Source of the DNA: a virus | Strand: one strand, 5' to 3' | Length of the DNA: 64,000 nucleotides | Virus record (IMG/VR): IMGVR_UViG_3300048599_000816 | Location: 32,545 to 96,544 of that record | In this document: in pieces, positions 1 through 64,000 of the stretch | How positions within the stretch are numbered: position 1 is the first letter of the stretch | Layout of the letters: each line of letters starts with the position of its first letter | Notes under the pieces: generated by a model | Database searches by the model: none | Told to the model about the DNA's origin: nothing | The model's input: only the letters and a program-made list of their open reading frames with translations | Made by a program: the position numbers and the translations under genes

Positions 1-50
1 TGCATGAGTTCTTCAGTTTCTTGAGCATTTGTTTCTGTTGAATCACACAT
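1..50 (-). CDS. hypothetical protein, N-terminal fragment (gene continues past window start)
   Basis: ATG at 48-50 on minus strand gives MCDSTETNAQETEELM...; promoter-like motif 72-83 just upstream. Confidence 0.3.
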   Translation of the reverse strand, partial: MCDSTETNAQETEELM

Positions 51-71
51 ATTTTCTCCTTTTGATAAGAG

Positions 72-83
72 CTATATCGTGAG
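72..83 (-). promoter_or_regulatory. recurrent upstream motif instance (plus ctatatcgtgag)
   Basis: 25-35 nt upstream of minus-strand ATG at 50. Confidence 0.4.
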
Positions 84-101
84 AATTTCAACTTTTGCCA
101 A

Positions 102-1184
102 TTACCGACCACATATTTTTTTGATTTGTTCTTCAGGAATCCATATCCCTTGATGACATTCAATTTGCCCATTACATTTGAAAAGCATTTCCCCTGAGCC
201 TTTCATTTTTTCAGCACCAGATTCATCAAGAATGATCCTTGAATCTTGTTTGCTCTCTACTCTGAAAGCAACTCTTGCAGGCATATTAGCTTTGATTAGA
301 CCAGTCATGATTTCAACAACCGGTCTCTGTGTTGCCATTATAATATGGATACCAGCAGCTCTTGCTAATTGAGCAAGACGTGTTATTTTATCACTAATTG
401 ATTTGTCACCTGTCATCATCAAATCAGCAAGTTCATCAATCACAAGAACTATATAAGGAAGTTTAATTTTTGCTTGTTTGTTGTAATCAGTAATTGATTT
501 TACATCTGCCTTCTCAAGTTCCAAGTACCGTGTTTCCATTTCGTCAATTAAGCTTGAGAGCAACCCGTCGATTTGCTCTGGCCTTGTAGCAATTGGTGCA
601 TATAAATTAGGAATAGAACGATACAATGCAAATTCAACTCTTTTAGGATCAATTAAAGCAAGTTTGCATTGCTCAGGTCCTAATTTAGAAAGGAGTGAAA
701 GAATAGCTACATTCAAGAAAACAGATTTACCTGAACCAGTAGTTCCTGCAACTAACAGATGTGGCATCTTTGTAAGATCAATAACTTTTGTTGAACTTAT
801 GACAACAGGAAGTTTTTCATCACCAATGTGTTTGAATGCTTCAATGTCAGAAAAATCAAGTGCAATTGACTCGACTTTCTTTGGAAGTTCCTTTTTCTTT
901 ATTGTTGGTGTTGCACGAATTGAATTCAAATATTGACATACTTGAAAGTCAAATTTCCTGATTGTTTCGATTTCTTTTTCAAATCTCGATAACTTGTCAG
1001 CAACTAACATAAAGTCAGTTTTTTTGATTTCTTTGATTGTTTCTTCAACAAAGTTGTATTTCAATTTTCCTTGCATCTCTATAATGGAATCAGAATCAGA
1101 TTGACTCCCTATAAGGCGACGTAACTCACCACAGATAATTTTATCAGTTTTCAACATCGCTTGTATTTGTTTAATTTTATCCAT
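102..1184 (-). CDS. FtsK/SpoIIIE-family DNA translocase ATPase (motor domain only, no N-terminal TM or gamma domain)
   Basis: Walker A LLVAGTTGSGKS, Walker B YIVLVIDELADLMM, ARAAGIHIIMATQRP, closely matching FtsK motor motifs; SD AGGAGG before ATG. Confidence 0.85.
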   Translation of the reverse strand: MDKIKQIQAMLKTDKIICGELRRLIGSQSDSDSIIEMQGKLKYNFVEETIKEIKKTDFMLVADKLSRFEKEIETIRKFDFQVCQYLNSIRATPTIKKKELPKKVESIALDFSDIEAFKHIGDEKLPVVISSTKVIDLTKMPHLLVAGTTGSGKSVFLNVAILSLLSKLGPEQCKLALIDPKRVEFALYRSIPNLYAPIATRPEQIDGLLSSLIDEMETRYLELEKADVKSITDYNKQAKIKLPYIVLVIDELADLMMTGDKSISDKITRLAQLARAAGIHIIMATQRPVVEIMTGLIKANMPARVAFRVESKQDSRIILDESGAEKMKGSGEMLFKCNGQIECHQGIWIPEEQIKKICGR

Positions 1185-1202
1185 ATAATCCTCCTGTAAC
1201 TA

Positions 1203-1215
1203 GCGATATCGTGAG
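1203..1215 (-). promoter_or_regulatory. recurrent upstream motif instance (gcgatatcgtgag)
   Basis: 21 nt upstream of FtsK-like ATG, 5' of SD. Confidence 0.4.
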
Positions 1216-1233
1216 TCTCGACCTGTTTGCCAA

Positions 1234-1362
1234 TTATAGTTTTATTGTATTACCGCTTTTTGTCCAGCTTCTCAATTCCCAGAGTGAACAGTTTTTTAGA
1301 TACTTCCAGCCCATATATCGACCTGTGTCAGTATAAAATCTTACTGTTGCATATTTTGTCAT
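1234..1362 (-). CDS. hypothetical small protein (42 aa; track ORF extends to 1419)
   Basis: Internal ATG at 1360-1362 preceded by perfect SD AAGGAGAAG; promoter-like motif 1389-1400 would lie inside the longer ORF. Confidence 0.4.
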   Translation of the reverse strand: MTKYATVRFYTDTGRYMGWKYLKNCSLWELRSWTKSGNTIKL

Positions 1363-1388
1363 AACTTCTCCTTGTTTTGTTCTACAAA

Positions 1389-1400
1389 CTATATCGCGAG
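1389..1400 (-). promoter_or_regulatory. recurrent upstream motif instance (ctatatcgcgag)
   Basis: 27 nt upstream of ATG 1362 and its SD. Confidence 0.4.
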
Positions 1401-1435
1401 TTTTTCGAGTTTTTGCCATATACTCCTTATTATAG

Positions 1436-1645
1436 CTACTCGAAAAATTTGTTTTTCTTTTGTACTGTTTTATATGAATGATCTGGTTTGATTTTTTCTT
1501 CTTTTTGTATTACAAGTTTTACTTCTTCTTGATCAGGTATTAACGGTTCAATTACAAAAACAGAAGTCTGTATTGATAATAAATATCGGAATCTTTCAAG
1601 ATTAGCTTTTCTCATACCCGTGCCGATTATAGCTATTTTTTTCAT
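1436..1645 (-). CDS. hypothetical protein
   Basis: Non-overlapping minus ORF in co-directional array; ATG start; motif 1703-1715 upstream. Confidence 0.35.
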   Translation of the reverse strand: MKKIAIIGTGMRKANLERFRYLLSIQTSVFVIEPLIPDQEEVKLVIQKEEKIKPDHSYKTVQKKNKFFE

Positions 1646-1702
1646 AGGTTTTCCAAGTTTACTTTTGCAATAAGGTTTTAATAAAATTCAGAGACTTTAA
1701 AG

Positions 1703-1715
1703 CTTATATCACGAG
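1703..1715 (-). promoter_or_regulatory. recurrent upstream motif instance (cttatatcacgag)
   Basis: ~55 nt upstream of ATG 1645. Confidence 0.35.
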
Positions 1716-1880
1716 TTTATGCGCTACCACCACATGAATCACAGAATAAGGCTAGCCAACATGTGTGAATTTATCGAGTGTGCAGAAGTGAATTAATCAA
1801 AAACAGTTGATTTAATCTACTCCCGCCCTGTAAGGCCACTGTTAAGCACCTCGGAACGGAGTCGAACTAAGTTCGGCATC
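1716..1880. other. GC-enriched structured intergenic island
   Basis: GC content stands out from flanks; GGAGTCGAAC T-loop-like sequence; no ORF; no cloverleaf found. Confidence 0.35.
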
Positions 1881-1901
1881 TCAATTAAATCTTTTAAATC
1901 G

Positions 1902-2162
1902 TTATTTTTTCTTTGTTTTTAAGGTATCAATTTTACTTGATTTTACAGTGTCAATCTTGACAACTGCAGTCGTGTCTTTCAAAGAATAAATAAACTTCGT
2001 TGTGTCATGTTTGATAGCAAGAACTGTGTCACAAATTACAACTTTTGTAGTATCAGCTGTGATAACAGTCTTTACTTCGCTTTTTAAAGCTTTTGTCTTT
2101 TGAACTGTTTGTGCAGTAGAAAATAAAGATACACAAATGATTGTTAATAAAACTTTGATCAT
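1902..2162 (-). CDS. secreted repeat protein (signal peptide, DTTK/IDTVK repeats)
   Basis: N-terminal hydrophobic signal MIKVLLTIICVSLFSTAQT; short Thr/Lys repeats. Confidence 0.45.
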   Translation of the reverse strand: MIKVLLTIICVSLFSTAQTVQKTKALKSEVKTVITADTTKVVICDTVLAIKHDTTKFIYSLKDTTAVVKIDTVKSSKIDTLKTKKK

Positions 2163-2243
2163 ATCTCACCTGTTTGTTAGAAAGATCTGACATACTGATA
2201 AAGAAACTGTAACAAGTCTCTTTATCAATTTTTAAAAAAGTTA

Positions 2244-2807
2244 TTATGCGCCGAAGTATTTTGCAATCAGGTCGTTAAGTTCATCCTGAGTTGTGATTTT
2301 TCCGAGCATTCTGGTTTTACCAAGATGATTTTTCTTTGCATCTTCTTCAGTAACAGGCTTGAATGCTTTGAAACCAGTAACTTTATGTGTAAGACCGACA
2401 CTTGATCCCCGCATCCACATACGTTTTTCACCTTGTGTTGCAGTAACAACATACTTCGTTTCTTTTACTTCGACACCCTTAGGTGCTTTAACTTTCAAAG
2501 GAACTTTCTTTTCACGAGACTTTTTTTCAACTTTGGGCTCTGCAGTTTTCTTTGTAGCTTTTTTGACTTCAGCTTTTACTGCAGTTTTAACTTCAGGTTT
2601 TTTTGTTTCAACCTTTTTTGCTTCAGTCTTTTTGACTTCTGGTTTTGCTACAGTTTTTTTCTCTGTTTTTTTGACTTCAGTCTTCTTGACTCCAGACTTT
2701 TTCACTTCAGCCTCTTTGACTTCAGGCTTTACTGCGGCTGTGTTTTTAGCCATTTCATCTGCTCCTTTTTCTGCCTGATCTGGCAGAGAGTTTGTGACTT
2801 CACTCAT
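2244..2807 (-). CDS. lysine-rich tandem-repeat protein (histone H1-like N-terminus plus conserved C-terminal domain)
   Basis: Repeats EVKKxE/TEVKK in protein and ttgacttcag-type repeats in DNA; motif 2854-2867 upstream. Confidence 0.65.
   Translation of the reverse strand: MSEVTNSLPDQAEKGADEMAKNTAAVKPEVKEAEVKKSGVKKTEVKKTEKKTVAKPEVKKTEAKKVETKKPEVKTAVKAEVKKATKKTAEPKVEKKSREKKVPLKVKAPKGVEVKETKYVVTATQGEKRMWMRGSSVGLTHKVTGFKAFKPVTEEDAKKNHLGKTRMLGKITTQDELNDLIAKYFGA
2500..2745. repeat. imperfect tandem repeats encoding the K-rich (P/T)EVKK units
   Basis: Repeated gacttcag(c/t)(c/t)ttt units visible in sequence. Confidence 0.5.
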
Positions 2808-2853
2808 AGTAACTCCTCAAGTAGGTTGTTAAACTAGCATCTACAGAACTAAA

Positions 2854-2867
2854 TTTATATCGCGCAC
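2854..2867 (-). promoter_or_regulatory. recurrent upstream motif instance (tttatatcgcgcac)
   Basis: ~50 nt upstream of ATG 2807. Confidence 0.35.
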
Positions 2868-2881
2868 AGACAAAATGATCA

Positions 2882-3136
2882 TTAAAATGAAGATTTTTTT
2901 GCAGACACTCCACTTGTAAACAAGCGAGCTTTCTCGATTTCTTCACGTGAAATTATTGGAGTATCTTTAGCAGGTACAGATTCTGATTCAACTAAACCAA
3001 GTTTTTCAGCGACTTTCTGTATAAGAAGGAGAGCATTTTCGAAGCGTTCAATAGAAACAAGTGCATCAGCATCGTTTTTATGAGCAAAACGGTTAGCTGT
3101 TACTACAGCACGTAATTTCTCTGTATCGATTAACAT
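2882..3136 (-). CDS. hypothetical protein
   Basis: Non-overlapping minus ORF. Confidence 0.4.
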   Translation of the reverse strand: MLIDTEKLRAVVTANRFAHKNDADALVSIERFENALLLIQKVAEKLGLVESESVPAKDTPIISREEIEKARLFTSGVSAKKSSF

Positions 3137-3137
3137 G

Positions 3138-3338
3138 TTACTTCTTTCTTTCAGGAAGGTTTAAATTTTCGATTTCTTCTAGTGCTTCGTTTGTAAGAGT
3201 TTGTAATGCTTGCCAGTTCTGACGAATTGTTGCTTTATCTTTGCCACCCATTAAAATCATTACTGGATTTCCTGCATCTCTTTCAATAAGGAGATCTACT
3301 CGTGCACCATCACTAGATAGCTGCATTTTTTTTGTCAT
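3138..3338 (-). CDS. hypothetical protein
   Basis: Non-overlapping minus ORF, 1-nt spacing to neighbours. Confidence 0.4.
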   Translation of the reverse strand: MTKKMQLSSDGARVDLLIERDAGNPVMILMGGKDKATIRQNWQALQTLTNEALEEIENLNLPERKK

Positions 3339-3340
3339 GA

Positions 3341-3532
3341 TTATTCTCCCTTAAGATTTTGTTCCTCAGTATCAGTATGTTGATTATTTAAAAGATCCTC
3401 ATTACCTCTATGAGGACAACCTCTGCACTTTTTATCTTGGCATGGTTGTTTGCAGAAAACAACGCGCTCCAAAATATTAGTAGCAAATAAAGCGCAACGA
3501 TATTCTTTTATCCAACGACGTTTCCGTTTCAT
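3341..3532 (-). CDS. Cys-rich zinc-binding mini-protein
   Basis: CKQPCQDKKCRGCPHRG cluster; motif 3537-3550 upstream. Confidence 0.4.
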   Translation of the reverse strand: MKRKRRWIKEYRCALFATNILERVVFCKQPCQDKKCRGCPHRGNEDLLNNQHTDTEEQNLKGE

Positions 3533-3536
3533 ATTA

Positions 3537-3550
3537 GATATATCGTTATG
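3537..3550 (-). promoter_or_regulatory. recurrent upstream motif instance (gatatatcgttatg)
   Basis: Just upstream of ATG 3532. Confidence 0.35.
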
Positions 3551-3571
3551 TTCTGAGCGATTGCCAATTTT

Positions 3572-3898
3572 TCAAACTCTTTTGCATTCCCAAGCTTTGA
3601 AATGCTCAGTCTCAGGATTTTGACCTTTGACAATGAAAGTAGGTTTTGACATGATTTCTTTTAAAGCATCGAGAATGTCATCGTGTTGTTTTCTTCCTCG
3701 TTTTGAAGTGTAAGGTCCATAACCACCACTACCCCATTCAGAAAAAGGAAAAGTCGAAATAGAATTTGTTTGTTCAAGTTCAGTTGCTGCAGCTTCAAGT
3801 TGATAAGCATCAGGCGATGTATATTCTGTAGTTCCAGGTTGCAATCTTGCATACTTTGCAAGAAAGTTTCTGATTTTTAGACTTAATTTATTTGACAT
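3572..3898 (-). CDS. hypothetical protein
   Basis: Minus ORF, ATG start, 11-nt overlap with upstream gene. Confidence 0.4.
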   Translation of the reverse strand: MSNKLSLKIRNFLAKYARLQPGTTEYTSPDAYQLEAAATELEQTNSISTFPFSEWGSGGYGPYTSKRGRKQHDDILDALKEIMSKPTFIVKGQNPETEHFKAWECKRV

Positions 3899-4247
3899 GT
3901 GGAACTCCTAAAGTTTTGCATTGTTTTGGGAAATAAACAGTTAGACCGCAATCAGAACCAAGAAAGAAAACATGTGTTACACAAACTGCACCTTCAGGTA
4001 TTTCTACTATTTCGTTTTCAGGTCTTTTCCAGGGAGCAAAATCAGGGACATTAAGCATATTTCCATTATCAAGACGAACAAATTTATAGTATGTTTTGCT
4101 TCCACCTGACCAGTTTGCATTGTCTCCTGTATCAATTTCAGAAACGTACTGTAATGAAAACTTTCTTCCATTATAGTCAGGATATGCATATTTAGCAATT
4201 TTAACGATTGTCGGATGTGTTTTTGTAGTTATTTTCATAATAAACAC
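3888..4247 (-). CDS. hypothetical protein (likely starts at ATG 4236-4238)
   Basis: Track start is GTG; in-frame ATG 9 nt downstream; motif 4246-4257. Confidence 0.4.
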   Translation of the reverse strand: MFIMKITTKTHPTIVKIAKYAYPDYNGRKFSLQYVSEIDTGDNANWSGGSKTYYKFVRLDNGNMLNVPDFAPWKRPENEIVEIPEGAVCVTHVFFLGSDCGLTVYFPKQCKTLGVPHVK

Positions 4248-4257
4248 ATATCGTTAT
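4246..4257 (-). promoter_or_regulatory. recurrent upstream motif instance (acatatcgttat)
   Basis: Upstream of ATG 4238. Confidence 0.35.
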
Positions 4258-4275
4258 ATTTTTTTTAATTGCCAA

Positions 4276-4611
4276 TTATTTTTCTAAAGAGTCTTTGATC
4301 CAACTAACTTCTTCAGAAGTAAGTTTTTGCAAAAGTTTGTTTGTTAGACGTTTTTTTGTATCGCTTTCAATTGCTTTTTTGAGCTGACTCCAAGCAGCAT
4401 CAATACATTCACGAGCAGTATCTTTTTGCGTTTGAAAAAGAGGTTTGCTCCAGTCAAAAGTACCATATCTGTCTACAACAGCATAAGCAATACAATGAGC
4501 ACCTACCATAAGCATATTTGCATGTATTTGATAGCGTTTACTATCTATCATAATGTCATTAGGAAACAATGACTCTACAGTCTTTTTAAATTCTTGTTCT
4601 CTATCGCTCAT
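4276..4611 (-). CDS. hypothetical protein
   Basis: ATG at 4609-4611 forms ATGA overlap with upstream stop; track TTG start at 4638. Confidence 0.4.
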   Translation of the reverse strand: MSDREQEFKKTVESLFPNDIMIDSKRYQIHANMLMVGAHCIAYAVVDRYGTFDWSKPLFQTQKDTARECIDAAWSQLKKAIESDTKKRLTNKLLQKLTSEEVSWIKDSLEK

Positions 4612-4931
4612 AAAAAAGTCGTTATTGTTAAAATCCAAATAATATGTAATAGATTGTCAGTAAGAATAATTGACCAGGGTGCACAAGGCCCTGTAGCAAA
4701 TTTTTCACTACCCTTTATTTTCATTAACCACAACACAAAGTTTGTTCTATCTTGTATAAAATGTTGAATAGCAATTAAAACAAGTGCAAGCCATGAAAGA
4801 TGACAAAACAAAAAAGGAATCATATAACATAACACATGTACTAAACAAATAAGAGAATTCTTTTTCTTGTTTAATGCCATCCAATCATTTTGCAAAAGAT
4901 AATCGCCAATAAAATGTGATAAAATCAACAT
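4608..4931 (-). CDS. small membrane protein
   Basis: Three hydrophobic segments. Confidence 0.4.
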   Translation of the reverse strand: MLILSHFIGDYLLQNDWMALNKKKNSLICLVHVLCYMIPFLFCHLSWLALVLIAIQHFIQDRTNFVLWLMKIKGSEKFATGPCAPWSIILTDNLLHIIWILTITTFL

Positions 4932-5308
4932 GTCTTATTCTCAATCTTCAAAAACCTGTTTTCTGACTCGGACCAAGCTTCATCAAAGCTTGGATAACGA
5001 TTTTGCTCTTTTTTTGTTTTTTCGACAAGTTCGTCAAGACTTATCGAACTTGCTTCAATTTGATCATGAAAATAAGCAAGCTCTTCATCTTTTCTTGTTA
5101 TTTCATTTTTTAAAACATTGACAGAATTTTTGAGTTTATTAATTTCATCAACATACTCGTCATCAACATTTATGTTATCTTTTTCTTTTAACGCGACTAC
5201 AAAATCAAGAAGATCTTCGACAAAATTGTTTCCGCGCGCAAATTCAAGTAATTTGAAATGTGTTTCTGAGTCAAAACGCTTGCAATGAATAAGTTCACTA
5301 AGCTCCAT
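4925..5308 (-). CDS. coiled-coil hypothetical protein
   Basis: Minus ORF, charged heptad-like segments. Confidence 0.4.
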   Translation of the reverse strand: MELSELIHCKRFDSETHFKLLEFARGNNFVEDLLDFVVALKEKDNINVDDEYVDEINKLKNSVNVLKNEITRKDEELAYFHDQIEASSISLDELVEKTKKEQNRYPSFDEAWSESENRFLKIENKTC

Positions 5309-5392
5309 GATTTCTCTCCTTTATGTGGACATTTTTTAATTAGGAGATTTTATATTATTGAGCTTGAAGTGTGATAAAACTTGTGAATTATT

Positions 5393-5650
5393 TCACCAAT
5401 TTGCACTACCTTCATTATCAAGTCTCGAAGCATAAGCTGGATCAGAACGAAGAAATGTTAGAAGTTGTTTCCCGTATTCATTTAAGTTTTTTCTCATTGC
5501 TTTTAAACAACGTTTGCATGTTACTTGGTTTTTGTCTTGAGTATAATTTTCAAAAGAAGTAAGACCACATGATGTTCCCCAGTCACTTGGTTCATTACTC
5601 TCAGGATATGTGTTTTCATACCCATAATGTATCACTTTAGATTTTGTCAT
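5393..5650 (-). CDS. zinc-ribbon hypothetical protein
   Basis: ATG at 5648-5650 overlaps upstream gene end by 14 nt; CGLTS...CKRC. Confidence 0.4.
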   Translation of the reverse strand: MTKSKVIHYGYENTYPESNEPSDWGTSCGLTSFENYTQDKNQVTCKRCLKAMRKNLNEYGKQLLTFLRSDPAYASRLDNEGSANW

Positions 5651-6017
5651 AAATAAATCTTGCTTTGTTATGTTTTTGTTGTCTTTCAAGAGCTAAGCGA
5701 TTAAAATCAAAAGTCATATAGCTTTTTTCATTTGGTTTAGTTGGTACCCACTCAGCAACATAACCTTTTTCATAACACTCTTTGGTACCAGGCCAAAATC
5801 CATCCCAAACATCACCGTCAGCTTCATCAGAAGTACAATCACAAGACAAACGTTGTCCGCCACAGAGAAGACACCGAGCAACATCGCAGCCTTCTCTGTG
5901 TTTTTCACCTGGCATAACTCCACAATCATGACAAGAATTGTCAGACTTTGGTTGACGTTCAGCTAGCAAACTATCAAGTAACTCTTTAGATGGATTGTCT
6001 ACTACTCTCCACGGCAT
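5637..6017 (-). CDS. Cys-rich metal-binding protein
   Basis: CHDCG...CDVARCLLCGG...CDC cluster. Confidence 0.45.
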   Translation of the reverse strand: MPWRVVDNPSKELLDSLLAERQPKSDNSCHDCGVMPGEKHREGCDVARCLLCGGQRLSCDCTSDEADGDVWDGFWPGTKECYEKGYVAEWVPTKPNEKSYMTFDFNRLALERQQKHNKARFIYDKI

Positions 6018-6119
6018 TTTTTGTTTTACTTTCTTTCATTCAACTATCATATTAGATTTTGATATGAATCAGTCTCGCCTATCTTGTGCAAACTCGTTTA
6101 TTATTCATATAGTTCTATA

Positions 6120-6767
6120 TTAAGATAGATCGCTTTTTTCCTGTTGTTTTTTTAACCAAATTATTTTTGAATTTTTAGGACAGTCTTTTTCTTCTTGTTT
6201 TTTACATTTTTGTTGTGGTGGATTTCTTAATGCTATAACTTCTGCATTAGTAAGTTCAATGTAAGTGTTAGCATTAGATCCAACATATCCAGTATAGCCT
6301 GTGTGACCTGAATAACCAGAATACTCAAATCCTGTTGACCCAACAATTCCTGTGAATTCGCCACCATTAGCCATACTTCTTAGTGATGCAACAGGTGCAG
6401 TAGACATCCAAGTGACGTCAGAATTTTTGTCCATGATAACACTAGAAATAACAGGAACATTTATAAAAACAGAATCAAGATTAGGATCAATAAAAGAAGC
6501 TCTAAAAACCCATGTTCCATTGTTACTAACAAACACATTATTATAAGTGCAAATTCTATAATCATCAAGAGACATAATAATGCTACCTGTTTCAGCATTA
6601 TTATGTAAAATGACAAAACTGTTTAAAAACGAAGAAATTTTAGTATTTCTGATTTGTCTTGCAAACATGTTCCAAGCAACAGAAATATCGTTCAAGTGAG
6701 GATTTGATGATAAAACAAGTTTTAAAACTTCAAAAAAATGAGCTTTATATAGTTTTGAATTAAACAT
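6120..6767 (-). CDS. hypothetical protein with Gly/Tyr-rich segment
   Basis: GFEYSGYSGHTGYTGYVGS low-complexity. Confidence 0.45.
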   Translation of the reverse strand: MFNSKLYKAHFFEVLKLVLSSNPHLNDISVAWNMFARQIRNTKISSFLNSFVILHNNAETGSIIMSLDDYRICTYNNVFVSNNGTWVFRASFIDPNLDSVFINVPVISSVIMDKNSDVTWMSTAPVASLRSMANGGEFTGIVGSTGFEYSGYSGHTGYTGYVGSNANTYIELTNAEVIALRNPPQQKCKKQEEKDCPKNSKIIWLKKQQEKSDLS

Positions 6768-6770
6768 AAA

Positions 6771-7340
6771 TTAACGTGAAAGTCTACTTAGAATTATTCC
6801 TGAAAAAATATTTGATAAAGACAATAATAACATATTTGTATGTGTTTTTGTCCATTGACGCTCGATTTTATATTCTGTATTTTTAAGTCTTAACTTCTCA
6901 GTAGAATTTGCATCAATAAATGTAAAAGTAGTTGTGAGACAACCAAACAAAACTTGACTTATACCAATGACTCTATATTTTTCTTTTAATCTTGTTAAAT
7001 ACTTTTCGTCTTCAATAAAACTTGTTGATAAAGGATATTTGTTTTTTAGAATTTTATAACTTTCATAAACTGAGTCTCTTAGAGCAATAACTTTGTTTTT
7101 ATTTTGTTCAACTCTATTCAAAATATTTATTTTTTCTAAAGAATCAGCAGAAGTTATCATTTTTTTTAATGTTTGCAATTCAAACTTCAAAAGTATTTCG
7201 TTATTTACACCATTCATCAGAGAATCTTTAGAGTTACTTTCGTCATAAAGATTTTGAGATTGCAAAGAGATAACAATAGATAATACAATAATTAAAAGTT
7301 TTAAAAACATAAAACGTCTCCTAAAGAAAAAGTTATTCAT
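6771..7340 (-). CDS. secreted/membrane-anchored coiled-coil protein
   Basis: N-terminal TM/signal LKLLIIVLSIVISL, C-terminal hydrophobic tail; motif 7338-7351. Confidence 0.45.
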   Translation of the reverse strand: MNNFFFRRRFMFLKLLIIVLSIVISLQSQNLYDESNSKDSLMNGVNNEILLKFELQTLKKMITSADSLEKINILNRVEQNKNKVIALRDSVYESYKILKNKYPLSTSFIEDEKYLTRLKEKYRVIGISQVLFGCLTTTFTFIDANSTEKLRLKNTEYKIERQWTKTHTNMLLLSLSNIFSGIILSRLSR

Positions 7341-7654
7341 ATATCGTTTTTAAGAATTGTGATTAAATCATCATACATTATCAATGCTGCATCTTGAGGT
7401 GATGCATCTACTAATTTTGACCTATTATCATCAAACCATTGTTGAAATGTAGGCAAGCATGCAATTCTCCCTCGTTTAACGAAACTCATTATTTTTACTG
7501 AATTTCGATTAAGGTTGTACATTGGATCTTCTTCAGGATTACGGCAACCACATTCAGTCTTAATTGCTGTTCCCAAGTAATCTTTGACATCATCATCACA
7601 AGCACCTTCAGGTACTTGAAGTTCGACAGCATAAATTTTTTTATTGTTTTTCAT
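7337..7654 (-). CDS. hypothetical protein
   Basis: ATGA overlap with downstream gene. Confidence 0.4.
   Translation of the reverse strand: MKNNKKIYAVELQVPEGACDDDVKDYLGTAIKTECGCRNPEEDPMYNLNRNSVKIMSFVKRGRIACLPTFQQWFDDNRSKLVDASPQDAALIMYDDLITILKNDI
7338..7351 (-). promoter_or_regulatory. recurrent upstream motif instance (catatatcgttttt)
   Basis: Abuts ATG 7340. Confidence 0.3.
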
Positions 7655-7662
7655 AACTTTGT

Positions 7663-7899
7663 TTATGTAGAAAATAATTGTTTAAGAAATGATGTTTGAC
7701 ATGTACTTAATCGTTTTTTGTTAGAATCTGTACCATTACAATGGTACCACCTTTTTCCACCAACTTTAAACCTTTTACACTTACTGCACTCAACACTATT
7801 GTCTGTTGTTGGACAATTTTTATATTTTAAAATTTTGTTCTTTGTCGATTGTACTTGGTCAATAACATTCATGGTATCCTTCTTATGTTTGTAATACAA
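7663..7899 (-). CDS. Cys-rich mini-protein
   Basis: CPTTDNSVECSKCKR...C. Confidence 0.35.
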   Translation of the reverse strand: MYYKHKKDTMNVIDQVQSTKNKILKYKNCPTTDNSVECSKCKRFKVGGKRWYHCNGTDSNKKRLSTCQTSFLKQLFST

Positions 7900-8201
7900 G
7901 CATCATCAAAATTTACACGTAAATGATAGCCCATCTCTGCAGCTAGATCGTCAGTTAATCCACAATCCCCAAAACGAGAAACCATGACAATTTTCAAAGT
8001 CGTACCTACAGGAATTTTTTTCACAATATGATTACTTTCATAAGGATGTTTCCCGTTCCAGCACTTTAACTCAACTTGTTTAACTGTAGTCACATATGCA
8101 TGAGTAAGTTGATGATTGACTTTGCTTTTATATAATTCATCAATTATTATTCTCTCGTCATCAGTAAGCTGTCGGACATCAGCTTGATTTTGAATATTCA
8201 T
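7869..8201 (-). CDS. hypothetical protein
   Basis: ATG 8199-8201 in ATGA overlap with upstream stop. Confidence 0.4.
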   Translation of the reverse strand: MNIQNQADVRQLTDDERIIIDELYKSKVNHQLTHAYVTTVKQVELKCWNGKHPYESNHIVKKIPVGTTLKIVMVSRFGDCGLTDDLAAEMGYHLRVNFDDACITNIRRIP

Positions 8202-8428
8202 TCTAAATTCCATCTATGACCACATTGACAAACACCAATGCATTCAGGTTTTTTAACGAGATTTATTTCGACGTTTTCTCCGCTATCTCTACATTTTGGA
8301 CATATCAAGTTTTTTACAAACCCAAGTTTTTTCTCAAGCCATTCAACATACTCGATATCAGGCTCTCCATCGCCATTTACCCATGAAATTCCTGTTTCTT
8401 TTTTAAATTCATCGCGATATGAGTACAT
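8198..8428 (-). CDS. zinc-ribbon mini-protein
   Basis: CPKCRDSG...CQCGHRW. Confidence 0.4.
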   Translation of the reverse strand: MYSYRDEFKKETGISWVNGDGEPDIEYVEWLEKKLGFVKNLICPKCRDSGENVEINLVKKPECIGVCQCGHRWNLE

Positions 8429-8429
8429 T

Positions 8430-8831
8430 TTATTTCTTCACACCAAAATAAGGAAGACCACCAGGAAGACTCGACCACATCACTCTTGGTAACAAGAAAC
8501 TTCCAAGATTCAAACCTATTGCTAAAATGCACAACTGTTCCATTACTTTATGATAGCTTGTCCATTGCTCACCAGTTTTTGTAAAACACATATCAAGAAA
8601 TGTATAACCTCCACCTGCATCAGGCTGATATTGAGAGGGTAGTTCTTCTAGACATTTCTTAACATCTTCACGATGGGATTCAAGACGCTCAGGATGAAAT
8701 GCGACTTTTGTAGATATTCCTTCAACTTTTATAGCATTTTCAGGCGGTTTTGTTGTGCCGTTTATTTCCTCTTCAGTGAAGAAACAATCAAGAAACATTT
8801 CTGTCACTTTTTCTGAAGTTAACATTGTCAT
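8430..8831 (-). CDS. hypothetical protein
   Basis: ATGA overlap with upstream ATPase gene. Confidence 0.4.
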   Translation of the reverse strand: MTMLTSEKVTEMFLDCFFTEEEINGTTKPPENAIKVEGISTKVAFHPERLESHREDVKKCLEELPSQYQPDAGGGYTFLDMCFTKTGEQWTSYHKVMEQLCILAIGLNLGSFLLPRVMWSSLPGGLPYFGVKK

Positions 8832-9496
8832 TCCTTAGAATCTAAAATTTTCTGGATTTCTCGAAAAACAGCATGATTTCGTTCTTCAAGTTCTTCAAGA
8901 CTTCCAGGTTCTTCAAATCTATTTAACCAAGTTTTAAAATCAGGACAACCTCCAACACGAAGATGTGATGGATTCAAAGAAACAAGTTGTCTAACAATAG
9001 CTTTGCTGTGTGTAACTACAATAACACCTTTTGTATATTCAGAAAGATTTTCTACGAATTTTCTAATTTCGACACCTACTCCTCCTGCATATTTCTCTGA
9101 CAAGCCAATGTCAGGTTCATCCCAAATAATGTAGTGAGGTGTTGTACGTTCTTTGCACGAACTAATTCCTGTACTTACTGTACAAGAAGTAAGATAACCT
9201 GTAGAATTATAAGATTCGTCGCCATAAATCATTGCAGCAGGAATACCTGACGAACATCGTCCCTCTTGAGAAAGATGCATTACTTCATCATTTGTCAATC
9301 TAATAACAGCATGATAGACTCTTCTTATAAAAGATTTTCCTGTCGCATTGTCTCCTGTTACAATAACAAGTTTTTCATGACCAGAATCAAATTCGACTTT
9401 TATAGGTCCATCATTATCAAAGTATGACAATGAGTTTATCATACTTTGCGTCAAAGTAATCATATTTTTATAGTCAAAATCGTTTTTACTTTTCAT
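8828..9496 (-). CDS. ABC/AAA_21-like P-loop ATPase
   Basis: Walker A VTGDNATGKS, Walker B IIWDEPDIGLS, H-loop VIVVTHS; motif 9505-9517. Confidence 0.65.
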   Translation of the reverse strand: MKSKNDFDYKNMITLTQSMINSLSYFDNDGPIKVEFDSGHEKLVIVTGDNATGKSFIRRVYHAVIRLTNDEVMHLSQEGRCSSGIPAAMIYGDESYNSTGYLTSCTVSTGISSCKERTTPHYIIWDEPDIGLSEKYAGGVGVEIRKFVENLSEYTKGVIVVTHSKAIVRQLVSLNPSHLRVGGCPDFKTWLNRFEEPGSLEELEERNHAVFREIQKILDSKE

Positions 9497-9504
9497 AGTG
9501 ATAG

Positions 9505-9517
9505 ATTATATCGACAA
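9505..9517 (-). promoter_or_regulatory. recurrent upstream motif instance (attatatcgacaa)
   Basis: ~10 nt upstream of ATG 9496. Confidence 0.35.
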
Positions 9518-9558
9518 ATCTGTTAAAATTACCATAGCAAAAATGGGGTGAGGCCTAC

Positions 9559-9714
9559 TCAGTGCGATTCACTTTTCGGAGTCTCGTCAGACTTTTTTCT
9601 CCCACCTTTAGTTTTTACACCAGAACCTTTACAGTTCATGCATTGCTCATTCATATAAGTGACATTGTTTATTAAGTACTTTCTTCCTTTACATTCAGTA
9701 CAAGGTTGTCGCAT
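9559..9714 (-). CDS. DnaJ-CR-type zinc-finger mini-protein (51 aa, below ORF-track cutoff)
   Basis: Two CxxCxGxG motifs (CTECKGRK, CMNCKGSG); ATG 2 nt after CYTH stop. Confidence 0.4.
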   Translation of the reverse strand: MRQPCTECKGRKYLINNVTYMNEQCMNCKGSGVKTKGGRKKSDETPKSESH

Positions 9715-9716
9715 AA

Positions 9717-10340
9717 TTACTTTGTCTTGATCTTTTTTATTATTTGCGAATTAAAGTATGCAGGATTACCTGTCACTTCTTCGCCTATCCATTCTGGAAT
9801 AATTATTTCTTCATCAGGTTTTGAAAGTTCTACTTCTGCTATTACAAGATTTGGAGGATTAATAAAAACGTCTATTTCCCATAATTTGTTTTCAAAATAA
9901 GTATAATGACGAATTTTCTCGATATATGCTTTTGTCAGCTTCTTTAAGAAATAACGAGCACAAAATAATGGAAGAGGATACTCAAACTCGGGCGTTCCTT
10001 GTGTAGTTGTTTTGCCTTTTATAGTTATATAACTCTGCCCAATATTTGCAAACCATTCGTGTTTGTTATGTGCATTGTTTTTTACTCTAATTCTTGCTGT
10101 CTCAATATCGCTTAAAATTAGTTCTCCTTTTTCGTCATGCGAAATATTTTCTAGTATTTCTTTAGAATCTAAACCAATGTCTATTTTATGATAAAAATTT
10201 TTATCTGAAATAACTAGACAATTCTCAAATACACTTAAATTCCCAAGCGACTTATCAATATAACCTTGCACAATATAGTGCATGTTACTTTTCGGGAAGT
10301 CTCCAGAAACTAAAAATTTTCTTTCAATTTCTGTTCCCAT
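9717..10340 (-). CDS. CYTH-domain protein (CyaB/thiamine-triphosphatase-like triphosphate tunnel metalloenzyme)
   Basis: N-terminal EIERKFLV (ExExK), C-terminal VIAEVELS acidic motif, ~200 aa. Confidence 0.65.
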   Translation of the reverse strand: MGTEIERKFLVSGDFPKSNMHYIVQGYIDKSLGNLSVFENCLVISDKNFYHKIDIGLDSKEILENISHDEKGELILSDIETARIRVKNNAHNKHEWFANIGQSYITIKGKTTTQGTPEFEYPLPLFCARYFLKKLTKAYIEKIRHYTYFENKLWEIDVFINPPNLVIAEVELSKPDEEIIIPEWIGEEVTGNPAYFNSQIIKKIKTK

Positions 10341-10784
10341 TTAATCACAACTGCTCCCGCAATCACATGATGAACTGTCGCAAGAAGAACTACTGTCATA
10401 TGAAGAACTACTATCATATGAGCTACTGTCATGAGAACTGTGATCATAGTGAGAGTGTGAATGTGAATCAAAATTACTATGGTGTGTTATTGGTTCTTCA
10501 CAAATCCTTGGTGCTTCATTGAAACTGTGATGGTGACTTGACAAAGTTGATTTGTGTGAATCAATTTCATGGGGTATTCTCATGCATTCTTCAGAATTAG
10601 AAGCAAAAGATTCAACAAAATCTGAAGTATAAATTAAAGAATAGAAATCGAACGATACTGTATCGATTTCTGTGAACTGCGTTGATTTACACCCTGGACA
10701 GCATTGTTTTTTGAAAAATGTTTTAAATGATGTCAGCAGTTTGTCTTTTGATACTTTCCCGCATTTTTTGCATCTAAAAGCCAT
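10341..10784 (-). CDS. zinc-ribbon protein with His-rich and Ser/Asp-rich low-complexity tail
   Basis: CKKCGK...CPGCKS; HHHSFNE...SHSHSHYDHSSHDSSSYDSSSSYDSSSSCDSSSCDCGSSCD. Confidence 0.5.
   Translation of the reverse strand: MAFRCKKCGKVSKDKLLTSFKTFFKKQCCPGCKSTQFTEIDTVSFDFYSLIYTSDFVESFASNSEECMRIPHEIDSHKSTLSSHHHSFNEAPRICEEPITHHSNFDSHSHSHYDHSSHDSSSYDSSSSYDSSSSCDSSSCDCGSSCD
10350..10480. repeat. codon-level repeats encoding the Ser/Asp/His tail
   Basis: Repeated tcatatga/gaactact units. Confidence 0.35.
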
Positions 10785-10797
10785 AGTTCTTCCTTCC

Positions 10798-11037
10798 CTA
10801 ACGTTCAGGTGTTTTATTGTGTCTTTCTATTAATTGACGACATAGACCACATTGACTAGGTTTTTCACAATAAGCTTCAATAGTAGCAAGTATTACATCT
10901 GTAATGAATTCATCAAATAAAGTACATTTCCAACGAGCAGCAAATGAATTCAGATAAGGTACAGGTATTTTTATTGCATAATCACATTCTTTACAATTTC
11001 CATTTAAACCAACTGTAATTTCAATTATAGTTTTCAT
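10798..11037 (-). CDS. Cys-rich hypothetical protein
   Basis: CKECDY...CEKPSQCGLC; motif 11057-11071 upstream. Confidence 0.4.
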   Translation of the reverse strand: MKTIIEITVGLNGNCKECDYAIKIPVPYLNSFAARWKCTLFDEFITDVILATIEAYCEKPSQCGLCRQLIERHNKTPER

Positions 11038-11056
11038 GTGTGCTCTCCAATACTTA

Positions 11057-11071
11057 TTTTATATCATATTG
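11057..11071 (-). promoter_or_regulatory. recurrent upstream motif instance (ttttatatcatattg)
   Basis: Coding-strand TGATATAAAA then SD before ATG 11037; in 45-bp divergent region. Confidence 0.35.
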
Positions 11072-11082
11072 AAAGGAAAAAA

Positions 11083-11634
11083 ATGATTAAAAAAATAATG
11101 ACAAAACAAAGAAGAGAAGTTGAATACATAATAGATAATTCAATGACATTTTCAAAATCTCCATGGGCTTTAATTTCTATTTGGAGTTCCCAAGAATTAA
11201 TTACGCCTTTTAATAGAGAAATATTGTCAAAAGCTGGATGTAGTGAAATTTTAAGTGTAAAATTCAGTGATTTGACTTTAGACGAATATAATAAACTTAG
11301 TTTTCAAAAAAAATCTATATCATTTTTGTTTAAAGAAGAACAAGCAAAATCTATAATTAATTTTATTAATAAAGTAAATGCTATGGAAATACCAGAACTC
11401 TTTATACATTGTGCTGCAGGAATTTCAAGGAGTGGAGCTGTTGGAGTTTGGACTTGTCGTTATCTAAACTTAGATGAAAATGAATTTTTAGAAAACAATA
11501 AACACATCTTACCTAATACTTATATTCTTAATGTTTTGAATTCTGCAAGTGGTATTAACGACCAATACATGAAATTCTGGGAAACTGAATTGAATAAAGA
11601 AAAACGCGAAAATATGATGTTTAATATATTTTAA
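11083..11634 (+). CDS. dual-specificity/protein-tyrosine phosphatase
   Basis: Active-site HCAAGISRSG (CX5R); SD AAAGGAA before ATG 11083 (track GTG 11038). Confidence 0.75.
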   Translation: MIKKIMTKQRREVEYIIDNSMTFSKSPWALISIWSSQELITPFNREILSKAGCSEILSVKFSDLTLDEYNKLSFQKKSISFLFKEEQAKSIINFINKVNAMEIPELFIHCAAGISRSGAVGVWTCRYLNLDENEFLENNKHILPNTYILNVLNSASGINDQYMKFWETELNKEKRENMMFNIF

Positions 11635-11643
11635 CTTGTATGA

Positions 11644-12207
11644 TTATAATTTCTCACTTATGTCTTTTAAACTATTGATCATAAAAGAATCAAAAACATT
11701 AAAGTATTCTATAAAATCTAAAGGTGTCTTTCCTGGGAATTTATCTAAAAACTCAGTTGACAAGCCACCAAGAATACTCATATTAACAAGTGATTTTTCA
11801 CCTTTTTTAATTTTTACACTAATCATCTTTAAATTAGCATAATTCTCAATTAACCAGTCGTGAATTTTTGCTTCCTGAATAGCAATTTCTTCTTTGACCA
11901 TGAAATATGTCTTATTATTGTCTTCTTCTCCAATAATTTCAAACATACTTGTATACAAGTCAGATTTTGTTACTTCATTAATAGCTATAGCTTTTTCGTT
12001 TTTTAGTTGATAAACTTTGTTATCCCAAATACAGAAACATGCAGATTTACGATTTGAATGTTTCTTTTGATAATGGATTATACTGCTTTTAATTTTCTTT
12101 AATTCAGGAAGAACTTCAGTTACAAATATTTGCTGTTTACGTTTTTTCTCTTCTTCTTCTCTTTTTGCAATATCTTTGTCAACTTGTGCACCAACTTTTT
12201 TCTGCAT
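11644..12207 (-). CDS. hypothetical protein
   Basis: Non-overlapping minus ORF. Confidence 0.4.
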   Translation of the reverse strand: MQKKVGAQVDKDIAKREEEEKKRKQQIFVTEVLPELKKIKSSIIHYQKKHSNRKSACFCIWDNKVYQLKNEKAIAINEVTKSDLYTSMFEIIGEEDNNKTYFMVKEEIAIQEAKIHDWLIENYANLKMISVKIKKGEKSLVNMSILGGLSTEFLDKFPGKTPLDFIEYFNVFDSFMINSLKDISEKL

Positions 12208-12237
12208 TTTTTTGATTTGCGCTAAATTTAACCTTCC

Positions 12238-12462
12238 TTATAAAATTTGATTTCCTATTAATTCTTCAAAATAAAGTTTAAGATATCTTAACCCAAGAGT
12301 TTTATTTGTTGCTTTATTAGCCCATCTAACTACACCAACAAAATCATCTGAATCAACTAAACAATCAAATCTGTTAAAAGCCTTTTTCGAAGGTCTTACT
12401 TTAAAATGTTCAAATATTTCTTCTTTTTTGTCTTTAAGAATTAAAAGTCTATTTTGTTTCAT
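12238..12462 (-). CDS. hypothetical protein
   Basis: Minus ORF. Confidence 0.35.
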   Translation of the reverse strand: MKQNRLLILKDKKEEIFEHFKVRPSKKAFNRFDCLVDSDDFVGVVRWANKATNKTLGLRYLKLYFEELIGNQIL

Positions 12463-12719
12463 CGACTATAACTTATTTCTTCTGCAACAATTTCATCTGG
12501 CGTACATCCTATAAAATCTTCAAGCCATTCCATATCAGTACGTGTTTTTGACAAATTTTCACCCAAATATGGTTCAGCGACTTTATCAAGCTCTTTTTTC
12601 CATAACTTGAAATTCTTTACAGAAAGTTCTGGATGTTTTTTAAATTGTCGTTTATTCAAAACTTTCCTCTGTTTTAAAAATAAAACTAAATTTTTTGTTT
12701 TTTTCTTGAACAGGTTCAA
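12459..12719 (-). CDS. hypothetical basic protein
   Basis: ATGA overlap downstream; start uncertain (68-nt overlap upstream). Confidence 0.35.
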   Translation of the reverse strand: MNLFKKKTKNLVLFLKQRKVLNKRQFKKHPELSVKNFKLWKKELDKVAEPYLGENLSKTRTDMEWLEDFIGCTPDEIVAEEISYSR

Positions 12720-13014
12720 GGTTCTTCATAATATCTGCGGTCTGTGCTTCAATCCGACATAATGGTGAAGCACGATACGTTGGCAATCGTGTAGTATATC
12801 TACTTTTCAAGGTTAGTCTAGCTGTAGATCTTCCCTTGACATGCTCTTGAAATTTCTTAAACATAGATTCACTGCAACTAAAAACAGATTTTGCTTCTTT
12901 TACAGCTTCACCAAAACATAATACTAATTCATTGTCATCATTAGTATAGCAAGGCACTTGATATCTTATAGAAGGACGACTGTTTTGGCAACAGGGACTC
13001 ATATCTGTACTCAT
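12652..13014 (-). CDS. hypothetical protein
   Basis: Minus ORF. Confidence 0.4.
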   Translation of the reverse strand: MSTDMSPCCQNSRPSIRYQVPCYTNDDNELVLCFGEAVKEAKSVFSCSESMFKKFQEHVKGRSTARLTLKSRYTTRLPTYRASPLCRIEAQTADIMKNLEPVQEKNKKFSFIFKTEESFE

Positions 13015-13077
13015 GTTCTATTTATATTCTAAAGTTTTTAATTTGACTCTTATTAAAACTTAACCAAGGAGTCAAAC

Positions 13078-13821
13078 ATGAACGTTATTGTCGACATGTG
13101 GCGTTATGCAGAGTCAAGTAATCATGCAAAAGAATTTGAAAGTTATGACTTTCTTAAAGACAAAAAAATCACAAAATGCATTCACGAAGAATGTTTTTCT
13201 TTTGTTAGTGAAGAAGAAAACAGAATCGTCTTTGTTTTTGCTGGCACACAAGGTAATTTAAAATCTTGGTTATTAGATTTTCTCGCATTACCAATTTCTG
13301 ACGAAACTACAAAACACACAAAAACAAAAGAACTCGGTACAATACATTCTGGTTTTTACAGCATTTGGGAAAAGTCAAAAGCAATGGTTGATGAAATAAT
13401 TTCTAGAGCTGGTACAAAACAGATTTTTGTGACAGGTATGAGCCAAGGTGGTGCTGTAGCAACTTTATGCGCTCGTCATCTTGTAAAAAACAGAAATGTT
13501 AGTAAAACAAATCTTACTCTAGTTTCTTTTGGTGCACCTGCACAAGGTTTGAAAGAATATGCAAGTCAAATAAACGAATTAATAAGTACACATTTTAGAG
13601 TAGTAGATGGTTATGACATTGTCCCGACAATGCCACCTGTAAAACTTGGATTTGTGCATGGAGGAAGTTTTATCTGGTTGAGTGCACCTTGGTGGCATAA
13701 ATTCATTTATAAAGTCAAAGCACATTTCTATTCATCATATACAAAGGGTCTAATGAAAAAATTTACAAAACCTGATGAATTAGCTGAACTAAAAATCGTG
13801 TTAGATAGGGTCAATATTTAA
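13078..13821 (+). CDS. class-3 (fungal-type) lipase / alpha-beta hydrolase
   Basis: FVFAGTQGNLKSW and nucleophile elbow GMSQGGAVA; SD AAGGAG before ATG. Confidence 0.7.
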   Translation: MNVIVDMWRYAESSNHAKEFESYDFLKDKKITKCIHEECFSFVSEEENRIVFVFAGTQGNLKSWLLDFLALPISDETTKHTKTKELGTIHSGFYSIWEKSKAMVDEIISRAGTKQIFVTGMSQGGAVATLCARHLVKNRNVSKTNLTLVSFGAPAQGLKEYASQINELISTHFRVVDGYDIVPTMPPVKLGFVHGGSFIWLSAPWWHKFIYKVKAHFYSSYTKGLMKKFTKPDELAELKIVLDRVNI

Positions 13822-13860
13822 TTTTAGAATCAGTCTCGTTATGTTAGAGCATATTTGATT

Positions 13861-13888
13861 AAAGGCTATAGGTGAAACTATAGCCTTT
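13861..13888 (+). terminator. hairpin terminator after lipase gene
   Basis: aaaggctatag-gtgaaa-ctatagccttt followed by T-containing tract. Confidence 0.5.
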
Positions 13889-14118
13889 ATGTTTGATCAA
13901 ACTCTATTTCAAAGTTTAGTTCTTTTTCTGACATCATTGGACATGCCATCATTTCATTCTCGATCGGACACCCTTTACATTTCGAGTATTTAGAACACAT
14001 TTCTTGAAATTCTATAAGAGTTAATTCGCCAATTTTCTTTTTCATTACCAACTTCTTTTTTCTTTACATTTTTGAAAAATCCGTCTATAACGTCTTCTTT
14101 TATTTTTATACATAAAAA

Positions 14119-15066
14119 CTACCATGTTTGAATTGAACTTGTTTGTGCACCTGTAGAAAAATCTACAGAGACTTTTGAATGATCACCAAAACGAACAAGT
14201 ACATCACTATCAGAAAGACTTTGTACAACTACAATAGAATTTGTTCTACCTATGTGTTTTGTCCCTGGTCTTTTCCAAAAAACAACTGCAGCTGAACCTG
14301 CTCCATAACCTGTATCAGATGTTCCTGCATAATCAGCTCCAAACATAAGAGATGCATTGTATGAAAAATTGTAAAGATTCTGTCCTGTTCCACTTGCATT
14401 AGCAATTACACCCAATGTAGCAATTTTAATTCCAAAGGTTGAACTATTTGAAATTGCTAAATTTCCTCTAGAAAGAACATCAGATTGCGTTGCATATCCA
14501 GAATTACCAGAATAAGCGTCAGTATTTACTGCAAAACTTTCAAGCATATAAATATCACGACTGTCAAGAAGTGATGCATGCAAAGAAGGATTCCATGTTG
14601 CATTTGGATAAGAAGGATCATTCACAACACCTACAATGTGATTCATATTCCAAGCATTTACAAAACTTTTATTTGCATAAGTCTTTGAACGAATATGTTG
14701 AACTCTTGCATTCAAATCATCTCTTGAAACGTTATAATCATATCCTGCTTCATCAATAAAGATACCATGAATTTGTAGTGTGTCCCATTGATCTGTTTTT
14801 GTTTGAAAGTTACCAATAGTTTGGTTTGCTGTAACATATCCAAAAATCTTAATGTCTGGTTTTATTGACTTAAGTCTAGCAATAATTATTTGGGAATTTG
14901 CATAATCAGGATGTGCAGGTGCTTGTACACCATCACCAAAAACACAAACATCATATTTTGCCATATCCATTGCTACATTTTCATTATTCCAACCATTTGT
15001 AGCACTATTGAATGAGTTCAAGTAACCATAATAAACAAGTAAATTTTGAGGAAATGCTGAAGACAT
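14119..15066 (-). CDS. putative TIM-barrel glycoside hydrolase-like protein (spherulin-4-like)
   Basis: LLVYYGY...DVCVFGDG...IKIFGYV pattern; weak by-eye similarity. Confidence 0.35.
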   Translation of the reverse strand: MSSAFPQNLLVYYGYLNSFNSATNGWNNENVAMDMAKYDVCVFGDGVQAPAHPDYANSQIIIARLKSIKPDIKIFGYVTANQTIGNFQTKTDQWDTLQIHGIFIDEAGYDYNVSRDDLNARVQHIRSKTYANKSFVNAWNMNHIVGVVNDPSYPNATWNPSLHASLLDSRDIYMLESFAVNTDAYSGNSGYATQSDVLSRGNLAISNSSTFGIKIATLGVIANASGTGQNLYNFSYNASLMFGADYAGTSDTGYGAGSAAVVFWKRPGTKHIGRTNSIVVVQSLSDSDVLVRFGDHSKVSVDFSTGAQTSSIQTW

Positions 15067-15118
15067 AGTTAACTCCTTTTTAAAGTAGTTAACTATATTT
15101 TATAATAACAAGAGAAAA

Positions 15119-15466
15119 TTAAGCAGTTACCTGTTGTGTAAATTTTTCAAGTTCATAAAAAGTATTAGGATTAATACTTATATGACAACCTAAACGTTTG
15201 AGAAATAGAATATCGTTATCATAACAGTCAGCCATAACAAAAACATGTTGATCTTTGTTAGTACTTTTTATTTCCCAACATACTTCAACTACTTGTTTAT
15301 ATTTTTGGGGGTCAGCATTAACTACGACAAAATCGACATAGTTTTCTTTAAAAGTTTGTGCTGCTTTTTCAAAGTTTGAAACTATAACAGAATCATTGTT
15401 TTCTTTGAAGTAAGCAATAAACATGTCAACAACATCTTGACATTCGTCAACAACTAATATGTTCAT
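15119..15466 (-). CDS. CheY-like receiver-domain-like protein
   Basis: MNILVVDE...DFVVVNAD pattern; weak. Confidence 0.3.
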   Translation of the reverse strand: MNILVVDECQDVVDMFIAYFKENNDSVIVSNFEKAAQTFKENYVDFVVVNADPQKYKQVVEVCWEIKSTNKDQHVFVMADCYDNDILFLKRLGCHISINPNTFYELEKFTQQVTA

Positions 15467-15485
15467 GATTTAATCCTTGATGGGG

Positions 15486-15740
15486 TTATTCACCAGATAT
15501 TGTGTCGAGCCACAAATAGTCATCTGACTTTAAAGCAAAGTAGAAACGATAATTTAACCTTTCTTTGAGAATTGTTAAAAGTTTCTTATACGAATCTTCT
15601 TCGGTGTCTGAAAGAATTGTATTTACGATTTCATCTCTTATGAGACGTAAGGTGCCATTTTGTGAAAGCGATAATAAACTATATTCTGATAAAATTTCTT
15701 TAACTTTTTCAATTGTGTACTCTCTCACATAATCTCCCAA
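15486..15740 (-). CDS. hypothetical protein (probably starts at GTG with SD GGGAGA)
   Basis: Track TTG start; motif 15754-15767 upstream. Confidence 0.35.
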   Translation of the reverse strand: MGDYVREYTIEKVKEILSEYSLLSLSQNGTLRLIRDEIVNTILSDTEEDSYKKLLTILKERLNYRFYFALKSDDYLWLDTISGE

Positions 15741-15753
15741 ATAGAGTTTGTGC

Positions 15754-15767
15754 GAATATATCGAAAG
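15754..15767 (-). promoter_or_regulatory. recurrent upstream motif instance (gaatatatcgaaag)
   Basis: ~20 nt upstream of start 15740. Confidence 0.35.
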
Positions 15768-15773
15768 TTGAAA

Positions 15774-17003
15774 TTAATCAGCCAAAACCAAACTTGGTTC
15801 AATCGAGTATGGATCTATCATAACATGTTTTGTTTCACCATAGATACCCATAAACACATTCAAAATTGCATCTCTCAATAAGTTACATTGACTTTTATCT
15901 TCATTTGTGAACTCGATAAGAGAACCACAACTATGTTCTTTAATTAAATCCTGTATTGCTTTCGCTTTTTCTTCTGTTGAAAGTTGAGCTTTTAATCTAT
16001 TTTCAATTTGTTTGTCAGTGTAATTACGTTTTTTCAACCTTGTCATTCGTGTTTCATCAGAACATTTTACCAAGACAAAATTATTATTAACAAAATTACA
16101 AATTTTTGCTTCAACAAAGAGTGCACTATTAAGTAAAATGATACCTTTTAAACCAATTATTTTTTTTCTAACCATGTGCATCATAGGTTCAAACATGATT
16201 CTATCAAACTCTGCTCTTGCGCTTTCAGCGTCATAATCATCAAACATTAACTGAATTAAGAGATTTATATCGATTTTGTCGTCTTTCGCTGATAAATCAT
16301 TTGCTGATGTAGTAATATTTAATGTAGAAGCAATTGTTGAGCGTACAGTTCTATGTACAGGTTCATTAGATTCTTTTAAAATGTATCTTCCTATTTCATC
16401 CATGTCAATATGATGAAAAACTAGGTTTTCTTTAGAGTTCTTTGGCAATAAATTAAGAATAGATTTTGAAACAAAAGATTTTCCCGAACCAATACCTCCA
16501 GTAACACCCAAAAGATATTGACCCGATATGCGTTCTTCTAAAGCTTGTTTAATAACTAAAGGGACATATTCTGTCAAATTTGATGCATGATTAAGTTGAA
16601 GTTCTTTAACAGCACTTGAACTAATATGCGATAACTTTTGATCAGCAACAAGAATATAAGTATCTAATTCTTGTTTAAAGCCCATATTAATATCAGAAAG
16701 CATTCGTTCAAAATCAAAGTCGTTAGAGTTTCGTGCACCTCTTATTATTGTTTTCACTTCATTTTCATATGCAAAGTCAGCAAGTAATCCTGGATAAGAA
16801 TTTACTGTCACGCGACTTGCAAAACGAGAAAGAACTTTTTGTACTTGTGCAATTCTTTCTTCTTGTGAAAAAGTATAAGTCTTTTTGGGATTAGAGCCTA
16901 CTGCAACAATCAAATGATCAAAAACGTTAAGAGCACGTTCTATAAGATTTATATGGCCATAATGTATTGTATCAAATGATGCTGCAAATATTGCTTTTTT
17001 CAA
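15774..17003 (-). CDS. coaDE: bifunctional phosphopantetheine adenylyltransferase / dephospho-CoA kinase (CoaD-CoaE fusion)
   Basis: N-terminus aligns along its length with CoaD (FDxIHYGH, FDHLIVAV, TFSQEER, IRGARNSNDFDFE, ISSSAVKE); C-half has DPCK P-loop LGVTGGIGSGKS. Confidence 0.8.
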   Translation of the reverse strand: MKKAIFAASFDTIHYGHINLIERALNVFDHLIVAVGSNPKKTYTFSQEERIAQVQKVLSRFASRVTVNSYPGLLADFAYENEVKTIIRGARNSNDFDFERMLSDINMGFKQELDTYILVADQKLSHISSSAVKELQLNHASNLTEYVPLVIKQALEERISGQYLLGVTGGIGSGKSFVSKSILNLLPKNSKENLVFHHIDMDEIGRYILKESNEPVHRTVRSTIASTLNITTSANDLSAKDDKIDINLLIQLMFDDYDAESARAEFDRIMFEPMMHMVRKKIIGLKGIILLNSALFVEAKICNFVNNNFVLVKCSDETRMTRLKKRNYTDKQIENRLKAQLSTEEKAKAIQDLIKEHSCGSLIEFTNEDKSQCNLLRDAILNVFMGIYGETKHVMIDPYSIEPSLVLAD

Positions 17004-17212
17004 TTCCAGCCTCGTTTCTTCCCTTCATCACGTTCTTTCATTTTTGCACGTTGTTTTGCTGAATTAAGCTTTCTTTTCTTCTGCTCACTGGGTTTTTCAT
17101 AATGCTTATATTTTTTAAGCTCAGATAAGACTCCTGAACGTTCACACGTTCTAATGAAACGACGCAATGCTTTGTCAAAATTTTCAGTTTCGCGAATAAT
17201 AATACCATTCAT
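17000..17212 (-). CDS. rpsU: ribosomal protein bS21 homolog
   Basis: IIIRETENFDKALRRFIRTCERSGVLSELKKYKHYEKPSEQKKRK aligns with bacterial S21 ([26 protein letters not shown]...YEKPT..RKR). Confidence 0.8.
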   Translation of the reverse strand: MNGIIIRETENFDKALRRFIRTCERSGVLSELKKYKHYEKPSEQKKRKLNSAKQRAKMKERDEGKKRGWN

Positions 17213-17357
17213 GATACTTTACTTTCTAGATAGTTGTGAAATCATTTATCAGCAACTTTAGTGCTTATAATTTTTATTTTAATTTTTTCTAATTTTAACA
17301 ATTAATTTGCTTTTACAGAAACTTGTTATATAAATAAGTTAAAAAAGAAAGGGAAAA

Positions 17358-17654
17358 ATGATTAATTATAAAGAAACAACTGAAGTTAAAGAAGCATTTG
17401 AGAAGTACAATGCATTCCCTGAAAATGACGAGAGAAGAATTCATTTTTTGTTTGCTGAAGGAAAAGAAGTTGTATTAGAAGTCAAAGTCACAGACTCTCA
17501 ACTTTTTCGTTTAACTTGTCTTTCTATGTTCACTAGTAATTCTCCTCTTTCTGTTCCTGGGGCAGAAATAACTTCTATAAGTCTAGATACAAATGGTAAA
17601 GATAAAGTCATAAAGTTTTTAGAAGAACAACTTCATAATTTAAAGAAACTATAA
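17358..17654 (+). CDS. hypothetical protein
   Basis: Plus ORF with SD AAAGGGAAAA, in divergent intergenic region. Confidence 0.4.
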   Translation: MINYKETTEVKEAFEKYNAFPENDERRIHFLFAEGKEVVLEVKVTDSQLFRLTCLSMFTSNSPLSVPGAEITSISLDTNGKDKVIKFLEEQLHNLKKL

Positions 17655-17806
17655 TGTATCAAGAAGTAGAATGTCCACATTGCAGAAACGAATTTCAAGC
17701 AGAAGTTTTCGTTTCGAACATGTGTCCTAAATGTAGTAAGCCATTTATATGGGATGCTGCATGTGAAGGAACTGAATTTGAATATAACTTTCCAAGTTGG
17801 GATTAA
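17654..17806 (+). CDS. zinc-ribbon mini-protein (50 aa)
   Basis: TAATG overlap with upstream plus gene; CPHC...CPKC. Confidence 0.4.
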   Translation: MYQEVECPHCRNEFQAEVFVSNMCPKCSKPFIWDAACEGTEFEYNFPSWD

Positions 17807-17985
17807 TCTTTCAAAATAAATAACATTTTTTTGTTCTTAGATTTTCCAAAAGGTCTAAGACATGTTGGACAAACAAGAGACTCATAACCTTCAATTAAAG
17901 CAAAACCACAATCTTTACAAACAGAATAATCAAGCGACGTTACTGTTATATTTGGTTGAAACTCTTCATATTCAAATTGAGACAT
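17803..17985 (-). CDS. zinc-ribbon mini-protein
   Basis: CKDCG...CPTC. Confidence 0.35.
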   Translation of the reverse strand: MSQFEYEEFQPNITVTSLDYSVCKDCGFALIEGYESLVCPTCLRPFGKSKNKKMLFILKD

Positions 17986-18243
17986 TTAATAAACTCTTGA
18001 CTTACCTTTAGGTACAGGTGTTCCTTGTTCTTCATGCCAATTGTCAAGATCTTCTTTTGTCAATAACTTTCCGCAAACTTGACAGACAGCTTGAATATAA
18101 GCACATTTTTGACATGGAACTTTCAATCCTTTTTTATAAAGACCAAACCTTCCATGTTTCTCACAATGACCTTGCGCCATAAAAGAAGCTGTAGTTCTAC
18201 ATAATTCTTTATGTTCACTACAAACAATCAATGTAATACTCAT
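17986..18243 (-). CDS. Cys-rich mini-protein
   Basis: Multiple CxxC pairs. Confidence 0.4.
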   Translation of the reverse strand: MSITLIVCSEHKELCRTTASFMAQGHCEKHGRFGLYKKGLKVPCQKCAYIQAVCQVCGKLLTKEDLDNWHEEQGTPVPKGKSRVY

Positions 18244-18422
18244 TTTTGACTTCTTTCATTGACCGTATGTTTCGTTTAAACAAGCTTGACAATCAGTTTT
18301 TGTTTGATCATATTGTCTACCTTCACAACATTGTGGACCACCACAACAATTAGAAGAAGCAGGGTCTGTATCTTTATTGATCAAATCTTCAAGATTTAGC
18401 GAACTTAAAAGCGACTTTGACT

Positions 18423-19640
18423 TCATCGTGAAAAAACTTTTTCTGAAGGTTGAAGATATTGTGCATAATTCGCAAATGTATCACGACACAATTTTACCAT
18501 TCCTTGATCTCCTGTATTTTTCCCGACATCATCAGAAATTTTTACTGTAGGTACAAAAAACTGACCGTAATACCTCCCTACGAGTTTGATAACCATGTTC
18601 AAAGGCTCAATGCCTGGGATATCATTGGAGATAGCTGTACCTACCCCAAAATCACCCTTTCTACCATAAGTAGAAATCAACCATTTATCTATATCAATTG
18701 CTTTTTTATCGTTTAAAGAATCTGAAAAGAATAAATTCTTTGTTTTGTGATTGATTCCAAGAATGTCATAATGTTGTATGAATTTTGTCGCAAAATCAAA
18801 AGGACTTGCACTATCTTGTCGAACACCATCACTCAATTTCGCCCATTTGTAATTAAAAGAATGAAGAAATGCATCTGTTGTGAAAGTATCAGGTAACTCT
18901 ATTGCAAGTGCACCTTTATAGACTTCATACCATTTTTCCATTGCAGCTGTATTTGCATGAATAAAACCGTAAATTGCAGCCATCATAGAATAAAATTCAT
19001 GTGCTTTTGTTCCAATAGGTTTCAGACCAAGAGTCATTGCAAGATACACATTACTTGTACCTTTCAAAGAATCTCTCATATTTGGTACGCTAAGAAAATC
19101 TTCAAGTACATTACAATGATTTTCAAATGAATGTGCACGCCGCGTCCCCATATCATAAAGAGAAATTTCGTTTTCAAGATATCTCTTTGCTTTCGAAACA
19201 TTGATTTCTTTTAAAATTGAACGTTCAGGAATTGGATAACCTTCAAAATATAATTCACTAATAGTATGCATCAATGTTACTTCCCAAGGGAGTGTCCGAT
19301 GCCATAAACCATCAATGTCAAGAAAGATTTCGTTTTTGCTAGATTGGCCTACTGTTACTTCTGAAGGATCATATCTATAATTCTTGAGATAATCAAGATA
19401 CACATGATCAAAGAAAGGGCAATTTTCACGAACAAACTCGAATTCTGATTTTGTAAGACTAAGAATACTATGTCGATCTATAGCATTCCTGAGTTTTGTT
19501 GCAAAATTATCTTCAAATTCTCTTGGTTTTCTTATAAAAAGTCTGTATTTTACACGTTCATTTGGGAAAAGTTTCAATGCAACATTTTGCATCGTGAATT
19601 TATAAAGATCGTTAAAAATTAATGATTGGGGTTTCCACAT
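18423..19640 (-). CDS. pncB: nicotinate phosphoribosyltransferase
   Basis: DLYKFTM, MGTRRAHSF, IGTKAHEF, TTDAFL, VRQDSASP, FFSDSLND, GVGTAISNDIP...PLNMVIKLV all match PncB blocks. Confidence 0.8.
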   Translation of the reverse strand: MWKPQSLIFNDLYKFTMQNVALKLFPNERVKYRLFIRKPREFEDNFATKLRNAIDRHSILSLTKSEFEFVRENCPFFDHVYLDYLKNYRYDPSEVTVGQSSKNEIFLDIDGLWHRTLPWEVTLMHTISELYFEGYPIPERSILKEINVSKAKRYLENEISLYDMGTRRAHSFENHCNVLEDFLSVPNMRDSLKGTSNVYLAMTLGLKPIGTKAHEFYSMMAAIYGFIHANTAAMEKWYEVYKGALAIELPDTFTTDAFLHSFNYKWAKLSDGVRQDSASPFDFATKFIQHYDILGINHKTKNLFFSDSLNDKKAIDIDKWLISTYGRKGDFGVGTAISNDIPGIEPLNMVIKLVGRYYGQFFVPTVKISDDVGKNTGDQGMVKLCRDTFANYAQYLQPSEKVFSR

Positions 19641-19761
19641 CTTTCTCTCTCCTCAATTCAATATTCAGCATCTGGATCAATTCCATTAAACACAAAAAAA
19701 TAATTTTCTAAACTCATTCCTGCAGCTTCTTCGTAAGCTTGGCGATTTGTCATTATTTCAC

Positions 19762-20088
19762 CTAATTTTCTATAACAAGTTTTCCTCTTTTAACTTTAAG
19801 AAGTCCCAATCTTAGAAAATAGGGTTTACCATTCATCTCAGAATGAGCCAACATGATCTTTGAATCATCACTTAAAGTAGAGATAAGTTGTTTTAAGTCT
19901 TTGATTGTCGCTGTTTGATACTCTTTTTTTTCTGCATGATTTTTATAACTATAAACGTCAAACGTTTTGCCGTATGAATTGCGTGTTATAAGCAACCCTG
20001 CTTTCTTTTTTTTGTCAGCAAACTTTATTGCTTTGTCTTCTGCATCAAATTGTTTTAAAGTTGGCATTATTCCACCACCAAGTGACAA
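19762..20088 (-). CDS. hypothetical protein
   Basis: Minus ORF. Confidence 0.35.
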   Translation of the reverse strand: MSLGGGIMPTLKQFDAEDKAIKFADKKKKAGLLITRNSYGKTFDVYSYKNHAEKKEYQTATIKDLKQLISTLSDDSKIMLAHSEMNGKPYFLRLGLLKVKRGKLVIEN

Positions 20089-20390
20089 CCAAGGTTCTTG
20101 ATTAAACCGTTGACAAAAACCATGATATCAACAGGACCATTTTCAGATTCGATCAAAAGTTCTTCGGGCCAGTTAGGAACAACATAGACTTTAGGTCGTT
20201 TTTCCCAAATGTCTCCAAGAACTGTAGAAATTGCGTAATTTTCAGTTAGGACTAAAGCACGAAGACAACTTTCAGTTGCTTTATTAAGCATGAATTCTGC
20301 TGTTTCTTTTGGGACACCATCGTTTACCATATTTAATCCCCTTTCAGTTCCTTTAATTTCTATATCGAAATAAAAGGGAGGATTTGCCAA
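20067..20390 (-). CDS. hypothetical protein
   Basis: Minus ORF. Confidence 0.35.
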   Translation of the reverse strand: MANPPFYFDIEIKGTERGLNMVNDGVPKETAEFMLNKATESCLRALVLTENYAISTVLGDIWEKRPKVYVVPNWPEELLIESENGPVDIMVFVNGLIKNLGCHLVVE

Positions 20391-20394
20391 TTTT

Positions 20395-20601
20395 TTAGTA
20401 CTTTAAACTATCATCAAGAAGTTTTTTTATAGCTTCTGATTTATACTTTAGACTTAGTGAATCAGACAAAGGAAAGCATTCATCTATAGCTTCTATTTGT
20501 TGAGCAATAGGATCTTTTTTAAATTCTTTATGTGCAAAAAATATGTAGTAAAATGCGTCTAAACAAATAATAATAACTACAATTATTGACAATAGTCTCA
20601 T
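20395..20601 (-). CDS. small membrane protein
   Basis: N-terminal TM IIVVIIICLDAFYYIFF. Confidence 0.3.
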   Translation of the reverse strand: MRLLSIIVVIIICLDAFYYIFFAHKEFKKDPIAQQIEAIDECFPLSDSLSLKYKSEAIKKLLDDSLKY

Positions 20602-20915
20602 TGACCTAAAACTTCTTTTTTATAGTGATCTGTTTCGCCTTTGAGTTCCAAGTATATTTCTCTAACAAGTTTTAAAACATACACTGGAACATACAAAGTA
20701 TCATTCTTAAATCTACTTATGTAGCGATTATAAACAAAACCTTTTCCATTAAGATTTAATGCAATACCACTTATATCGCTTTCAAATTTTGTATTGTCAT
20801 GATCAACACAAAGTGTACCACCAACATAATACAAGCGTTCACGTTTTTTTAAACGTTGCTCTATTGGCTCCCAGATTTTAGCAACAAATAGTTCACATTC
20901 TCTTGTCTTATCCAT
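20598..20915 (-). CDS. hypothetical protein
   Basis: ATGA overlap. Confidence 0.35.
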   Translation of the reverse strand: MDKTRECELFVAKIWEPIEQRLKKRERLYYVGGTLCVDHDNTKFESDISGIALNLNGKGFVYNRYISRFKNDTLYVPVYVLKLVREIYLELKGETDHYKKEVLGQ

Positions 20916-20919
20916 ACAA

Positions 20920-21894
20920 CTAACTTATTTTTCTTCGTTTCATCGAAGGTCTTTTGAAAAAGAACTGTTCACTTAATGTATCGAAAATCCAACCTTGTTC
21001 ATTTGCATTATGCTCTAACTGTTGCATCATGTAATTTGTGTCAGCATCTAAATAGTCAGCTGCAGCAACAAGTTTTGCTTCAATTGTCATGGGCTTTATA
21101 ATAGCATGTTGTTCTTTTGACCCATGATGACTTAAAATAATGTGGCCTACATCTTCTGTAATTGCATTGTTTGTCAAACCAAGTGTCTCAACAGTTTTTC
21201 TAAAAGCAAAATAGCTAAGAACTGTGTGCTCGTGAAGCCTCCCAATATTTGTCATATCTATTTTTATATTATCATATGTATATGCATCTAGCTTTCCAAT
21301 ATCGTGAAGAGTACCACCAAGTAAAGCTTTGTCAAAATCAAAGGGCAAAGGAAGATGTGTTTGAAAAAGTTTTATAATTTTTACCACAGAAAGCGAATGT
21401 TCAAGTAATCCATGTTGATATGCATGATGAACTGTTCCTTTACCTCCAGGCCACATTTTGAATTTTGTCACAAAATTAGAATCAGTCCTGAATGCTTCCC
21501 AGATCATCTTATAATCGTAATTTGTAAAGTTTGTTTCTAGTAAAGTCGTTAATTCAGTCCACATCTCATCTGGATTTCTTGAAGAAACTTTAATCAAATC
21601 ACTAAGATCATAACTATCAGCTTGTTTTATCTTTTCTATTATGACTTGCATCTTACCATTGTAGATGTTTGTTCTACCTTGTATCGTGACAACTGTAATA
21701 TCTTTGAGTTGTTGTGCAAGACTTTCTGCATTATCCCAGATTTTTGCCCAAACAATACCTGTTTTATCACCAAGATTACATGTAAGAAAATGACCCTGTT
21801 TTTCTGTGAAAGGTTTGAGCTTAATATCTAAAATCAAAAAAGTTCCCTGAACAGGCACGTTATTTTGTTGTCTCAATACTTCTTCTATAAACAT
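20920..21894 (-). CDS. YhaM-like 3'-5' exonuclease (OB-fold + HD domain)
   Basis: N-terminal OB-like segment, HD motifs GLLEHSL, LHDIGK, SHHG. Confidence 0.6.
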   Translation of the reverse strand: MFIEEVLRQQNNVPVQGTFLILDIKLKPFTEKQGHFLTCNLGDKTGIVWAKIWDNAESLAQQLKDITVVTIQGRTNIYNGKMQVIIEKIKQADSYDLSDLIKVSSRNPDEMWTELTTLLETNFTNYDYKMIWEAFRTDSNFVTKFKMWPGGKGTVHHAYQHGLLEHSLSVVKIIKLFQTHLPLPFDFDKALLGGTLHDIGKLDAYTYDNIKIDMTNIGRLHEHTVLSYFAFRKTVETLGLTNNAITEDVGHIILSHHGSKEQHAIIKPMTIEAKLVAAADYLDADTNYMMQQLEHNANEQGWIFDTLSEQFFFKRPSMKRRKIS

Positions 21895-21906
21895 TTTTTC
21901 TCCATT

Positions 21907-22497
21907 TTAGTCAAGATCTAAGATCTTTCTCATTGCATTATTTACTTCATCTAAATTATTGCCATCATAACGAATTACTTGTTTATGTTTGAAATTTACA
22001 TTTGCTTGTGAAGCAGGCATTATAACTAAACCTCTGGGTCTCCATTCTAACCATTTTTCAATATACTCAGGCCAATCATCTACTAAAACTTTTCCATAAA
22101 CAAGACCTTTATCTCGGGTAATAGTTACTTCAACATCACTACCCAAGTTATTATCAAGCCATAATTTTTTTCCTGTCCAAGCATTTGGATTACGTTTTGG
22201 ACCTTGTGTAAGAATCATTCTTCGAAAACCTTGTAATGCACTTAAATGCCAAATATCAAACCCAAGCTTAAATTGAGGAAGCATTGCCCACCATTCAATA
22301 GAACTTCGAATTAAATTCGCTCTTTTTCTAAGAAACAAAGGTGCATCATCTCTTGGAACTGCTGTAACATCTTCTTCATCTGGACTTTTTATTTCATTAA
22401 GATCAGAAATTAACTTTTTTTCATAGTCACAAAGTGTTCCATCCATATCGAATAAAGCAATTGCATCTTGTTTCATTTTTTCTCCTTTAAAAGCCAA
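21907..22497 (-). CDS. HAD-superfamily phosphatase
   Basis: Motif I FDMDGTLCDY. Confidence 0.6.
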   Translation of the reverse strand: MAFKGEKMKQDAIALFDMDGTLCDYEKKLISDLNEIKSPDEEDVTAVPRDDAPLFLRKRANLIRSSIEWWAMLPQFKLGFDIWHLSALQGFRRMILTQGPKRNPNAWTGKKLWLDNNLGSDVEVTITRDKGLVYGKVLVDDWPEYIEKWLEWRPRGLVIMPASQANVNFKHKQVIRYDGNNLDEVNNAMRKILDLD

Positions 22498-22685
22498 GCT
22501 GCTCTAAATGCTTGACGAGATGTTGGTTCTTTACCTAAAATCTTTTTTGCTTTTTCAAACCATTTTTCCCAAGCTTCTTCATCTCCAACAATAGCTCTAG
22601 CACTGTTAAATCTGCAAAATTCACAATCGTTTGACTCAAATCCACATTCAGCATGACATTGCGTTGAAACTTTTTCTTCTTTCAT
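22473..22685 (-). CDS. Cys/His mini-protein
   Basis: CHAECGFESNDCEFC. Confidence 0.35.
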   Translation of the reverse strand: MKEEKVSTQCHAECGFESNDCEFCRFNSARAIVGDEEAWEKWFEKAKKILGKEPTSRQAFRAAWLLKEKK

Positions 22686-22933
22686 TATTTCCTCGGCGTA
22701 AAGACACTTGCTGATCTTGGCTTTTTAAAAGTTATTTTTTTGCTTGAACTTTGTGATGCTTCAAACAAATCATCTAACGAATTAAATTTTAATTTGAGTT
22801 TGTTAAAATGGAATGAATCAAATAATGAAAGAGCACCATGTAAATCATTTAGTGCTGTAATTAATTGCGGAATTCTTGTGTCAGGTATTCCGATGTCTTT
22901 TAACGTTTGATAAAAATCCTTTGTTTTCTCCAT
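22685..22933 (-). CDS. hypothetical protein
   Basis: Minus ORF. Confidence 0.35.
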   Translation of the reverse strand: MEKTKDFYQTLKDIGIPDTRIPQLITALNDLHGALSLFDSFHFNKLKLKFNSLDDLFEASQSSSKKITFKKPRSASVFTPRK

Positions 22934-22963
22934 AAATATTTTTATTTAGAAAACAAACAAAAT

Positions 22964-23182
22964 TCAACTTTTAGTTGAGTGAACTGAAAACCAAAGTTCA
23001 TCAAATTGTTGAGGTGTTAACTCGACATTTTTTTTGCAAGAAGGACACATACCGTGGATTGGGTCACACTCTGATAAAGAAACTTCACCACAGATAACAC
23101 ACGTTTCTTTGTTTAAATTTTCTTTAAACTTAGAAAAATAAAGAGAATCTGTGTTTTTTAAAAATTTAATACCTTGTTTCAT
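22964..23182 (-). CDS. zinc-ribbon mini-protein
   Basis: CVICGE...CPSCKK. Confidence 0.35.
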   Translation of the reverse strand: MKQGIKFLKNTDSLYFSKFKENLNKETCVICGEVSLSECDPIHGMCPSCKKNVELTPQQFDELWFSVHSTKS

Positions 23183-23514
23183 GTTTCTTTCTTAAAGCAA
23201 ACAAAAGCACCTTTTTTGCAACGATAATCACCTGCTTTGCAAGCTCCTATTAAATCACATAAATCTAAATCAATGTCTGCTGCATCAATTATTTTTGCAT
23301 TATCTTCAAAAACTTCAATAAGCAAAGACTGATCCCGAAAAGCATGTGATTGAGATATTGGAGTTTTCTTAAACCATTCTTCTAAAAGTTCAGGTACAGG
23401 TGTTGATGTGCCTTCTGGTATATGATAGTACCTTGTAGTAGTAACAGCAACTATTTTTGCATCAGGATATGCTTTCTTATGACCTTGCAATAGTTTTTTG
23501 ATTTTTTCAAGCAC
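23179..23514 (-). CDS. hypothetical protein
   Basis: ATGA overlaps both sides. Confidence 0.4.
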   Translation of the reverse strand: MLEKIKKLLQGHKKAYPDAKIVAVTTTRYYHIPEGTSTPVPELLEEWFKKTPISQSHAFRDQSLLIEVFEDNAKIIDAADIDLDLCDLIGACKAGDYRCKKGAFVCFKKET

Positions 23515-23785
23515 AAGACACCGCCTTTTTTGCTTTCTTTTTTATTTCTTCAACTTTTTTCTTATCATAATCAGGACTTAACAAGTCCGAAATTTCATAA
23601 AGTGTTAAACTACACATCAAATCATTGAGGATTGGATCGTTAAGTTGTGAAGCTCTTTCAGAAACTTTGCAAAGCAAAGTTCTAAAAACATTCAAGGGAA
23701 TTTTTAAAACTGCTGCATTACAATTATCAGTAATCTCGTTCAAAAGATTTGCTGTATGAACTTTAAATGAAAGTGTTTTTTTCAT
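23507..23785 (-). CDS. hypothetical protein
   Basis: Minus ORF. Confidence 0.35.
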   Translation of the reverse strand: MKKTLSFKVHTANLLNEITDNCNAAVLKIPLNVFRTLLCKVSERASQLNDPILNDLMCSLTLYEISDLLSPDYDKKKVEEIKKKAKKAVSCA

Positions 23786-23979
23786 TTTTGTTCTTGTTTA
23801 TTGAGCTCAGGTTCGATTTCTCTTACTGAAGTGTTTTCGAAAGCTGTTTTTCCGAAAATTTCGTTCATACGCCTTTTGAAAGTATCAACAGCTTTTCCTG
23901 CTTCAAGTCGGTTTGCATGATAAGTAGCAGTCTGATCAGGTTCGATTTTTATAGTTACTGTAGAAACAATTTCAAACAT
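23782..23979 (-). CDS. hypothetical protein
   Basis: Minus ORF. Confidence 0.35.
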   Translation of the reverse strand: MFEIVSTVTIKIEPDQTATYHANRLEAGKAVDTFKRRMNEIFGKTAFENTSVREIEPELNKQEQK

Positions 23980-23996
23980 ATTCTCCTCATTTCATT

Positions 23997-24389
23997 TCAA
24001 ATTTTTTGAGTTGAGATAATTTTAATAGTATCTTTACTACAAGTATACAAAACGGTCTCACTTACAAATCTGATACAGTGAAAAGATTCTGTTTCGTCAA
24101 AACAAGAAGCAGATGTTACATTATTTTTATTTACATGAACAACCATTTCTGTGTTAGAAGGACATCCATTGACAGCAACTGAACCTGTAGAAAATGTTAT
24201 AGTCTTAAAATTTCTGGCACATAACAAAAGACTATTATACTCTTCTTCACATAAAGTGAATGACGTATTATTTAATACTGCAGAATAAACAGGATATGCA
24301 CTTCTATTATACTCAGCAGGAAGATGCATGATAACTTTTATGTAGTCTATGTTTGACTCATTAATAAAACTTCCATTTTTAAGAATCAT
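23997..24389 (-). CDS. Cys-containing hypothetical protein
   Basis: ATG start; motif 24409-24422 upstream. Confidence 0.4.
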   Translation of the reverse strand: MILKNGSFINESNIDYIKVIMHLPAEYNRSAYPVYSAVLNNTSFTLCEEEYNSLLLCARNFKTITFSTGSVAVNGCPSNTEMVVHVNKNNVTSASCFDETESFHCIRFVSETVLYTCSKDTIKIISTQKI

Positions 24390-24408
24390 GATAAACTCCT
24401 GTTATCGA

Positions 24409-24422
24409 TTAATATCGTGCAT
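24409..24422 (-). promoter_or_regulatory. recurrent upstream motif instance (ttaatatcgtgcat)
   Basis: ~25 nt upstream of ATG 24389. Confidence 0.35.
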
Positions 24423-24604
24423 CTAAAACAAATTGCCATCAAAGATCCTTAAGAATATATTCCTCGAGTTCTGATCCATCTTCATCATTTGGAAAAAGAA
24501 CCCATGAACCTTCTCGTTCTACATTTTTTCTGTCTGTTTCTAAATCGTCTTCATCATTTCGTGATCTCATTTTAATCTCCTAATAAGTTATATAAACAAT
24601 AAAT

Positions 24605-24913
24605 TCAAATGTGCTCGTCGGGGTCTAGCACCACTTTCTCCTGGCTCTCAGCAATTGATTTCAAATAATCCTCTTTAGATTTCAACTTTATGCTTCTTGG
24701 AAAATCTTTGACGTCTGTTTCAACACCACAACAAGGGCAAGTGAAAGTAACAAAAATATCTGTTTCATCTCTGACAGTACTAAATGTATTATATAAATCA
24801 GTCTGCTCAACAAGAAGAATAGCACCACATCCACCACCACGATTTCCATCACCTGTACAAGTAAGTTCTTTTGACCAACCTGTTTGTTTTCGTCCTTCTT
24901 TAATAATTTTCAT
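24605..24913 (-). CDS. zinc-binding hypothetical protein
   Basis: Likely start at Met15 (ATG 24911-24913); CTGDGNRGGGCG...CPCC. Confidence 0.4.
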   Translation of the reverse strand: MKIIKEGRKQTGWSKELTCTGDGNRGGGCGAILLVEQTDLYNTFSTVRDETDIFVTFTCPCCGVETDVKDFPRSIKLKSKEDYLKSIAESQEKVVLDPDEHI

Positions 24914-24915
24914 AT

Positions 24916-25623
24916 TTATCCTTTCCAATAACAATAAAGACAACCATGTGCACATTTTTGCTTCTTAGAAAGTAGTTCATGTTTTTGCGCTAAACATGAA
25001 CATAAAGGTCTTTGAAATCCACCACCTTCAGAAGCATCAATACCAAGAGTAAAACAATCACGACCTGAAACACAACCTGAACAAAAAAAATCAGGTTCTG
25101 CACAAATCTCAACCATTGTTTGTGATTTTATTTGGATTTGCTTAAATGCTTCTTGTCTTAATTCAAGAGGTGCATGAAAACTTGTCCAAGGCAATGCAAT
25201 ATCTTCTTCAGCAAATCTTTTTATGACATGTGGATAATTATCTATAAAAGAAATTCTTACGCGAAAACTTCCAATTTCCTGAGCTTTATTTAATACATCA
25301 AGTGCAACTTGAATCCCTTTTTCTGTTGGAACAATTGGATCGATTCTCAAAACAATACGTTCTGCACCCAGTTTTTTAACAAGGTTTTTCAAACCTATTT
25401 CAATTGCTTCAGTATAGTTTATAACATTTGGTTCAAGTACAGTTTCACCGTACCCTGTAATTGTTGCATTAACTATGACATTTGGGTTTTCAAATTGATC
25501 AAGACGTTCACACAAAAGCACTGGGTTTTTTGAAATAAGAATTGCAGGTTTTTTGTCCTGTACCCATTTATACCAAGCAGTATCTAAAGCAGCATCACCT
25601 CGTTCTGTCACGCCAATCATCAT
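24916..25623 (-). CDS. conserved protein with C-terminal Cys cluster (possible Fe-S/DUF1848-like)
   Basis: CSGCVSGRDC ... CAHGCLYCYW. Confidence 0.35.
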   Translation of the reverse strand: MMIGVTERGDAALDTAWYKWVQDKKPAILISKNPVLLCERLDQFENPNVIVNATITGYGETVLEPNVINYTEAIEIGLKNLVKKLGAERIVLRIDPIVPTEKGIQVALDVLNKAQEIGSFRVRISFIDNYPHVIKRFAEEDIALPWTSFHAPLELRQEAFKQIQIKSQTMVEICAEPDFFCSGCVSGRDCFTLGIDASEGGGFQRPLCSCLAQKHELLSKKQKCAHGCLYCYWKG

Positions 25624-25919
25624 TTAAACACCCATTTCATTTTGTTTTTAAAATCTATATAATCTTTATTTTTTTTAGTTGTTTCAGTAAAAAATTTGTC
25701 AAGTTTTCTATCATAAACAATAATCACTTGTATTTTATCTTCACAATTTATAAAAAACTTTTTTTCTCCTAAACTATCAGTAAAAAGTCTAAAATGTGCT
25801 CTATCGCCAAACCAATCTAACTTAATTCTTGCTTGATAATCATCTTGACATGGATCTTTTTGTAGAGCACTTATAAGATCTTCTGACGATCCTTTATATA
25901 AAAGAGTTACCATTGTCAT
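25620..25919 (-). CDS. hypothetical protein
   Basis: ATGA overlaps. Confidence 0.35.
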   Translation of the reverse strand: MTMVTLLYKGSSEDLISALQKDPCQDDYQARIKLDWFGDRAHFRLFTDSLGEKKFFINCEDKIQVIIVYDRKLDKFFTETTKKNKDYIDFKNKMKWVFK

Positions 25920-26386
25920 TTTTTTAGTTTCGGAAAAAACCTATTTACTTTTAATGAATATTTTACATAATCGATTCCAAATGTTTTTAAAAGTACGTCT
26001 TCTTCAACATGTATGTAAAACGTAAAACTAAGCCATGAAACAAAAGCAACAATAAAATATGACCATTGACAAGTCAAAAATGCAAATGAAGGTATTATAA
26101 ATAAAATTATACTTGCATATAAAGGATTTCGACTAATACTGAACAAACCAGTTGTTGCTAATTGTCTTTTTCTAAAATACTTCATTAATTGAAAAAAACC
26201 TACACACCACAAAGTAAGTCCTGTAAAAAGTACAACACATCCGATTATAAACGATATGTTTTTAGAAATTGGTAACGCAAATACTTTCGGAAAAAATAAG
26301 TTTTCAATTAAAGAAAAAATAATGACTGGCAAACAACTTAAAAAGATTTTGGGTCCTTGTCCTGTAAATTTCATTTTGTCAATCAT
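25916..26386 (-). CDS. ICMT/phospholipid-methyltransferase-family membrane methyltransferase
   Basis: Multiple TMs and TGLFSISRNPLYAS (RNPxY signature). Confidence 0.55.
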   Translation of the reverse strand: MIDKMKFTGQGPKIFLSCLPVIIFSLIENLFFPKVFALPISKNISFIIGCVVLFTGLTLWCVGFFQLMKYFRKRQLATTGLFSISRNPLYASIILFIIPSFAFLTCQWSYFIVAFVSWLSFTFYIHVEEDVLLKTFGIDYVKYSLKVNRFFPKLKK

Positions 26387-26825
26387 AATAATAAACTACA
26401 CCAATCTCTGGTTCAAACTCTATTTGCTCTGCTAAAAATATTGCTTTAATGTTTGTCCAATCTGGATGAAGAAAAGAAGAAGCAACTGTAGTATTAGTTA
26501 TAGGATAAGCACCATCATTTTTAATTGAAATTCCGCATTGATATTTATTGGGCAGAACTACAGTATAATCGTCAAAATTCCAAAGATAAAAATCATTTTC
26601 AATTTTATGTTTTTCTAAAACATCCATGACGTCAAAACGACGTTTTACATTAAGCTCAAGTTTATCTTTAGGAGAAGCACATAAAGGACAAAATTTACTA
26701 TCAGAAACATACTTCTTGTGATCTTCACACTCGCGATTTGTACAAGTATGTATCCATATAGGAACTGTTATATCTTTTGCTTTGATCTTTATATATGGTC
26801 CTAAATAACAACGATTTTGACTCAT
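26379..26825 (-). CDS. hypothetical protein
   Basis: Minus ORF. Confidence 0.4.
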   Translation of the reverse strand: MSQNRCYLGPYIKIKAKDITVPIWIHTCTNRECEDHKKYVSDSKFCPLCASPKDKLELNVKRRFDVMDVLEKHKIENDFYLWNFDDYTVVLPNKYQCGISIKNDGAYPITNTTVASSFLHPDWTNIKAIFLAEQIEFEPEIGVVYYYD

Positions 26826-27817
26826 TATACTCCCATAGCTAAATGTTCCCAGACTTTATCTTCATCTACGCTAATTAAAACAAAATCATCTTTATCATGT
26901 AGTCTTGATCCCCACTCACCATTTTCACAATATGGTTTTGCTCTAACCCAACATCCAATTGTTGGATGCAAATGCAAAACTGCAGCAGTTGGATCATGAT
27001 ATTTTTTGCCATCACGATTTAATTTGAATCTCCACTCCATTCCTTCTCTGAACAATTCAGCAGCTCTATTCTCTGGTTTTATAGACATGATTTTTTTATG
27101 CACTTCAGTGTCATAAACCATATAATGACATACATTTTTTCCAACAAAAAATCTTGACTTTATGTCCATATTTAAAAAATTATGTGCTCCATTACGATCA
27201 CCATTCAAATTAAATGTTGCACATCGCTCTTTACCCTCAAATTTAGGGAGTTTCTTTACGTTAATTTTATGAGTGTCATAACCAATAAATCCACCTTGCA
27301 TGACAGCTTTATTTAAAGGTCGGGGGAGTTCAATATGTCCGAACGTCTTTAAAGGACCACATCCAAAAAACTCTATATTTTCATGTTGTGTTAGAATGTC
27401 AACAGCAAGTTGACGACTTAATACCGCGTTAGAAGAAAAATATGGGAATTTATAAACATCAAGAAGTGCTTTATGAATATTTGTTGGTTGTTCTTTTCTT
27501 CTTCCAAGTTCAGGAACACCAATCAATACGTCAGTTTTTCCAAGTGTTTTTAGCAAGAAATCTACAATAGCGATTTGAGATTCATCACCAGGTGAAATCA
27601 AAATAGCTTTAATATCTACACCTGCAGAAAACAAATAGCACAATGCAAAAAAGTCATCTGGGTCATGACCTATATCAGTTTCAACAATCATTTTTATTGG
27701 TTTATTATCATCAGGACTTGTTTGTGTAATTGTGTTATACCTATAACCACATGAATCACACAACTCCCAACCATTCCAAGTTTTTTCCATAGACTTAAAA
27801 CAACGTCTACAATCCAT
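26825..27817 (-). CDS. nucleoside hydrolase (IUNH)-like protein with N-terminal zinc ribbon
   Basis: Asp cluster ETDIGHDPDD (DxDxGxDD) after CRRC...CDSCG ribbon. Confidence 0.55.
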   Translation of the reverse strand: MDCRRCFKSMEKTWNGWELCDSCGYRYNTITQTSPDDNKPIKMIVETDIGHDPDDFFALCYLFSAGVDIKAILISPGDESQIAIVDFLLKTLGKTDVLIGVPELGRRKEQPTNIHKALLDVYKFPYFSSNAVLSRQLAVDILTQHENIEFFGCGPLKTFGHIELPRPLNKAVMQGGFIGYDTHKINVKKLPKFEGKERCATFNLNGDRNGAHNFLNMDIKSRFFVGKNVCHYMVYDTEVHKKIMSIKPENRAAELFREGMEWRFKLNRDGKKYHDPTAAVLHLHPTIGCWVRAKPYCENGEWGSRLHDKDDFVLISVDEDKVWEHLAMGV

Positions 27818-28069
27818 TTACTTCCTGTCTAATTGTTGTAATGTTACAGCTCCAAATGTAGCTTTCATAAAACTATTTTCTAAAGTCGAACAAAAATTGC
27901 ACCATTTTTTCTTTTGAGTTTGGGTCGAAGACCACTTTCAGTTCGTATGTCAAGAGCAGATGAGTGGTTTGCACAATCTTCTTTTTTTGAGCAATCAACT
28001 AAACAGCAAATCTGATCACCATCAACTATTGAATGATTAATTTCAACCATTTGACTTCCTTTCAGTTTA

Positions 28070-28471
28070 CTATTGTCCCATCTTATCTACTAAGATCTTT
28101 AGTTCGTCACGTAATGCAAAAAGATTCTTTGCTTCATCTGTTTCTACACTGTGATTAGATGCATGCCAAACATTATTCCAGTAAGAATCGCTTTTTAGTG
28201 TATTATATACTTGTAAAACGCTATTCATACCTCCTAACCCAGGTTCACGACCATCAGCAAGATCGTGTTCGACAGCCCAGATCATTTGACTGACATAATA
28301 TTGTCCAGTAGAATCAGCATAATTTGCTGCAATCTGTTTAAGCTTTGCGATATCTTCATCTTTGCAATTTTCGTTATCTGTTTGCATCATTAAGTGAATG
28401 AGTTCGTTATTCACACATTTTTGCGCAATCTCTTTAACTTTTGTATCCCAATACGTCGAGAAAGCATTCAT
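28070..28471 (-). CDS. hypothetical protein
   Basis: Minus ORF. Confidence 0.4.
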   Translation of the reverse strand: MNAFSTYWDTKVKEIAQKCVNNELIHLMMQTDNENCKDEDIAKLKQIAANYADSTGQYYVSQMIWAVEHDLADGREPGLGGMNSVLQVYNTLKSDSYWNNVWHASNHSVETDEAKNLFALRDELKILVDKMGQ

Positions 28472-28518
28472 TTTCTATTCCTTGGTAAGAGTTTCACTAC
28501 ACAATCAATAGTTTAAAA

Positions 28519-37513: not shown

Positions 37514-38179
37514 TTATATCATGTATTTGACATTGTGGACTAACTGTTGGAATTCGACTTTTTTTCTTATTTCAGGATCCCAAGCAAGACCCATACTTTT
37601 AAGATCTATAGTTTTTGTAATAGTAGCACCTTCTTTGTTCTCTTCTTTTGCAAGGATCCATACTGTGTCTGCAATAGCCATAGAACTTTCAATATCATGA
37701 CTTACTATAATCAATGTGCTATATTCATTTAAACAAGAAACTTTTACCAAAAGTTGAATTACTTTATCAACCATCAATGTATCAAGACCTGAAAATGGTT
37801 CGTCAAGCAATATAAATTTATTATCAGTTAAAACTTGTTGAAGGATACTTACACGTTGACGTTGGCCACCTGAAAGTTGATCAGGATATTTATTGAGATG
37901 TTCAACAAGCTCAAACTCTTCAGCATATTGTCGTATAGTTTGCTCTATTTCTGTTTGTGAGTAACTTTTATGACTATGTTTTAAACCTGCTTCAAGATTT
38001 TTCAAAATTGTTTTATGTTTAAAAAGAATGTAATTCTGTGGTATAATACCTACTTCTCCAGGCGTTACAGGATGTTGATCTGAGTCTATTAAAACAGTTC
38101 CTGTAGAAGGTTTTGATAAACCTGAAAGAATTTTGAATAATTGAGTTTTTCCAATTCCTGATCTACCATATTTGTCAGA
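37514..38179 (-). CDS. ABC-type ATPase domain, N-terminally truncated or frameshifted
   Basis: Open frame from stop 38180-38182 encodes Walker A GRSGIGKT, Q-loop, LSGGQRQRV, ILLDEP, IIVSHD but has no start codon before the P-loop (first start TTG 38005); overlaps 3' end of ORF 38089-38712 in another frame. Confidence 0.55.
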   Translation of the reverse strand, partial: SDKYGRSGIGKTQLFKILSGLSKPSTGTVLIDSDQHPVTPGEVGIIPQNYILFKHKTILKNLEAGLKHSHKSYSQTEIEQTIRQYAEEFELVEHLNKYPDQLSGGQRQRVSILQQVLTDNKFILLDEPFSGLDTLMVDKVIQLLVKVSCLNEYSTLIIVSHDIESSMAIADTVWILAKEENKEGATITKTIDLKSMGLAWDPEIRKKVEFQQLVHNVKYMI

Positions 38180-38712
38180 TTAGCAAGCATCGGTGAAAGT
38201 TGCTGTATATATTCCTTATAGCCTGTAATTGTGTCGGATATCAAACCAATTTCATCCATCATATTATTTTTCTTTGCAGCTTGACCTTTAGCTACAAGAC
38301 GAGTTAATTCTCTGTTTTTCTCGTCTATTTTCATTTGGATTGTTTCTTTTTGTGTATCAACTTCAATAGCTTGTTCACGAGCTTTCTCTCTTTGAATTTC
38401 CATATCTTTGATATCCTGCTCAGCAATAACAAAAGGATCCCATTGAAATATAAGACCAAAAGTGTATTTCATAAGGATATCCCAGATAGCAAGAACAGCG
38501 AGACGTAATTGTTTGTTTGTCACTAAAAAAAAGAAAAGACCAAGTGCGCCGAGAGCAATCCCGAAATTCACTGTGTTCCATACTACTTTTGTGAGAAAAG
38601 GTGCGGCATAAGCACCAAAAGCAATGAGTGCACCAAGACCTACTAAAACTTTAATAGGACCTCCTGGACGATTCCAGTAGGATTTCAATTTCTGGTCAGT
38701 TGAACCTTCCAT
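38089..38712 (-). CDS. membrane-anchored coiled-coil protein
   Basis: Two N-terminal TM helices then coiled coil. Confidence 0.45.
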   Translation of the reverse strand: MEGSTDQKLKSYWNRPGGPIKVLVGLGALIAFGAYAAPFLTKVVWNTVNFGIALGALGLFFFLVTNKQLRLAVLAIWDILMKYTFGLIFQWDPFVIAEQDIKDMEIQREKAREQAIEVDTQKETIQMKIDEKNRELTRLVAKGQAAKKNNMMDEIGLISDTITGYKEYIQQLSPMLANLTNMVDQELEKLNYSKFFQVYQNLLQELF

Positions 38713-38721
38713 AGTAACTCC

Positions 38722-39378
38722 TTATAATGTTGCGGTAATTTTCTGTATATCAGATTGAATTGTTTGCATCATAGCTTGATGTGCAATGAAAAAGCCTTCT
38801 GAATTCTTTTTTATTGCAGTTTCAACTTCAGTAATTTGCCGTGATAATTCAGCTATTAATTCTTGTTGTTCTGTAAGTTCTTTTGTCAATTCCTGGATTT
38901 TTGCATTTGCTGTTTCGATTTTTGTTTGTGCATCAGCAATTTGAGTTTTTCTAGAACCAATTTCTGTTTCAGTTTTTTGTTTTAATGCAGATTCAAAACC
39001 TGCACGATCTTTCTCTATTACATCAATGTATTTTGATGCACTCGAAATCAAAATATCTTTCGAAAGTCCGTTTACGCTAAGACTAGCAAAAGCTGAAATA
39101 AAACGTGTTCTTTCATCAGGTATGAGATTTTCTAATTTTTCTTCAACCTTTAAAAACTCATAGTAATCAGGACCTGGAAGATTTGCTTGCTCCATTAAGT
39201 CTTCAAAGTGTTTTTTAAATTTCTCAAACTCTTCTGAACTGACTGTGGGTGCAACATTTTTAAAAACAGGTAAAGGTGCTGCGGGTATGGAAGTTTGGTT
39301 TGACTGTGCTGTAGTTTGTTGTGTCTTTGGTTTTTCATCAAACTCAACAAATGCCGAAAAAATTCGTTTAAGACTCAT
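38722..39378 (-). CDS. coiled-coil protein
   Basis: Heptad-like charged repeats. Confidence 0.45.
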   Translation of the reverse strand: MSLKRIFSAFVEFDEKPKTQQTTAQSNQTSIPAAPLPVFKNVAPTVSSEEFEKFKKHFEDLMEQANLPGPDYYEFLKVEEKLENLIPDERTRFISAFASLSVNGLSKDILISSASKYIDVIEKDRAGFESALKQKTETEIGSRKTQIADAQTKIETANAKIQELTKELTEQQELIAELSRQITEVETAIKKNSEGFFIAHQAMMQTIQSDIQKITATL

Positions 39379-39478
39379 TTCTATTATCTCCTATTAATTC
39401 AACCTGCCTGAAATCTGTGGCATAAGACATATGTTTAAGAGTTTTTTAATTAAAGAGTAAACAAGTTGAAAAAAATAG

Positions 39479-40588
39479 TTATTCGCCCTTAATTTTTTTC
39501 ACAAATAAGATTAAACCTTGTAAAGAATCTATATGGTAAGATGAAATTACGGGTTTATCATCAACAAAACTTACCCATTGCTCAGGTGAAGGGCAACCAC
39601 AATGACTGACTACACGAACTGTTTGTTGACCCTCAGGATCATCATAAAGTTCCTTCGCGACCTTGAGTGGCACATTTCCTTTGACTGTCCAATAATACCA
39701 TGCCCGTTTAAAAACAAATTGCTCGTCAAAGGCGTTTACTGTACCATAAATAGTATATGGAACTTCTGAATTACCTTGAGGTTGTTGGTTTATCGTTATT
39801 CCTGCTAAATTCAATTCTACTTTAATATAAAGATCACAAAACTCATTTCCTGCAAGATTCAAAAATCTATAATTATTTTCTTTACTATTTTTTAGAAATG
39901 TTGTTGCTCTTTCTTCTTCTCGTTTGAACATGCAATCATGATGAAAGATTTTTTTTACAGTGCATATTTCTTCATGTTCTATTAAATTATCTGCTTCTTT
40001 CTCATTAAAATTAAGAGAATACCATGCGTCAGTTTCTTGTTTTAAAAGCTTATTTACTTCTTTATAGGTTTTTCCTGTATATGCACTTAAATCTTTAGTA
40101 ACTTGTTCGCATACTAAGTGTGATTCTAAAAAATTCTCAAGATCCCAAATTTGTCCACAATAAAAACATTTTCTAGAAGGGAGTCCCCACAAAATTGACG
40201 ATACATCTTCTTCACAATCTGCAAATTCTTCTTTTGTTAAAACAGGTTGTAAGTGTTTTATTTGTTTTTCAAATTTCCAAACATTGCCGCAAGAATCTAA
40301 AAATAACACACCAAGAACAATAAATTCTTCTAATTTTTCTTTTCTTTCATAAAAAGCTTGGTGTCTTTCACTAACTAACTTATAAAATTTATCGTAAGAA
40401 ACAAGAGAAGTTTGAATAGCCTTTTTTGAATTATACCCTTCTCTATATGCTTTCATTGATGCAATCATTGGTATAATATCATTAAGAATTTCTTCTACTT
40501 GTTTAATTTCATCTTGACTAAGTTGTTGACATTTTAAACTGACAACAAAACGATTCAATAAATCTAAAACTCTATTAAAATCTTTCAT
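39479..40588 (-). CDS. hypothetical protein
   Basis: 369-aa minus ORF. Confidence 0.45.
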   Translation of the reverse strand: MKDFNRVLDLLNRFVVSLKCQQLSQDEIKQVEEILNDIIPMIASMKAYREGYNSKKAIQTSLVSYDKFYKLVSERHQAFYERKEKLEEFIVLGVLFLDSCGNVWKFEKQIKHLQPVLTKEEFADCEEDVSSILWGLPSRKCFYCGQIWDLENFLESHLVCEQVTKDLSAYTGKTYKEVNKLLKQETDAWYSLNFNEKEADNLIEHEEICTVKKIFHHDCMFKREEERATTFLKNSKENNYRFLNLAGNEFCDLYIKVELNLAGITINQQPQGNSEVPYTIYGTVNAFDEQFVFKRAWYYWTVKGNVPLKVAKELYDDPEGQQTVRVVSHCGCPSPEQWVSFVDDKPVISSYHIDSLQGLILFVKKIKGE

Positions 40589-40597
40589 TAATAGCTC

Positions 40598-40951
40598 CTA
40601 AAAAGGTAAATCGTCTGAGGGTTCTTCTACATGGGATCTTTTACTTTTAAGCGGTTTTTTTTCAGGAACTTCTTGAGTATAGTCTTCAACAGGAATTTCG
40701 TTTGGTGACTTAAACAATTCATCACTACAATACGGTCTGTCATTATGATTCAAAAAAGTCTTAATTTCTATATGAGGCGAAGAAGCATGATGTTCATCAA
40801 ATACGAAATTAATGTCAATTTTTGTGACATAAGCTTTTATTAAAACATTATTTTCTAGAACATAAGCAATATCTGATACTTTAAAATCAAGTTCTAAAGT
40901 ATTTTCAGCTATTTGTTCTGAACCTAGTAAGTATTGAAATTTATTTTTCAT
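40598..40951 (-). CDS. hypothetical protein
   Basis: Minus ORF. Confidence 0.4.
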   Translation of the reverse strand: MKNKFQYLLGSEQIAENTLELDFKVSDIAYVLENNVLIKAYVTKIDINFVFDEHHASSPHIEIKTFLNHNDRPYCSDELFKSPNEIPVEDYTQEVPEKKPLKSKRSHVEEPSDDLPF

Positions 40952-41068
40952 AATCTGTTATCCTAAACATAATTTTATTCACTTGCACAAACAATATGTT
41001 AAATTTCTATCTTTTTAATAAATTTAAAGAATTATGATAGAAACTATTACTCATAGAGGAGTTTTTGA

Positions 41069-41266
41069 ATGATTGCTTTTAAAGAAGATGTTACAGAAAG
41101 ACTTAGGACAATGGCATATTTGCTTGATTGTATCTCGTCTTTATATAATGCAGGTATTATATCTGATGAAAGAGCTTTAGAAAAATCTAATTGCTTTCTT
41201 AACCATATTGACGATGTAATGAAAATAGCTGAAAGTGAATTTAACGAGCTTGGAGAAACAGAATGA
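41069..41266 (+). CDS. hypothetical protein
   Basis: Plus ORF with SD AGAGGAG; first of three ATGA-coupled plus ORFs. Confidence 0.5.
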   Translation: MIAFKEDVTERLRTMAYLLDCISSLYNAGIISDERALEKSNCFLNHIDDVMKIAESEFNELGETE

Positions 41267-41568
41267 AACGAGCAGCTGATCACGACAAATATCTTGGTAT
41301 TATCCATAGTATTGCACAAGCAGAAGAACTTCAAGAAAAAGACAAACGAAAAGAAGAACATAAGCCTGAAGTTAAACAAACATGTTTTAATTGTGGGATG
41401 AAAAAATCTTGCAAAAAATTCTCTGGAAAACTTACATATGATGGTTCTTATTCTGTTGGTGGTGACACGCATACTGGAACTTGCGACAAATGGTGCCCCG
41501 TAAAAAACCAACCAAACGATCCTAAAAAAGTGAAATCACTTTTAAAACAATTTTCAAGATTAAAATGA
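41263..41568 (+). CDS. Cys-containing hypothetical protein
   Basis: ATGA overlap; CFNCGMKKSCKK...C. Confidence 0.5.
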   Translation: MKRAADHDKYLGIIHSIAQAEELQEKDKRKEEHKPEVKQTCFNCGMKKSCKKFSGKLTYDGSYSVGGDTHTGTCDKWCPVKNQPNDPKKVKSLLKQFSRLK

Positions 41569-41813
41569 AAAAAGAACAGTGGGAAAAGTTAGAGCAAGGA
41601 ATGTTTGTTTTTTCCAAATCAGGAACAAAACGTGAAATCTTGAAAGTTTCAAAGATCAATGGGAAAACTAAATGTATTACTTTAAAAGCTGTAAGAAAAA
41701 CTACTTATGGTGAACCAAACACAGTTCTTTGTCAAAACGATTGTCATGCTTATTTTTTGGAAGATAGATCAAAAGAATGGAAAGAACTAAACAAAAAACT
41801 TCAAAATCTTTAA
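41565..41813 (+). CDS. hypothetical protein
   Basis: ATGA overlap; followed by terminator hairpin. Confidence 0.5.
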   Translation: MKKEQWEKLEQGMFVFSKSGTKREILKVSKINGKTKCITLKAVRKTTYGEPNTVLCQNDCHAYFLEDRSKEWKELNKKLQNL

Positions 41814-42091
41814 CAATGTCTTTTGCAAGACATTAAGCTTTTATATAACAATCTTGATTTCTTTTTGACTATTAGTAACTCTGTAGGTGAAATAGAAAAA
41901 GGCTTCATAAATTTGATAATGATATTTGAATTTTTTACAACAATGTAAAAACCCGCACCTTCTTTAACAAATTCTCTATCTTCTTCTTTTACAGAACTCT
42001 TATTCAACTCAAATGAGAATTTACTTGTCCGAGCATATATAGTATCATTATCTACTTCATCTACCCAACAAGTGAAAGTTCTAACTTTCAT
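41810..42091 (-). CDS. hypothetical protein
   Basis: Minus ORF. Confidence 0.4.
   Translation of the reverse strand: MKVRTFTCWVDEVDNDTIYARTSKFSFELNKSSVKEEDREFVKEGAGFYIVVKNSNIIIKFMKPFSISPTELLIVKKKSRLLYKSLMSCKRHC
41815..41834 (+). terminator. hairpin terminator after plus-strand three-gene cluster
   Basis: aatgtctt-ttgc-aagacatt then aagctttta. Confidence 0.5.
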
Positions 42092-42094
42092 GGC

Positions 42095-42676
42095 TTATTT
42101 GTTATACCACTCAAAAGTTTTAGCAATAATAAAATCACCATTTGACAATTCGATTCTAACATTAACAACTGAATTACTACCATCATACGGTAAACAGAAC
42201 TCAGTATAACCAGGTCCAAGAAATGCAGCAATGATAGAATCAGATCCTTCTAAAAGACTTTTGACATTTTTTTGTTGCCATTCAAGATCAAAAACCCAGT
42301 CGCTATCAGTCCTGTCAAAACCTTTAAGTCTGTAAGGTTGTGAGTTTTTTGTTTCGACACCTATTGGGACAATACCATAAAAATTATTAGCAGAAAAAGG
42401 ACAAAAGTACTTTGTCTTGTTAAACATATCAGTTTGTATTCCAATACGTTTAATTGTGATAAAAGGATTCATCTGCCCAAAAAAAATAAGAGGAAATATT
42501 TTCAAATTTGAATCATAACGAACATAATCTTTGATAAGGTTATGTTCGTCAAAAATAAAATCCCCTATTTCAGGATTGAATTTCTGTTGTTGCTTCTTGA
42601 CTGTTATCGTCTGTTGTATCTTGTTTATTTGTTCCATCTTCTCGTTCCTTTGCTTTTCTTGCTGCCCATGCTGCAA
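42095..42676 (-). CDS. hypothetical protein
   Basis: Minus ORF; start uncertain. Confidence 0.4.
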   Translation of the reverse strand: MQHGQQEKQRNEKMEQINKIQQTITVKKQQQKFNPEIGDFIFDEHNLIKDYVRYDSNLKIFPLIFFGQMNPFITIKRIGIQTDMFNKTKYFCPFSANNFYGIVPIGVETKNSQPYRLKGFDRTDSDWVFDLEWQQKNVKSLLEGSDSIIAAFLGPGYTEFCLPYDGSNSVVNVRIELSNGDFIIAKTFEWYNK

Positions 42677-42797
42677 GACGCTCTTTCTCTTTTATCTCGC
42701 GTTGTTCTTTAATAGTTTGCATTGCTTCTTTTACTGAATTATTAATTGCTCTATTCTTTGCACCCTGTTTCTTCAGAGTTCTAACAACTTCAGCCAT
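42570..42797 (-). CDS. basic Lys/Glu-rich small protein
   Basis: Overlaps neighbour by ~100 nt, uncertain. Confidence 0.3.
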   Translation of the reverse strand: MAEVVRTLKKQGAKNRAINNSVKEAMQTIKEQREIKEKERLAAWAARKAKEREDGTNKQDTTDDNSQEATTEIQS

Positions 42798-42826
42798 TTT
42801 TTACAATCTCCTATAAAGGTTCATAT

Positions 42827-44146
42827 TCATATTGGATATGTTCTCTTTATATACTCAAGTGCTTCATCGCGTGAAAATATTTGTTCTTCAAGTTGTTGAT
42901 CTTCAATATCAGTTAATATAGTTCTAAATAATTTACCTTTAGGATATCCCATAGCAATAAGATCATGACCCGTGACAATACGAGGAAGTTTATCAAGTTT
43001 TGTAGTCTCAGGAGTTGCTTCAAAAGTTTTCATTTTTTCTTTTACAAATTCATAATGTTCAAGACCCCCATGAGAAGACTCACAATCAACACGGTGTAAT
43101 TCCATGTGTTCATCAAACTTAGGAAGATTTAAAAACCTTTTAAGTTTTGAAACTCTCATTCTATCTACAGCAGTAAATTTCATGTGGTTTTCAACAAGTG
43201 AAACTACTTGCTCAACAAACTCATTAGAGAATTTAAGTCTTTTTAAAATGTCTTCAGCCATGCACTTTCCTTTTGAATCATGTCCTGAAAATCTAATACG
43301 ATCTTCAAAAGTTTGAGTTGGTGGTTTTCCAACATCATGTAAGAAAGTTCCCCAAAGAAGTGTATCAGAAGCATCTTTAGGAAGCATTGAAAGTGATAAA
43401 AGGACGTGCGTCCAAACGTCACCTTCAGGATGAAATTGCGGGGGTTGTTCACATCCCTTCATAGGAACAACTTCAGGAAGGAAAGCATGAAGAAGTTTAG
43501 TATCAAACAAAAGTTCAAGAGCTCTTTGTTTGTCTTCTACTCTTAAAATTTTCGTCATTTCATCTGCAATTCTTTCAGAGGAGACAGTAACAATTTCGTG
43601 AGCATAACGCTTTACTGCAAGGTAAGTCTCAGGCTCAATTTCAAAACTTAAACGAGCTGCAAAACGAACAACACGCATCAAACGAAGTTTGTCTTCTTCA
43701 ATGCGATCATTTGGATCACCAATGAGCCTTATAGTTTTTTGCTCTAAATCAGTCTGACCACCCACGACATCAATAATTTGTTTAGCCAATGGGTCATAAA
43801 ACATCCCATTAATCGTCAAATCTCGCCTTTTCGCGTCTTCTTCTAAAGACGAAAAAGAAACTGAGTCAGGACGACGGCCATCACTATATTCACCATCAGA
43901 ACGAAAAGTTGCAACTTCAAATTCTTCATCATCAATAATGACAACAATAACACCAAAAGCTTTTCCAACTGCAACAGTTTTTGGGAAAAGCGCTTCAATC
44001 TCGTCTGGACGCGCATTCGTTGCTATATCGATATCGTGAGGTTTGAGACTCAAAAGCATATCACGAACACAACCACCAGCATATACAGCTTGGAATCCTT
44101 GTTCTGCTAAAGTTTGAACAATGTAAAATGCTTTATCATTAAACAT
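42827..44146 (-). CDS. cca: tRNA nucleotidyltransferase (CCA-adding enzyme) with HD domain
   Basis: Head motif GGCVRDMLL..HDIDIAT, RRDLTINGMFYD, C-terminal HD (FLHDVGK). Confidence 0.8.
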   Translation of the reverse strand: MFNDKAFYIVQTLAEQGFQAVYAGGCVRDMLLSLKPHDIDIATNARPDEIEALFPKTVAVGKAFGVIVVIIDDEEFEVATFRSDGEYSDGRRPDSVSFSSLEEDAKRRDLTINGMFYDPLAKQIIDVVGGQTDLEQKTIRLIGDPNDRIEEDKLRLMRVVRFAARLSFEIEPETYLAVKRYAHEIVTVSSERIADEMTKILRVEDKQRALELLFDTKLLHAFLPEVVPMKGCEQPPQFHPEGDVWTHVLLSLSMLPKDASDTLLWGTFLHDVGKPPTQTFEDRIRFSGHDSKGKCMAEDILKRLKFSNEFVEQVVSLVENHMKFTAVDRMRVSKLKRFLNLPKFDEHMELHRVDCESSHGGLEHYEFVKEKMKTFEATPETTKLDKLPRIVTGHDLIAMGYPKGKLFRTILTDIEDQQLEEQIFSRDEALEYIKRTYPI

Positions 44147-44158
44147 GTATATTCCTTT

Positions 44159-44860
44159 TCATTGAAATTTCCCTGCGATTAATTTGTATCCTGTTTCAGG
44201 TCCACTATATTTAAAACCCATACAAGCATTACATCTATATGGATTATTTGTTGTTCCCATTTTTTTCCAAACTGTTCCTGTACCTGAGCAAAAAACACAT
44301 GGCATAAAAATTCTAGCAACTTGGTTTTGTTTAGATTTTTCAAAATCAAGATGTGTTATATTTGTATGAAATACGTCAAGCTCTTTAACGCTTACTGCTT
44401 TTGAAGCAGGTGTTTTTTCAAGTTTTAAAAGTCTTGATAAACATGTCTTTGGAGCAGAAAGAACGAAGTTTTTAAACGAAGACTCTATCGTAAAATAATT
44501 CGTTGCAATTTCCGCAGTCTCAACATTAATCAATTTCAAAGAGAAAAAATATGATGTTTCATCTAGCTTCCCAAATGAACCTGTTAAAACATACTTAATA
44601 TCGAGAATTTTTCCGATTTCTACCATAGAATTAGTTGCACCTGACAATTGCAAACTTTGTTCTTTAAAAATTTGTTCAATGTTTTGTCTTTCAACTAAAG
44701 TAAACATACCTAATTGTTGAATTTCAAAACTTAATTTGTCAGTAACAATTGAAACTAATTGCGATTCAAAATCGATAGGTTTTAGATTGATGACAGCTAT
44801 ATTGTCTTTTGCAACAGTAATAGAACAAAGCAAAGATAAAGTAATAAGTATGTTCTTCAT
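44159..44860 (-). CDS. secreted protein with C-terminal Cys-rich region
   Basis: Signal peptide; perfect SD AAGGAGG; motif 44877-44889. Confidence 0.45.
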   Translation of the reverse strand: MKNILITLSLLCSITVAKDNIAVINLKPIDFESQLVSIVTDKLSFEIQQLGMFTLVERQNIEQIFKEQSLQLSGATNSMVEIGKILDIKYVLTGSFGKLDETSYFFSLKLINVETAEIATNYFTIESSFKNFVLSAPKTCLSRLLKLEKTPASKAVSVKELDVFHTNITHLDFEKSKQNQVARIFMPCVFCSGTGTVWKKMGTTNNPYRCNACMGFKYSGPETGYKLIAGKFQ

Positions 44861-44876
44861 ATATTCCTCCTTATTT

Positions 44877-44889
44877 ACTATATCGTTAG
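44877..44889 (-). promoter_or_regulatory. recurrent upstream motif instance (actatatcgttag)
   Basis: Coding strand CTAACGATATAG, then AAGGAGG, then ATG 44860. Confidence 0.45.
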
Positions 44890-44905
44890 AAGAAGGAACA
44901 AATGC

Positions 44906-45448
44906 CTAAACTTTTCCTTTTAAAAAATCTTCAGATGACATCCATGTTTTTGTTTCCATGTCAAATACTTCTTTTGCATGCTTTATCATAACATAAGAAT
45001 GTGTAGTGATTATTACTTGACAATTGTTTTTTGTCAAATTCTTAAAATCATCAAATATCTTTTTTTGATTTGATAAAGATAAACCAGCTTCAGGTTCGTC
45101 TACTATAAGAACAGAATCTTTTAAATTTTTAGGGTGTTGTAAAACTGAAAGCATTGCTTGACCATGTGAAACAAATCTACTATGAAGAGCAAAACCATAA
45201 CTTGCACCAAGATGTTGTATATCCCTTACTCTTGGATTTTGTTTTTCAGTATCAAAAAAAATAAAATCACTGGGTTTATATTTTGCAACACAAACATCTT
45301 TGTTATCTTCTAAATTTGTAATAAGATGTAAAAAGGAACTTTTACCAGAACCATTTTCACCAACAATCACATTAAAGTCTGGTTTAAAAATAAAAGAGAA
45401 AGGTGATATCTTTCTAAATTCTTTTACAAGTTTAAATGATTCAAGCAT
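44906..45448 (-). CDS. ABC/AAA_21-like P-loop ATPase (paralog-like of 8828-9496)
   Basis: Walker A GENGSGKS, Walker B VLIVDEPEAGLS, H-loop VIITTHS. Confidence 0.6.
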   Translation of the reverse strand: MLESFKLVKEFRKISPFSFIFKPDFNVIVGENGSGKSSFLHLITNLEDNKDVCVAKYKPSDFIFFDTEKQNPRVRDIQHLGASYGFALHSRFVSHGQAMLSVLQHPKNLKDSVLIVDEPEAGLSLSNQKKIFDDFKNLTKNNCQVIITTHSYVMIKHAKEVFDMETKTWMSSEDFLKGKV

Positions 45449-45450
45449 TT

Positions 45451-45762
45451 TTATCTTCCGTTATTTCTCATAACAATAGAATTCCCACGAGGACTATTAA
45501 GAGATACTAAGTCTTGTGAGCCACATGATCGACACACTTCTTTTTTTGAAGATAATCGCCAAAGTGAATAGATTAATCCAGGAACAATGAAACATAACCA
45601 CAATAGTACTTCAATCAAAAAACTTCCATTTGTTTTAGTTTTTGAAATATCAATATTATGACATCGCGTACAAACTAGTTCTTTTTTAAAAATATTTTTC
45701 GTTAAATTTAAAATGATCATAATTAACACACACACAAATAAAATTAAATACACAAATACCAT
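45451..45762 (-). CDS. membrane protein with zinc ribbon
   Basis: Two TMs, CTRCHN...CRSCG. Confidence 0.4.
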   Translation of the reverse strand: MVFVYLILFVCVLIMIILNLTKNIFKKELVCTRCHNIDISKTKTNGSFLIEVLLWLCFIVPGLIYSLWRLSSKKEVCRSCGSQDLVSLNSPRGNSIVMRNNGR

Positions 45763-45776
45763 AAAAAACCTTTCTG

Positions 45777-45998
45777 TTATCTTAAAGAAATATCGTTTTC
45801 AGCTTGTTTTCTTCCTTCATCGTAAGAAAATCTTCTTGCTGATCCTAGTGAGTATCTTTCAACATCTATTTCCAATGTTTCTTCTGCATAATCTTCGCCA
45901 TAAAGATGTTGTAACATTCTCTCTTTATATCCTTCAAAGAGATGTATTTGATGTTGCAAACAACTATCCGTAAAACTATTGTTCATCATGCAAAACAT
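45777..45998 (-). CDS. hypothetical protein
   Basis: Minus ORF. Confidence 0.3.
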   Translation of the reverse strand: MFCMMNNSFTDSCLQHQIHLFEGYKERMLQHLYGEDYAEETLEIDVERYSLGSARRFSYDEGRKQAENDISLR

Positions 45999-46375
45999 TC
46001 CGAATAATTACCCATAGACAACAAAACAAATTTCATTTCTATTGGTTCGACTTTTCCAAAAATTAATGTTTTTAAATATTTGATTTGTTCAGTAATATTA
46101 ATAGATGAGTTTTCAAGAAATGGATACAAATATTGGATTTCAAGAAGCGATCCAGTAGCTATTTCAAGAGCGTGACTCAAAGGAACACAACGTAGAATTT
46201 CAAAATCATTGCCACGTTTCACAAGAAAAGTCATTTCACCTTGAGTTTTGCTATGTATACCTTTTTCAAGGACTTGTTTGTTTATAATTCTGTCACCCAT
46301 TGCTTTTTCCCAAAAATCTATATGGACTTTTGCAGCAGGATATTCATAAAAACAAAGCGTTAAATAAACAGTCAT
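45986..46375 (-). CDS. hypothetical protein
   Basis: ATGA overlap with NTase gene. Confidence 0.4.
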   Translation of the reverse strand: MTVYLTLCFYEYPAAKVHIDFWEKAMGDRIINKQVLEKGIHSKTQGEMTFLVKRGNDFEILRCVPLSHALEIATGSLLEIQYLYPFLENSSINITEQIKYLKTLIFGKVEPIEMKFVLLSMGNYSECFA

Positions 46376-47496
46376 TTTTCATACTTTCTTTGTATTTCTT
46401 TAAATTTTAAAAAATCATCGACAATATCAACACATAAGTCATGAATTGCTTCTCGATCTGGTGATTTTTGTAATGTCGATGTTTTATATAGTTCAGCAAG
46501 AATACTATCCTGTTCTTTTGCATATTCTTCTATTTTTTCAAAAGACCACGAGCCATTACGTATCTCTTTTAGTTCTTCAGCATCAATGCGTGTACGATCA
46601 ACAAAAATAGTTTTATGTTCAAGTGCTTCTTTGCCCATACGAAGAAGTCTTACTAAATGCATTGAATGTTTTGTGTCAAAACCGAACTTTTCTTCAAGAT
46701 CAGCTCTTTTTTTGTTTCTTGATTTTTTCCAAGCTTCATACTGTTCCCATTGCAAATTTGCATTGTAATACAAAAGCTCTCTTCTTGCCTGATCAACATA
46801 TTCGTCTTTTAAATATTGTGTACCAAGTGTCAAGAACGAATTGCATTGTGCTTTTATACCTTGTTGAAGCCATTCTATTGCTAGAATTCGTTCTCCAGGA
46901 ATAAGATAACGAGAAAGTAATGGTATTACATAATCACCATAAATTCTATCAAGTTCTGCAATAAAAAAATGACGTTCTGATTCGATAATTATTTCAAGTG
47001 CTGCTTGACAAACAGCTTTAATTTGTGATGAAGGAAACATAGGATCAATGGGTAAACCAAAATCACTACGTTCAGGTTTCTTTTTAGGAGGATCTAAAAG
47101 AAATTTACGATGTGTTTTAATTCTGTTTAATTGAGAAATTGCATACTCAGAAAAAGTATACCTTGCACGTTTTGAAAGAAACAAATCTCTTTTTTCAAGA
47201 ACTTTATCCCAAGCTTTTGAAGATTTTACAATACAACGTGGTGATGTGAAAAGAAGATCGAGCATGTTTGGATTGTTGTCAGCAATAAGAGTGAGAGCTT
47301 TTCTTATCTCAAAGACAGTTTCATCATGTTCAAACCCCTGAAATTGTTCGACCTTTTTAAAACCTAAAAAATATTCATATCCAGGAATCATTACGCCGGC
47401 ATAGTCAATATCAGAAAACTCATTATTAGTACCATAGGCCTGTGATCCTACTATGCAACGAAATATTGTGTGATCTTCTACGTATTTAATTTCCAT
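46372..47496 (-). CDS. Pol-beta-superfamily nucleotidyltransferase (minimal NTase core plus large helical C-domain)
   Basis: GS-x9-D-x-D motif VGSQAYGTNNEFSDIDYAGV. Confidence 0.55.
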   Translation of the reverse strand: MEIKYVEDHTIFRCIVGSQAYGTNNEFSDIDYAGVMIPGYEYFLGFKKVEQFQGFEHDETVFEIRKALTLIADNNPNMLDLLFTSPRCIVKSSKAWDKVLEKRDLFLSKRARYTFSEYAISQLNRIKTHRKFLLDPPKKKPERSDFGLPIDPMFPSSQIKAVCQAALEIIIESERHFFIAELDRIYGDYVIPLLSRYLIPGERILAIEWLQQGIKAQCNSFLTLGTQYLKDEYVDQARRELLYYNANLQWEQYEAWKKSRNKKRADLEEKFGFDTKHSMHLVRLLRMGKEALEHKTIFVDRTRIDAEELKEIRNGSWSFEKIEEYAKEQDSILAELYKTSTLQKSPDREAIHDLCVDIVDDFLKFKEIQRKYEK

Positions 47497-47986
47497 CGTC
47501 TTCTTCTGGTCCTTGATTCAATTCATAAATTGCTTGACTAAGTTGTTGATTTACAGTTCTTACATACTCTTCTGATGAATTCTCGTCGAGTAAATCTGAT
47601 AAAAGTTTTACCTCGTTAAATTTATCAAGCTTTCCTTTCAAAAAAGCTTTTTCATCAGGATTTTCGCAAGTAGATATTTTTTCTATCATTGTTTTTAATA
47701 CTTTTTCATAACTTTTATTTGATTGTTGCTTTAAAAAAGTAGACAATTCTTTGGGAGTTTTAGGGAAGTCATCAATTTGCAATTCGTTCAAAGCATAAAA
47801 AACTCTTTGTGTCATTGTGTTACATAAACCAGAATTCAAAACATCTAAAAGAACAAAAAGCTTATGTATTCGTTTTTCTGCATCAAGATTGTACATATAC
47901 AGCTTTGAAATATGATTCATTTGTCTTAAATGAAGAAGACCACTTAACATTGAAATAAAACATAACAAGATCACTAAAAAAGCCAT
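47486..47986 (-). CDS. hypothetical protein with N-terminal TM
   Basis: Minus ORF. Confidence 0.4.
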   Translation of the reverse strand: MAFLVILLCFISMLSGLLHLRQMNHISKLYMYNLDAEKRIHKLFVLLDVLNSGLCNTMTQRVFYALNELQIDDFPKTPKELSTFLKQQSNKSYEKVLKTMIEKISTCENPDEKAFLKGKLDKFNEVKLLSDLLDENSSEEYVRTVNQQLSQAIYELNQGPEEDDGN

Positions 47987-47998
47987 TATTATTTCTTT

Positions 47999-49987
47999 CT
48001 ACTTTAATAAATTAAAAAATTCAAGTTCACTTAAAACGGGAATATTAAGTTGTTTAGCTCTATCAAGTTTTGAACCAGCATCTTCACCTACAACAAGATA
48101 AGTAAGACCCTTTTTAACTGCCTTCTCTATTTGACCACCATTCTTTATTACAATAGCATGCATATCTTCTCTTGTAAGACGTTCTCCATTTTTGTCTGTT
48201 GATTGAATTGTTCCTGTAAAACAAAATATTTTACCTTTTAAAGCTTCAGAATCAATCTTTACTTTATCAGGTTCTTTGATTGTTATTCCAACGTCAAAAA
48301 GATTTTTTATCACAATTGCTTTCTCTTGTAATCCTTTTTTAATTTGAGATGCAGTTTTTTCACCAATTCCATTAACTGCAACCAACTGCTCTTCTGTTGC
48401 ATTGTAAATTTTCAAAATATCATTGTAACCAGCTTTTATTAAAGCTTGAGCAGTTTCAGTAGAGAAATTAGGCATATTGAGACCTGCAATAAATTCAGGA
48501 AGTGTGATACACATTTTTGCTTTCAAGTTTTCAACAACTTTTGTTGCTGAACGTTCGCCCATGCGTTCAAGTTCTGAAACCTGACTAACTGTAAGTCTAT
48601 AAAAATCTGCAGGTTCTCTTACAAGATGCTTATCATAAAGCATTTGAATAATTTTTGGACCCACACTATCAATATTCAAAACATTTATCCAACGTTCAAG
48701 ATTCCCTGTGCCAAGACCTGAACATGCATCATTAGTACAAGATAAAAATTTACTTGCTGTTAATTGTCCCTTCACAAGAGAAATTTGAATTTCAGCTTTC
48801 CCCCCGCATTCAGGACAAGTAGATGGAACTTCAAAGTTTTCAGTACCACCACCAATATTTTTAACCATATAAGGAATAACATCATTTGCACGTTCAATAA
48901 GAACAGAGCAACCTTTTTTGAGTTTGAACGATTTAAAGATATCAACATTATGAAGACTGCATCGACGAACAGTAACACCACCCATAGATACTGGTTGTAA
49001 TATTGCAATTGGTGTTATTCTTCGACTATTTCCTATATGCCATATAACATCAAGAAGTATTGTTTCTTTTTGCATTGGTTTAAACTTCCAAGCAATTTGA
49101 GCTTTTGGATTTCCACCTAACATTCCATGTTGTTCTTGAAGAGCAAGAGAATTTGCACGTATTACAAGACCATCAATGTCATAAGGCAATGTTGCTCTTA
49201 TCGTTGATTCATATTCATCAAAGATTTGAATTGCTTCTGTTTTTGAAACTTTTTTCCAAAAACAAGTTTTAAGGCCGAAGCTCTCGATCATTAGAAGTTT
49301 TTCTTCTTCAGTAGTACAATTTACACCTTTGATGTTATAAAAATAGATTGACAAAAATTCGACATTTTCACCGTCAAGAGTTTTCTGAAGACCTACTGCA
49401 GTATTTCGAGGATTTTTATAGTCGCGACCACTCTTAACAATGAGAGCTTCAAAATCTTCTCTCAAGATAAAAACTTCACCATAGAGATTACCAGTAAAAC
49501 CTGGAATGAATGATTTAACATTTTTCATCTTTAAAACGTTTTGAAGCACATCTTCGCCTTCATTACCATCACCACGTGAAATTGCTTGTATGAGATTCCC
49601 ATTCGAATAAACAAGATCAATAGAACCACCATCCATTTTGTCGAAAACAACGTATGAAGTATCGCCAATTTCTTCACACCATTTTTCAAACTCACTACGA
49701 AAATTGACTTTGTTTAAAGATGTCATGATAATTCGATGAGCAGCTTTTTTCCATTCAGAAGCAACAACAGGTGCACCAACTTGGTTAAGAAATTCTTCAA
49801 CTTCTTTCACAAGTTTTGGGTCAATAGATTTTTTAGGAAGAAGAACTCTATTATAAAGAGTTATAAGGCGATCTTTTTTTGTATCATACTCAGCATCAGG
49901 AATAATGGATTCACTATCGTTGTAATAAGCATTAGAAGCTTTCACTAATACTTCAAGGATTTCCCTTGCTTCATCAAATAATCTCAT
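47999..49987 (-). CDS. ligA: NAD-dependent DNA ligase
   Basis: Adenylation motif KMDGG, OB motif GGVTVRRCSLHN, Cys4 zinc finger, HhH, C-terminal BRCT; SD AAGGAG. Confidence 0.85.
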   Translation of the reverse strand: MRLFDEAREILEVLVKASNAYYNDSESIIPDAEYDTKKDRLITLYNRVLLPKKSIDPKLVKEVEEFLNQVGAPVVASEWKKAAHRIIMTSLNKVNFRSEFEKWCEEIGDTSYVVFDKMDGGSIDLVYSNGNLIQAISRGDGNEGEDVLQNVLKMKNVKSFIPGFTGNLYGEVFILREDFEALIVKSGRDYKNPRNTAVGLQKTLDGENVEFLSIYFYNIKGVNCTTEEEKLLMIESFGLKTCFWKKVSKTEAIQIFDEYESTIRATLPYDIDGLVIRANSLALQEQHGMLGGNPKAQIAWKFKPMQKETILLDVIWHIGNSRRITPIAILQPVSMGGVTVRRCSLHNVDIFKSFKLKKGCSVLIERANDVIPYMVKNIGGGTENFEVPSTCPECGGKAEIQISLVKGQLTASKFLSCTNDACSGLGTGNLERWINVLNIDSVGPKIIQMLYDKHLVREPADFYRLTVSQVSELERMGERSATKVVENLKAKMCITLPEFIAGLNMPNFSTETAQALIKAGYNDILKIYNATEEQLVAVNGIGEKTASQIKKGLQEKAIVIKNLFDVGITIKEPDKVKIDSEALKGKIFCFTGTIQSTDKNGERLTREDMHAIVIKNGGQIEKAVKKGLTYLVVGEDAGSKLDRAKQLNIPVLSELEFFNLLK

Positions 49988-50000
49988 AAATAACTCCTTT

Positions 50001-50025
50001 GTATCGTATCTATTATATCACATGC
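50001..50025 (-). promoter_or_regulatory. recurrent upstream motif, two overlapping copies (gtatcgtatc / ttatatcacatg)
   Basis: Upstream of ligA SD and ATG 49987. Confidence 0.4.
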
Positions 50026-50106
50026 TTTCACATAAACAACCAAATAAATAAAACGTGCCCAAGCAAAAACGCTTAAGCACATTTCAAAAAAAGGGGGGTA
50101 TTTTAA

Positions 50107-50382
50107 TTATTCAAAAAAAGAACATGTATCTTTGAGGCAATCATAACAAGAATGGATTTTTTTGCAGTCTTTACAAACAGAATTATTCCAAGCTTTTTTA
50201 AAAGATTCAGCATGTGTTTCTACCCATTGGATAAAAAACTGTTCTGAAGGTTGACCATTTTGATCAAAACGAAGATTTTTTCGAGCTTTTTCGCTTTCTA
50301 TATAGACTGATTTATCAATTGCATGCATTTGTGCAATAAGAAATTTAGCAAATTCAAGTTCATGAATACAAGCCATAAACAC
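50107..50382 (-). CDS. Cys-rich hypothetical protein
   Basis: Minus ORF. Confidence 0.4.
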   Translation of the reverse strand: MFMACIHELEFAKFLIAQMHAIDKSVYIESEKARKNLRFDQNGQPSEQFFIQWVETHAESFKKAWNNSVCKDCKKIHSCYDCLKDTCSFFE

Positions 50383-50478
50383 TCACTTGTTATCTTATAA
50401 AGACTCCTTACTGTTTAATCTATATTATTTTAATTTTCCCTTAAAGTAAAATTAATAAACACTTTGCAAAAAATAGTC

Positions 50479-51354
50479 TTAAATTTCAATAAAAGTTGAT
50501 GAAACAACATATTGATTTATCTCAAACAAAACAAAATTTGTTTTTGGAACTGGCATATAGATATTAGGATATATTTGCCCGGGTTGCACAACTAAAGTCT
50601 TACCTAAATATTTTTTCCAAACACCAGTAATAGAATATGATTCATGAATATGACCATGCAAAGTAAGTAATGGTTGTTCTTTTTCAATCCAATTATAAAT
50701 TGATTTTGACCCTACAGGATTTAAACAATCATATGTTCCATTTTGTAAAAGTCTACCACAAACATCAAGTTCAAGATTTGCTGGTGGCATGTGTATTGCA
50801 TATACTGTGCAAGGATGTGTAACAATTTCTTTTTGCAAATCTTCTTCTATTGTAGTTTTTTCGCTAAAATAAAGATCTAAATCGTTAATATCAACAAAAC
50901 CCTTTTCAGACACGTCAACACCTTTTTTGCAAAAAGGTCGATTCCAACCTCTATAGTCAAGTTTACATGCAGATTTTAATCCAAAGGGATAATCACAAAC
51001 ATAAGGATATGCTTTGAACAAAATACCTTCGATTTCTACAGGATTCTCATTAAGTAGATTCCCAAATTTTCTAAAGTATTTCTTTCTAGAATAAATATCA
51101 TCATTCCCAAAGAAGACTAAAATCTTTATTCCATTTTGGGAGGCTTTTTCAAAGTAATTTTTGAGAAACTTATTTATGAATTTTTTTTGTATTTCAGTAA
51201 TATTGTAGCCTTTAGGTAAAAAATCTGAACCTAAATGAATAAGTTTTATCTTGTTGTCAAGAGCATAATTTAAAATATCATTATATTTTTTTTCAATACC
51301 ATGAAGATCAGTAGCATAAATAAATAACATCACAACTCCGAGGTTTTTATGCAA
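50479..51354 (-). CDS. calcineurin-like metallophosphoesterase
   Basis: DLHG, GNDD, GHIHE motifs. Confidence 0.65.
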   Translation of the reverse strand: MHKNLGVVMLFIYATDLHGIEKKYNDILNYALDNKIKLIHLGSDFLPKGYNITEIQKKFINKFLKNYFEKASQNGIKILVFFGNDDIYSRKKYFRKFGNLLNENPVEIEGILFKAYPYVCDYPFGLKSACKLDYRGWNRPFCKKGVDVSEKGFVDINDLDLYFSEKTTIEEDLQKEIVTHPCTVYAIHMPPANLELDVCGRLLQNGTYDCLNPVGSKSIYNWIEKEQPLLTLHGHIHESYSITGVWKKYLGKTLVVQPGQIYPNIYMPVPKTNFVLFEINQYVVSSTFIEI

Positions 51355-51515
51355 GAGAAAAAAGAAAAAACAAGAATCGAGATCCTTGTCGAAAATGGTT
51401 ACAAACGGTTAGATAATTATTATAAAATGAAGATTAAAAAGTCTAAATATAGTAGAGAATCTGAGTACCAAAATGTGTGTATTATTAGTAAGAATTTTAA
51501 AAATTAACTGTATAA

Positions 51516-51595
51516 TGGAGCTGGGAGTAGGGGTTTCACCTACAAGGTTGATTATGCTGAATCAACAGCACCTTACCTTTGACGGGGTCCCCAGC
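51516..51595 (-). ncRNA. tRNA-like element with genomically encoded NCCA 3' end
   Basis: Minus strand: 7-bp acceptor helix GCUGGGG/UCCCAGC, T-arm GUAGG-UGAAACC-CCUAC, discriminator U + CCA, 7-bp anticodon-like stem (6-nt loop), weak D-arm; 80 nt. Confidence 0.35.
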
Positions 51596-51602
51596 ATAAA
51601 TT

Positions 51603-52214
51603 TTAAAACTTATAACTTCCTGAGGGCTTTCTTACTTTAAGTTGCCACCATACTTCAGGACAATCTTTTAGATTCCACTGAATTTTTCCTTTCTTTGACT
51701 TTACTACAAGTCCTTCATTTTCGGGTTCTTTAATTACCTCGTCATAAAGTCCTTTAAAATTACCAGGGAAAGTATCAGCAAGTTTAAAATGTTTATTTTT
51801 TCTGTTTTCACCAAAGATATCTTCAATCATACGGCGACGAACTTCTAAAGTCTCAAAAACTTGTTCACCTTTATACCAATAAATATCATAGACGTAAACT
51901 TGATGTTTAATGTGTTTTGTCTTTTGATGCAAAAGTTCAGCATCAATATGAGTACCATGAGGAATTTTGAAAGAATCTAATTCATCTAAAAGACTTGGTG
52001 AAGGTTCATATGACAAAACATCTTTATGTCTATTCCAAAAAACAAATCCGTTGAAACTTTTCATTTGAGAAGATTCTACAGGATCATTCCTCAATGCAAG
52101 ACGAGAACCATTTTTCTTTATTTCTGCCCACCAATCAGGATCTTCTGATTTCTCAGCAAAAGTCTGACTTTCAATAGTAATAAGAATAGGTTTATTAGGG
52201 TAAAAATAAATCAT
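51603..52214 (-). CDS. ligase/capping-family nucleotidyltransferase (small DNA/RNA-ligase-like)
   Basis: Motif I AEIKKNGSR (KxNG variant as in RNA ligases), III DAEL, IV EGLVVK; motif 52242-52254 and SD AAGGAG. Confidence 0.5.
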   Translation of the reverse strand: MIYFYPNKPILITIESQTFAEKSEDPDWWAEIKKNGSRLALRNDPVESSQMKSFNGFVFWNRHKDVLSYEPSPSLLDELDSFKIPHGTHIDAELLHQKTKHIKHQVYVYDIYWYKGEQVFETLEVRRRMIEDIFGENRKNKHFKLADTFPGNFKGLYDEVIKEPENEGLVVKSKKGKIQWNLKDCPEVWWQLKVRKPSGSYKF

Positions 52215-52241
52215 AAGTAGAATCTCCTTTTGAAACTCTAC

Positions 52242-52254
52242 TTATATCGTGAGT
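52242..52254 (-). promoter_or_regulatory. recurrent upstream motif instance (cttatatcgtgag)
   Basis: 28 nt upstream of ATG 52214, 5' of SD AAGGAG. Confidence 0.45.
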
Positions 52255-52279
52255 AATAATTAAATTGCCATATTGAATA

Positions 52280-52684
52280 TTAGAAGTCAGATCTTGATAC
52301 ATAATATGAGTAAGCTTTGTCATATTTTTCTTTGTATCTTTTTTTTGCTTTATTTTTACATGAGTCAAAGATAGAGTCTAATTGAACAGTAGTGTAAGTA
52401 GCATAATTTGTTGTATCATTTAAATCTAACAATGGTACGCTCGATGTGATGAAAAAACTTATACCATATAGTTGATTAAAATTCTCATTTATAAGTCTTA
52501 TACTTTGTAAGACTTCGCTCTTTTCAGCAAATCTTAGTTGGTTTAGTTCAATGCTTGTAAATTTTCTTTTGTTTTTTATATTATAGTTTTCCATAGAATA
52601 TAGCACATAAGAAAACATAAATATTGAACAAATAAACATAACTAAATTTAAACTAGTTAAAAAATTGCTTTTAAAAACTGACAT
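52280..52684 (-). CDS. membrane hypothetical protein
   Basis: N-terminal TM. Confidence 0.4.
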   Translation of the reverse strand: MSVFKSNFLTSLNLVMFICSIFMFSYVLYSMENYNIKNKRKFTSIELNQLRFAEKSEVLQSIRLINENFNQLYGISFFITSSVPLLDLNDTTNYATYTTVQLDSIFDSCKNKAKKRYKEKYDKAYSYYVSRSDF

Positions 52685-52742
52685 TGTTTACACCCCTTCA
52701 GGTTGTTTTCTGGTTTAATAGGTGTTAAAATTCAAATCCTTT

Positions 52743-54737
52743 CTATGTTTCAATTGGTTTACCATCCATAGAGAATAGATTTCGACATTTAGGAAAGTTA
52801 CTACATCCGCCGAATTCTTTTCCAGTTTTAGTCGACACTCTGATAGCAATTTTAGCACCACATTTATTGCAGACTACACCATCAAGGTACCGTGCTTCTT
52901 TCTTAATGTTAGAAACTGGCTCTCCGTTTTCACCTATCTTAAAAAATGCGTCACACTTGTTCTTCCCACGAACTGTAAAACCTGCACATCCATAAAACTC
53001 ACCAAACTTACCCGACCGTTTTACAAGTTTGTGTTTTTTACAAGTAGGACACGTTATATCTGTTGTCTCGCTTTTTTTTAAACTTTCTGCACCCTGAGCT
53101 GTAACAATACGTTTTCTTATTTCTTTAAAAAACACATCTACAGATTTATACCAGACTAATTCGCCATTTGCAATATCATCTAATTGTTCTTCAATTCTTG
53201 CTGTGTATTTTGTATCCATTAACTCAGGGAAATTTGCAACTAAAAAATCACAAATTTGACAACCTAATTCTGTCGGTTTAAACGATTTTCCATCTTTTTC
53301 AACATAAGTTCTTTTGATTAGTGTATCAACGATTCCTGCATAAGTAGAAGGACGACCAATTCCTTCTTCTTCAAGAGTTTTAACTAGTGATGCTGTGTTA
53401 TAAGCTGCAGCAGGTTTTGTGAAATGTTGTTCTGTTTTTACTTCTTTTAAAACAAGTTTATCGTTTTCTGAAATCTGAGGAAGATCTTCATCTTTTGTAT
53501 TACTATATTTTCCCCAAACTTTTAAATATCCTTCAAATTTAATTATTTGACCATTAGCAACAAATTTATGTTTTGTCGACTTTGATTTTATAATTACTTT
53601 CGAAGAATTTAATTCTGCATCAGACATTTGACATGCTAAAAATCTTGCATGAATTGCTTCATACAACTTGAATTCTGCATCAGAAACACAAGATTTTATT
53701 TCTTCTAACGTCTTTTCTAAATGTGTTGGTCTAATACCCTCATGTGCTTCTTGTGCAACTTTATTTTTTGTCTTAAACATTCGAGGTTTTGAAGGACAAT
53801 ATTTATTTCCAAAATCTGAAATAATAAGTTTTCTTACATTTGTAACTGCTTCATCACTAATATTTAAAGAATCTGTCCTGTGATATGTTATGTGTCCACC
53901 TTCATATAATTTCTGGGCAAGTGACATTGTGTGTTTACCGTCCCAGTTAAATGTAGAAGAACAAAACTGTTGTAATGATGAAGTATTGAAAATTGGATAA
54001 GGTGTTTTTGCTTTAGTAGTCTTAGATATTGATTCAACAAACCAATCAGCGAGAGCCTCAACGTCACATTTGATTCCTGTAGCAATAGTTTCATTTGGTA
54101 TTTCTCCATCAGATTGATAGAGAGCCTTTAGTGTTTCTTTTTTTGAGGTTTGAAATGTACCTGGGATTGACCAATATTCTCTCGGAACAAATGCATCAAT
54201 TTCACGTTGACGCTCGACAATAAGTCTTAAACCTATTGATTGTACTCTACCTGCTGATGTACCTGATTTTACTTTGCTCCAAAGAACAGGTGAAATTTTA
54301 AAACCAACAAGCATATCCAAAACAGATCGGGCTTGTTGTGCATTGAACATATCTTTATTTAATTTTGTAGGATTTTCTAATGCTTTTAGTATTGCTGTTC
54401 TTGTGATTTCGTGAAAAACAATGCGTTTGACTTTTTTATCGTCTTTAACAGCACGTTCAGCTATATGTGTTCCAATTGCTTCGCCTTCTCTGTCAGCATC
54501 AGTAGCAATGAAAACTTCTTCAGCTTCTTTTGACAATTTACTTATTTCATCGACAACTTTTTGTTTTCCATCAATAACAACGTATTTGCATTTGTAATTG
54601 TTATCTACATCAATACTATTATTTGAGCGCTCTATTTGATAACAGTGGCCAACTGAAGCTTTAACAAGAAAATCTCTCGGAAGAAACGACTGAATCGTCT
54701 TAATCTTTCCAGGACTTTCAACAATAAATAAACGCAT
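52743..54737 (-). CDS. topA: DNA topoisomerase IA
   Basis: Toprim LFIVESPGKIKTI, active-site region SGTSAGRVQSIGLRLIVERQREI, C-terminal Cys4 ribbons. Confidence 0.9.
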   Translation of the reverse strand: MRLFIVESPGKIKTIQSFLPRDFLVKASVGHCYQIERSNNSIDVDNNYKCKYVVIDGKQKVVDEISKLSKEAEEVFIATDADREGEAIGTHIAERAVKDDKKVKRIVFHEITRTAILKALENPTKLNKDMFNAQQARSVLDMLVGFKISPVLWSKVKSGTSAGRVQSIGLRLIVERQREIDAFVPREYWSIPGTFQTSKKETLKALYQSDGEIPNETIATGIKCDVEALADWFVESISKTTKAKTPYPIFNTSSLQQFCSSTFNWDGKHTMSLAQKLYEGGHITYHRTDSLNISDEAVTNVRKLIISDFGNKYCPSKPRMFKTKNKVAQEAHEGIRPTHLEKTLEEIKSCVSDAEFKLYEAIHARFLACQMSDAELNSSKVIIKSKSTKHKFVANGQIIKFEGYLKVWGKYSNTKDEDLPQISENDKLVLKEVKTEQHFTKPAAAYNTASLVKTLEEEGIGRPSTYAGIVDTLIKRTYVEKDGKSFKPTELGCQICDFLVANFPELMDTKYTARIEEQLDDIANGELVWYKSVDVFFKEIRKRIVTAQGAESLKKSETTDITCPTCKKHKLVKRSGKFGEFYGCAGFTVRGKNKCDAFFKIGENGEPVSNIKKEARYLDGVVCNKCGAKIAIRVSTKTGKEFGGCSNFPKCRNLFSMDGKPIET

Positions 54738-54797
54738 TTGACTCCTAAAATTCGAGGTATTCTTATTATAAATAAAAACACCCTTTAAAATGCAAAA

Positions 54798-54823
54798 AGA
54801 GATAGGATTCTATCGCTATCTCT
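54798..54823. terminator. hairpin with flanking T-tracts upstream of topA
   Basis: agagatag-gattctatcg-ctatctct. Confidence 0.4.
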
Positions 54824-54994
54824 TGGTTTGTTATGCTAGATGCTATAGCGCATGTTGATAAAAATTCTAGAAAAGGAGCAGAAGAAAAGAGCAGCATTTG
54901 TTATTTTAGAAGTGTCAGCCCTTCTCAAAAACGCTCTTAAGTTCTCCTGCTCAATTAGCATATCGAAATTGTTTAAAATAAATGCCAATTAAAT

Positions 54995-55357
54995 TTAGAT
55001 TCCTGAAGTGCTACCATATTCAAAATAACCTTGGAATCCTGTTACGCCTGTTACAGGAAATGAGTTAGGTTGAATTGTCATCATCTTTAGTGTTTCAGCA
55101 TCGAAACGTTCTTGCTCTTCATTTTTTACTTCAGGTAATTTTAAAGATTTTCCTGTAGTTAAAAACATGAATTTATTATTTAATTTTGAATCTTCTATAG
55201 TTAACTTTTCTTGTATTATTTCGATGTTTTTTTCTAAAATTTCTGACATGAACACAATAAATTGCTTGTCTTCATCTGATTGTTTCAAAATTTCAAGTTT
55301 TTCAGTAAAAAAACTAAGTTCATTTAATAGTGCACTAGACATTCTCTTTGTCATCAT
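54995..55357 (-). CDS. hypothetical protein
   Basis: Minus ORF. Confidence 0.4.
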   Translation of the reverse strand: MMTKRMSSALLNELSFFTEKLEILKQSDEDKQFIVFMSEILEKNIEIIQEKLTIEDSKLNNKFMFLTTGKSLKLPEVKNEEQERFDAETLKMMTIQPNSFPVTGVTGFQGYFEYGSTSGI

Positions 55358-55625
55358 GTATCCACCTTAATTTCCAATTTATTTTCTCATTCTCTAAATT
55401 CTTTTTAATATTGTTATAACATTGTGTCATCCACTCAAACTCTTTTATAAGCCTTTTTTCTGGAGGGAGCATTGACAAAACTCTCTTCCAAAACGCATAT
55501 TCACTTTCAATTTGTATCTTAAATTCAGATTTGTTTTTGACAATATTCCAGCGCTGTTCTTGAACAAATTTATCAAACACTTCGCTCATATGAAAAAATT
55601 TTTTATATAGATCTAATTCCTGCAT
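55335..55625 (-). CDS. hypothetical protein
   Basis: Minus ORF. Confidence 0.4.
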   Translation of the reverse strand: MQELDLYKKFFHMSEVFDKFVQEQRWNIVKNKSEFKIQIESEYAFWKRVLSMLPPEKRLIKEFEWMTQCYNNIKKNLENEKINWKLRWIHDDKENV

Positions 55626-55666
55626 AAAAACCTTATAAATGTGACTACTTATGTAAAAAAATTGAT

Positions 55667-64000: not shown

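Follow-up and report, generated by a model that had tools for sequence, protein, structure and literature searches.

A putative two-box promoter motif heading most operons in an uncultured ~427-kb phage and its relatives

The window analysed here, a stretch of 64,000 nucleotides, comes from an uncultured phage of ~427 kb (full contig 426,911 bp). In this phage and its relatives most operons appear to be headed by promoters that share a sequence motif, and the operons with such candidate promoters in the window make up a replication, nucleotide-metabolism and small-gene region. The motif is always co-oriented with the genes it precedes and is absent from the plus-strand genes of the window. GenBank holds no close relative of the phage, the best DnaE match being 33% identical. 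Its ribosomal protein S21 is nearest to that of Fibrobacterota (60-69% identity), and a few further named matches point to the wider Fibrobacterota-Chlorobiota-Bacteroidota (FCB) group; on these grounds the host is likely a member of the Fibrobacterota. If this assignment were wrong, the contrast between the phage motif and host promoters drawn below would fail.

A preliminary description of this DNA reported at least 16 near-identical copies of TATATCGYGAG. For that 11/12-mer the number is overstated, because the window has three exact copies (at 73, 1390 and 52243; 0.02 expected) and seven at no more than one mismatch (all on the plus strand; 0.75 expected), while up to two mismatches give 27 copies (15.6 expected), of which 19 have the orientation of the motif; for a two-box pattern, with 20 sites, it is about right. 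Read on the coding (minus) strand the conserved core is C-G-A-T-A-T(-A), shorter than the 11-mer and flanked by a CTCA that is only weakly conserved in the sequence logo, and a second box, (T/A)TGGCA, is found 17-18 nt upstream of the core. This -35 box was missed when the element was first described as resembling an extended -10, which it is not. The untrained pattern TGGY-N18/19-GATAT has 20 sites on the minus (gene) strand and one on the plus strand, with a shuffle mean of 1.55. A position weight matrix (PWM) trained on the motif gives, at 20 bits or more, 14 sites on the gene strand, none on the opposite strand and 0.01 in shuffles.

The logo was built from 15 sites. Their spacers, 17 nt long in ten and 18 nt in five, carry near-zero information. 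We took the register of the transcription start from the sigma28 numbering in PMC12784957, where the -10 element is numbered (-15)GCCGATAA(-8); the predicted register then places the upstream box at -35..-30 and the core at C-13, G-12, A-11, T-10, A-9 and T-8. The core is CGATAT in 13 sites and TGATAT in two (-13 is C or T), with G at -12 in all 15 and, at -7, where conservation ends, A in 11 and T in one. There is a weak C-T at -17/-16, and G-C at -15/-14 is absent.

Of the 20 sites of the untrained pattern, 11 have a called start 2-75 nt downstream (2.7 expected; p=1.6e-5), and three more precede an alternative start, an uncalled gene leaving the low end of the window, and a structured RNA. 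In an unbiased test of upstream k-mers, GATATA, CGATAT and TGGCAA rank directly below Shine-Dalgarno (SD) words. The 15 well-placed sites precede a start codon or a conserved structured RNA by 7-60 nt, counted from GATAT (10-60 nt in the preliminary description). That only some genes have the motif, as first described, mainly reflects its position at operon heads.

All 15 sites are on the minus strand. In P78 (73..101) TTGGCA (96-101) is followed by a 17-nt spacer and C+GATATA (73-78), and the next gene starts near 44 and runs off the window. P1210 (1205..1233; TTGGCA-N17-cGATATC) is 21 nt before ATG 1184 of an FtsK/HerA-like ATPase gene. The spacer of P1395 (1390..1419; ATGGCA-N18-cGATATA) holds the direct repeat AAAAACTCG twice. 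This copy (1390-1400) was correctly placed inside the open reading frame 1234-1419, and the relocation of the gene start to 1362 proposed with it is plausible, though unproven, because ATG 1419 falls inside the -35 box and the SD of ATG 1362 is better spaced (AAGGAG-N5-ATG versus AGGAG-N3-ATG at 1419). P1710 (1705..1733; GTGGTG-N17-tGATATA) has ATG 1645 at 60 nt. At P3544 (3539..3567; TTGGCA-N17-cGATATA) ATG 3532 is exactly at the predicted +1, so a leaderless mRNA is predicted, and at P4252 (4247..4275; TTGGCA-N17-cGATATG) ATG 4238 is 9 nt past GATAT, which would be near-leaderless. These six sites are clustered before small genes at 78-4275, an arrangement like that of a classical early region.

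Further along are P9512 (9507..9535; ATGGTA-N17-cGATATA), with ATG 9496 11 nt past GATAT; P15762 (15757..15785; TTGGCT-N17-cGATATA), with start 15728 at 29 nt; P20366 (20361..20390; TTGGCA-N18-cGATATA), with ATG 20330 at 31 nt, in an operon with an NAPRTase gene; P24416 (24411..24439; ATGGCA-N17-cGATATT), with ATG 24389 at 22 nt; and P29863 (29858..29886; ATGGTA-N17-cGATATA), with ATG 29815 at 43 nt. P44884 (44879..44908; TAGGCA-N18-cGATATA) precedes a CsgG-like gene (ATG 44860) and a CCA-adding enzyme gene and has a positional counterpart in a 424-kb relative (L091:9267). P50019 (50014..50043; TTGGTT-N18-tGATATAAT), conserved in the relatives L008 and L010, directly follows a terminator hairpin (50049-50086) and precedes the gene for NAD-dependent DNA ligase. 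P52248 (52243..52271; ATGGCA-N17-cGATATA) precedes a 203-aa 'MIYFYP' gene and is conserved in L008, L010/L006 and L012; a hairpin overlaps it. The copies before 44860 and 52214, used as examples in the preliminary description, are both correct, except that the gap to the SD at 44860 is 5 nt, not 7. P54964 (54959..54988; TTGGCA-N18-cGATATG), conserved in L008, L009, L010, L012 and L025, is upstream of topA and of a structured RNA, a long hairpin (54868..54958, minus strand).

Possible weaker promoters on the same strand are found at 7944..7972 (TTGGGG-N17-cGATCTA; internal, ATG 7872 at ~70 nt) and 28521..28550 (TTGGTA-N18-cGATTTT; ATG 28471 at ~50 nt), and a possible internal one at 57591..57620 (GTGGCT-N18-cGAAATA), inside the 3' end of dnaE and 56 nt from the dCMP deaminase start (57540), with a counterpart at L006:13406. 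Candidates that have the -10 box with a poor -35 box are CGATATA at 2856..2862 (minus strand), upstream of gene 2753/2807, and similarly CGATATA at 7340-7346 before ATG 7310 and TGATATA at 11060-11066 before ATG 11037.

Matches to the PWM are confined to close relatives (TopA identity at least 70%), where they occur on the gene strand only; hardly any occur at about 70 unrelated TopA loci, and the motif is absent from the more distant phage relatives L015, L090 and L092. Four promoters are at orthologous positions in 2-6 genomes, with their boxes kept and their spacers diverged. Identity at the orthologous sites is 93% in the boxes versus 47% in the spacers, a comparison subject to ascertainment bias, as the conservation of the boxes arises partly by construction when the sites are found with the same PWM. 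In the hairpin RNA after P54964, 9 of 24 pairs have compensatory changes across four genomes, and in all four this covarying hairpin starts at +1..+4 of the promoter, a position that supports the predicted transcription start.

Promoters of the host type were sought in the same DNA. Sites of the TTGACA/TATAAT type are not enriched over shuffles in the window, and neither TATAAT, TTGACA nor a Fibrobacterota-type pattern is enriched upstream of its genes; the Bacteroidetes-type TAnnTTTG occurs 7 times in the upstream zone (8.6 expected) and the combined TTTG...TAnnTTTG not at all. Among Fibrobacterota rpsU loci, a canonical TTGnnn-N16-18-TAnnnT promoter (about TTGCAT/TTGACA-N17/18-TATnTT) is present in 15 of 15 and the phage motif in 0 of 15, and in 135 kb of Fibrobacterota DNA the untrained phage pattern occurs at background density. 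To judge by its sequence, the motif differs from the housekeeping promoters of the likely hosts, a difference that suggests a dedicated sigma factor. A search of the 64-kb window and ~50 kb of relatives' DNA gave no gene for a sigma factor, an anti-sigma or an RNA polymerase, and no homologue of SPO1 gp34 or gp33 was found there by Pfam or PHROGs; the DNA covered, about 110 kb, is about a quarter of the genome.

Our preferred interpretation, which we consider probable, is that the CGATAT motif forms the -10 half of a two-box promoter of the sigma70-family type, read by a sigma other than the housekeeping one. Promoters of that family have two conserved boxes and, between them, a spacer of 17 +/- 1 bp that is not conserved; they occur more often than by chance in front of genes and in the orientation of those genes, and the motif shows all of these features. 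They also start transcription 6-9 nt past the -10 element, for which ATG 3532 at the predicted +1 and the covarying hairpin after P54964 offer indirect support. The strand and position bias, the two boxes, the orthologous sites and the features at the predicted +1 all agree with the candidate promoter first proposed, and the idea of a dedicated sigma gains support from the differences from TATAAT at -12 and -7, the most diagnostic positions, from the lack of enrichment of host-type promoters in the window and from the canonical rpsU promoters. The promoter would comprise (T/A)TGGCA at -35..-30, an unconserved 17-18 bp spacer and C(-13)G(-12)A(-11)T(-10)A(-9)T(-8)A(-7), and its reader would be a bacterial-type multisubunit RNA polymerase with a sigma other than the host housekeeping sigma. 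Region 4 of this sigma would bind the -35 box, region 2 would bind and melt CGATAT with A-11 flipped out, and transcription would start ~7 nt past CGATAT. The -10 specificity would be of the sigma28/SigD or the SPO1 gp34 type, and the sigma most likely phage-encoded, or else re-specified by the phage. We propose more tentatively, with slightly less than even confidence, that a sigma or sigma-remodelling system from a clade of ~425-kb phages, probably infecting Fibrobacterota, reads a combination of sigma70-like TTGGCA and sigma28/gp34-like CGATAT and drives virtually all of the replication and small-gene region. If so, the regulon would include leaderless mRNAs and a conserved small RNA, and one promoter would sit within a terminator hairpin and thus produce transcripts that this hairpin does not terminate.

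The promoter could instead be read by the host housekeeping sigma; the consensus would then simply mirror the kind of promoter that an uncultured host lineage prefers. A sigma of this kind that is less strict at -12 and -7 is conceivable because TTGGCA matches TTGACA in 5/6 positions at -35..-30, with a spacer of 17-18, and A-11, T-10 and A-9 are as in TATAAT; moreover, the 64 kb show enrichment of no other promoter type, no phage sigma was found in the about 110 kb, and the promoters clustered before small genes are reminiscent of early regions, which in other phages use host sigma. We nevertheless regard this as unlikely, given G-12 in 15/15 sites, C-13 in 13/15 and the rarity of T at -7, the canonical rpsU promoters of the candidate host phylum, where the phage motif is at background, and the absence of the motif from the distant relatives L015, L090 and L092. 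Alternatively, sigma might be appropriated as in T4 middle transcription, with host sigma bound only at the -10 and a phage activator, instead of region 4, at the TGGCA box. This would fit the well-placed CGATATA with a poor upstream box at 2861, 7345 and 11065, which suggests that each box may be recognised on its own, and huge phages are reported to have AsiA-like proteins (PMC7162821). It is improbable all the same, as the phage -10 lacks the TAnnnT retained at such promoters, the upstream box occupies the canonical -35 position and not -30, and the DNA examined yielded no MotA- or AsiA-like protein.

A signal other than a promoter, either an operator bound by a regulatory protein or a signal for RNA processing or translation on longer transcripts, is very improbable. 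Operators too would be expected upstream of genes, and the hairpin overlapping P52248 indicates that other signals occupy the same space; yet the motif is neither palindromic nor repeated, its distance to the start (7 to 222 nt) is a misfit with a translation signal, the 17/18 bipartite spacing is that of a sigma, and one site precedes a non-coding structured RNA. Least credible is a promoter of a phage non-sigma RNA polymerase, single-subunit T7-like or multisubunit phiKZ/AR9-like. It had been suggested in the preliminary description, and jumbo phages can encode their own polymerases (PMC7598289), but no polymerase gene was found in the about 110 kb and such promoters form a single contiguous block near +1. 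The T7-like form (a ~20-bp contiguous block, -17..+6) does not fit, because the motif has two blocks, a variable unconserved spacer and no conservation after -7; two boxes with such a spacer are typical of sigma70-family promoters.

Compared with known systems, the dedicated promoter proposed here shares most of its -35 box with canonical sigma70/SigA promoters (TTGACA-N17-TATAAT): 5/6 positions in the same place, with a 17-18 spacer and A-11, T-10 and A-9 in common. It differs in G for T at -12, C at -13, T at -8 and an unconserved -7, and the housekeeping (group 1) -10 TAnnnT was rejected on -12 (G in 15/15) and -7 (T in 1/15). T4 middle promoters (MotA box plus sigma70 -10) likewise have a phage-specific box instead of the host -35 consensus upstream of replication genes, but the MotA box is centred at -30 and the -10 keeps TAnnnT.

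The -10 box resembles instead those of sigma28/SigD (GCCGATAA/T) and SPO1 late promoters (GATATT). Promoters of the group 3 sigma sigma28/FliA/SigD have the form TAAA-N15-GCCGATAA, which in B. subtilis is GCCGATAT. They have the CGATA(A/T) core in the same register, with C-13, G-12 and a flipped A-11, and the same overall -35/-10 geometry and implied +1. Their -35 is TCTAAAG/TAAA where the phage has (T/A)TGGCA, they have G-C at -15/-14 where the phage motif has its weak C-T at -17/-16, and they drive flagellar genes where the phage motif precedes replication genes; the about 110 kb of window and relatives' DNA yielded no FliA-like gene. Late promoters of the Bacillus phage SPO1 are read by gp34 (with gp33). 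Their consensus is CGTTAGA-N17-19-GATATT (PMC3601020), with a -35 unrelated to that of the ~427-kb phage; the two phages are themselves unrelated, and SPO1 uses these promoters for late (structural) genes, not for replication and small genes. SPO1 late promoters are nonetheless also phage-specific and bipartite, with the same spacer range, and their GATATT matches the phage GATATA in 5/6 positions, one phage site being GATATT itself.

The minus strand carries nearly all genes of the window, and on it recurs a two-box element that reads (T/A)TGGCA, a 17- or 18-nt spacer and CGATAT(A) on the coding strand. The preliminary description had proposed the 11-mer TATATCG(T/C)GAG upstream of minus-strand starts as a candidate phage promoter; its single orientation holds throughout, but perfect matches to the 11-mer are few (3 copies, or 7 with at most one mismatch). 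Listing all coding-strand occurrences of GATATA revealed that another box, TGGCA, is conserved about 23 nt upstream of it. Starting from 11 seeds, a two-block weight matrix settled at 21 sites, and at a score of at least 20 bits the gene strand has 14 matches and the opposite strand none, compared with 0.01 per dinucleotide shuffle. Because the matrix was trained on the same data, the test was repeated with the plain pattern TGGY-N18/19-GATAT, which has 20 sites on the gene strand compared with one on the opposite strand and a shuffle mean of 1.55. Eleven of these 20 sites end 2–75 nt before a called start, where 2.7 would be expected (p=1.6e-5), and three more precede the alternative start at 1362, a gene that runs off the low end of the window and whose start is absent from the list of called genes, or a structured RNA. 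For the 43 window genes with an upstream gap of at least 30 nt, a test of k-mer enrichment places the words GATATA, CGATAT, CGATATA and TGGCAA next after the Shine-Dalgarno words. Strong AAGGAG Shine-Dalgarno sites are found at window genes. The motif is non-random and conserved and is best read as a promoter, as had been proposed.

The anatomy of the element was derived from a logo of 15 well-placed sites whose coordinates were verified. The -35 box is (T/A)TGGCA with an invariant G-G, the spacer (17 nt in 10 sites, 18 nt in 5) carries next to no information apart from a weak C-T, and the -10 box consists of C (13/15), GATAT (each position 15/15) and A (11/15), with unconserved sequence downstream. 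When numbered after the -10 element of the sigma28 open complex, (-15)GCCGATAA(-8) (PMC12784957), CGATAT falls at -13 to -8 and TTGGCA exactly at -35 to -30. The ATG at 3532 is then +1 itself, which predicts a leaderless mRNA, and the ATGs at 4238 and 9496 lie 2 and 4 nt beyond the predicted +1. The likeness to an extended -10 element that had been suggested for the GATATA core does not hold, the element being bipartite with the (T/A)TGGCA box upstream: an extended -10 (cGaTATAnn) would require a spacer of 19–20 nt, would leave the invariant A after G and the variable last positions unexplained, and would place +1 within the leaderless ATG. A sigma54 reading of TGGCA was also rejected, since inspection of the logo found no conserved GC 11 nt downstream. 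At P1395, a predicted promoter that overlaps the ORF at 1234-1419, the spacer contains a perfect tandem repeat of two copies of AAAAACTCG (1396-1413, minus strand). The sequence ACTC(A/G)C, which directly precedes GATATA at this site, recurs at the predicted promoters P78, P1210, P1710 and P52248, and may distinguish a sub-class of stronger promoters or reflect an additional contact at -18 to -14.

The window has a G+C content of ~32%, and its ribosomal protein S21 is on record from a contig of 426,911 bp, which makes the window part of an uncultured phage of ~427 kb. Its replication and metabolism proteins include a DnaE-type polymerase III alpha subunit, topoisomerase IA, an NAD-dependent ligase, a CCA-adding enzyme, NAPRTase and an FtsK/HerA-like ATPase, next to dCMP deaminase, an RNase T-like exonuclease, HPr, S21 and numerous small proteins without assigned function. 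Unusual cargo comprises an 876-aa protein with a major-vault-protein shoulder and repeat domains (30666-33296), a PTS HPr homologue (30397-30666) and a CsgG-like lipoprotein (44159-44860), all on the minus strand. Megablast found no nucleotide matches to the window among GenBank phages, and a protein search with DnaE found only distant matches there (best 33% identity); the relatives of this phage come from metagenomes only. Source habitats are anaerobic digester or landfill samples such as Ga0116157 and Ga0265297. One relative is the IMG/VR contig Ga0265297_10000052 of record IMGVR_UViG_3300029288_006769, 424,144 bp long and sampled by the loci L006, L010, L089 and L091, with amino-acid identities of 76% (DnaE), 80% (TopA), 79% (CCA enzyme) and 60% (NAPRTase). 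TopA identity is 98% for locus L008, 81% for L009, 70% for L012 and 71% for L025. In the 424-kb relative, L089 (contig positions 56586-77788) encodes a GH5 cellulase, a response-regulator receiver domain, a PEP-CTERM protein, a heptosyltransferase and GIY-YIG/NUMOD3 homing-endonuclease-like ORFs, and both gene orientations are present in that region.

When 80 TopA-centred metagenome loci were scanned, matrix matches were restricted to close relatives and to the gene strand; unrelated TopA loci, including ten below 30% G+C, had essentially none. Four predicted window promoters have positional counterparts beside orthologous genes: P52248 before the 'MIYFYP' gene (L008, L010/L006, L012), P54964 in the region upstream of topA (L008, L009, L010, L012, L025), P50019 before the ligase (L008, L010) and P44884 before the CsgG-like gene and CCA enzyme (L091). 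Orthologous pairs are 93% identical in box positions and 47% in spacers, a contrast inflated by the use of the same matrix to find the orthologues; the positional agreement is independent of the matrix. Additional sites of the same form occur elsewhere in the 424-kb relative. In the more distant relatives L015 (TopA 54%), L090, L092, L011 and L013 the motif is absent and no alternative motif emerges. No relative of the FtsK-like protein was found in IMG/VR, and the cross-genome comparison covers sites outside the promoter-rich region at 1-5 kb.

Independent support for the predicted start comes from the region downstream of P54964, where a long hairpin upstream of topA (54868-54958, minus strand) is kept in the window, L009, L010 and L012, with double compensatory changes in 9 of 24 pairs among the four genomes. 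In all four the 5' base of the hairpin lies at +1 to +4 of the predicted start, and a conserved stem that begins at the predicted +1 is what would be expected of a true start site. A T-rich block and then a conserved intrinsic terminator, GAGATAG..CTATCTC-TTTTTGCATTTT (~54785-54818, minus strand), follow 3' of the hairpin, and the 184-nt unit folds with z=-3.1. This hairpin RNA is possibly a small RNA of the phage or else a leader with a regulatory role; Rfam has no family for it or for the other RNAs noticed. A different hairpin, with a U-run after it, overlaps both P52248 and the beginning of the gene that follows (52212-52246, minus strand; -16.2 kcal/mol, z=-4.7). L010 retains this hairpin at 12932-12965, where three pairs have compensatory changes and the fold reaches -18.6 kcal/mol (z=-4.2). 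The 5' arm is located upstream of the predicted +1, so that read-through transcripts would form a terminator-like hairpin masking the Shine-Dalgarno sequence and promoter-initiated transcripts a much weaker one. A tRNA-like element of ~80 nt (51515-51596, minus strand) has a 7-bp acceptor stem then T-CCA, a 5-bp stem whose 7-nt loop reads TTGATTC (anticodon GAT), a stem resembling a T-arm, and an extended variable region. Neither ARAGORN nor Rfam calls it, no second copy was found in the DNA examined, and it is missing from the otherwise near-identical L008, which indicates an insertion or deletion.

That the motif precedes only a subset of genes, as was remarked from the outset, is largely a matter of operon structure, with ~15–18 predicted promoters for ~120 genes. 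The few plus-strand genes form small islands at 11038-11634, 13078-13821, 17358-17654 and 41263-41813 (plus strand), and a dual-specificity-phosphatase-like protein and a class 3 lipase are among their products. No window gene on the plus strand is preceded by the motif, which implies at least one other promoter type, and these genes probably use a different one.

The host was approached through S21 (17000-17212, minus strand), whose nearest cellular homologues are from Fibrobacterota (Fibrobacteraceae, Chitinispirillia; 60–69% identity), followed by other phyla of the FCB group (Fibrobacterota-Chlorobiota-Bacteroidota and allies). The named matches for S21 and NAPRTase likewise indicate the FCB group, and together these similarities point weakly to a Fibrobacterota/FCB host. 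S21 thus serves as a host hint; its possible function is translation takeover. All 15 Fibrobacterota rpsU loci have a canonical TTGnnn-N16-18-TAnnnT promoter 72–120 nt upstream of the gene, in most cases with TTGCAT or TTGACA before TAT(A/T)TT, and none has the phage motif; the seven occurrences of the phage pattern in 135 kb of Fibrobacterota DNA, both strands, are background. The comparison with host sigma70 promoters that had been called for thus finds the phage motif unlike the rpsU promoters of the candidate, weakly assigned, host phylum at 15 loci. Between the terminator and the topA Shine-Dalgarno site lies a conserved TTGCAT/TTGTAT-N18/19-TATAAT/TATAAA box (54740-54790, minus strand), with equivalents in L009 and L025, that resembles these TTGCAT..TATnTT promoters, making it a possible host-type promoter of topA.

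A pair of boxes around an unconserved spacer of variable length (17/18 nt) is the signature of sigma70-family holoenzymes and does not fit single-subunit or phiKZ-type phage polymerases. Within the sigma70 family, recognition by the housekeeping factor of the host would agree with the six sites crowded before small genes at 78-4275, which look like a classical early region and leave some doubt, early regions of other phages being read by host sigma. However, canonical sigma70-type sites are not more frequent in the window than in shuffles (99 vs 85.7, 82 vs 81.0, 71 vs 90.1), TATAAT, TTGACA and the Bacteroidetes TAnnTTTG are unenriched upstream of window genes, and the Fibrobacterota-type pattern is unenriched in the window. 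Since the -10 box is unlike the housekeeping type, host-type promoters are unenriched and the host rpsU promoters are canonical, we favour recognition by a dedicated sigma factor, which would most likely be phage-encoded. Profile searches covering about a quarter of the phage genome found no sigma factor, anti-sigma factor or RNA polymerase, either with Pfam on window ORFs of at least 60 aa (partly as concatenated polyproteins), with PHROGs on window ORFs 63986-9717, or with Pfam on 45 ORFs of relatives without a window homologue.

To our knowledge, regulatory signals in uncultured huge phages are almost unknown, and the present element provides a promoter consensus that is well defined, specific to its clade and clear in its +1 prediction. 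It can be used in delimiting operons, in correcting gene starts (candidate start 1362 instead of 1419; leaderless genes), in locating non-coding RNAs, of which the structured RNA before topA is an example, in assigning genes to expression classes after a scan of the full genome, and in guiding the search for the sigma factor that reads it. Should that factor be phage-encoded, the promoter/sigma pair would be a candidate orthogonal part and evidence that megaphages of FCB-group bacteria do their own promoter recognition.

Literature searches for the consensus found nothing, and the phage G paper has generic PhagePromoter predictions only. As a kind, phage-clade-specific sigma-type promoters are well known. 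The phage -35 box differs by one base from canonical TTGACA. The -10 box departs from TATAAT where housekeeping recognition is defined: it has C at -13 and G rather than T at -12, and it lacks a conserved T at -7. Its sequence agrees with the CGATA(A/T) core known from sigma28/SigD promoters as well as with the GATATT of SPO1 late promoters (PMC3601020).

Follow-up and report, generated by a model that had tools for sequence, protein, structure and literature searches.

The locus studied here raises the question of why genes for a putative CoaD-CoaE fusion (coaDE), ribosomal protein bS21 and a nicotinate phosphoribosyltransferase (pncB) lie near one another in viral DNA, and whether they serve a common purpose. 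A sequence-only reading of the whole 64,000-nucleotide stretch that was analysed (the window) had described them as a cofactor-biosynthesis cluster in a phage-like genome. We consider it rather probable that they belong to an accessory region for host takeover and auxiliary metabolism, holding three intact genes kept by selection and arranged as two same-strand transcription units split by two opposite-strand ORFs, and with cofactor supply and translation takeover as its most likely role. The features are given in window coordinates, with relatives denoted by L numbers.

14119–15740, minus: downstream genes of the bS21-coaDE unit (84-aa ORF, 115-aa receiver-like protein, conserved 315-aa protein; gaps of 19–52 nt)
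15774–17003, minus: coaDE, CoaD-CoaE fusion, 409 aa
16527–17003, minus: CoaD domain, bacterial-type phosphopantetheine adenylyltransferase (PPAT), residues 1–159
15894–16526, minus: CoaE-type dephospho-CoA kinase (DPCK) domain, residues 160 to ~370
15774–15893, minus: C-terminal tail of the fusion (residues 371–409; non-conserved, low-confidence) and stop codon
17000–17003, minus: 4-nt TTGA overlap of the coaDE TTG start with the bS21 TGA stop; GAGG 7 nt upstream
17000–17212, minus: bS21, 70 aa, full length (Ribosomal_S21, TIGR00030)
17358–17654 and 17654–17806, plus: two small ORFs (98 aa; 50-aa zinc ribbon), a variable slot between the two units
17803–17985, minus: zinc-ribbon-like ORF, 60 aa, last gene of the pncB unit (92% identical in L003)
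17986–18243, minus: Cys-rich ORF, 85 aa, with zinc-ribbon-like CxxC pairs and weak Pfam matches only
18256–18426, minus: small Cys-rich ORF, 56 aa, overlapping the pncB end by 4 nt (94% in L003; no Pfam match)
18423–19640, minus: pncB, 405 aa, NAPRTase_N and NAPRTase domains
19654–19744, no strand: empty site just upstream of pncB, occupied in L003 and L004 by a 728-nt GIY-YIG (LEM-3-type) homing-endonuclease gene

Gene identities and viral origin

The domain search that the reading had proposed (CoaD/CoaE, Ribosomal_S21 and NAPRTase) recovered all three ORFs on the minus strand with matches above the cutoffs quoted, at E values of 1e-14 to 1e-104 on ORFs of 70–409 aa, far past chance. The bS21 assignment was confirmed by Pfam Ribosomal_S21 (61.1 bits against a cutoff of 27) and TIGR00030 (52.9 against 28.95), and the protein resembles E. 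coli-type chains, that of E. coli included (E 8e-15 to 3e-13), rather than that of Flavobacterium (F. johnsoniae 7jil, E 1.7e-4). PncB likewise proved to be as proposed, with 313.6 bits for TIGR01514 (cutoff 269.55), 104 and 142 bits for Pfam NAPRTase_N and NAPRTase, a best PDB match to 2im5 (E 1e-68) and a conserved GTKAHE motif (residues 210–215) aligned with GTHPHE of that structure.

The window is a stretch of a bacteriophage genome of ~0.43 Mb, and the description of the genome as phage-like is upheld. A 426,911-bp contig encodes CoaDE and bS21 proteins identical to those of the window, and the DnaE of a sister phage, represented by a 424,144-bp IMG/VR viral contig, is 76% identical to that of the window; together with ORF density (~116 ORFs called, 107 of them on the same strand; 92.5% coding) and PHROG matches to a DnaE-type polymerase (815 bits), an NAD-dependent ligase (47999–49987) and a CCA-adding enzyme, these data support a huge phage. 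It could be argued that the DNA instead derives from a small cellular or episymbiont (CPR/DPANN-like) genome or another giant extrachromosomal element, with bS21, CoaDE and PncB as ordinary housekeeping genes, given that DPANN and Patescibacteria genomes typically carry CoaD-CoaE fusions, that GC content is low (~31%), that neither a capsid nor a terminase gene was found within the 64 kb and that MAG bins contain some relatives. We regard a non-viral source as extremely improbable, since the window has no tRNA genes and no ribosomal protein besides bS21 among its scanned ORFs, most of its ORFs are small and without a known family, the PHROG matches are strong, the sister genome is catalogued as viral, the homing endonuclease is polymorphic in its presence and phage CoaDE sequences group separately from cellular ones.

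The CoaD-CoaE fusion and its descent

Sequence, profile and fold evidence agree in identifying the 409-aa protein as a PPAT-DPCK fusion, as had been proposed. Its CoaD half scored 138.5 bits with TIGR01510 (coaD; cutoff 103.3), reached E 5e-47 in a domain profile search and matched only PPATs in the PDB; it carries FDTIHYGH (the T/HxGH motif), K41, R91 and HISSS, and has Foldseek TM-scores of 0.81–0.90 to PPAT structures, while in the full-length model (pLDDT 85) the N-terminal domain fits PPAT at TM 0.9. The NadD/NMNAT identity that the reading had named as the competing assignment for this domain is excluded: those models have cutoffs above 110 bits and reach no more than 25.

The DPCK half exceeds the Pfam CoaE cutoff (53.7 bits against 27) but falls below the NCBIfam equivalog cutoff (TIGR00152, 52.9 against 65.55), and is only ~20% identical to solved DPCKs. 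These values, along with the CoaE homologues TK1334 and TK2192, which lack DPCK activity (PMC6650551), would suit a CoaE-like P-loop kinase acting on another substrate, in which case the fusion would not complete CoA synthesis. That seems unlikely: a family profile of this half matched DPCKs alone in the PDB (E 3e-25, for 2if2, to 1e-11), the best 26 PDB fold matches of the C-terminal domain model (pLDDT 87.9) are all DPCKs, ahead of other nucleotide kinases, and the P-loop GGIGSGKS, the IDMD (DxD) motif, lid arginines R322/R326/R336 and Q340 are, like the other catalytic motifs of the fusion, invariant in an alignment of 30 homologues. That the kinase is joined to the enzyme catalysing the step before it is strong functional evidence in its own right; an archaeal DPCK was identified by the same logic (PMC6650551). 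The tail beyond the predicted DPCK domain is missing from homologues except the closest strain, and residues 390–409 have pLDDT <50.

The fusion had been described as typical of eukaryotic COASY rather than of bacteria, a view that our data contradict. Its family is a rare one of prokaryotes and phages, comprising ~258 clusters at 50% identity and represented in DPANN, Patescibacteria, Bacteroidota and many large phage contigs, with members in genuine cellular genomes that include a Sporocytophaga chromosome, Woesearchaeota, Patescibacteria and a Tenacibaculum isolate. The window protein is 35–45% identical to cellular and 50–87% to phage members, and in a neighbour-joining tree the phage CoaDE sequences fall into clades separate from the cellular fusions, which argues for long residence in phages. 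Like other members (annotated 'pantetheine-phosphate adenylyltransferase/dephospho-CoA kinase' or 'multifunctional fusion protein'), it is full-length with the same motifs and length, but it falls in a phage-only clade, has a unique ~40-residue tail and is coupled to bS21, whereas many cellular and viral members have a fused or adjacent HD-phosphohydrolase that coaDE here lacks.

As in COASY, two consecutive activities, PPAT then DPCK, occupy one polypeptide, and the DPCK halves are homologous (mouse COASY 2f6r, profile E 8e-16, fold TM 0.65). Unlike COASY, the window protein is only ~400 aa, has no N-terminal targeting or regulatory region and has a PPAT half of bacterial CoaD type; the archaeal/eukaryote-like model NF001985 scored 23.6 bits against a cutoff of 104, and COASY-like descent was rejected. 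The fusion therefore arose independently, as an analogue of COASY that resembles it by convergence. An archaeal fusion of PPAT with an arCOG04076 DPCK (Shimosaka et al. 2019, PMC6650551) also joins the last two CoA steps independently, which makes PPAT-DPCK fusion a recurrent solution, although both of its halves are non-orthologous to those here: its PPAT is of the archaeal kind, and its DPCK depends on GTP and is related to thiamine pyrophosphokinase. Standalone CoaD and CoaE of the E. coli type share the folds, T/HxGH and ISSS motifs (PPAT) and P-loop and DxD motifs (DPCK) but are encoded by two separate, unlinked genes in most bacteria, and the DPCK half is divergent from standalone CoaE.

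Gene order, selection and transcription units

Among relatives, purifying selection acts on all three genes, with dN/dS of ~0.07–0.14 against L112 and L002 (pncB 0.12 against L112; bS21 0–0.09). The cluster proposed for them stands in part. Its bS21-coaDE portion is tightly joined by the TTGA overlap, a putative translational-coupling arrangement conserved in four close relatives (4 nt in L003 and L112, 10 nt in L002). PncB stands apart, with five small ORFs (three Cys-rich on the minus strand, two on the plus strand) separating it from bS21, so that a single operon was rejected and pncB is predicted to occupy a different transcription unit. Promoter and terminator scans gave signal no higher than chance, and operon structure is accordingly read from spacing and strand only.

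The intervening region contains indel hot spots, and relatives carry a GH5 cellulase in the variable slot (L112 8228–9908 in place of window 17309–17802). The 85-aa Cys-rich ORF represents a conserved clade-specific family adjoining pncB or coaDE in relatives, with homologues 61–63% identical just downstream of PncB in L005/L006 and ~0.7 kb upstream of CoaDE in L001, while the 315-aa protein is 72% identical in sister phage L006. The order of PncB and bS21 is kept in relatives down to 49–60% PncB identity (L111, L110, L006/L117), but the sister 422/424-kb phage has both genes and no CoaDE, which is dispensable there. On most other phage contigs that carry CoaDE, both bS21 and PncB are missing from the 10 kb around it.

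A functional cassette in which bS21 and CoaDE, with PncB, cooperate, for example if dephospho-CoA and NAD as non-canonical initiating nucleotides capped phage RNAs that phage-bS21 ribosomes preferred, would accord with the conserved overlap, with bS21 directly upstream of CoaDE in L111 (CoaDE 57% identical) and with bS21 within 10 kb of CoaDE in L001 and L008; dephospho-CoA-capped RNAs are also known from bacteria (PMC9326634). We find such cooperation very improbable, as the adjacency is limited to one clade, bS21 and PncB are both absent within 10 kb at nine other viral CoaDE loci, the sister phage has bS21 without CoaDE and the fused DPCK would use up dephospho-CoA instead of letting it build up. 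Shared ancestry within a mosaic region, rather than any demonstrated joint function, is what makes the three genes neighbours.

Proposed role and known counterparts

Under the preferred reading of cofactor supply and translation takeover, the first unit, pncB followed by three small Cys-rich ORFs, would provide the entry step of Preiss-Handler NAD+ salvage, converting nicotinate and PRPP to nicotinate mononucleotide, with host NadD and NadE or phage copies elsewhere completing the pathway and the NAD-dependent DNA ligase as one clear phage consumer of NAD+. In the second unit, bS21-coaDE-(84 aa)-(receiver-like)-(315 aa), bS21 would be made first and enter host 30S subunits, favouring initiation on phage mRNAs, and coaDE translation would be coupled to it through the overlap. 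The fused enzyme would then convert 4'-phosphopantetheine to dephospho-CoA and CoA within one polypeptide, giving the infected cell a CoA-finishing activity free of host CoaD/CoaE and their regulation. The purpose may be to sustain NAD+ and CoA pools through a long, large-genome infection. No further CoA- or NAD-pathway genes were found among the window ORFs scanned with Pfam (those of at least 150 aa and a few smaller), so pathway completion would depend on the host or the remaining ~360 kb.

Counter-defence, also suggested by the sequence-only reading, is possible but unsupported, and we think it doubtful that PncB, and perhaps CoaDE, mainly rebuild cofactors destroyed by host immune effectors (NAD+-depleting Thoeris, DSR or SIR2-type systems) by analogy with NARP1 and NARP2, by which phages reconstitute NAD+. 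Phage NAD+-synthesis genes are read in this way in the literature (PMC9503650, PMC11662467), a weak Macro-like ORF (18.8 bits) at 29312–29815 shares 70% identity with a homologue annotated as Macro, and in another viral clade NADAR genes are found repeatedly in the neighbourhood of CoaDE. However, NADases release nicotinamide and PncB requires nicotinate, PncA, NadV/Nampt, NMNAT, NadD and NadE were not detected among the scanned window ORFs, and a literature search found no CoA-depleting defence. Known NARP pathways, described by Osterman et al. 2024, reportedly rely on different enzymes.

Cofactor supply with translation takeover has counterparts in other phages. Jumbo phages with Preiss-Handler genes (pncB-nadD-nadE, e.g. 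Kuafu_71; PMC11662467) similarly combine pncB with an NAD-dependent DNA ligase, and pncB is also annotated in Agrobacterium phage Atu_ph07 and Sinorhizobium phage Phosso, but in the window pncB was found alone, with nadD and nadE not adjacent, and deposited phage PncBs are 27–44% identical to it. Large phages with bS21 as a lone ribosomal protein gene, whose presumed effect is to redirect initiation of translation, are likewise known (Al-Shayeb 2020; Chen 2022; Mizuno 2019). In the Bacteroidetes phages of Chen, bS21 lies among structural genes and resembles that of Flavobacteriia, whereas the window bS21 heads a metabolic/accessory unit, is closer to that of E. coli (E 3e-13) than to that of F. 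johnsoniae (1.7e-4), has no N-terminal extension and sits in a genome with Shine-Dalgarno-like sites at 37% of genes (background 5%). The gene types themselves are not new, since pncB with Preiss-Handler genes (PMC11662467), bS21 (PMC9723584, PMC7162821) and coaD and coaE, which are abundant viral AMGs (PMC11097641), have each been reported in phages, and the locus is a well-supported but fairly ordinary example of the kinds of genes seen in big phages.

The CoaD–CoaE fusion and its family

The three genes named in the sequence-only reading were recovered as open reading frames, all on the minus strand, and their family matches, judged at the level of sequence, are far beyond chance.

15774-17003, minus strand: CoaDE, a 409-aa CoaD–CoaE (PPAT–DPCK) fusion
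17000-17212, minus strand: bS21, 70 aa
18423-19640, minus strand: PncB, 405 aa

Residues 4–158 of the 409-aa product matched the bacterial CoaD equivalog model TIGR01510 with 138.5 bits (cutoff 103.3). The PPAT motifs FDTIHYGH (the T/HxGH motif), K41, R91 and HISSS are present, and S9, D11, G16, H17, K41, R91, S128 and S129 are invariant in an alignment of 30 homologues. The top 50 PDB fold matches to the full-length AF2 model (pLDDT 85.3, pTM 0.83) were all PPATs, with target TM-scores of 0.81–0.90. Single-sequence searching of the PDB with the N-terminal half retrieved phosphopantetheine adenylyltransferases only (E down to 6e-30), and profile searching retrieved PPATs (best 5e-47) with one marginal exception, MJ0541 (1f9a, E 2e-4). 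The rival assignment raised in the earlier reading, in which this domain would group with NadD/NadM instead of CoaD, was rejected, the NMNAT/NadD models giving 20–25 bits against cutoffs of 112–341 (TIGR00482, 24.6 vs 112.45; TIGR01527, 22.5 vs 181; TIGR01526, 20.7 vs 341). By sequence and model, the N-terminal domain is of CoaD type and is predicted to convert 4'-phosphopantetheine and ATP to dephospho-CoA.

The CoaE (dephospho-CoA kinase) match spans residues 164–357, with 53.7 bits for Pfam PF01121 (gathering score 27) and 52.9 bits for NCBIfam TIGR00152, the latter under its cutoff of 65.55. A profile of the C-terminal half built from 30 homologues retrieved only dephospho-CoA kinases from the PDB (best 2if2, 3e-25), among them the DPCK domain of mouse COASY, the eukaryotic bifunctional CoA synthase, at 8e-16. 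The DPCK motifs comprise the P-loop GGIGSGKS (169–176), IDMD (the DxD motif; D200, D202), R322, R326, R336 and Q340; G169, G174, K175, D202, R322, R336 and Q340 are invariant among the 30 homologues, and S176 and R326 occur in at least 90%. Fold matches to a model of residues 160–409 (pLDDT 87.9) were all DPCKs from rank 1 to rank 26 (TMt up to 0.80), the first non-DPCK nucleotide kinase appearing at rank 27 (TMt 0.57). Since DPCK activity is missing from certain CoaE homologues (Thermococcus TK1334 and TK2192; PMC6650551), this second activity, on the 3'-OH of dephospho-CoA, is strongly inferred from sequence and model, leaving a slim chance that the kinase domain acts on another substrate. 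The description of the gene as a PPAT–DPCK fusion was borne out, as both domains lie in that order in one polypeptide and profiles, motifs and predicted folds agree.

An exhaustive HMMER search of 1.84 billion representatives returned 258 clusters at E <= 1e-30; of the best 150, nearly all extend across the two domains. Word-indexed searching recovered >300 CoaDE homologues, many on contigs of 200–540 kb, with source names including Sporocytophaga, Bacteroidota, Pacebacteria, Woesearchaeota and DPANN, while a scan of GTDB species genomes identified about 37 full-length fusions, in DPANN archaea, Patescibacteria, Bacteroidota (including the isolate Tenacibaculum sp. M341), Kangiella and Pseudomonadales MAGs, Planctomycetota and others. 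In both cases examined the surroundings are truly cellular: the Sporocytophaga myxococcoides chromosome has the fusion gene surrounded by two-component and glycoside-hydrolase genes, and its neighbours in a Woesearchaeota MAG include CarS, CorA and PNP. Where sources had names, the best 120 homologues listed included no eukaryotic sequence. In a rough neighbour-joining tree, which has no support values, the window protein groups in a clade of only IMG/VR contigs and unlabelled or doubtfully MAG-labelled metagenome contigs, apart from the cell-labelled fusions, a placement which suggests that the fusion has long been resident in huge phages. A deposited 735-kb huge-phage genome (LR756501/LR756503) encodes a fusion 29% identical to the window CoaDE.

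Longer forms of 560–640 aa make up about 25 of the top 150 family members; these have an additional domain of about 200 aa at the C-terminus, which gave no Pfam or NCBIfam match. The same domain occurs as a separate gene directly beside CoaDE at 14 cellular and 11 viral loci. Its profile matched HD-domain proteins (3b57, E 6e-7; 5dqv, 0.07), and H31, H35, H61, D121 and D123 are invariant with D62 present in at least 90%, which is the pattern of an HD metal site. Carriers of this domain are as follows.

Loci: L008, L009, L011-L015, L020, L022, L023, L025, L030-L034, L038-L042, L044, L048, L054, L056
Proteins: P0271, P0284, P0393, P0295

Because fusion to, or adjacency with, this HD phosphohydrolase-like domain recurs in many genomes, CoaDE and the putative HD phosphohydrolase form a conserved module with a predicted third activity. 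The window is without an HD copy, so that the module bears on the family and not on the window locus.

bS21, PncB and gene order

The 70-aa product was confirmed as a full-length bS21, with 61.1 bits for Pfam PF01165 (threshold 27; profile positions 2–54 of 55), 52.9 bits for TIGR00030 (cutoff 28.95) and 66 bits for PHROG 21469, and it matched 27 distinct PDB bS21 sequences. The 405-aa product likewise proved to be of the nicotinate phosphoribosyltransferase type: it exceeded the equivalog cutoff of TIGR01514 (313.6 bits vs 269.55) and contains both NAPRTase_N and NAPRTase domains, with 347.8 bits for the stricter subfamily model NF003704, under its cutoff of 379, and 27.6 bits for phrog_448 (nicotinamide PRTase). 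PncB residues 210–215, GTKAHE, align with GTHPHE of 2im5, and the conserved active-site His of the GT.AHE motif is presumably the one that is autophosphorylated in Salmonella PncB. The PncBs of huge phages LR756500, LR756501 and LR756511 are 38–44% identical to that of the window, and annotated pncB genes also occur in Agrobacterium phage Atu_ph07 and Sinorhizobium phage Phosso. Among the scanned ORFs of this 64-kb window of a genome of about 0.43 Mb, pncB was the only member found of the Preiss–Handler set (pncB, nadD, nadE), and none of the NARP1 (Adps and Namat) or NARP2 (Nampt (NadV) and NMNAT) genes was detected. Three further genes may touch on this metabolism.

26825-27817, minus strand: inosine-uridine nucleoside hydrolase-like protein (35.4 bits, barely over the gathering score)
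56142-56696, minus strand: AAA_28 P-loop ORF weakly resembling the ribosylnicotinamide-kinase part of NadR (22 bits)
29312-29815, minus strand: Macro-domain-like ORF (Pfam 18.8 bits, short of the 22-bit gathering score; 70% identity with a homologue annotated as Macro in the related locus L110)

The first two are weak candidates for possible further salvage functions, and the Macro-like product could be relevant to NAD/ADP-ribose conflicts.

The genes are arranged in two same-strand units parted by a short opposite-strand pair. In one unit, pncB is followed by Cys-rich ORFs of 56, 85 and 60 aa (gaps of -4, 12 and 0 nt), and two plus-strand ORFs (98 aa, and a 50-aa zinc ribbon) converge on it. 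A 145-nt intergenic region sets bS21 off from this plus-strand pair; bS21 overlaps the TTG start of coaDE (TTGA), with GAGG 7 nt upstream, and 3' of coaDE lie an 84-aa ORF, a 115-aa receiver-like protein and a conserved 315-aa protein with gaps of 19–52 nt. Scanning for consensus promoters and terminators yielded nothing over shuffled controls and Rfam gave no match in 13-23 kb of the window, so that the proposed operon structure is a reading of spacing and strand alone.

Near-identical and related contigs share the order HD/YhaM-like gene ... pncB – small ORFs – bS21 – coaDE – ... – 315-aa gene – Lipase_3, with nucleotide identities to the window of 95% (L003) and 86% (L112) in two close relatives. 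A more distant relative (L111), in which CoaDE is 57% identical, retains pncB ... bS21 – coaDE, and an acyl-carrier-protein-like gene (PP-binding, GADSLD motif; L111 8228-8704) lies about 0.3 kb 3' of its coaDE, followed by PNKP and RNA ligase genes. ACP uses CoA as phosphopantetheine donor; this gene has no homologue in the window. L110 and the sister huge phage (L006/L117) keep pncB ... bS21 and lack CoaDE at that place. Outside the window clade, 9 other viral CoaDE loci have neither bS21 nor PncB within 10 kb, and bS21 is near CoaDE only in two other loci, L001 and L008, at distances of 10 kb and 3.5 kb, respectively. The cofactor gene cluster described in the sequence-only reading therefore stands in part: bS21 and coaDE overlap and are probably coupled, but pncB belongs to a separate putative unit, and L110 and the sister phage do without CoaDE there. 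A concerted mechanism of bS21, CoaDE and PncB, for example through cofactor-capped RNAs, seems very improbable to us.

All three genes are kept by purifying selection, with pairwise dN/dS against two close relatives (L112 and L002) of 0.12–0.14 for coaDE, 0.07–0.09 for bS21 and 0.12 for pncB, and the region is mosaic. A 728-nt GIY-YIG (LEM-3-type) homing-endonuclease gene lies directly upstream of pncB in the relatives L003 (2287-3014) and L004; L005 and L006 likewise have a GIY-YIG gene at this place, where the window has 91 nt instead (19654-19744). The gene is a presence/absence polymorphism. A second variable slot lies upstream of bS21, holding two small plus-strand ORFs in the window (17309-17802) and a GH5 cellulase gene in relatives (L112 8228-9908; L111; L006). 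Searches of the window for the HD partner domain, ACP, the GIY-YIG gene and the GH5 cellulase found none of them. A 399-aa ORF upstream of bS21 in L002 was tested as a candidate PncB and is not one. One of the small Cys-rich proteins recurs in different settings.

17986-18243, minus strand: Cys-rich 85-aa protein, 61–63% identical in relatives, where it adjoins PncB (L005, L006) or lies just upstream of CoaDE (L001)

Identity of the phage and its host

The window (31% GC, 92.5% coding) contains about 116 ORFs, 107 of them on one strand, with no tRNA genes and no nucleotide similarity found to deposited phages. Among its products are a DnaE-type polymerase (PHROG 405, 815 bits), an NAD-dependent DNA ligase, a CCA-adding enzyme, topoisomerase IA, dCMP deaminase and an FtsK-like ATPase, together with many proteins without a known family. 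CoaDE and bS21 have identical counterparts recorded from a 426,911-bp JGI contig, and a 424,144-bp IMG/VR viral contig shares the local gene order and a DnaE 76% identical over its full length; DnaE identity to deposited phages is 33% at most, and the Al-Shayeb huge phages LR756500, LR756501, LR756503 and LR756511 give the best protein matches among deposited phages. Exact-match searches, with the CoaDE protein and with 40-mers against IMG/VR and the JGI metagenomes, gave no hit. On the basis of these two contigs and its gene content, the window is part of a huge phage of about 0.43 Mb. The phage-like character claimed from sequence is upheld by phage-type PHROG matches and by the viral sister contig with the same local gene order, which leaves scarcely any room for a non-viral origin.

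Several other genes of the window encode recognisable products.

24916-25623, minus strand: DUF1848 protein (79.5 bits)
30400-30666, minus strand: PTS phosphocarrier HPr (PF00381, 91 bits)
30666-33302, minus strand: Major Vault Protein-like 878-aa protein (shoulder domain PF11978, 80.5 bits; Vault_3 repeat, 36.6 bits)
33447-34178, minus strand: R2K-clade ATP-grasp protein (101 bits)
35403-36173, minus strand: DUF7873 protein (246 bits)
37514-38005, minus strand: short ORF, C-terminal part of an ABC_tran domain
44906-45448, minus strand: short ORF, ends of an AAA_15/AAA_21 ATPase
51603-52214, minus strand: short ORF, C-terminal half of an ATP-dependent DNA ligase adenylation domain

The Major Vault Protein-like product, which is unusual in a huge phage, gave no PHROG or NCBIfam match. 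In a second viral clade (L009, L011-L013, L016), genes for R2K ATP-grasp and NADAR proteins are found repeatedly close to CoaDE. The three short ORFs with partial domains may be split or degraded genes.

Shine–Dalgarno-like motifs precede 43 of the 116 genes (37%, vs 5% background), while TAnnTTTG, the -7 promoter motif of Bacteroidetes, shows no enrichment, with 91 occurrences vs 104 expected. The window bS21 matches E. coli-type bS21 with E values of 8e-15 to 3e-13, and that of Flavobacterium johnsoniae at only 1.7e-4; a bS21 homologue search gave 22 matches, whose MAG labels are unreliable. A Bacteroidetes host is not supported, on these three grounds, against which stands the best PDB match of PncB, 2im5, a Porphyromonas protein. 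With Shine–Dalgarno-like motifs frequent and bS21 E. coli-like, the host probably lies outside Bacteroidota, unlike the hosts of published bS21 phages.

Proposed roles and known systems

We consider it reasonably probable that the region supplies cofactors and redirects translation during the long infection by a very large phage. PncB would channel nicotinate into NAD+ synthesis, with the phage NAD-dependent ligase as one consumer, bS21 would modify host ribosomes, and CoaDE would turn 4'-phosphopantetheine into CoA independently of host enzymes. The PPAT step of E. coli is under regulation, through inhibition by CoA, and phosphopantetheine builds up. An alternative raised at the outset, counter-defence, in which PncB and CoaDE would rebuild cofactors destroyed by host immunity, appears unlikely: the substrate of PncB is nicotinate whereas NADases release nicotinamide, PncA, NadV, NMNAT, NadD and NadE were not found among the scanned window ORFs, and no CoA-depleting defence was found in the literature. 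Beyond the reading of cofactor supply and redirected translation, it is conceivable, if decidedly unlikely, that CoaD–CoaE(–HD) is a self-contained mobile module from 4'-phosphopantetheine to CoA shared by huge phages and ultra-small symbionts (DPANN, Patescibacteria), which in phages would mark the CoA or 4'-phosphopantetheine pool (including holo-ACP) as contested during infection, with bS21-coupled coaDE as part of a co-expressed takeover unit.

All the components belong to gene kinds already known from phages, as bS21 in phages (PMC7162821, PMC9723584), pncB and the Preiss–Handler pathway in jumbo phages (PMC11662467), and coaD and coaE as viral AMGs (PMC11097641) have already been reported, and the CoaD–CoaE fusion is already annotated in databases. 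A literature search found no paper on the prokaryotic or phage CoaD–CoaE fusion family, its HD partner or bS21–coaDE coupling. Its Shine–Dalgarno motifs, unenriched -7 motif and E. coli-like bS21 set the window phage apart from the published Bacteroidetes bS21 phages (PMC9723584). While none of this overturns current views, it adds a well-documented case of very large phages with their own cofactor-finishing enzymes and ribosome-modifying proteins. Were the phage fusion active and free of host regulation, it would offer a compact one-protein tool from phosphopantetheine to CoA, and would imply that large-phage replication is limited by the supply of CoA, as by that of NAD+.

The likening of the fusion to eukaryotic COASY, as an arrangement atypical of bacteria, did not hold: the family is prokaryotic and phage-borne, and the occurrence of fusions in DPANN, Patescibacteria and Bacteroidota means that the PPAT–DPCK architecture is not a eukaryotic speciality. 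This corrects the view of such a fusion as a eukaryotic hallmark, pointing instead to a bacterial-type family in huge phages, DPANN, Patescibacteria and some Bacteroidota. COASY and the window fusion both place PPAT before DPCK in one polypeptide, but the PPAT half of COASY is of archaeal/eukaryotic type, whereas that of the window fusion is of bacterial type, the archaeal-type PPAT model NF001985 giving 23.6 bits on its N-terminal half against a cutoff of 104. This difference argues that the window-type fusion arose as an independent event, and the archaeal PPAT–arCOG04076 fusion is another (PMC6650551).

Follow-up and report, generated by a model that had tools for sequence, protein, structure and literature searches.

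The ATPase subunits of TauB/NitT-type importers (COG1116) carry Walker A, Q-loop, LSGGQ, Walker B, D-loop, and H-loop motifs, and the same motifs are found in an ABC ATPase remnant of the window, by which we mean the whole 64 kb stretch of viral DNA that was analyzed. Unlike these ATPases, the remnant is without the first ~51 residues, a start codon, and an adjoining permease or periplasmic partner. It is 64–68% identical to ABC ATPases of Chitinophaga and Cytophagaceae. The JGI name for the TauB/NitT type is [quoted passage not shown]. Programmed −1 frameshift sites, such as those of dnaX and of the phage tail assembly chaperones G/GT, resemble the window in that two ORFs overlap and the downstream one lies in the −1 frame. 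Unlike at those sites, the arrangement here is unconserved, it has no slippery heptamer, and the downstream frame is a truncated domain. Deletion pseudogenes in phage accessory regions share further features with the window, namely a clean two-breakpoint join, an out-of-frame chimeric ORF, and the loss of a non-essential host-like operon; compared with such pseudogenes in general, the window remnant is unusually young and shows no decay. The system with the same gene order is a five-gene module found at L001, L003–L007, L033, and ~60 IMG/VR loci. Gene 1, the 5′ half of gene 2, and the 3′ four-fifths of gene 5 occur in the window in the same order and orientation, but, unlike in the intact module, the middle is deleted. 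A full-text literature search found no description of this module, and PMC10746233, which deals with efflux-type ABC genes in soil viruses, is unrelated to it.

With high probability, a ~427 kb phage has here lost ~3.3–3.7 kb from a conserved five-gene operon in one deletion, and the region is the scar. The ATPase remnant is an ordinary, recent, deletion-derived pseudogene and not a frameshifted or fused ATPase. The window itself is part of a huge phage, as follows from its genes that match phage protein families, from JGI contigs, as long as 426,911 nt, that encode products of the region, and from the nearest relatives, which are viral contigs in IMG/VR with lengths of 416 and 424 kb. It has ~32% GC, and nearly all ORFs of at least 100 aa lie on the minus strand. 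Three genes were recognized by matches to phage protein families:

57537-60977: DnaE-type DNA polymerase
47999-49987: NAD-dependent DNA ligase
42827-44146: tRNA nucleotidyltransferase

ARAGORN found no tRNA genes in the 64 kb window, though a tRNA nucleotidyltransferase is encoded. A blastn search of positions 36000–40600 against 50,697 GenBank phages gave no match.

The original prediction described an ABC ATPase frame that has a complete Walker A and no start codon ahead of the P-loop, and this description proved accurate. On the minus strand, the frame extends from a TAA at 38182–38180 to a stop at 37516–37514 and comprises 221 sense codons. Its translation begins *SDKYGRSGIGKTQLF... directly after the TAA. 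Only four codons (TCT GAC AAA TAT) separate that stop from the P-loop, and none of them is ATG, GTG, or TTG. As the probability of a 221-codon open frame is ~4e-8 at 33% GC, the frame is not a product of chance. Its features are as follows:

38180..38182, minus strand: TAA closing the ATPase frame upstream, inside gene-2-derived sequence
37514..38167, minus strand: ABC ATPase remnant, approximately residues 52-268 of the closest intact relative P0001 (tblastn, Pfam, NCBIfam, motifs)
38167-38144, minus strand: Walker A, GRSGIGKT
38044-38030, minus strand: Q-loop, IPQNY
37876-37862, minus strand: signature, LSGGQ
37816-37796, minus strand: Walker B, FILLDEP
37792-37781, minus strand: D-loop, SGLD
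37705-37694, minus strand: H-loop, VSHD
38003..38005, minus strand: TTG, the earliest in-frame start codon, past Walker A; it opens a 163-aa ORF called by JGI (P0004)

All six motifs of the ABC nucleotide-binding domain, from Walker A to the H-loop, are thus present between 38167 and 37694. A tblastn search with residues 52–268 of the L009 protein (P0001) showed 86% identity over 38167–37517. The Pfam model ABC_tran (PF00005) matched the remnant with E=3e-24 and 86.6 bits (cutoff 25), over profile positions 18–136 of 137 only. Matches to NCBIfam ABC models all begin at remnant residue 5, which corresponds to model positions ~30–50. The best of them are importer ATPases (PhnT2, ThiQ, PotA, nitrate, taurine; E=1e-25 to 1e-33), and none of the equivalog models reaches its own cutoff.

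The domain is incomplete: ahead of Walker A, it has neither the N-terminal beta-strands nor the aromatic residue of the A-loop. From residue 5 onward, the remnant aligns to full-length ATPases starting at their residues 49–69 (P0001: 52; L001: 69). The missing ~51 residues hold six invariant columns, L36, L44, R56, and Q61-G62-Q63 in L001 numbering. The nearly invariant aromatic Y22 (L001), which we take to be the A-loop residue, also falls within the missing part. The remnant has no start codon from which Walker A could be translated, and the 163-aa product starting at TTG 38005, without Walker A, would be unable to bind ATP.

A search of IMG/VR with both window products returned seven loci, and a profile scan returned 69, of which 65 were informative. 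These define a module whose genes follow one another on one strand, encoding a coiled-coil protein, a two-TM/coiled-coil protein, a 588-aa OmpA-family protein, a TauC-like permease, and the ATPase. It was found on ~60 huge-phage contigs in IMG/VR (100–578 kb, of differing GC) and on one Chitinophaga chromosome (L033), at the following loci:

L001, 1486-6654: module locus
L033, 3588-8810: module locus on the Chitinophaga chromosome
L003-L007: module loci
L034-L099: module loci

The OmpA-family protein, permease, and ATPase genes stand in a row at ~61 of the 65 informative loci, and 49 loci also have the TM/coiled-coil gene upstream. L001 and all of L003, L004, L005, L006, and L007 share one gene order. 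Gene 1 encodes a coiled-coil protein of ~220 aa; its position is occupied in L001, L006, L007, and L033 as in the window, it is absent in L005, and a weak match lies upstream in L003 and L004. In the product of gene 2 (316–334 aa), a TM hairpin at the N terminus is combined with a long coiled coil; the gene 3 product (587–591 aa) has a membrane anchor at its N terminus and a peptidoglycan-binding OmpA domain at its C terminus. This OmpA domain is the sole recognized part of a protein that occupies the place expected for a substrate-binding protein; its N-terminal ~470 aa matched no Pfam family or PDB sequence. Gene 4 encodes a BPD_transp_1 (TauC-like) permease of ~257–294 aa, and gene 5 an ABC ATPase of 262–285 aa with its own ATG ~50 codons before the P-loop. 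In L033, the corresponding NCBI names are DUF4047 domain-containing protein, hypothetical or "PspA/IM30 family", OmpA family, ABC permease, and ABC ATP-binding protein. In the relatives other than the deletion variant L002, genes 2 and 5 are separate, with an interval of 3.3–3.7 kb that holds two or three further genes. The closest ATPases are all full length: P0001 (268 aa, 86% identity), P0002 (81%; 262 aa as called, 269 aa as an ORF from an upstream ATG), and P0003 (78%). Two modules may be eroded, as no OmpA-family protein was detected in L088 and that of L083 matches only residues 25–453 of 588.

The window's closest lineage has an additional gene in this interval, a 121-aa ORF without a Pfam match (MIQVHGKFK...MIFMCKK; L002 5384–5749, L009 28–393, L010 1115–1480). 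It sits 5′ of the ATPase and after the permease, the latter being seen in L002 and L010, while contig L009 is too short to include it. L010, the contig of P0002, has the end of the OmpA-family gene, the permease, the 121-aa ORF, and the ATPase. The ORF is absent from L001 and L003–L007.

Upstream of the remnant, and overlapping it in another frame as the original prediction had noted, lies the 3′ end of a membrane/coiled-coil ORF (38712–38089, minus strand; 207 aa). The shared stretch, 38179–38089, is 91 nt long. Hydropathy indicates two to three hydrophobic segments in this ORF (~residues 19–41, 43–66, and 71–89), followed by a coiled coil. Read against the module, the sequence from gene 1 to the overlap resolves as follows:

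38722..39378, minus strand: gene 1, intact, 218-aa coiled-coil protein (tblastn with the L001 homologue, residues 18-216 of 222, 43% identity)
38173..38712, minus strand: 5′ part of gene 2, codons 1-180, two-TM and coiled-coil protein (alignments, tblastn, hydropathy)
38168..38172, minus strand: deletion junction, 5 nt (AATAT) assignable to neither parent gene; homology ends on both sides
38089..38167, minus strand: ATPase-derived DNA read out of frame by the upstream ORF, tail ...VDQELEKLNYSKFFQVYQNLLQELF, with TAA at 38091-38089 (frame arithmetic, DNA alignment)

Several alignments place the end of gene 2 homology at the same point. When the 207-aa ORF was aligned locally to six full-length homologues, most alignments stopped at window residue 179; a tblastn search with the L001 homologue ends at 38173, and all 18 full-coverage metagenome relatives match up to residue 179 only. 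With 316–334 aa in the relatives, gene 2 has lost the C-terminal ~145 residues in the window. ATPase homology begins at 38167 by tblastn, or at 38168 in a DNA alignment to L009, and the DNA of 38089..38167 aligns to the ATPase genes of L009, L010, and L002. The window therefore retains gene 1, codons 1–180 of gene 2 (5′ 54%), and ATPase codons ~52–268 (3′ 81%), the last two pieces being joined out of frame within 5 nt (38172–38168). The frames are offset by one nucleotide (38712−38179 = 533 = 3×177+2), so that the ATPase frame is −1 relative to gene 2, and gene 2 now ends in a tail of 27–28 residues read from ATPase DNA in the wrong frame.

The missing stretch would measure ~3.27 kb by the L001 layout and ~3.7 kb by an L010-like layout, which includes the 121-aa ORF. 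The whole 64 kb window was searched by tblastn (E<=10) for the missing parts, and no match was obtained with the last 145 aa of gene 2, with the first 52 aa of the ATPase, or with the OmpA-family protein, the 121-aa ORF, or either of two permeases. Neither a permease (BPD_transp_1) nor a periplasmic component of an ABC importer operon is encoded in the 64 kb, and both are present in the relatives. The transporter would thus be non-functional in the window phage, the search for partner genes having covered 64 kb of a ~427 kb genome. With respect to the five-gene module, the window is a deleted derivative and not an intact member.

In the proposed course of events, the ancestral operon would have had the order coiled-coil, two-TM/coiled-coil, 588-aa OmpA-family, TauC-like permease, the 121-aa ORF in the closest lineage, and TauB/NitT-type ATPase. 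A single deletion, probably by illegitimate recombination, would have removed ~145 codons from the end of gene 2, the OmpA-family and permease genes in their entirety, and ~51 codons from the start of the ATPase. What remained on either side would have been joined within the 5 nt at 38172–38168, one nucleotide out of frame. This would leave a chimeric 207-aa ORF and a headless, startless ATPase remnant without its N-terminal strands. No repeats flank the junction. A 37-mer across it had no match in the IMG/VR set searched, and no sibling genome (>95% identity) with an intact operon was found. A metagenome scan with gene 2 gave nothing above 53% identity over the full query, with short partial matches of up to 65%.

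Two observations near the breakpoint concern its exact position and origin. An 8-nt match, GACAAATA, is shared between window positions 38169–38176 and L009 569–576, where it lies in the G-Q-I codons and begins 20 nt upstream of the GRSG codons. To count it as homology, a second deletion of 11 nt would be needed, and we treated it as chance (roughly p=0.03). In L092 (6533–8395), the ATPase gene is interrupted inside Walker A (APSGCGK/C...HN/TTLF, slashes marking the intein boundaries) by an intein that includes a homing endonuclease (Pfam matches: Hom_end_hint, E=4e-24; Hom_end, E=9e-11), and the resulting ORF has 620 aa. An endonuclease of this type was considered as a trigger of the deletion and rejected, because the window DNA across the L092-type insertion site (GGA AAA/ACT) is intact and the breakpoint lies 21 nt upstream.

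If the assembler had skipped ~3.5 kb or introduced an indel, the true genome would still have an intact operon, and the junction was indeed judged from assembled contigs that all come from one source (JGI) and possibly from related samples. The exact 207-aa and 163-aa products are each found on five JGI contigs, the longest of 426,911 nt; four of the five were read, and the size classes range from <2 kb to 0.2–1 Mb. The same join therefore recurs on contigs of 1.8 kb to 427 kb, and L008 (1,769 nt, sample 3300048579) is 100% identical to window 37139–38907 over its full 1,769 nt, spanning the junction. No repeat is present that could mislead a de Bruijn assembler, and a 22-mer at the junction is unique in the window even when three mismatches are allowed. 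Nor can the missing genes be recovered by correcting one indel: upstream of 38173, the sequence shows homology to gene 2, in the frame of that gene. A misjoin or indel is unlikely, and we hold an intact operon in the true genome to be very improbable. Still less credible is a functional membrane-tethered ATPase, made by programmed −1 frameshifting or as an in-frame fusion masked by a sequencing indel. The original prediction had proposed such a fusion of a TM/coiled-coil N terminus to an ABC ATPase, and the −1 offset, the 91-nt overlap, and the intact motifs from Walker A onward are in its favor. The slippery heptamer it asked for was sought in the overlap, and no XXXYYYZ sequence occurs in any frame of 38200–38080; to keep Walker A, a shift would be confined to the 12 nt of 38179–38168. 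The join has no homopolymer, the only one in the overlap being an A5 inside the Walker A codons, 20 nt away, and the sequence is identical on all five contigs. A fusion product would still miss the ~51 N-terminal ATPase residues, including the invariant positions and Y22, and no permease is left in the window to which the ATPase could dock.

Comparison with orthologs, in which the original prediction had named independent starts as the outcome that would speak against it, showed that the relatives' ATPases start independently at their own ATG. The overlapping two-ORF arrangement occurs in no relative; apart from the deletion variant L002, all have the ORFs separated by two or three genes. The suggested SMC/ABC-like membrane-tethered ATPase was likewise abandoned. 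An SMC/Rad50/RecN-type protein does not fit, as the coiled coil lies upstream of Walker A and derives from a different gene instead of being inserted between ATPase halves; the SMC_N match reaches 19.1 bits against a cutoff of 40, and SbcC_Walker_B 16.9 against 27. As for the remaining suggestion, a decaying gene, the region does contain a pseudogene, and it arose from a multi-kilobase deletion, but it is too young for visible decay.

The age of the deletion scar can be judged from the remnant itself. Its 217 codons contain no disabling mutation. An alignment of 117 sequences, namely the remnant and 116 homologues with a minimum length of 255 aa, has 93 columns with a conservation of 90% or more. 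The remnant deviates at 2 of them, a number that is also the median for the alignment, and its nearest relatives share both deviations. The dN/dS ratio between the remnant and L009 is 0.10 with a dS of ~1, and pairs of intact genes with estimable dS gave 0.06–0.12. Zero private changes at ~214 non-synonymous sites of conserved codons place a rough bound of <~0.014 substitutions per site. In the overlap, most differences from L009 are synonymous when read in the ATPase frame, a pattern that fits selection acting before the deletion rather than on the new frame. Nearly all divergence would thus predate the deletion and have accumulated under purifying selection, the neutral period since then would be very short, and the deletion appears to be evolutionarily very recent.

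The same 217 codons without a disabling mutation could also mean that the deletion is real and that the 207-aa chimera or the ATPase remnant has kept or gained a function, being under selection rather than young. The upstream gene 1 is intact, and the out-of-frame tail, YQNLLQELF, resembles the native Y-x-[NSD]-L-L, a likeness noticed post hoc. A very recent deletion accounts equally well for the preserved frame, no start codon permits translation of Walker A, and the mostly synonymous overlap differences from L009 speak against selection in the new frame. We therefore regard retained function as improbable, and prefer a recent deletion followed by little time for decay.

The tail resemblance can be stated more precisely. 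The chimeric ORF ends (window 38089–38115) in YQNLLQELF, which recalls the native C terminus Y-[DQNT]-[NSD]-L-[LI] followed by 1–4 residues, and the native Y-x-[NSD]-L-L motif is found in six of eight full-length gene 2 homologues. With ten occurrences in the 128,000 six-frame residues of the window, ~0.002 would be expected in a 28-aa tail, an estimate made post hoc. The resemblance to the family C terminus is probably due to chance.

The family of gene 2 has received different labels from annotators: "PspA/IM30 family protein" for a homologue in one RefSeq record, and "DUF3084 family" at JGI. Membership of the upstream ORF in PspA/IM30 (PF04012) was not supported, its score being 18.4 bits against a cutoff of 33.9 (E=0.0018). 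The full-length homologues in L033 and L001 had no Pfam match at E<=0.01, a PDB profile search with gene 2 returned generic coiled coils only, and hhalign of gene 2 against E. coli PspA gave a probability of 7%. The PspA/IM30 label is weak, and the product is described here just as a two-TM/coiled-coil protein.

A different, independent deletion affects the same operon in L002 (4325–5352; the same as contig L035), which belongs to a related 424 kb phage. Gene 1 is cut there at ~residue 78–87, leaving a 90-aa stump, and the TM/coiled-coil and OmpA-family genes are gone. The permease starts at a TTG that overlaps the gene 1 stump, and the ATPase is intact. Because the deletions in the window and in L002/L035 differ, the accessory operon has been eroded repeatedly in the window's clade; it is kept in most huge phages. 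The two losses also show that a huge phage can do without the operon.

For annotation, the JGI 163-aa "ABC ATPase" and the 207-aa "DUF3084" protein should be treated as two halves of a deletion scar and not as evidence of an auxiliary transporter gene or of a novel type of fusion. The scar itself is of little consequence; the uncharacterized ABC/OmpA/coiled-coil module of huge phages and Bacteroidota is the better lead. Tentatively, the scar may mark the loss of a possibly undescribed module, perhaps an envelope-spanning ABC system, a lesser option being that the tail motif keeps the chimera. If a phage-encoded envelope-spanning ABC system is indeed involved, natural deletion would have made both the window phage and L002 into mutants that show the module to be dispensable.

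Two genes flank the region on the minus strand, and no record was found of the exact product of either. The gene at 35403–36173 encodes a DUF7873 protein (E=5e-73), and that at 39479–40588 a 369-aa protein with a conserved C-terminal WYYW...HCGCP...SYHIDS region. A homologue of the latter (343 aa; weak phrog_35792 match) adjoins the module in L002 too.
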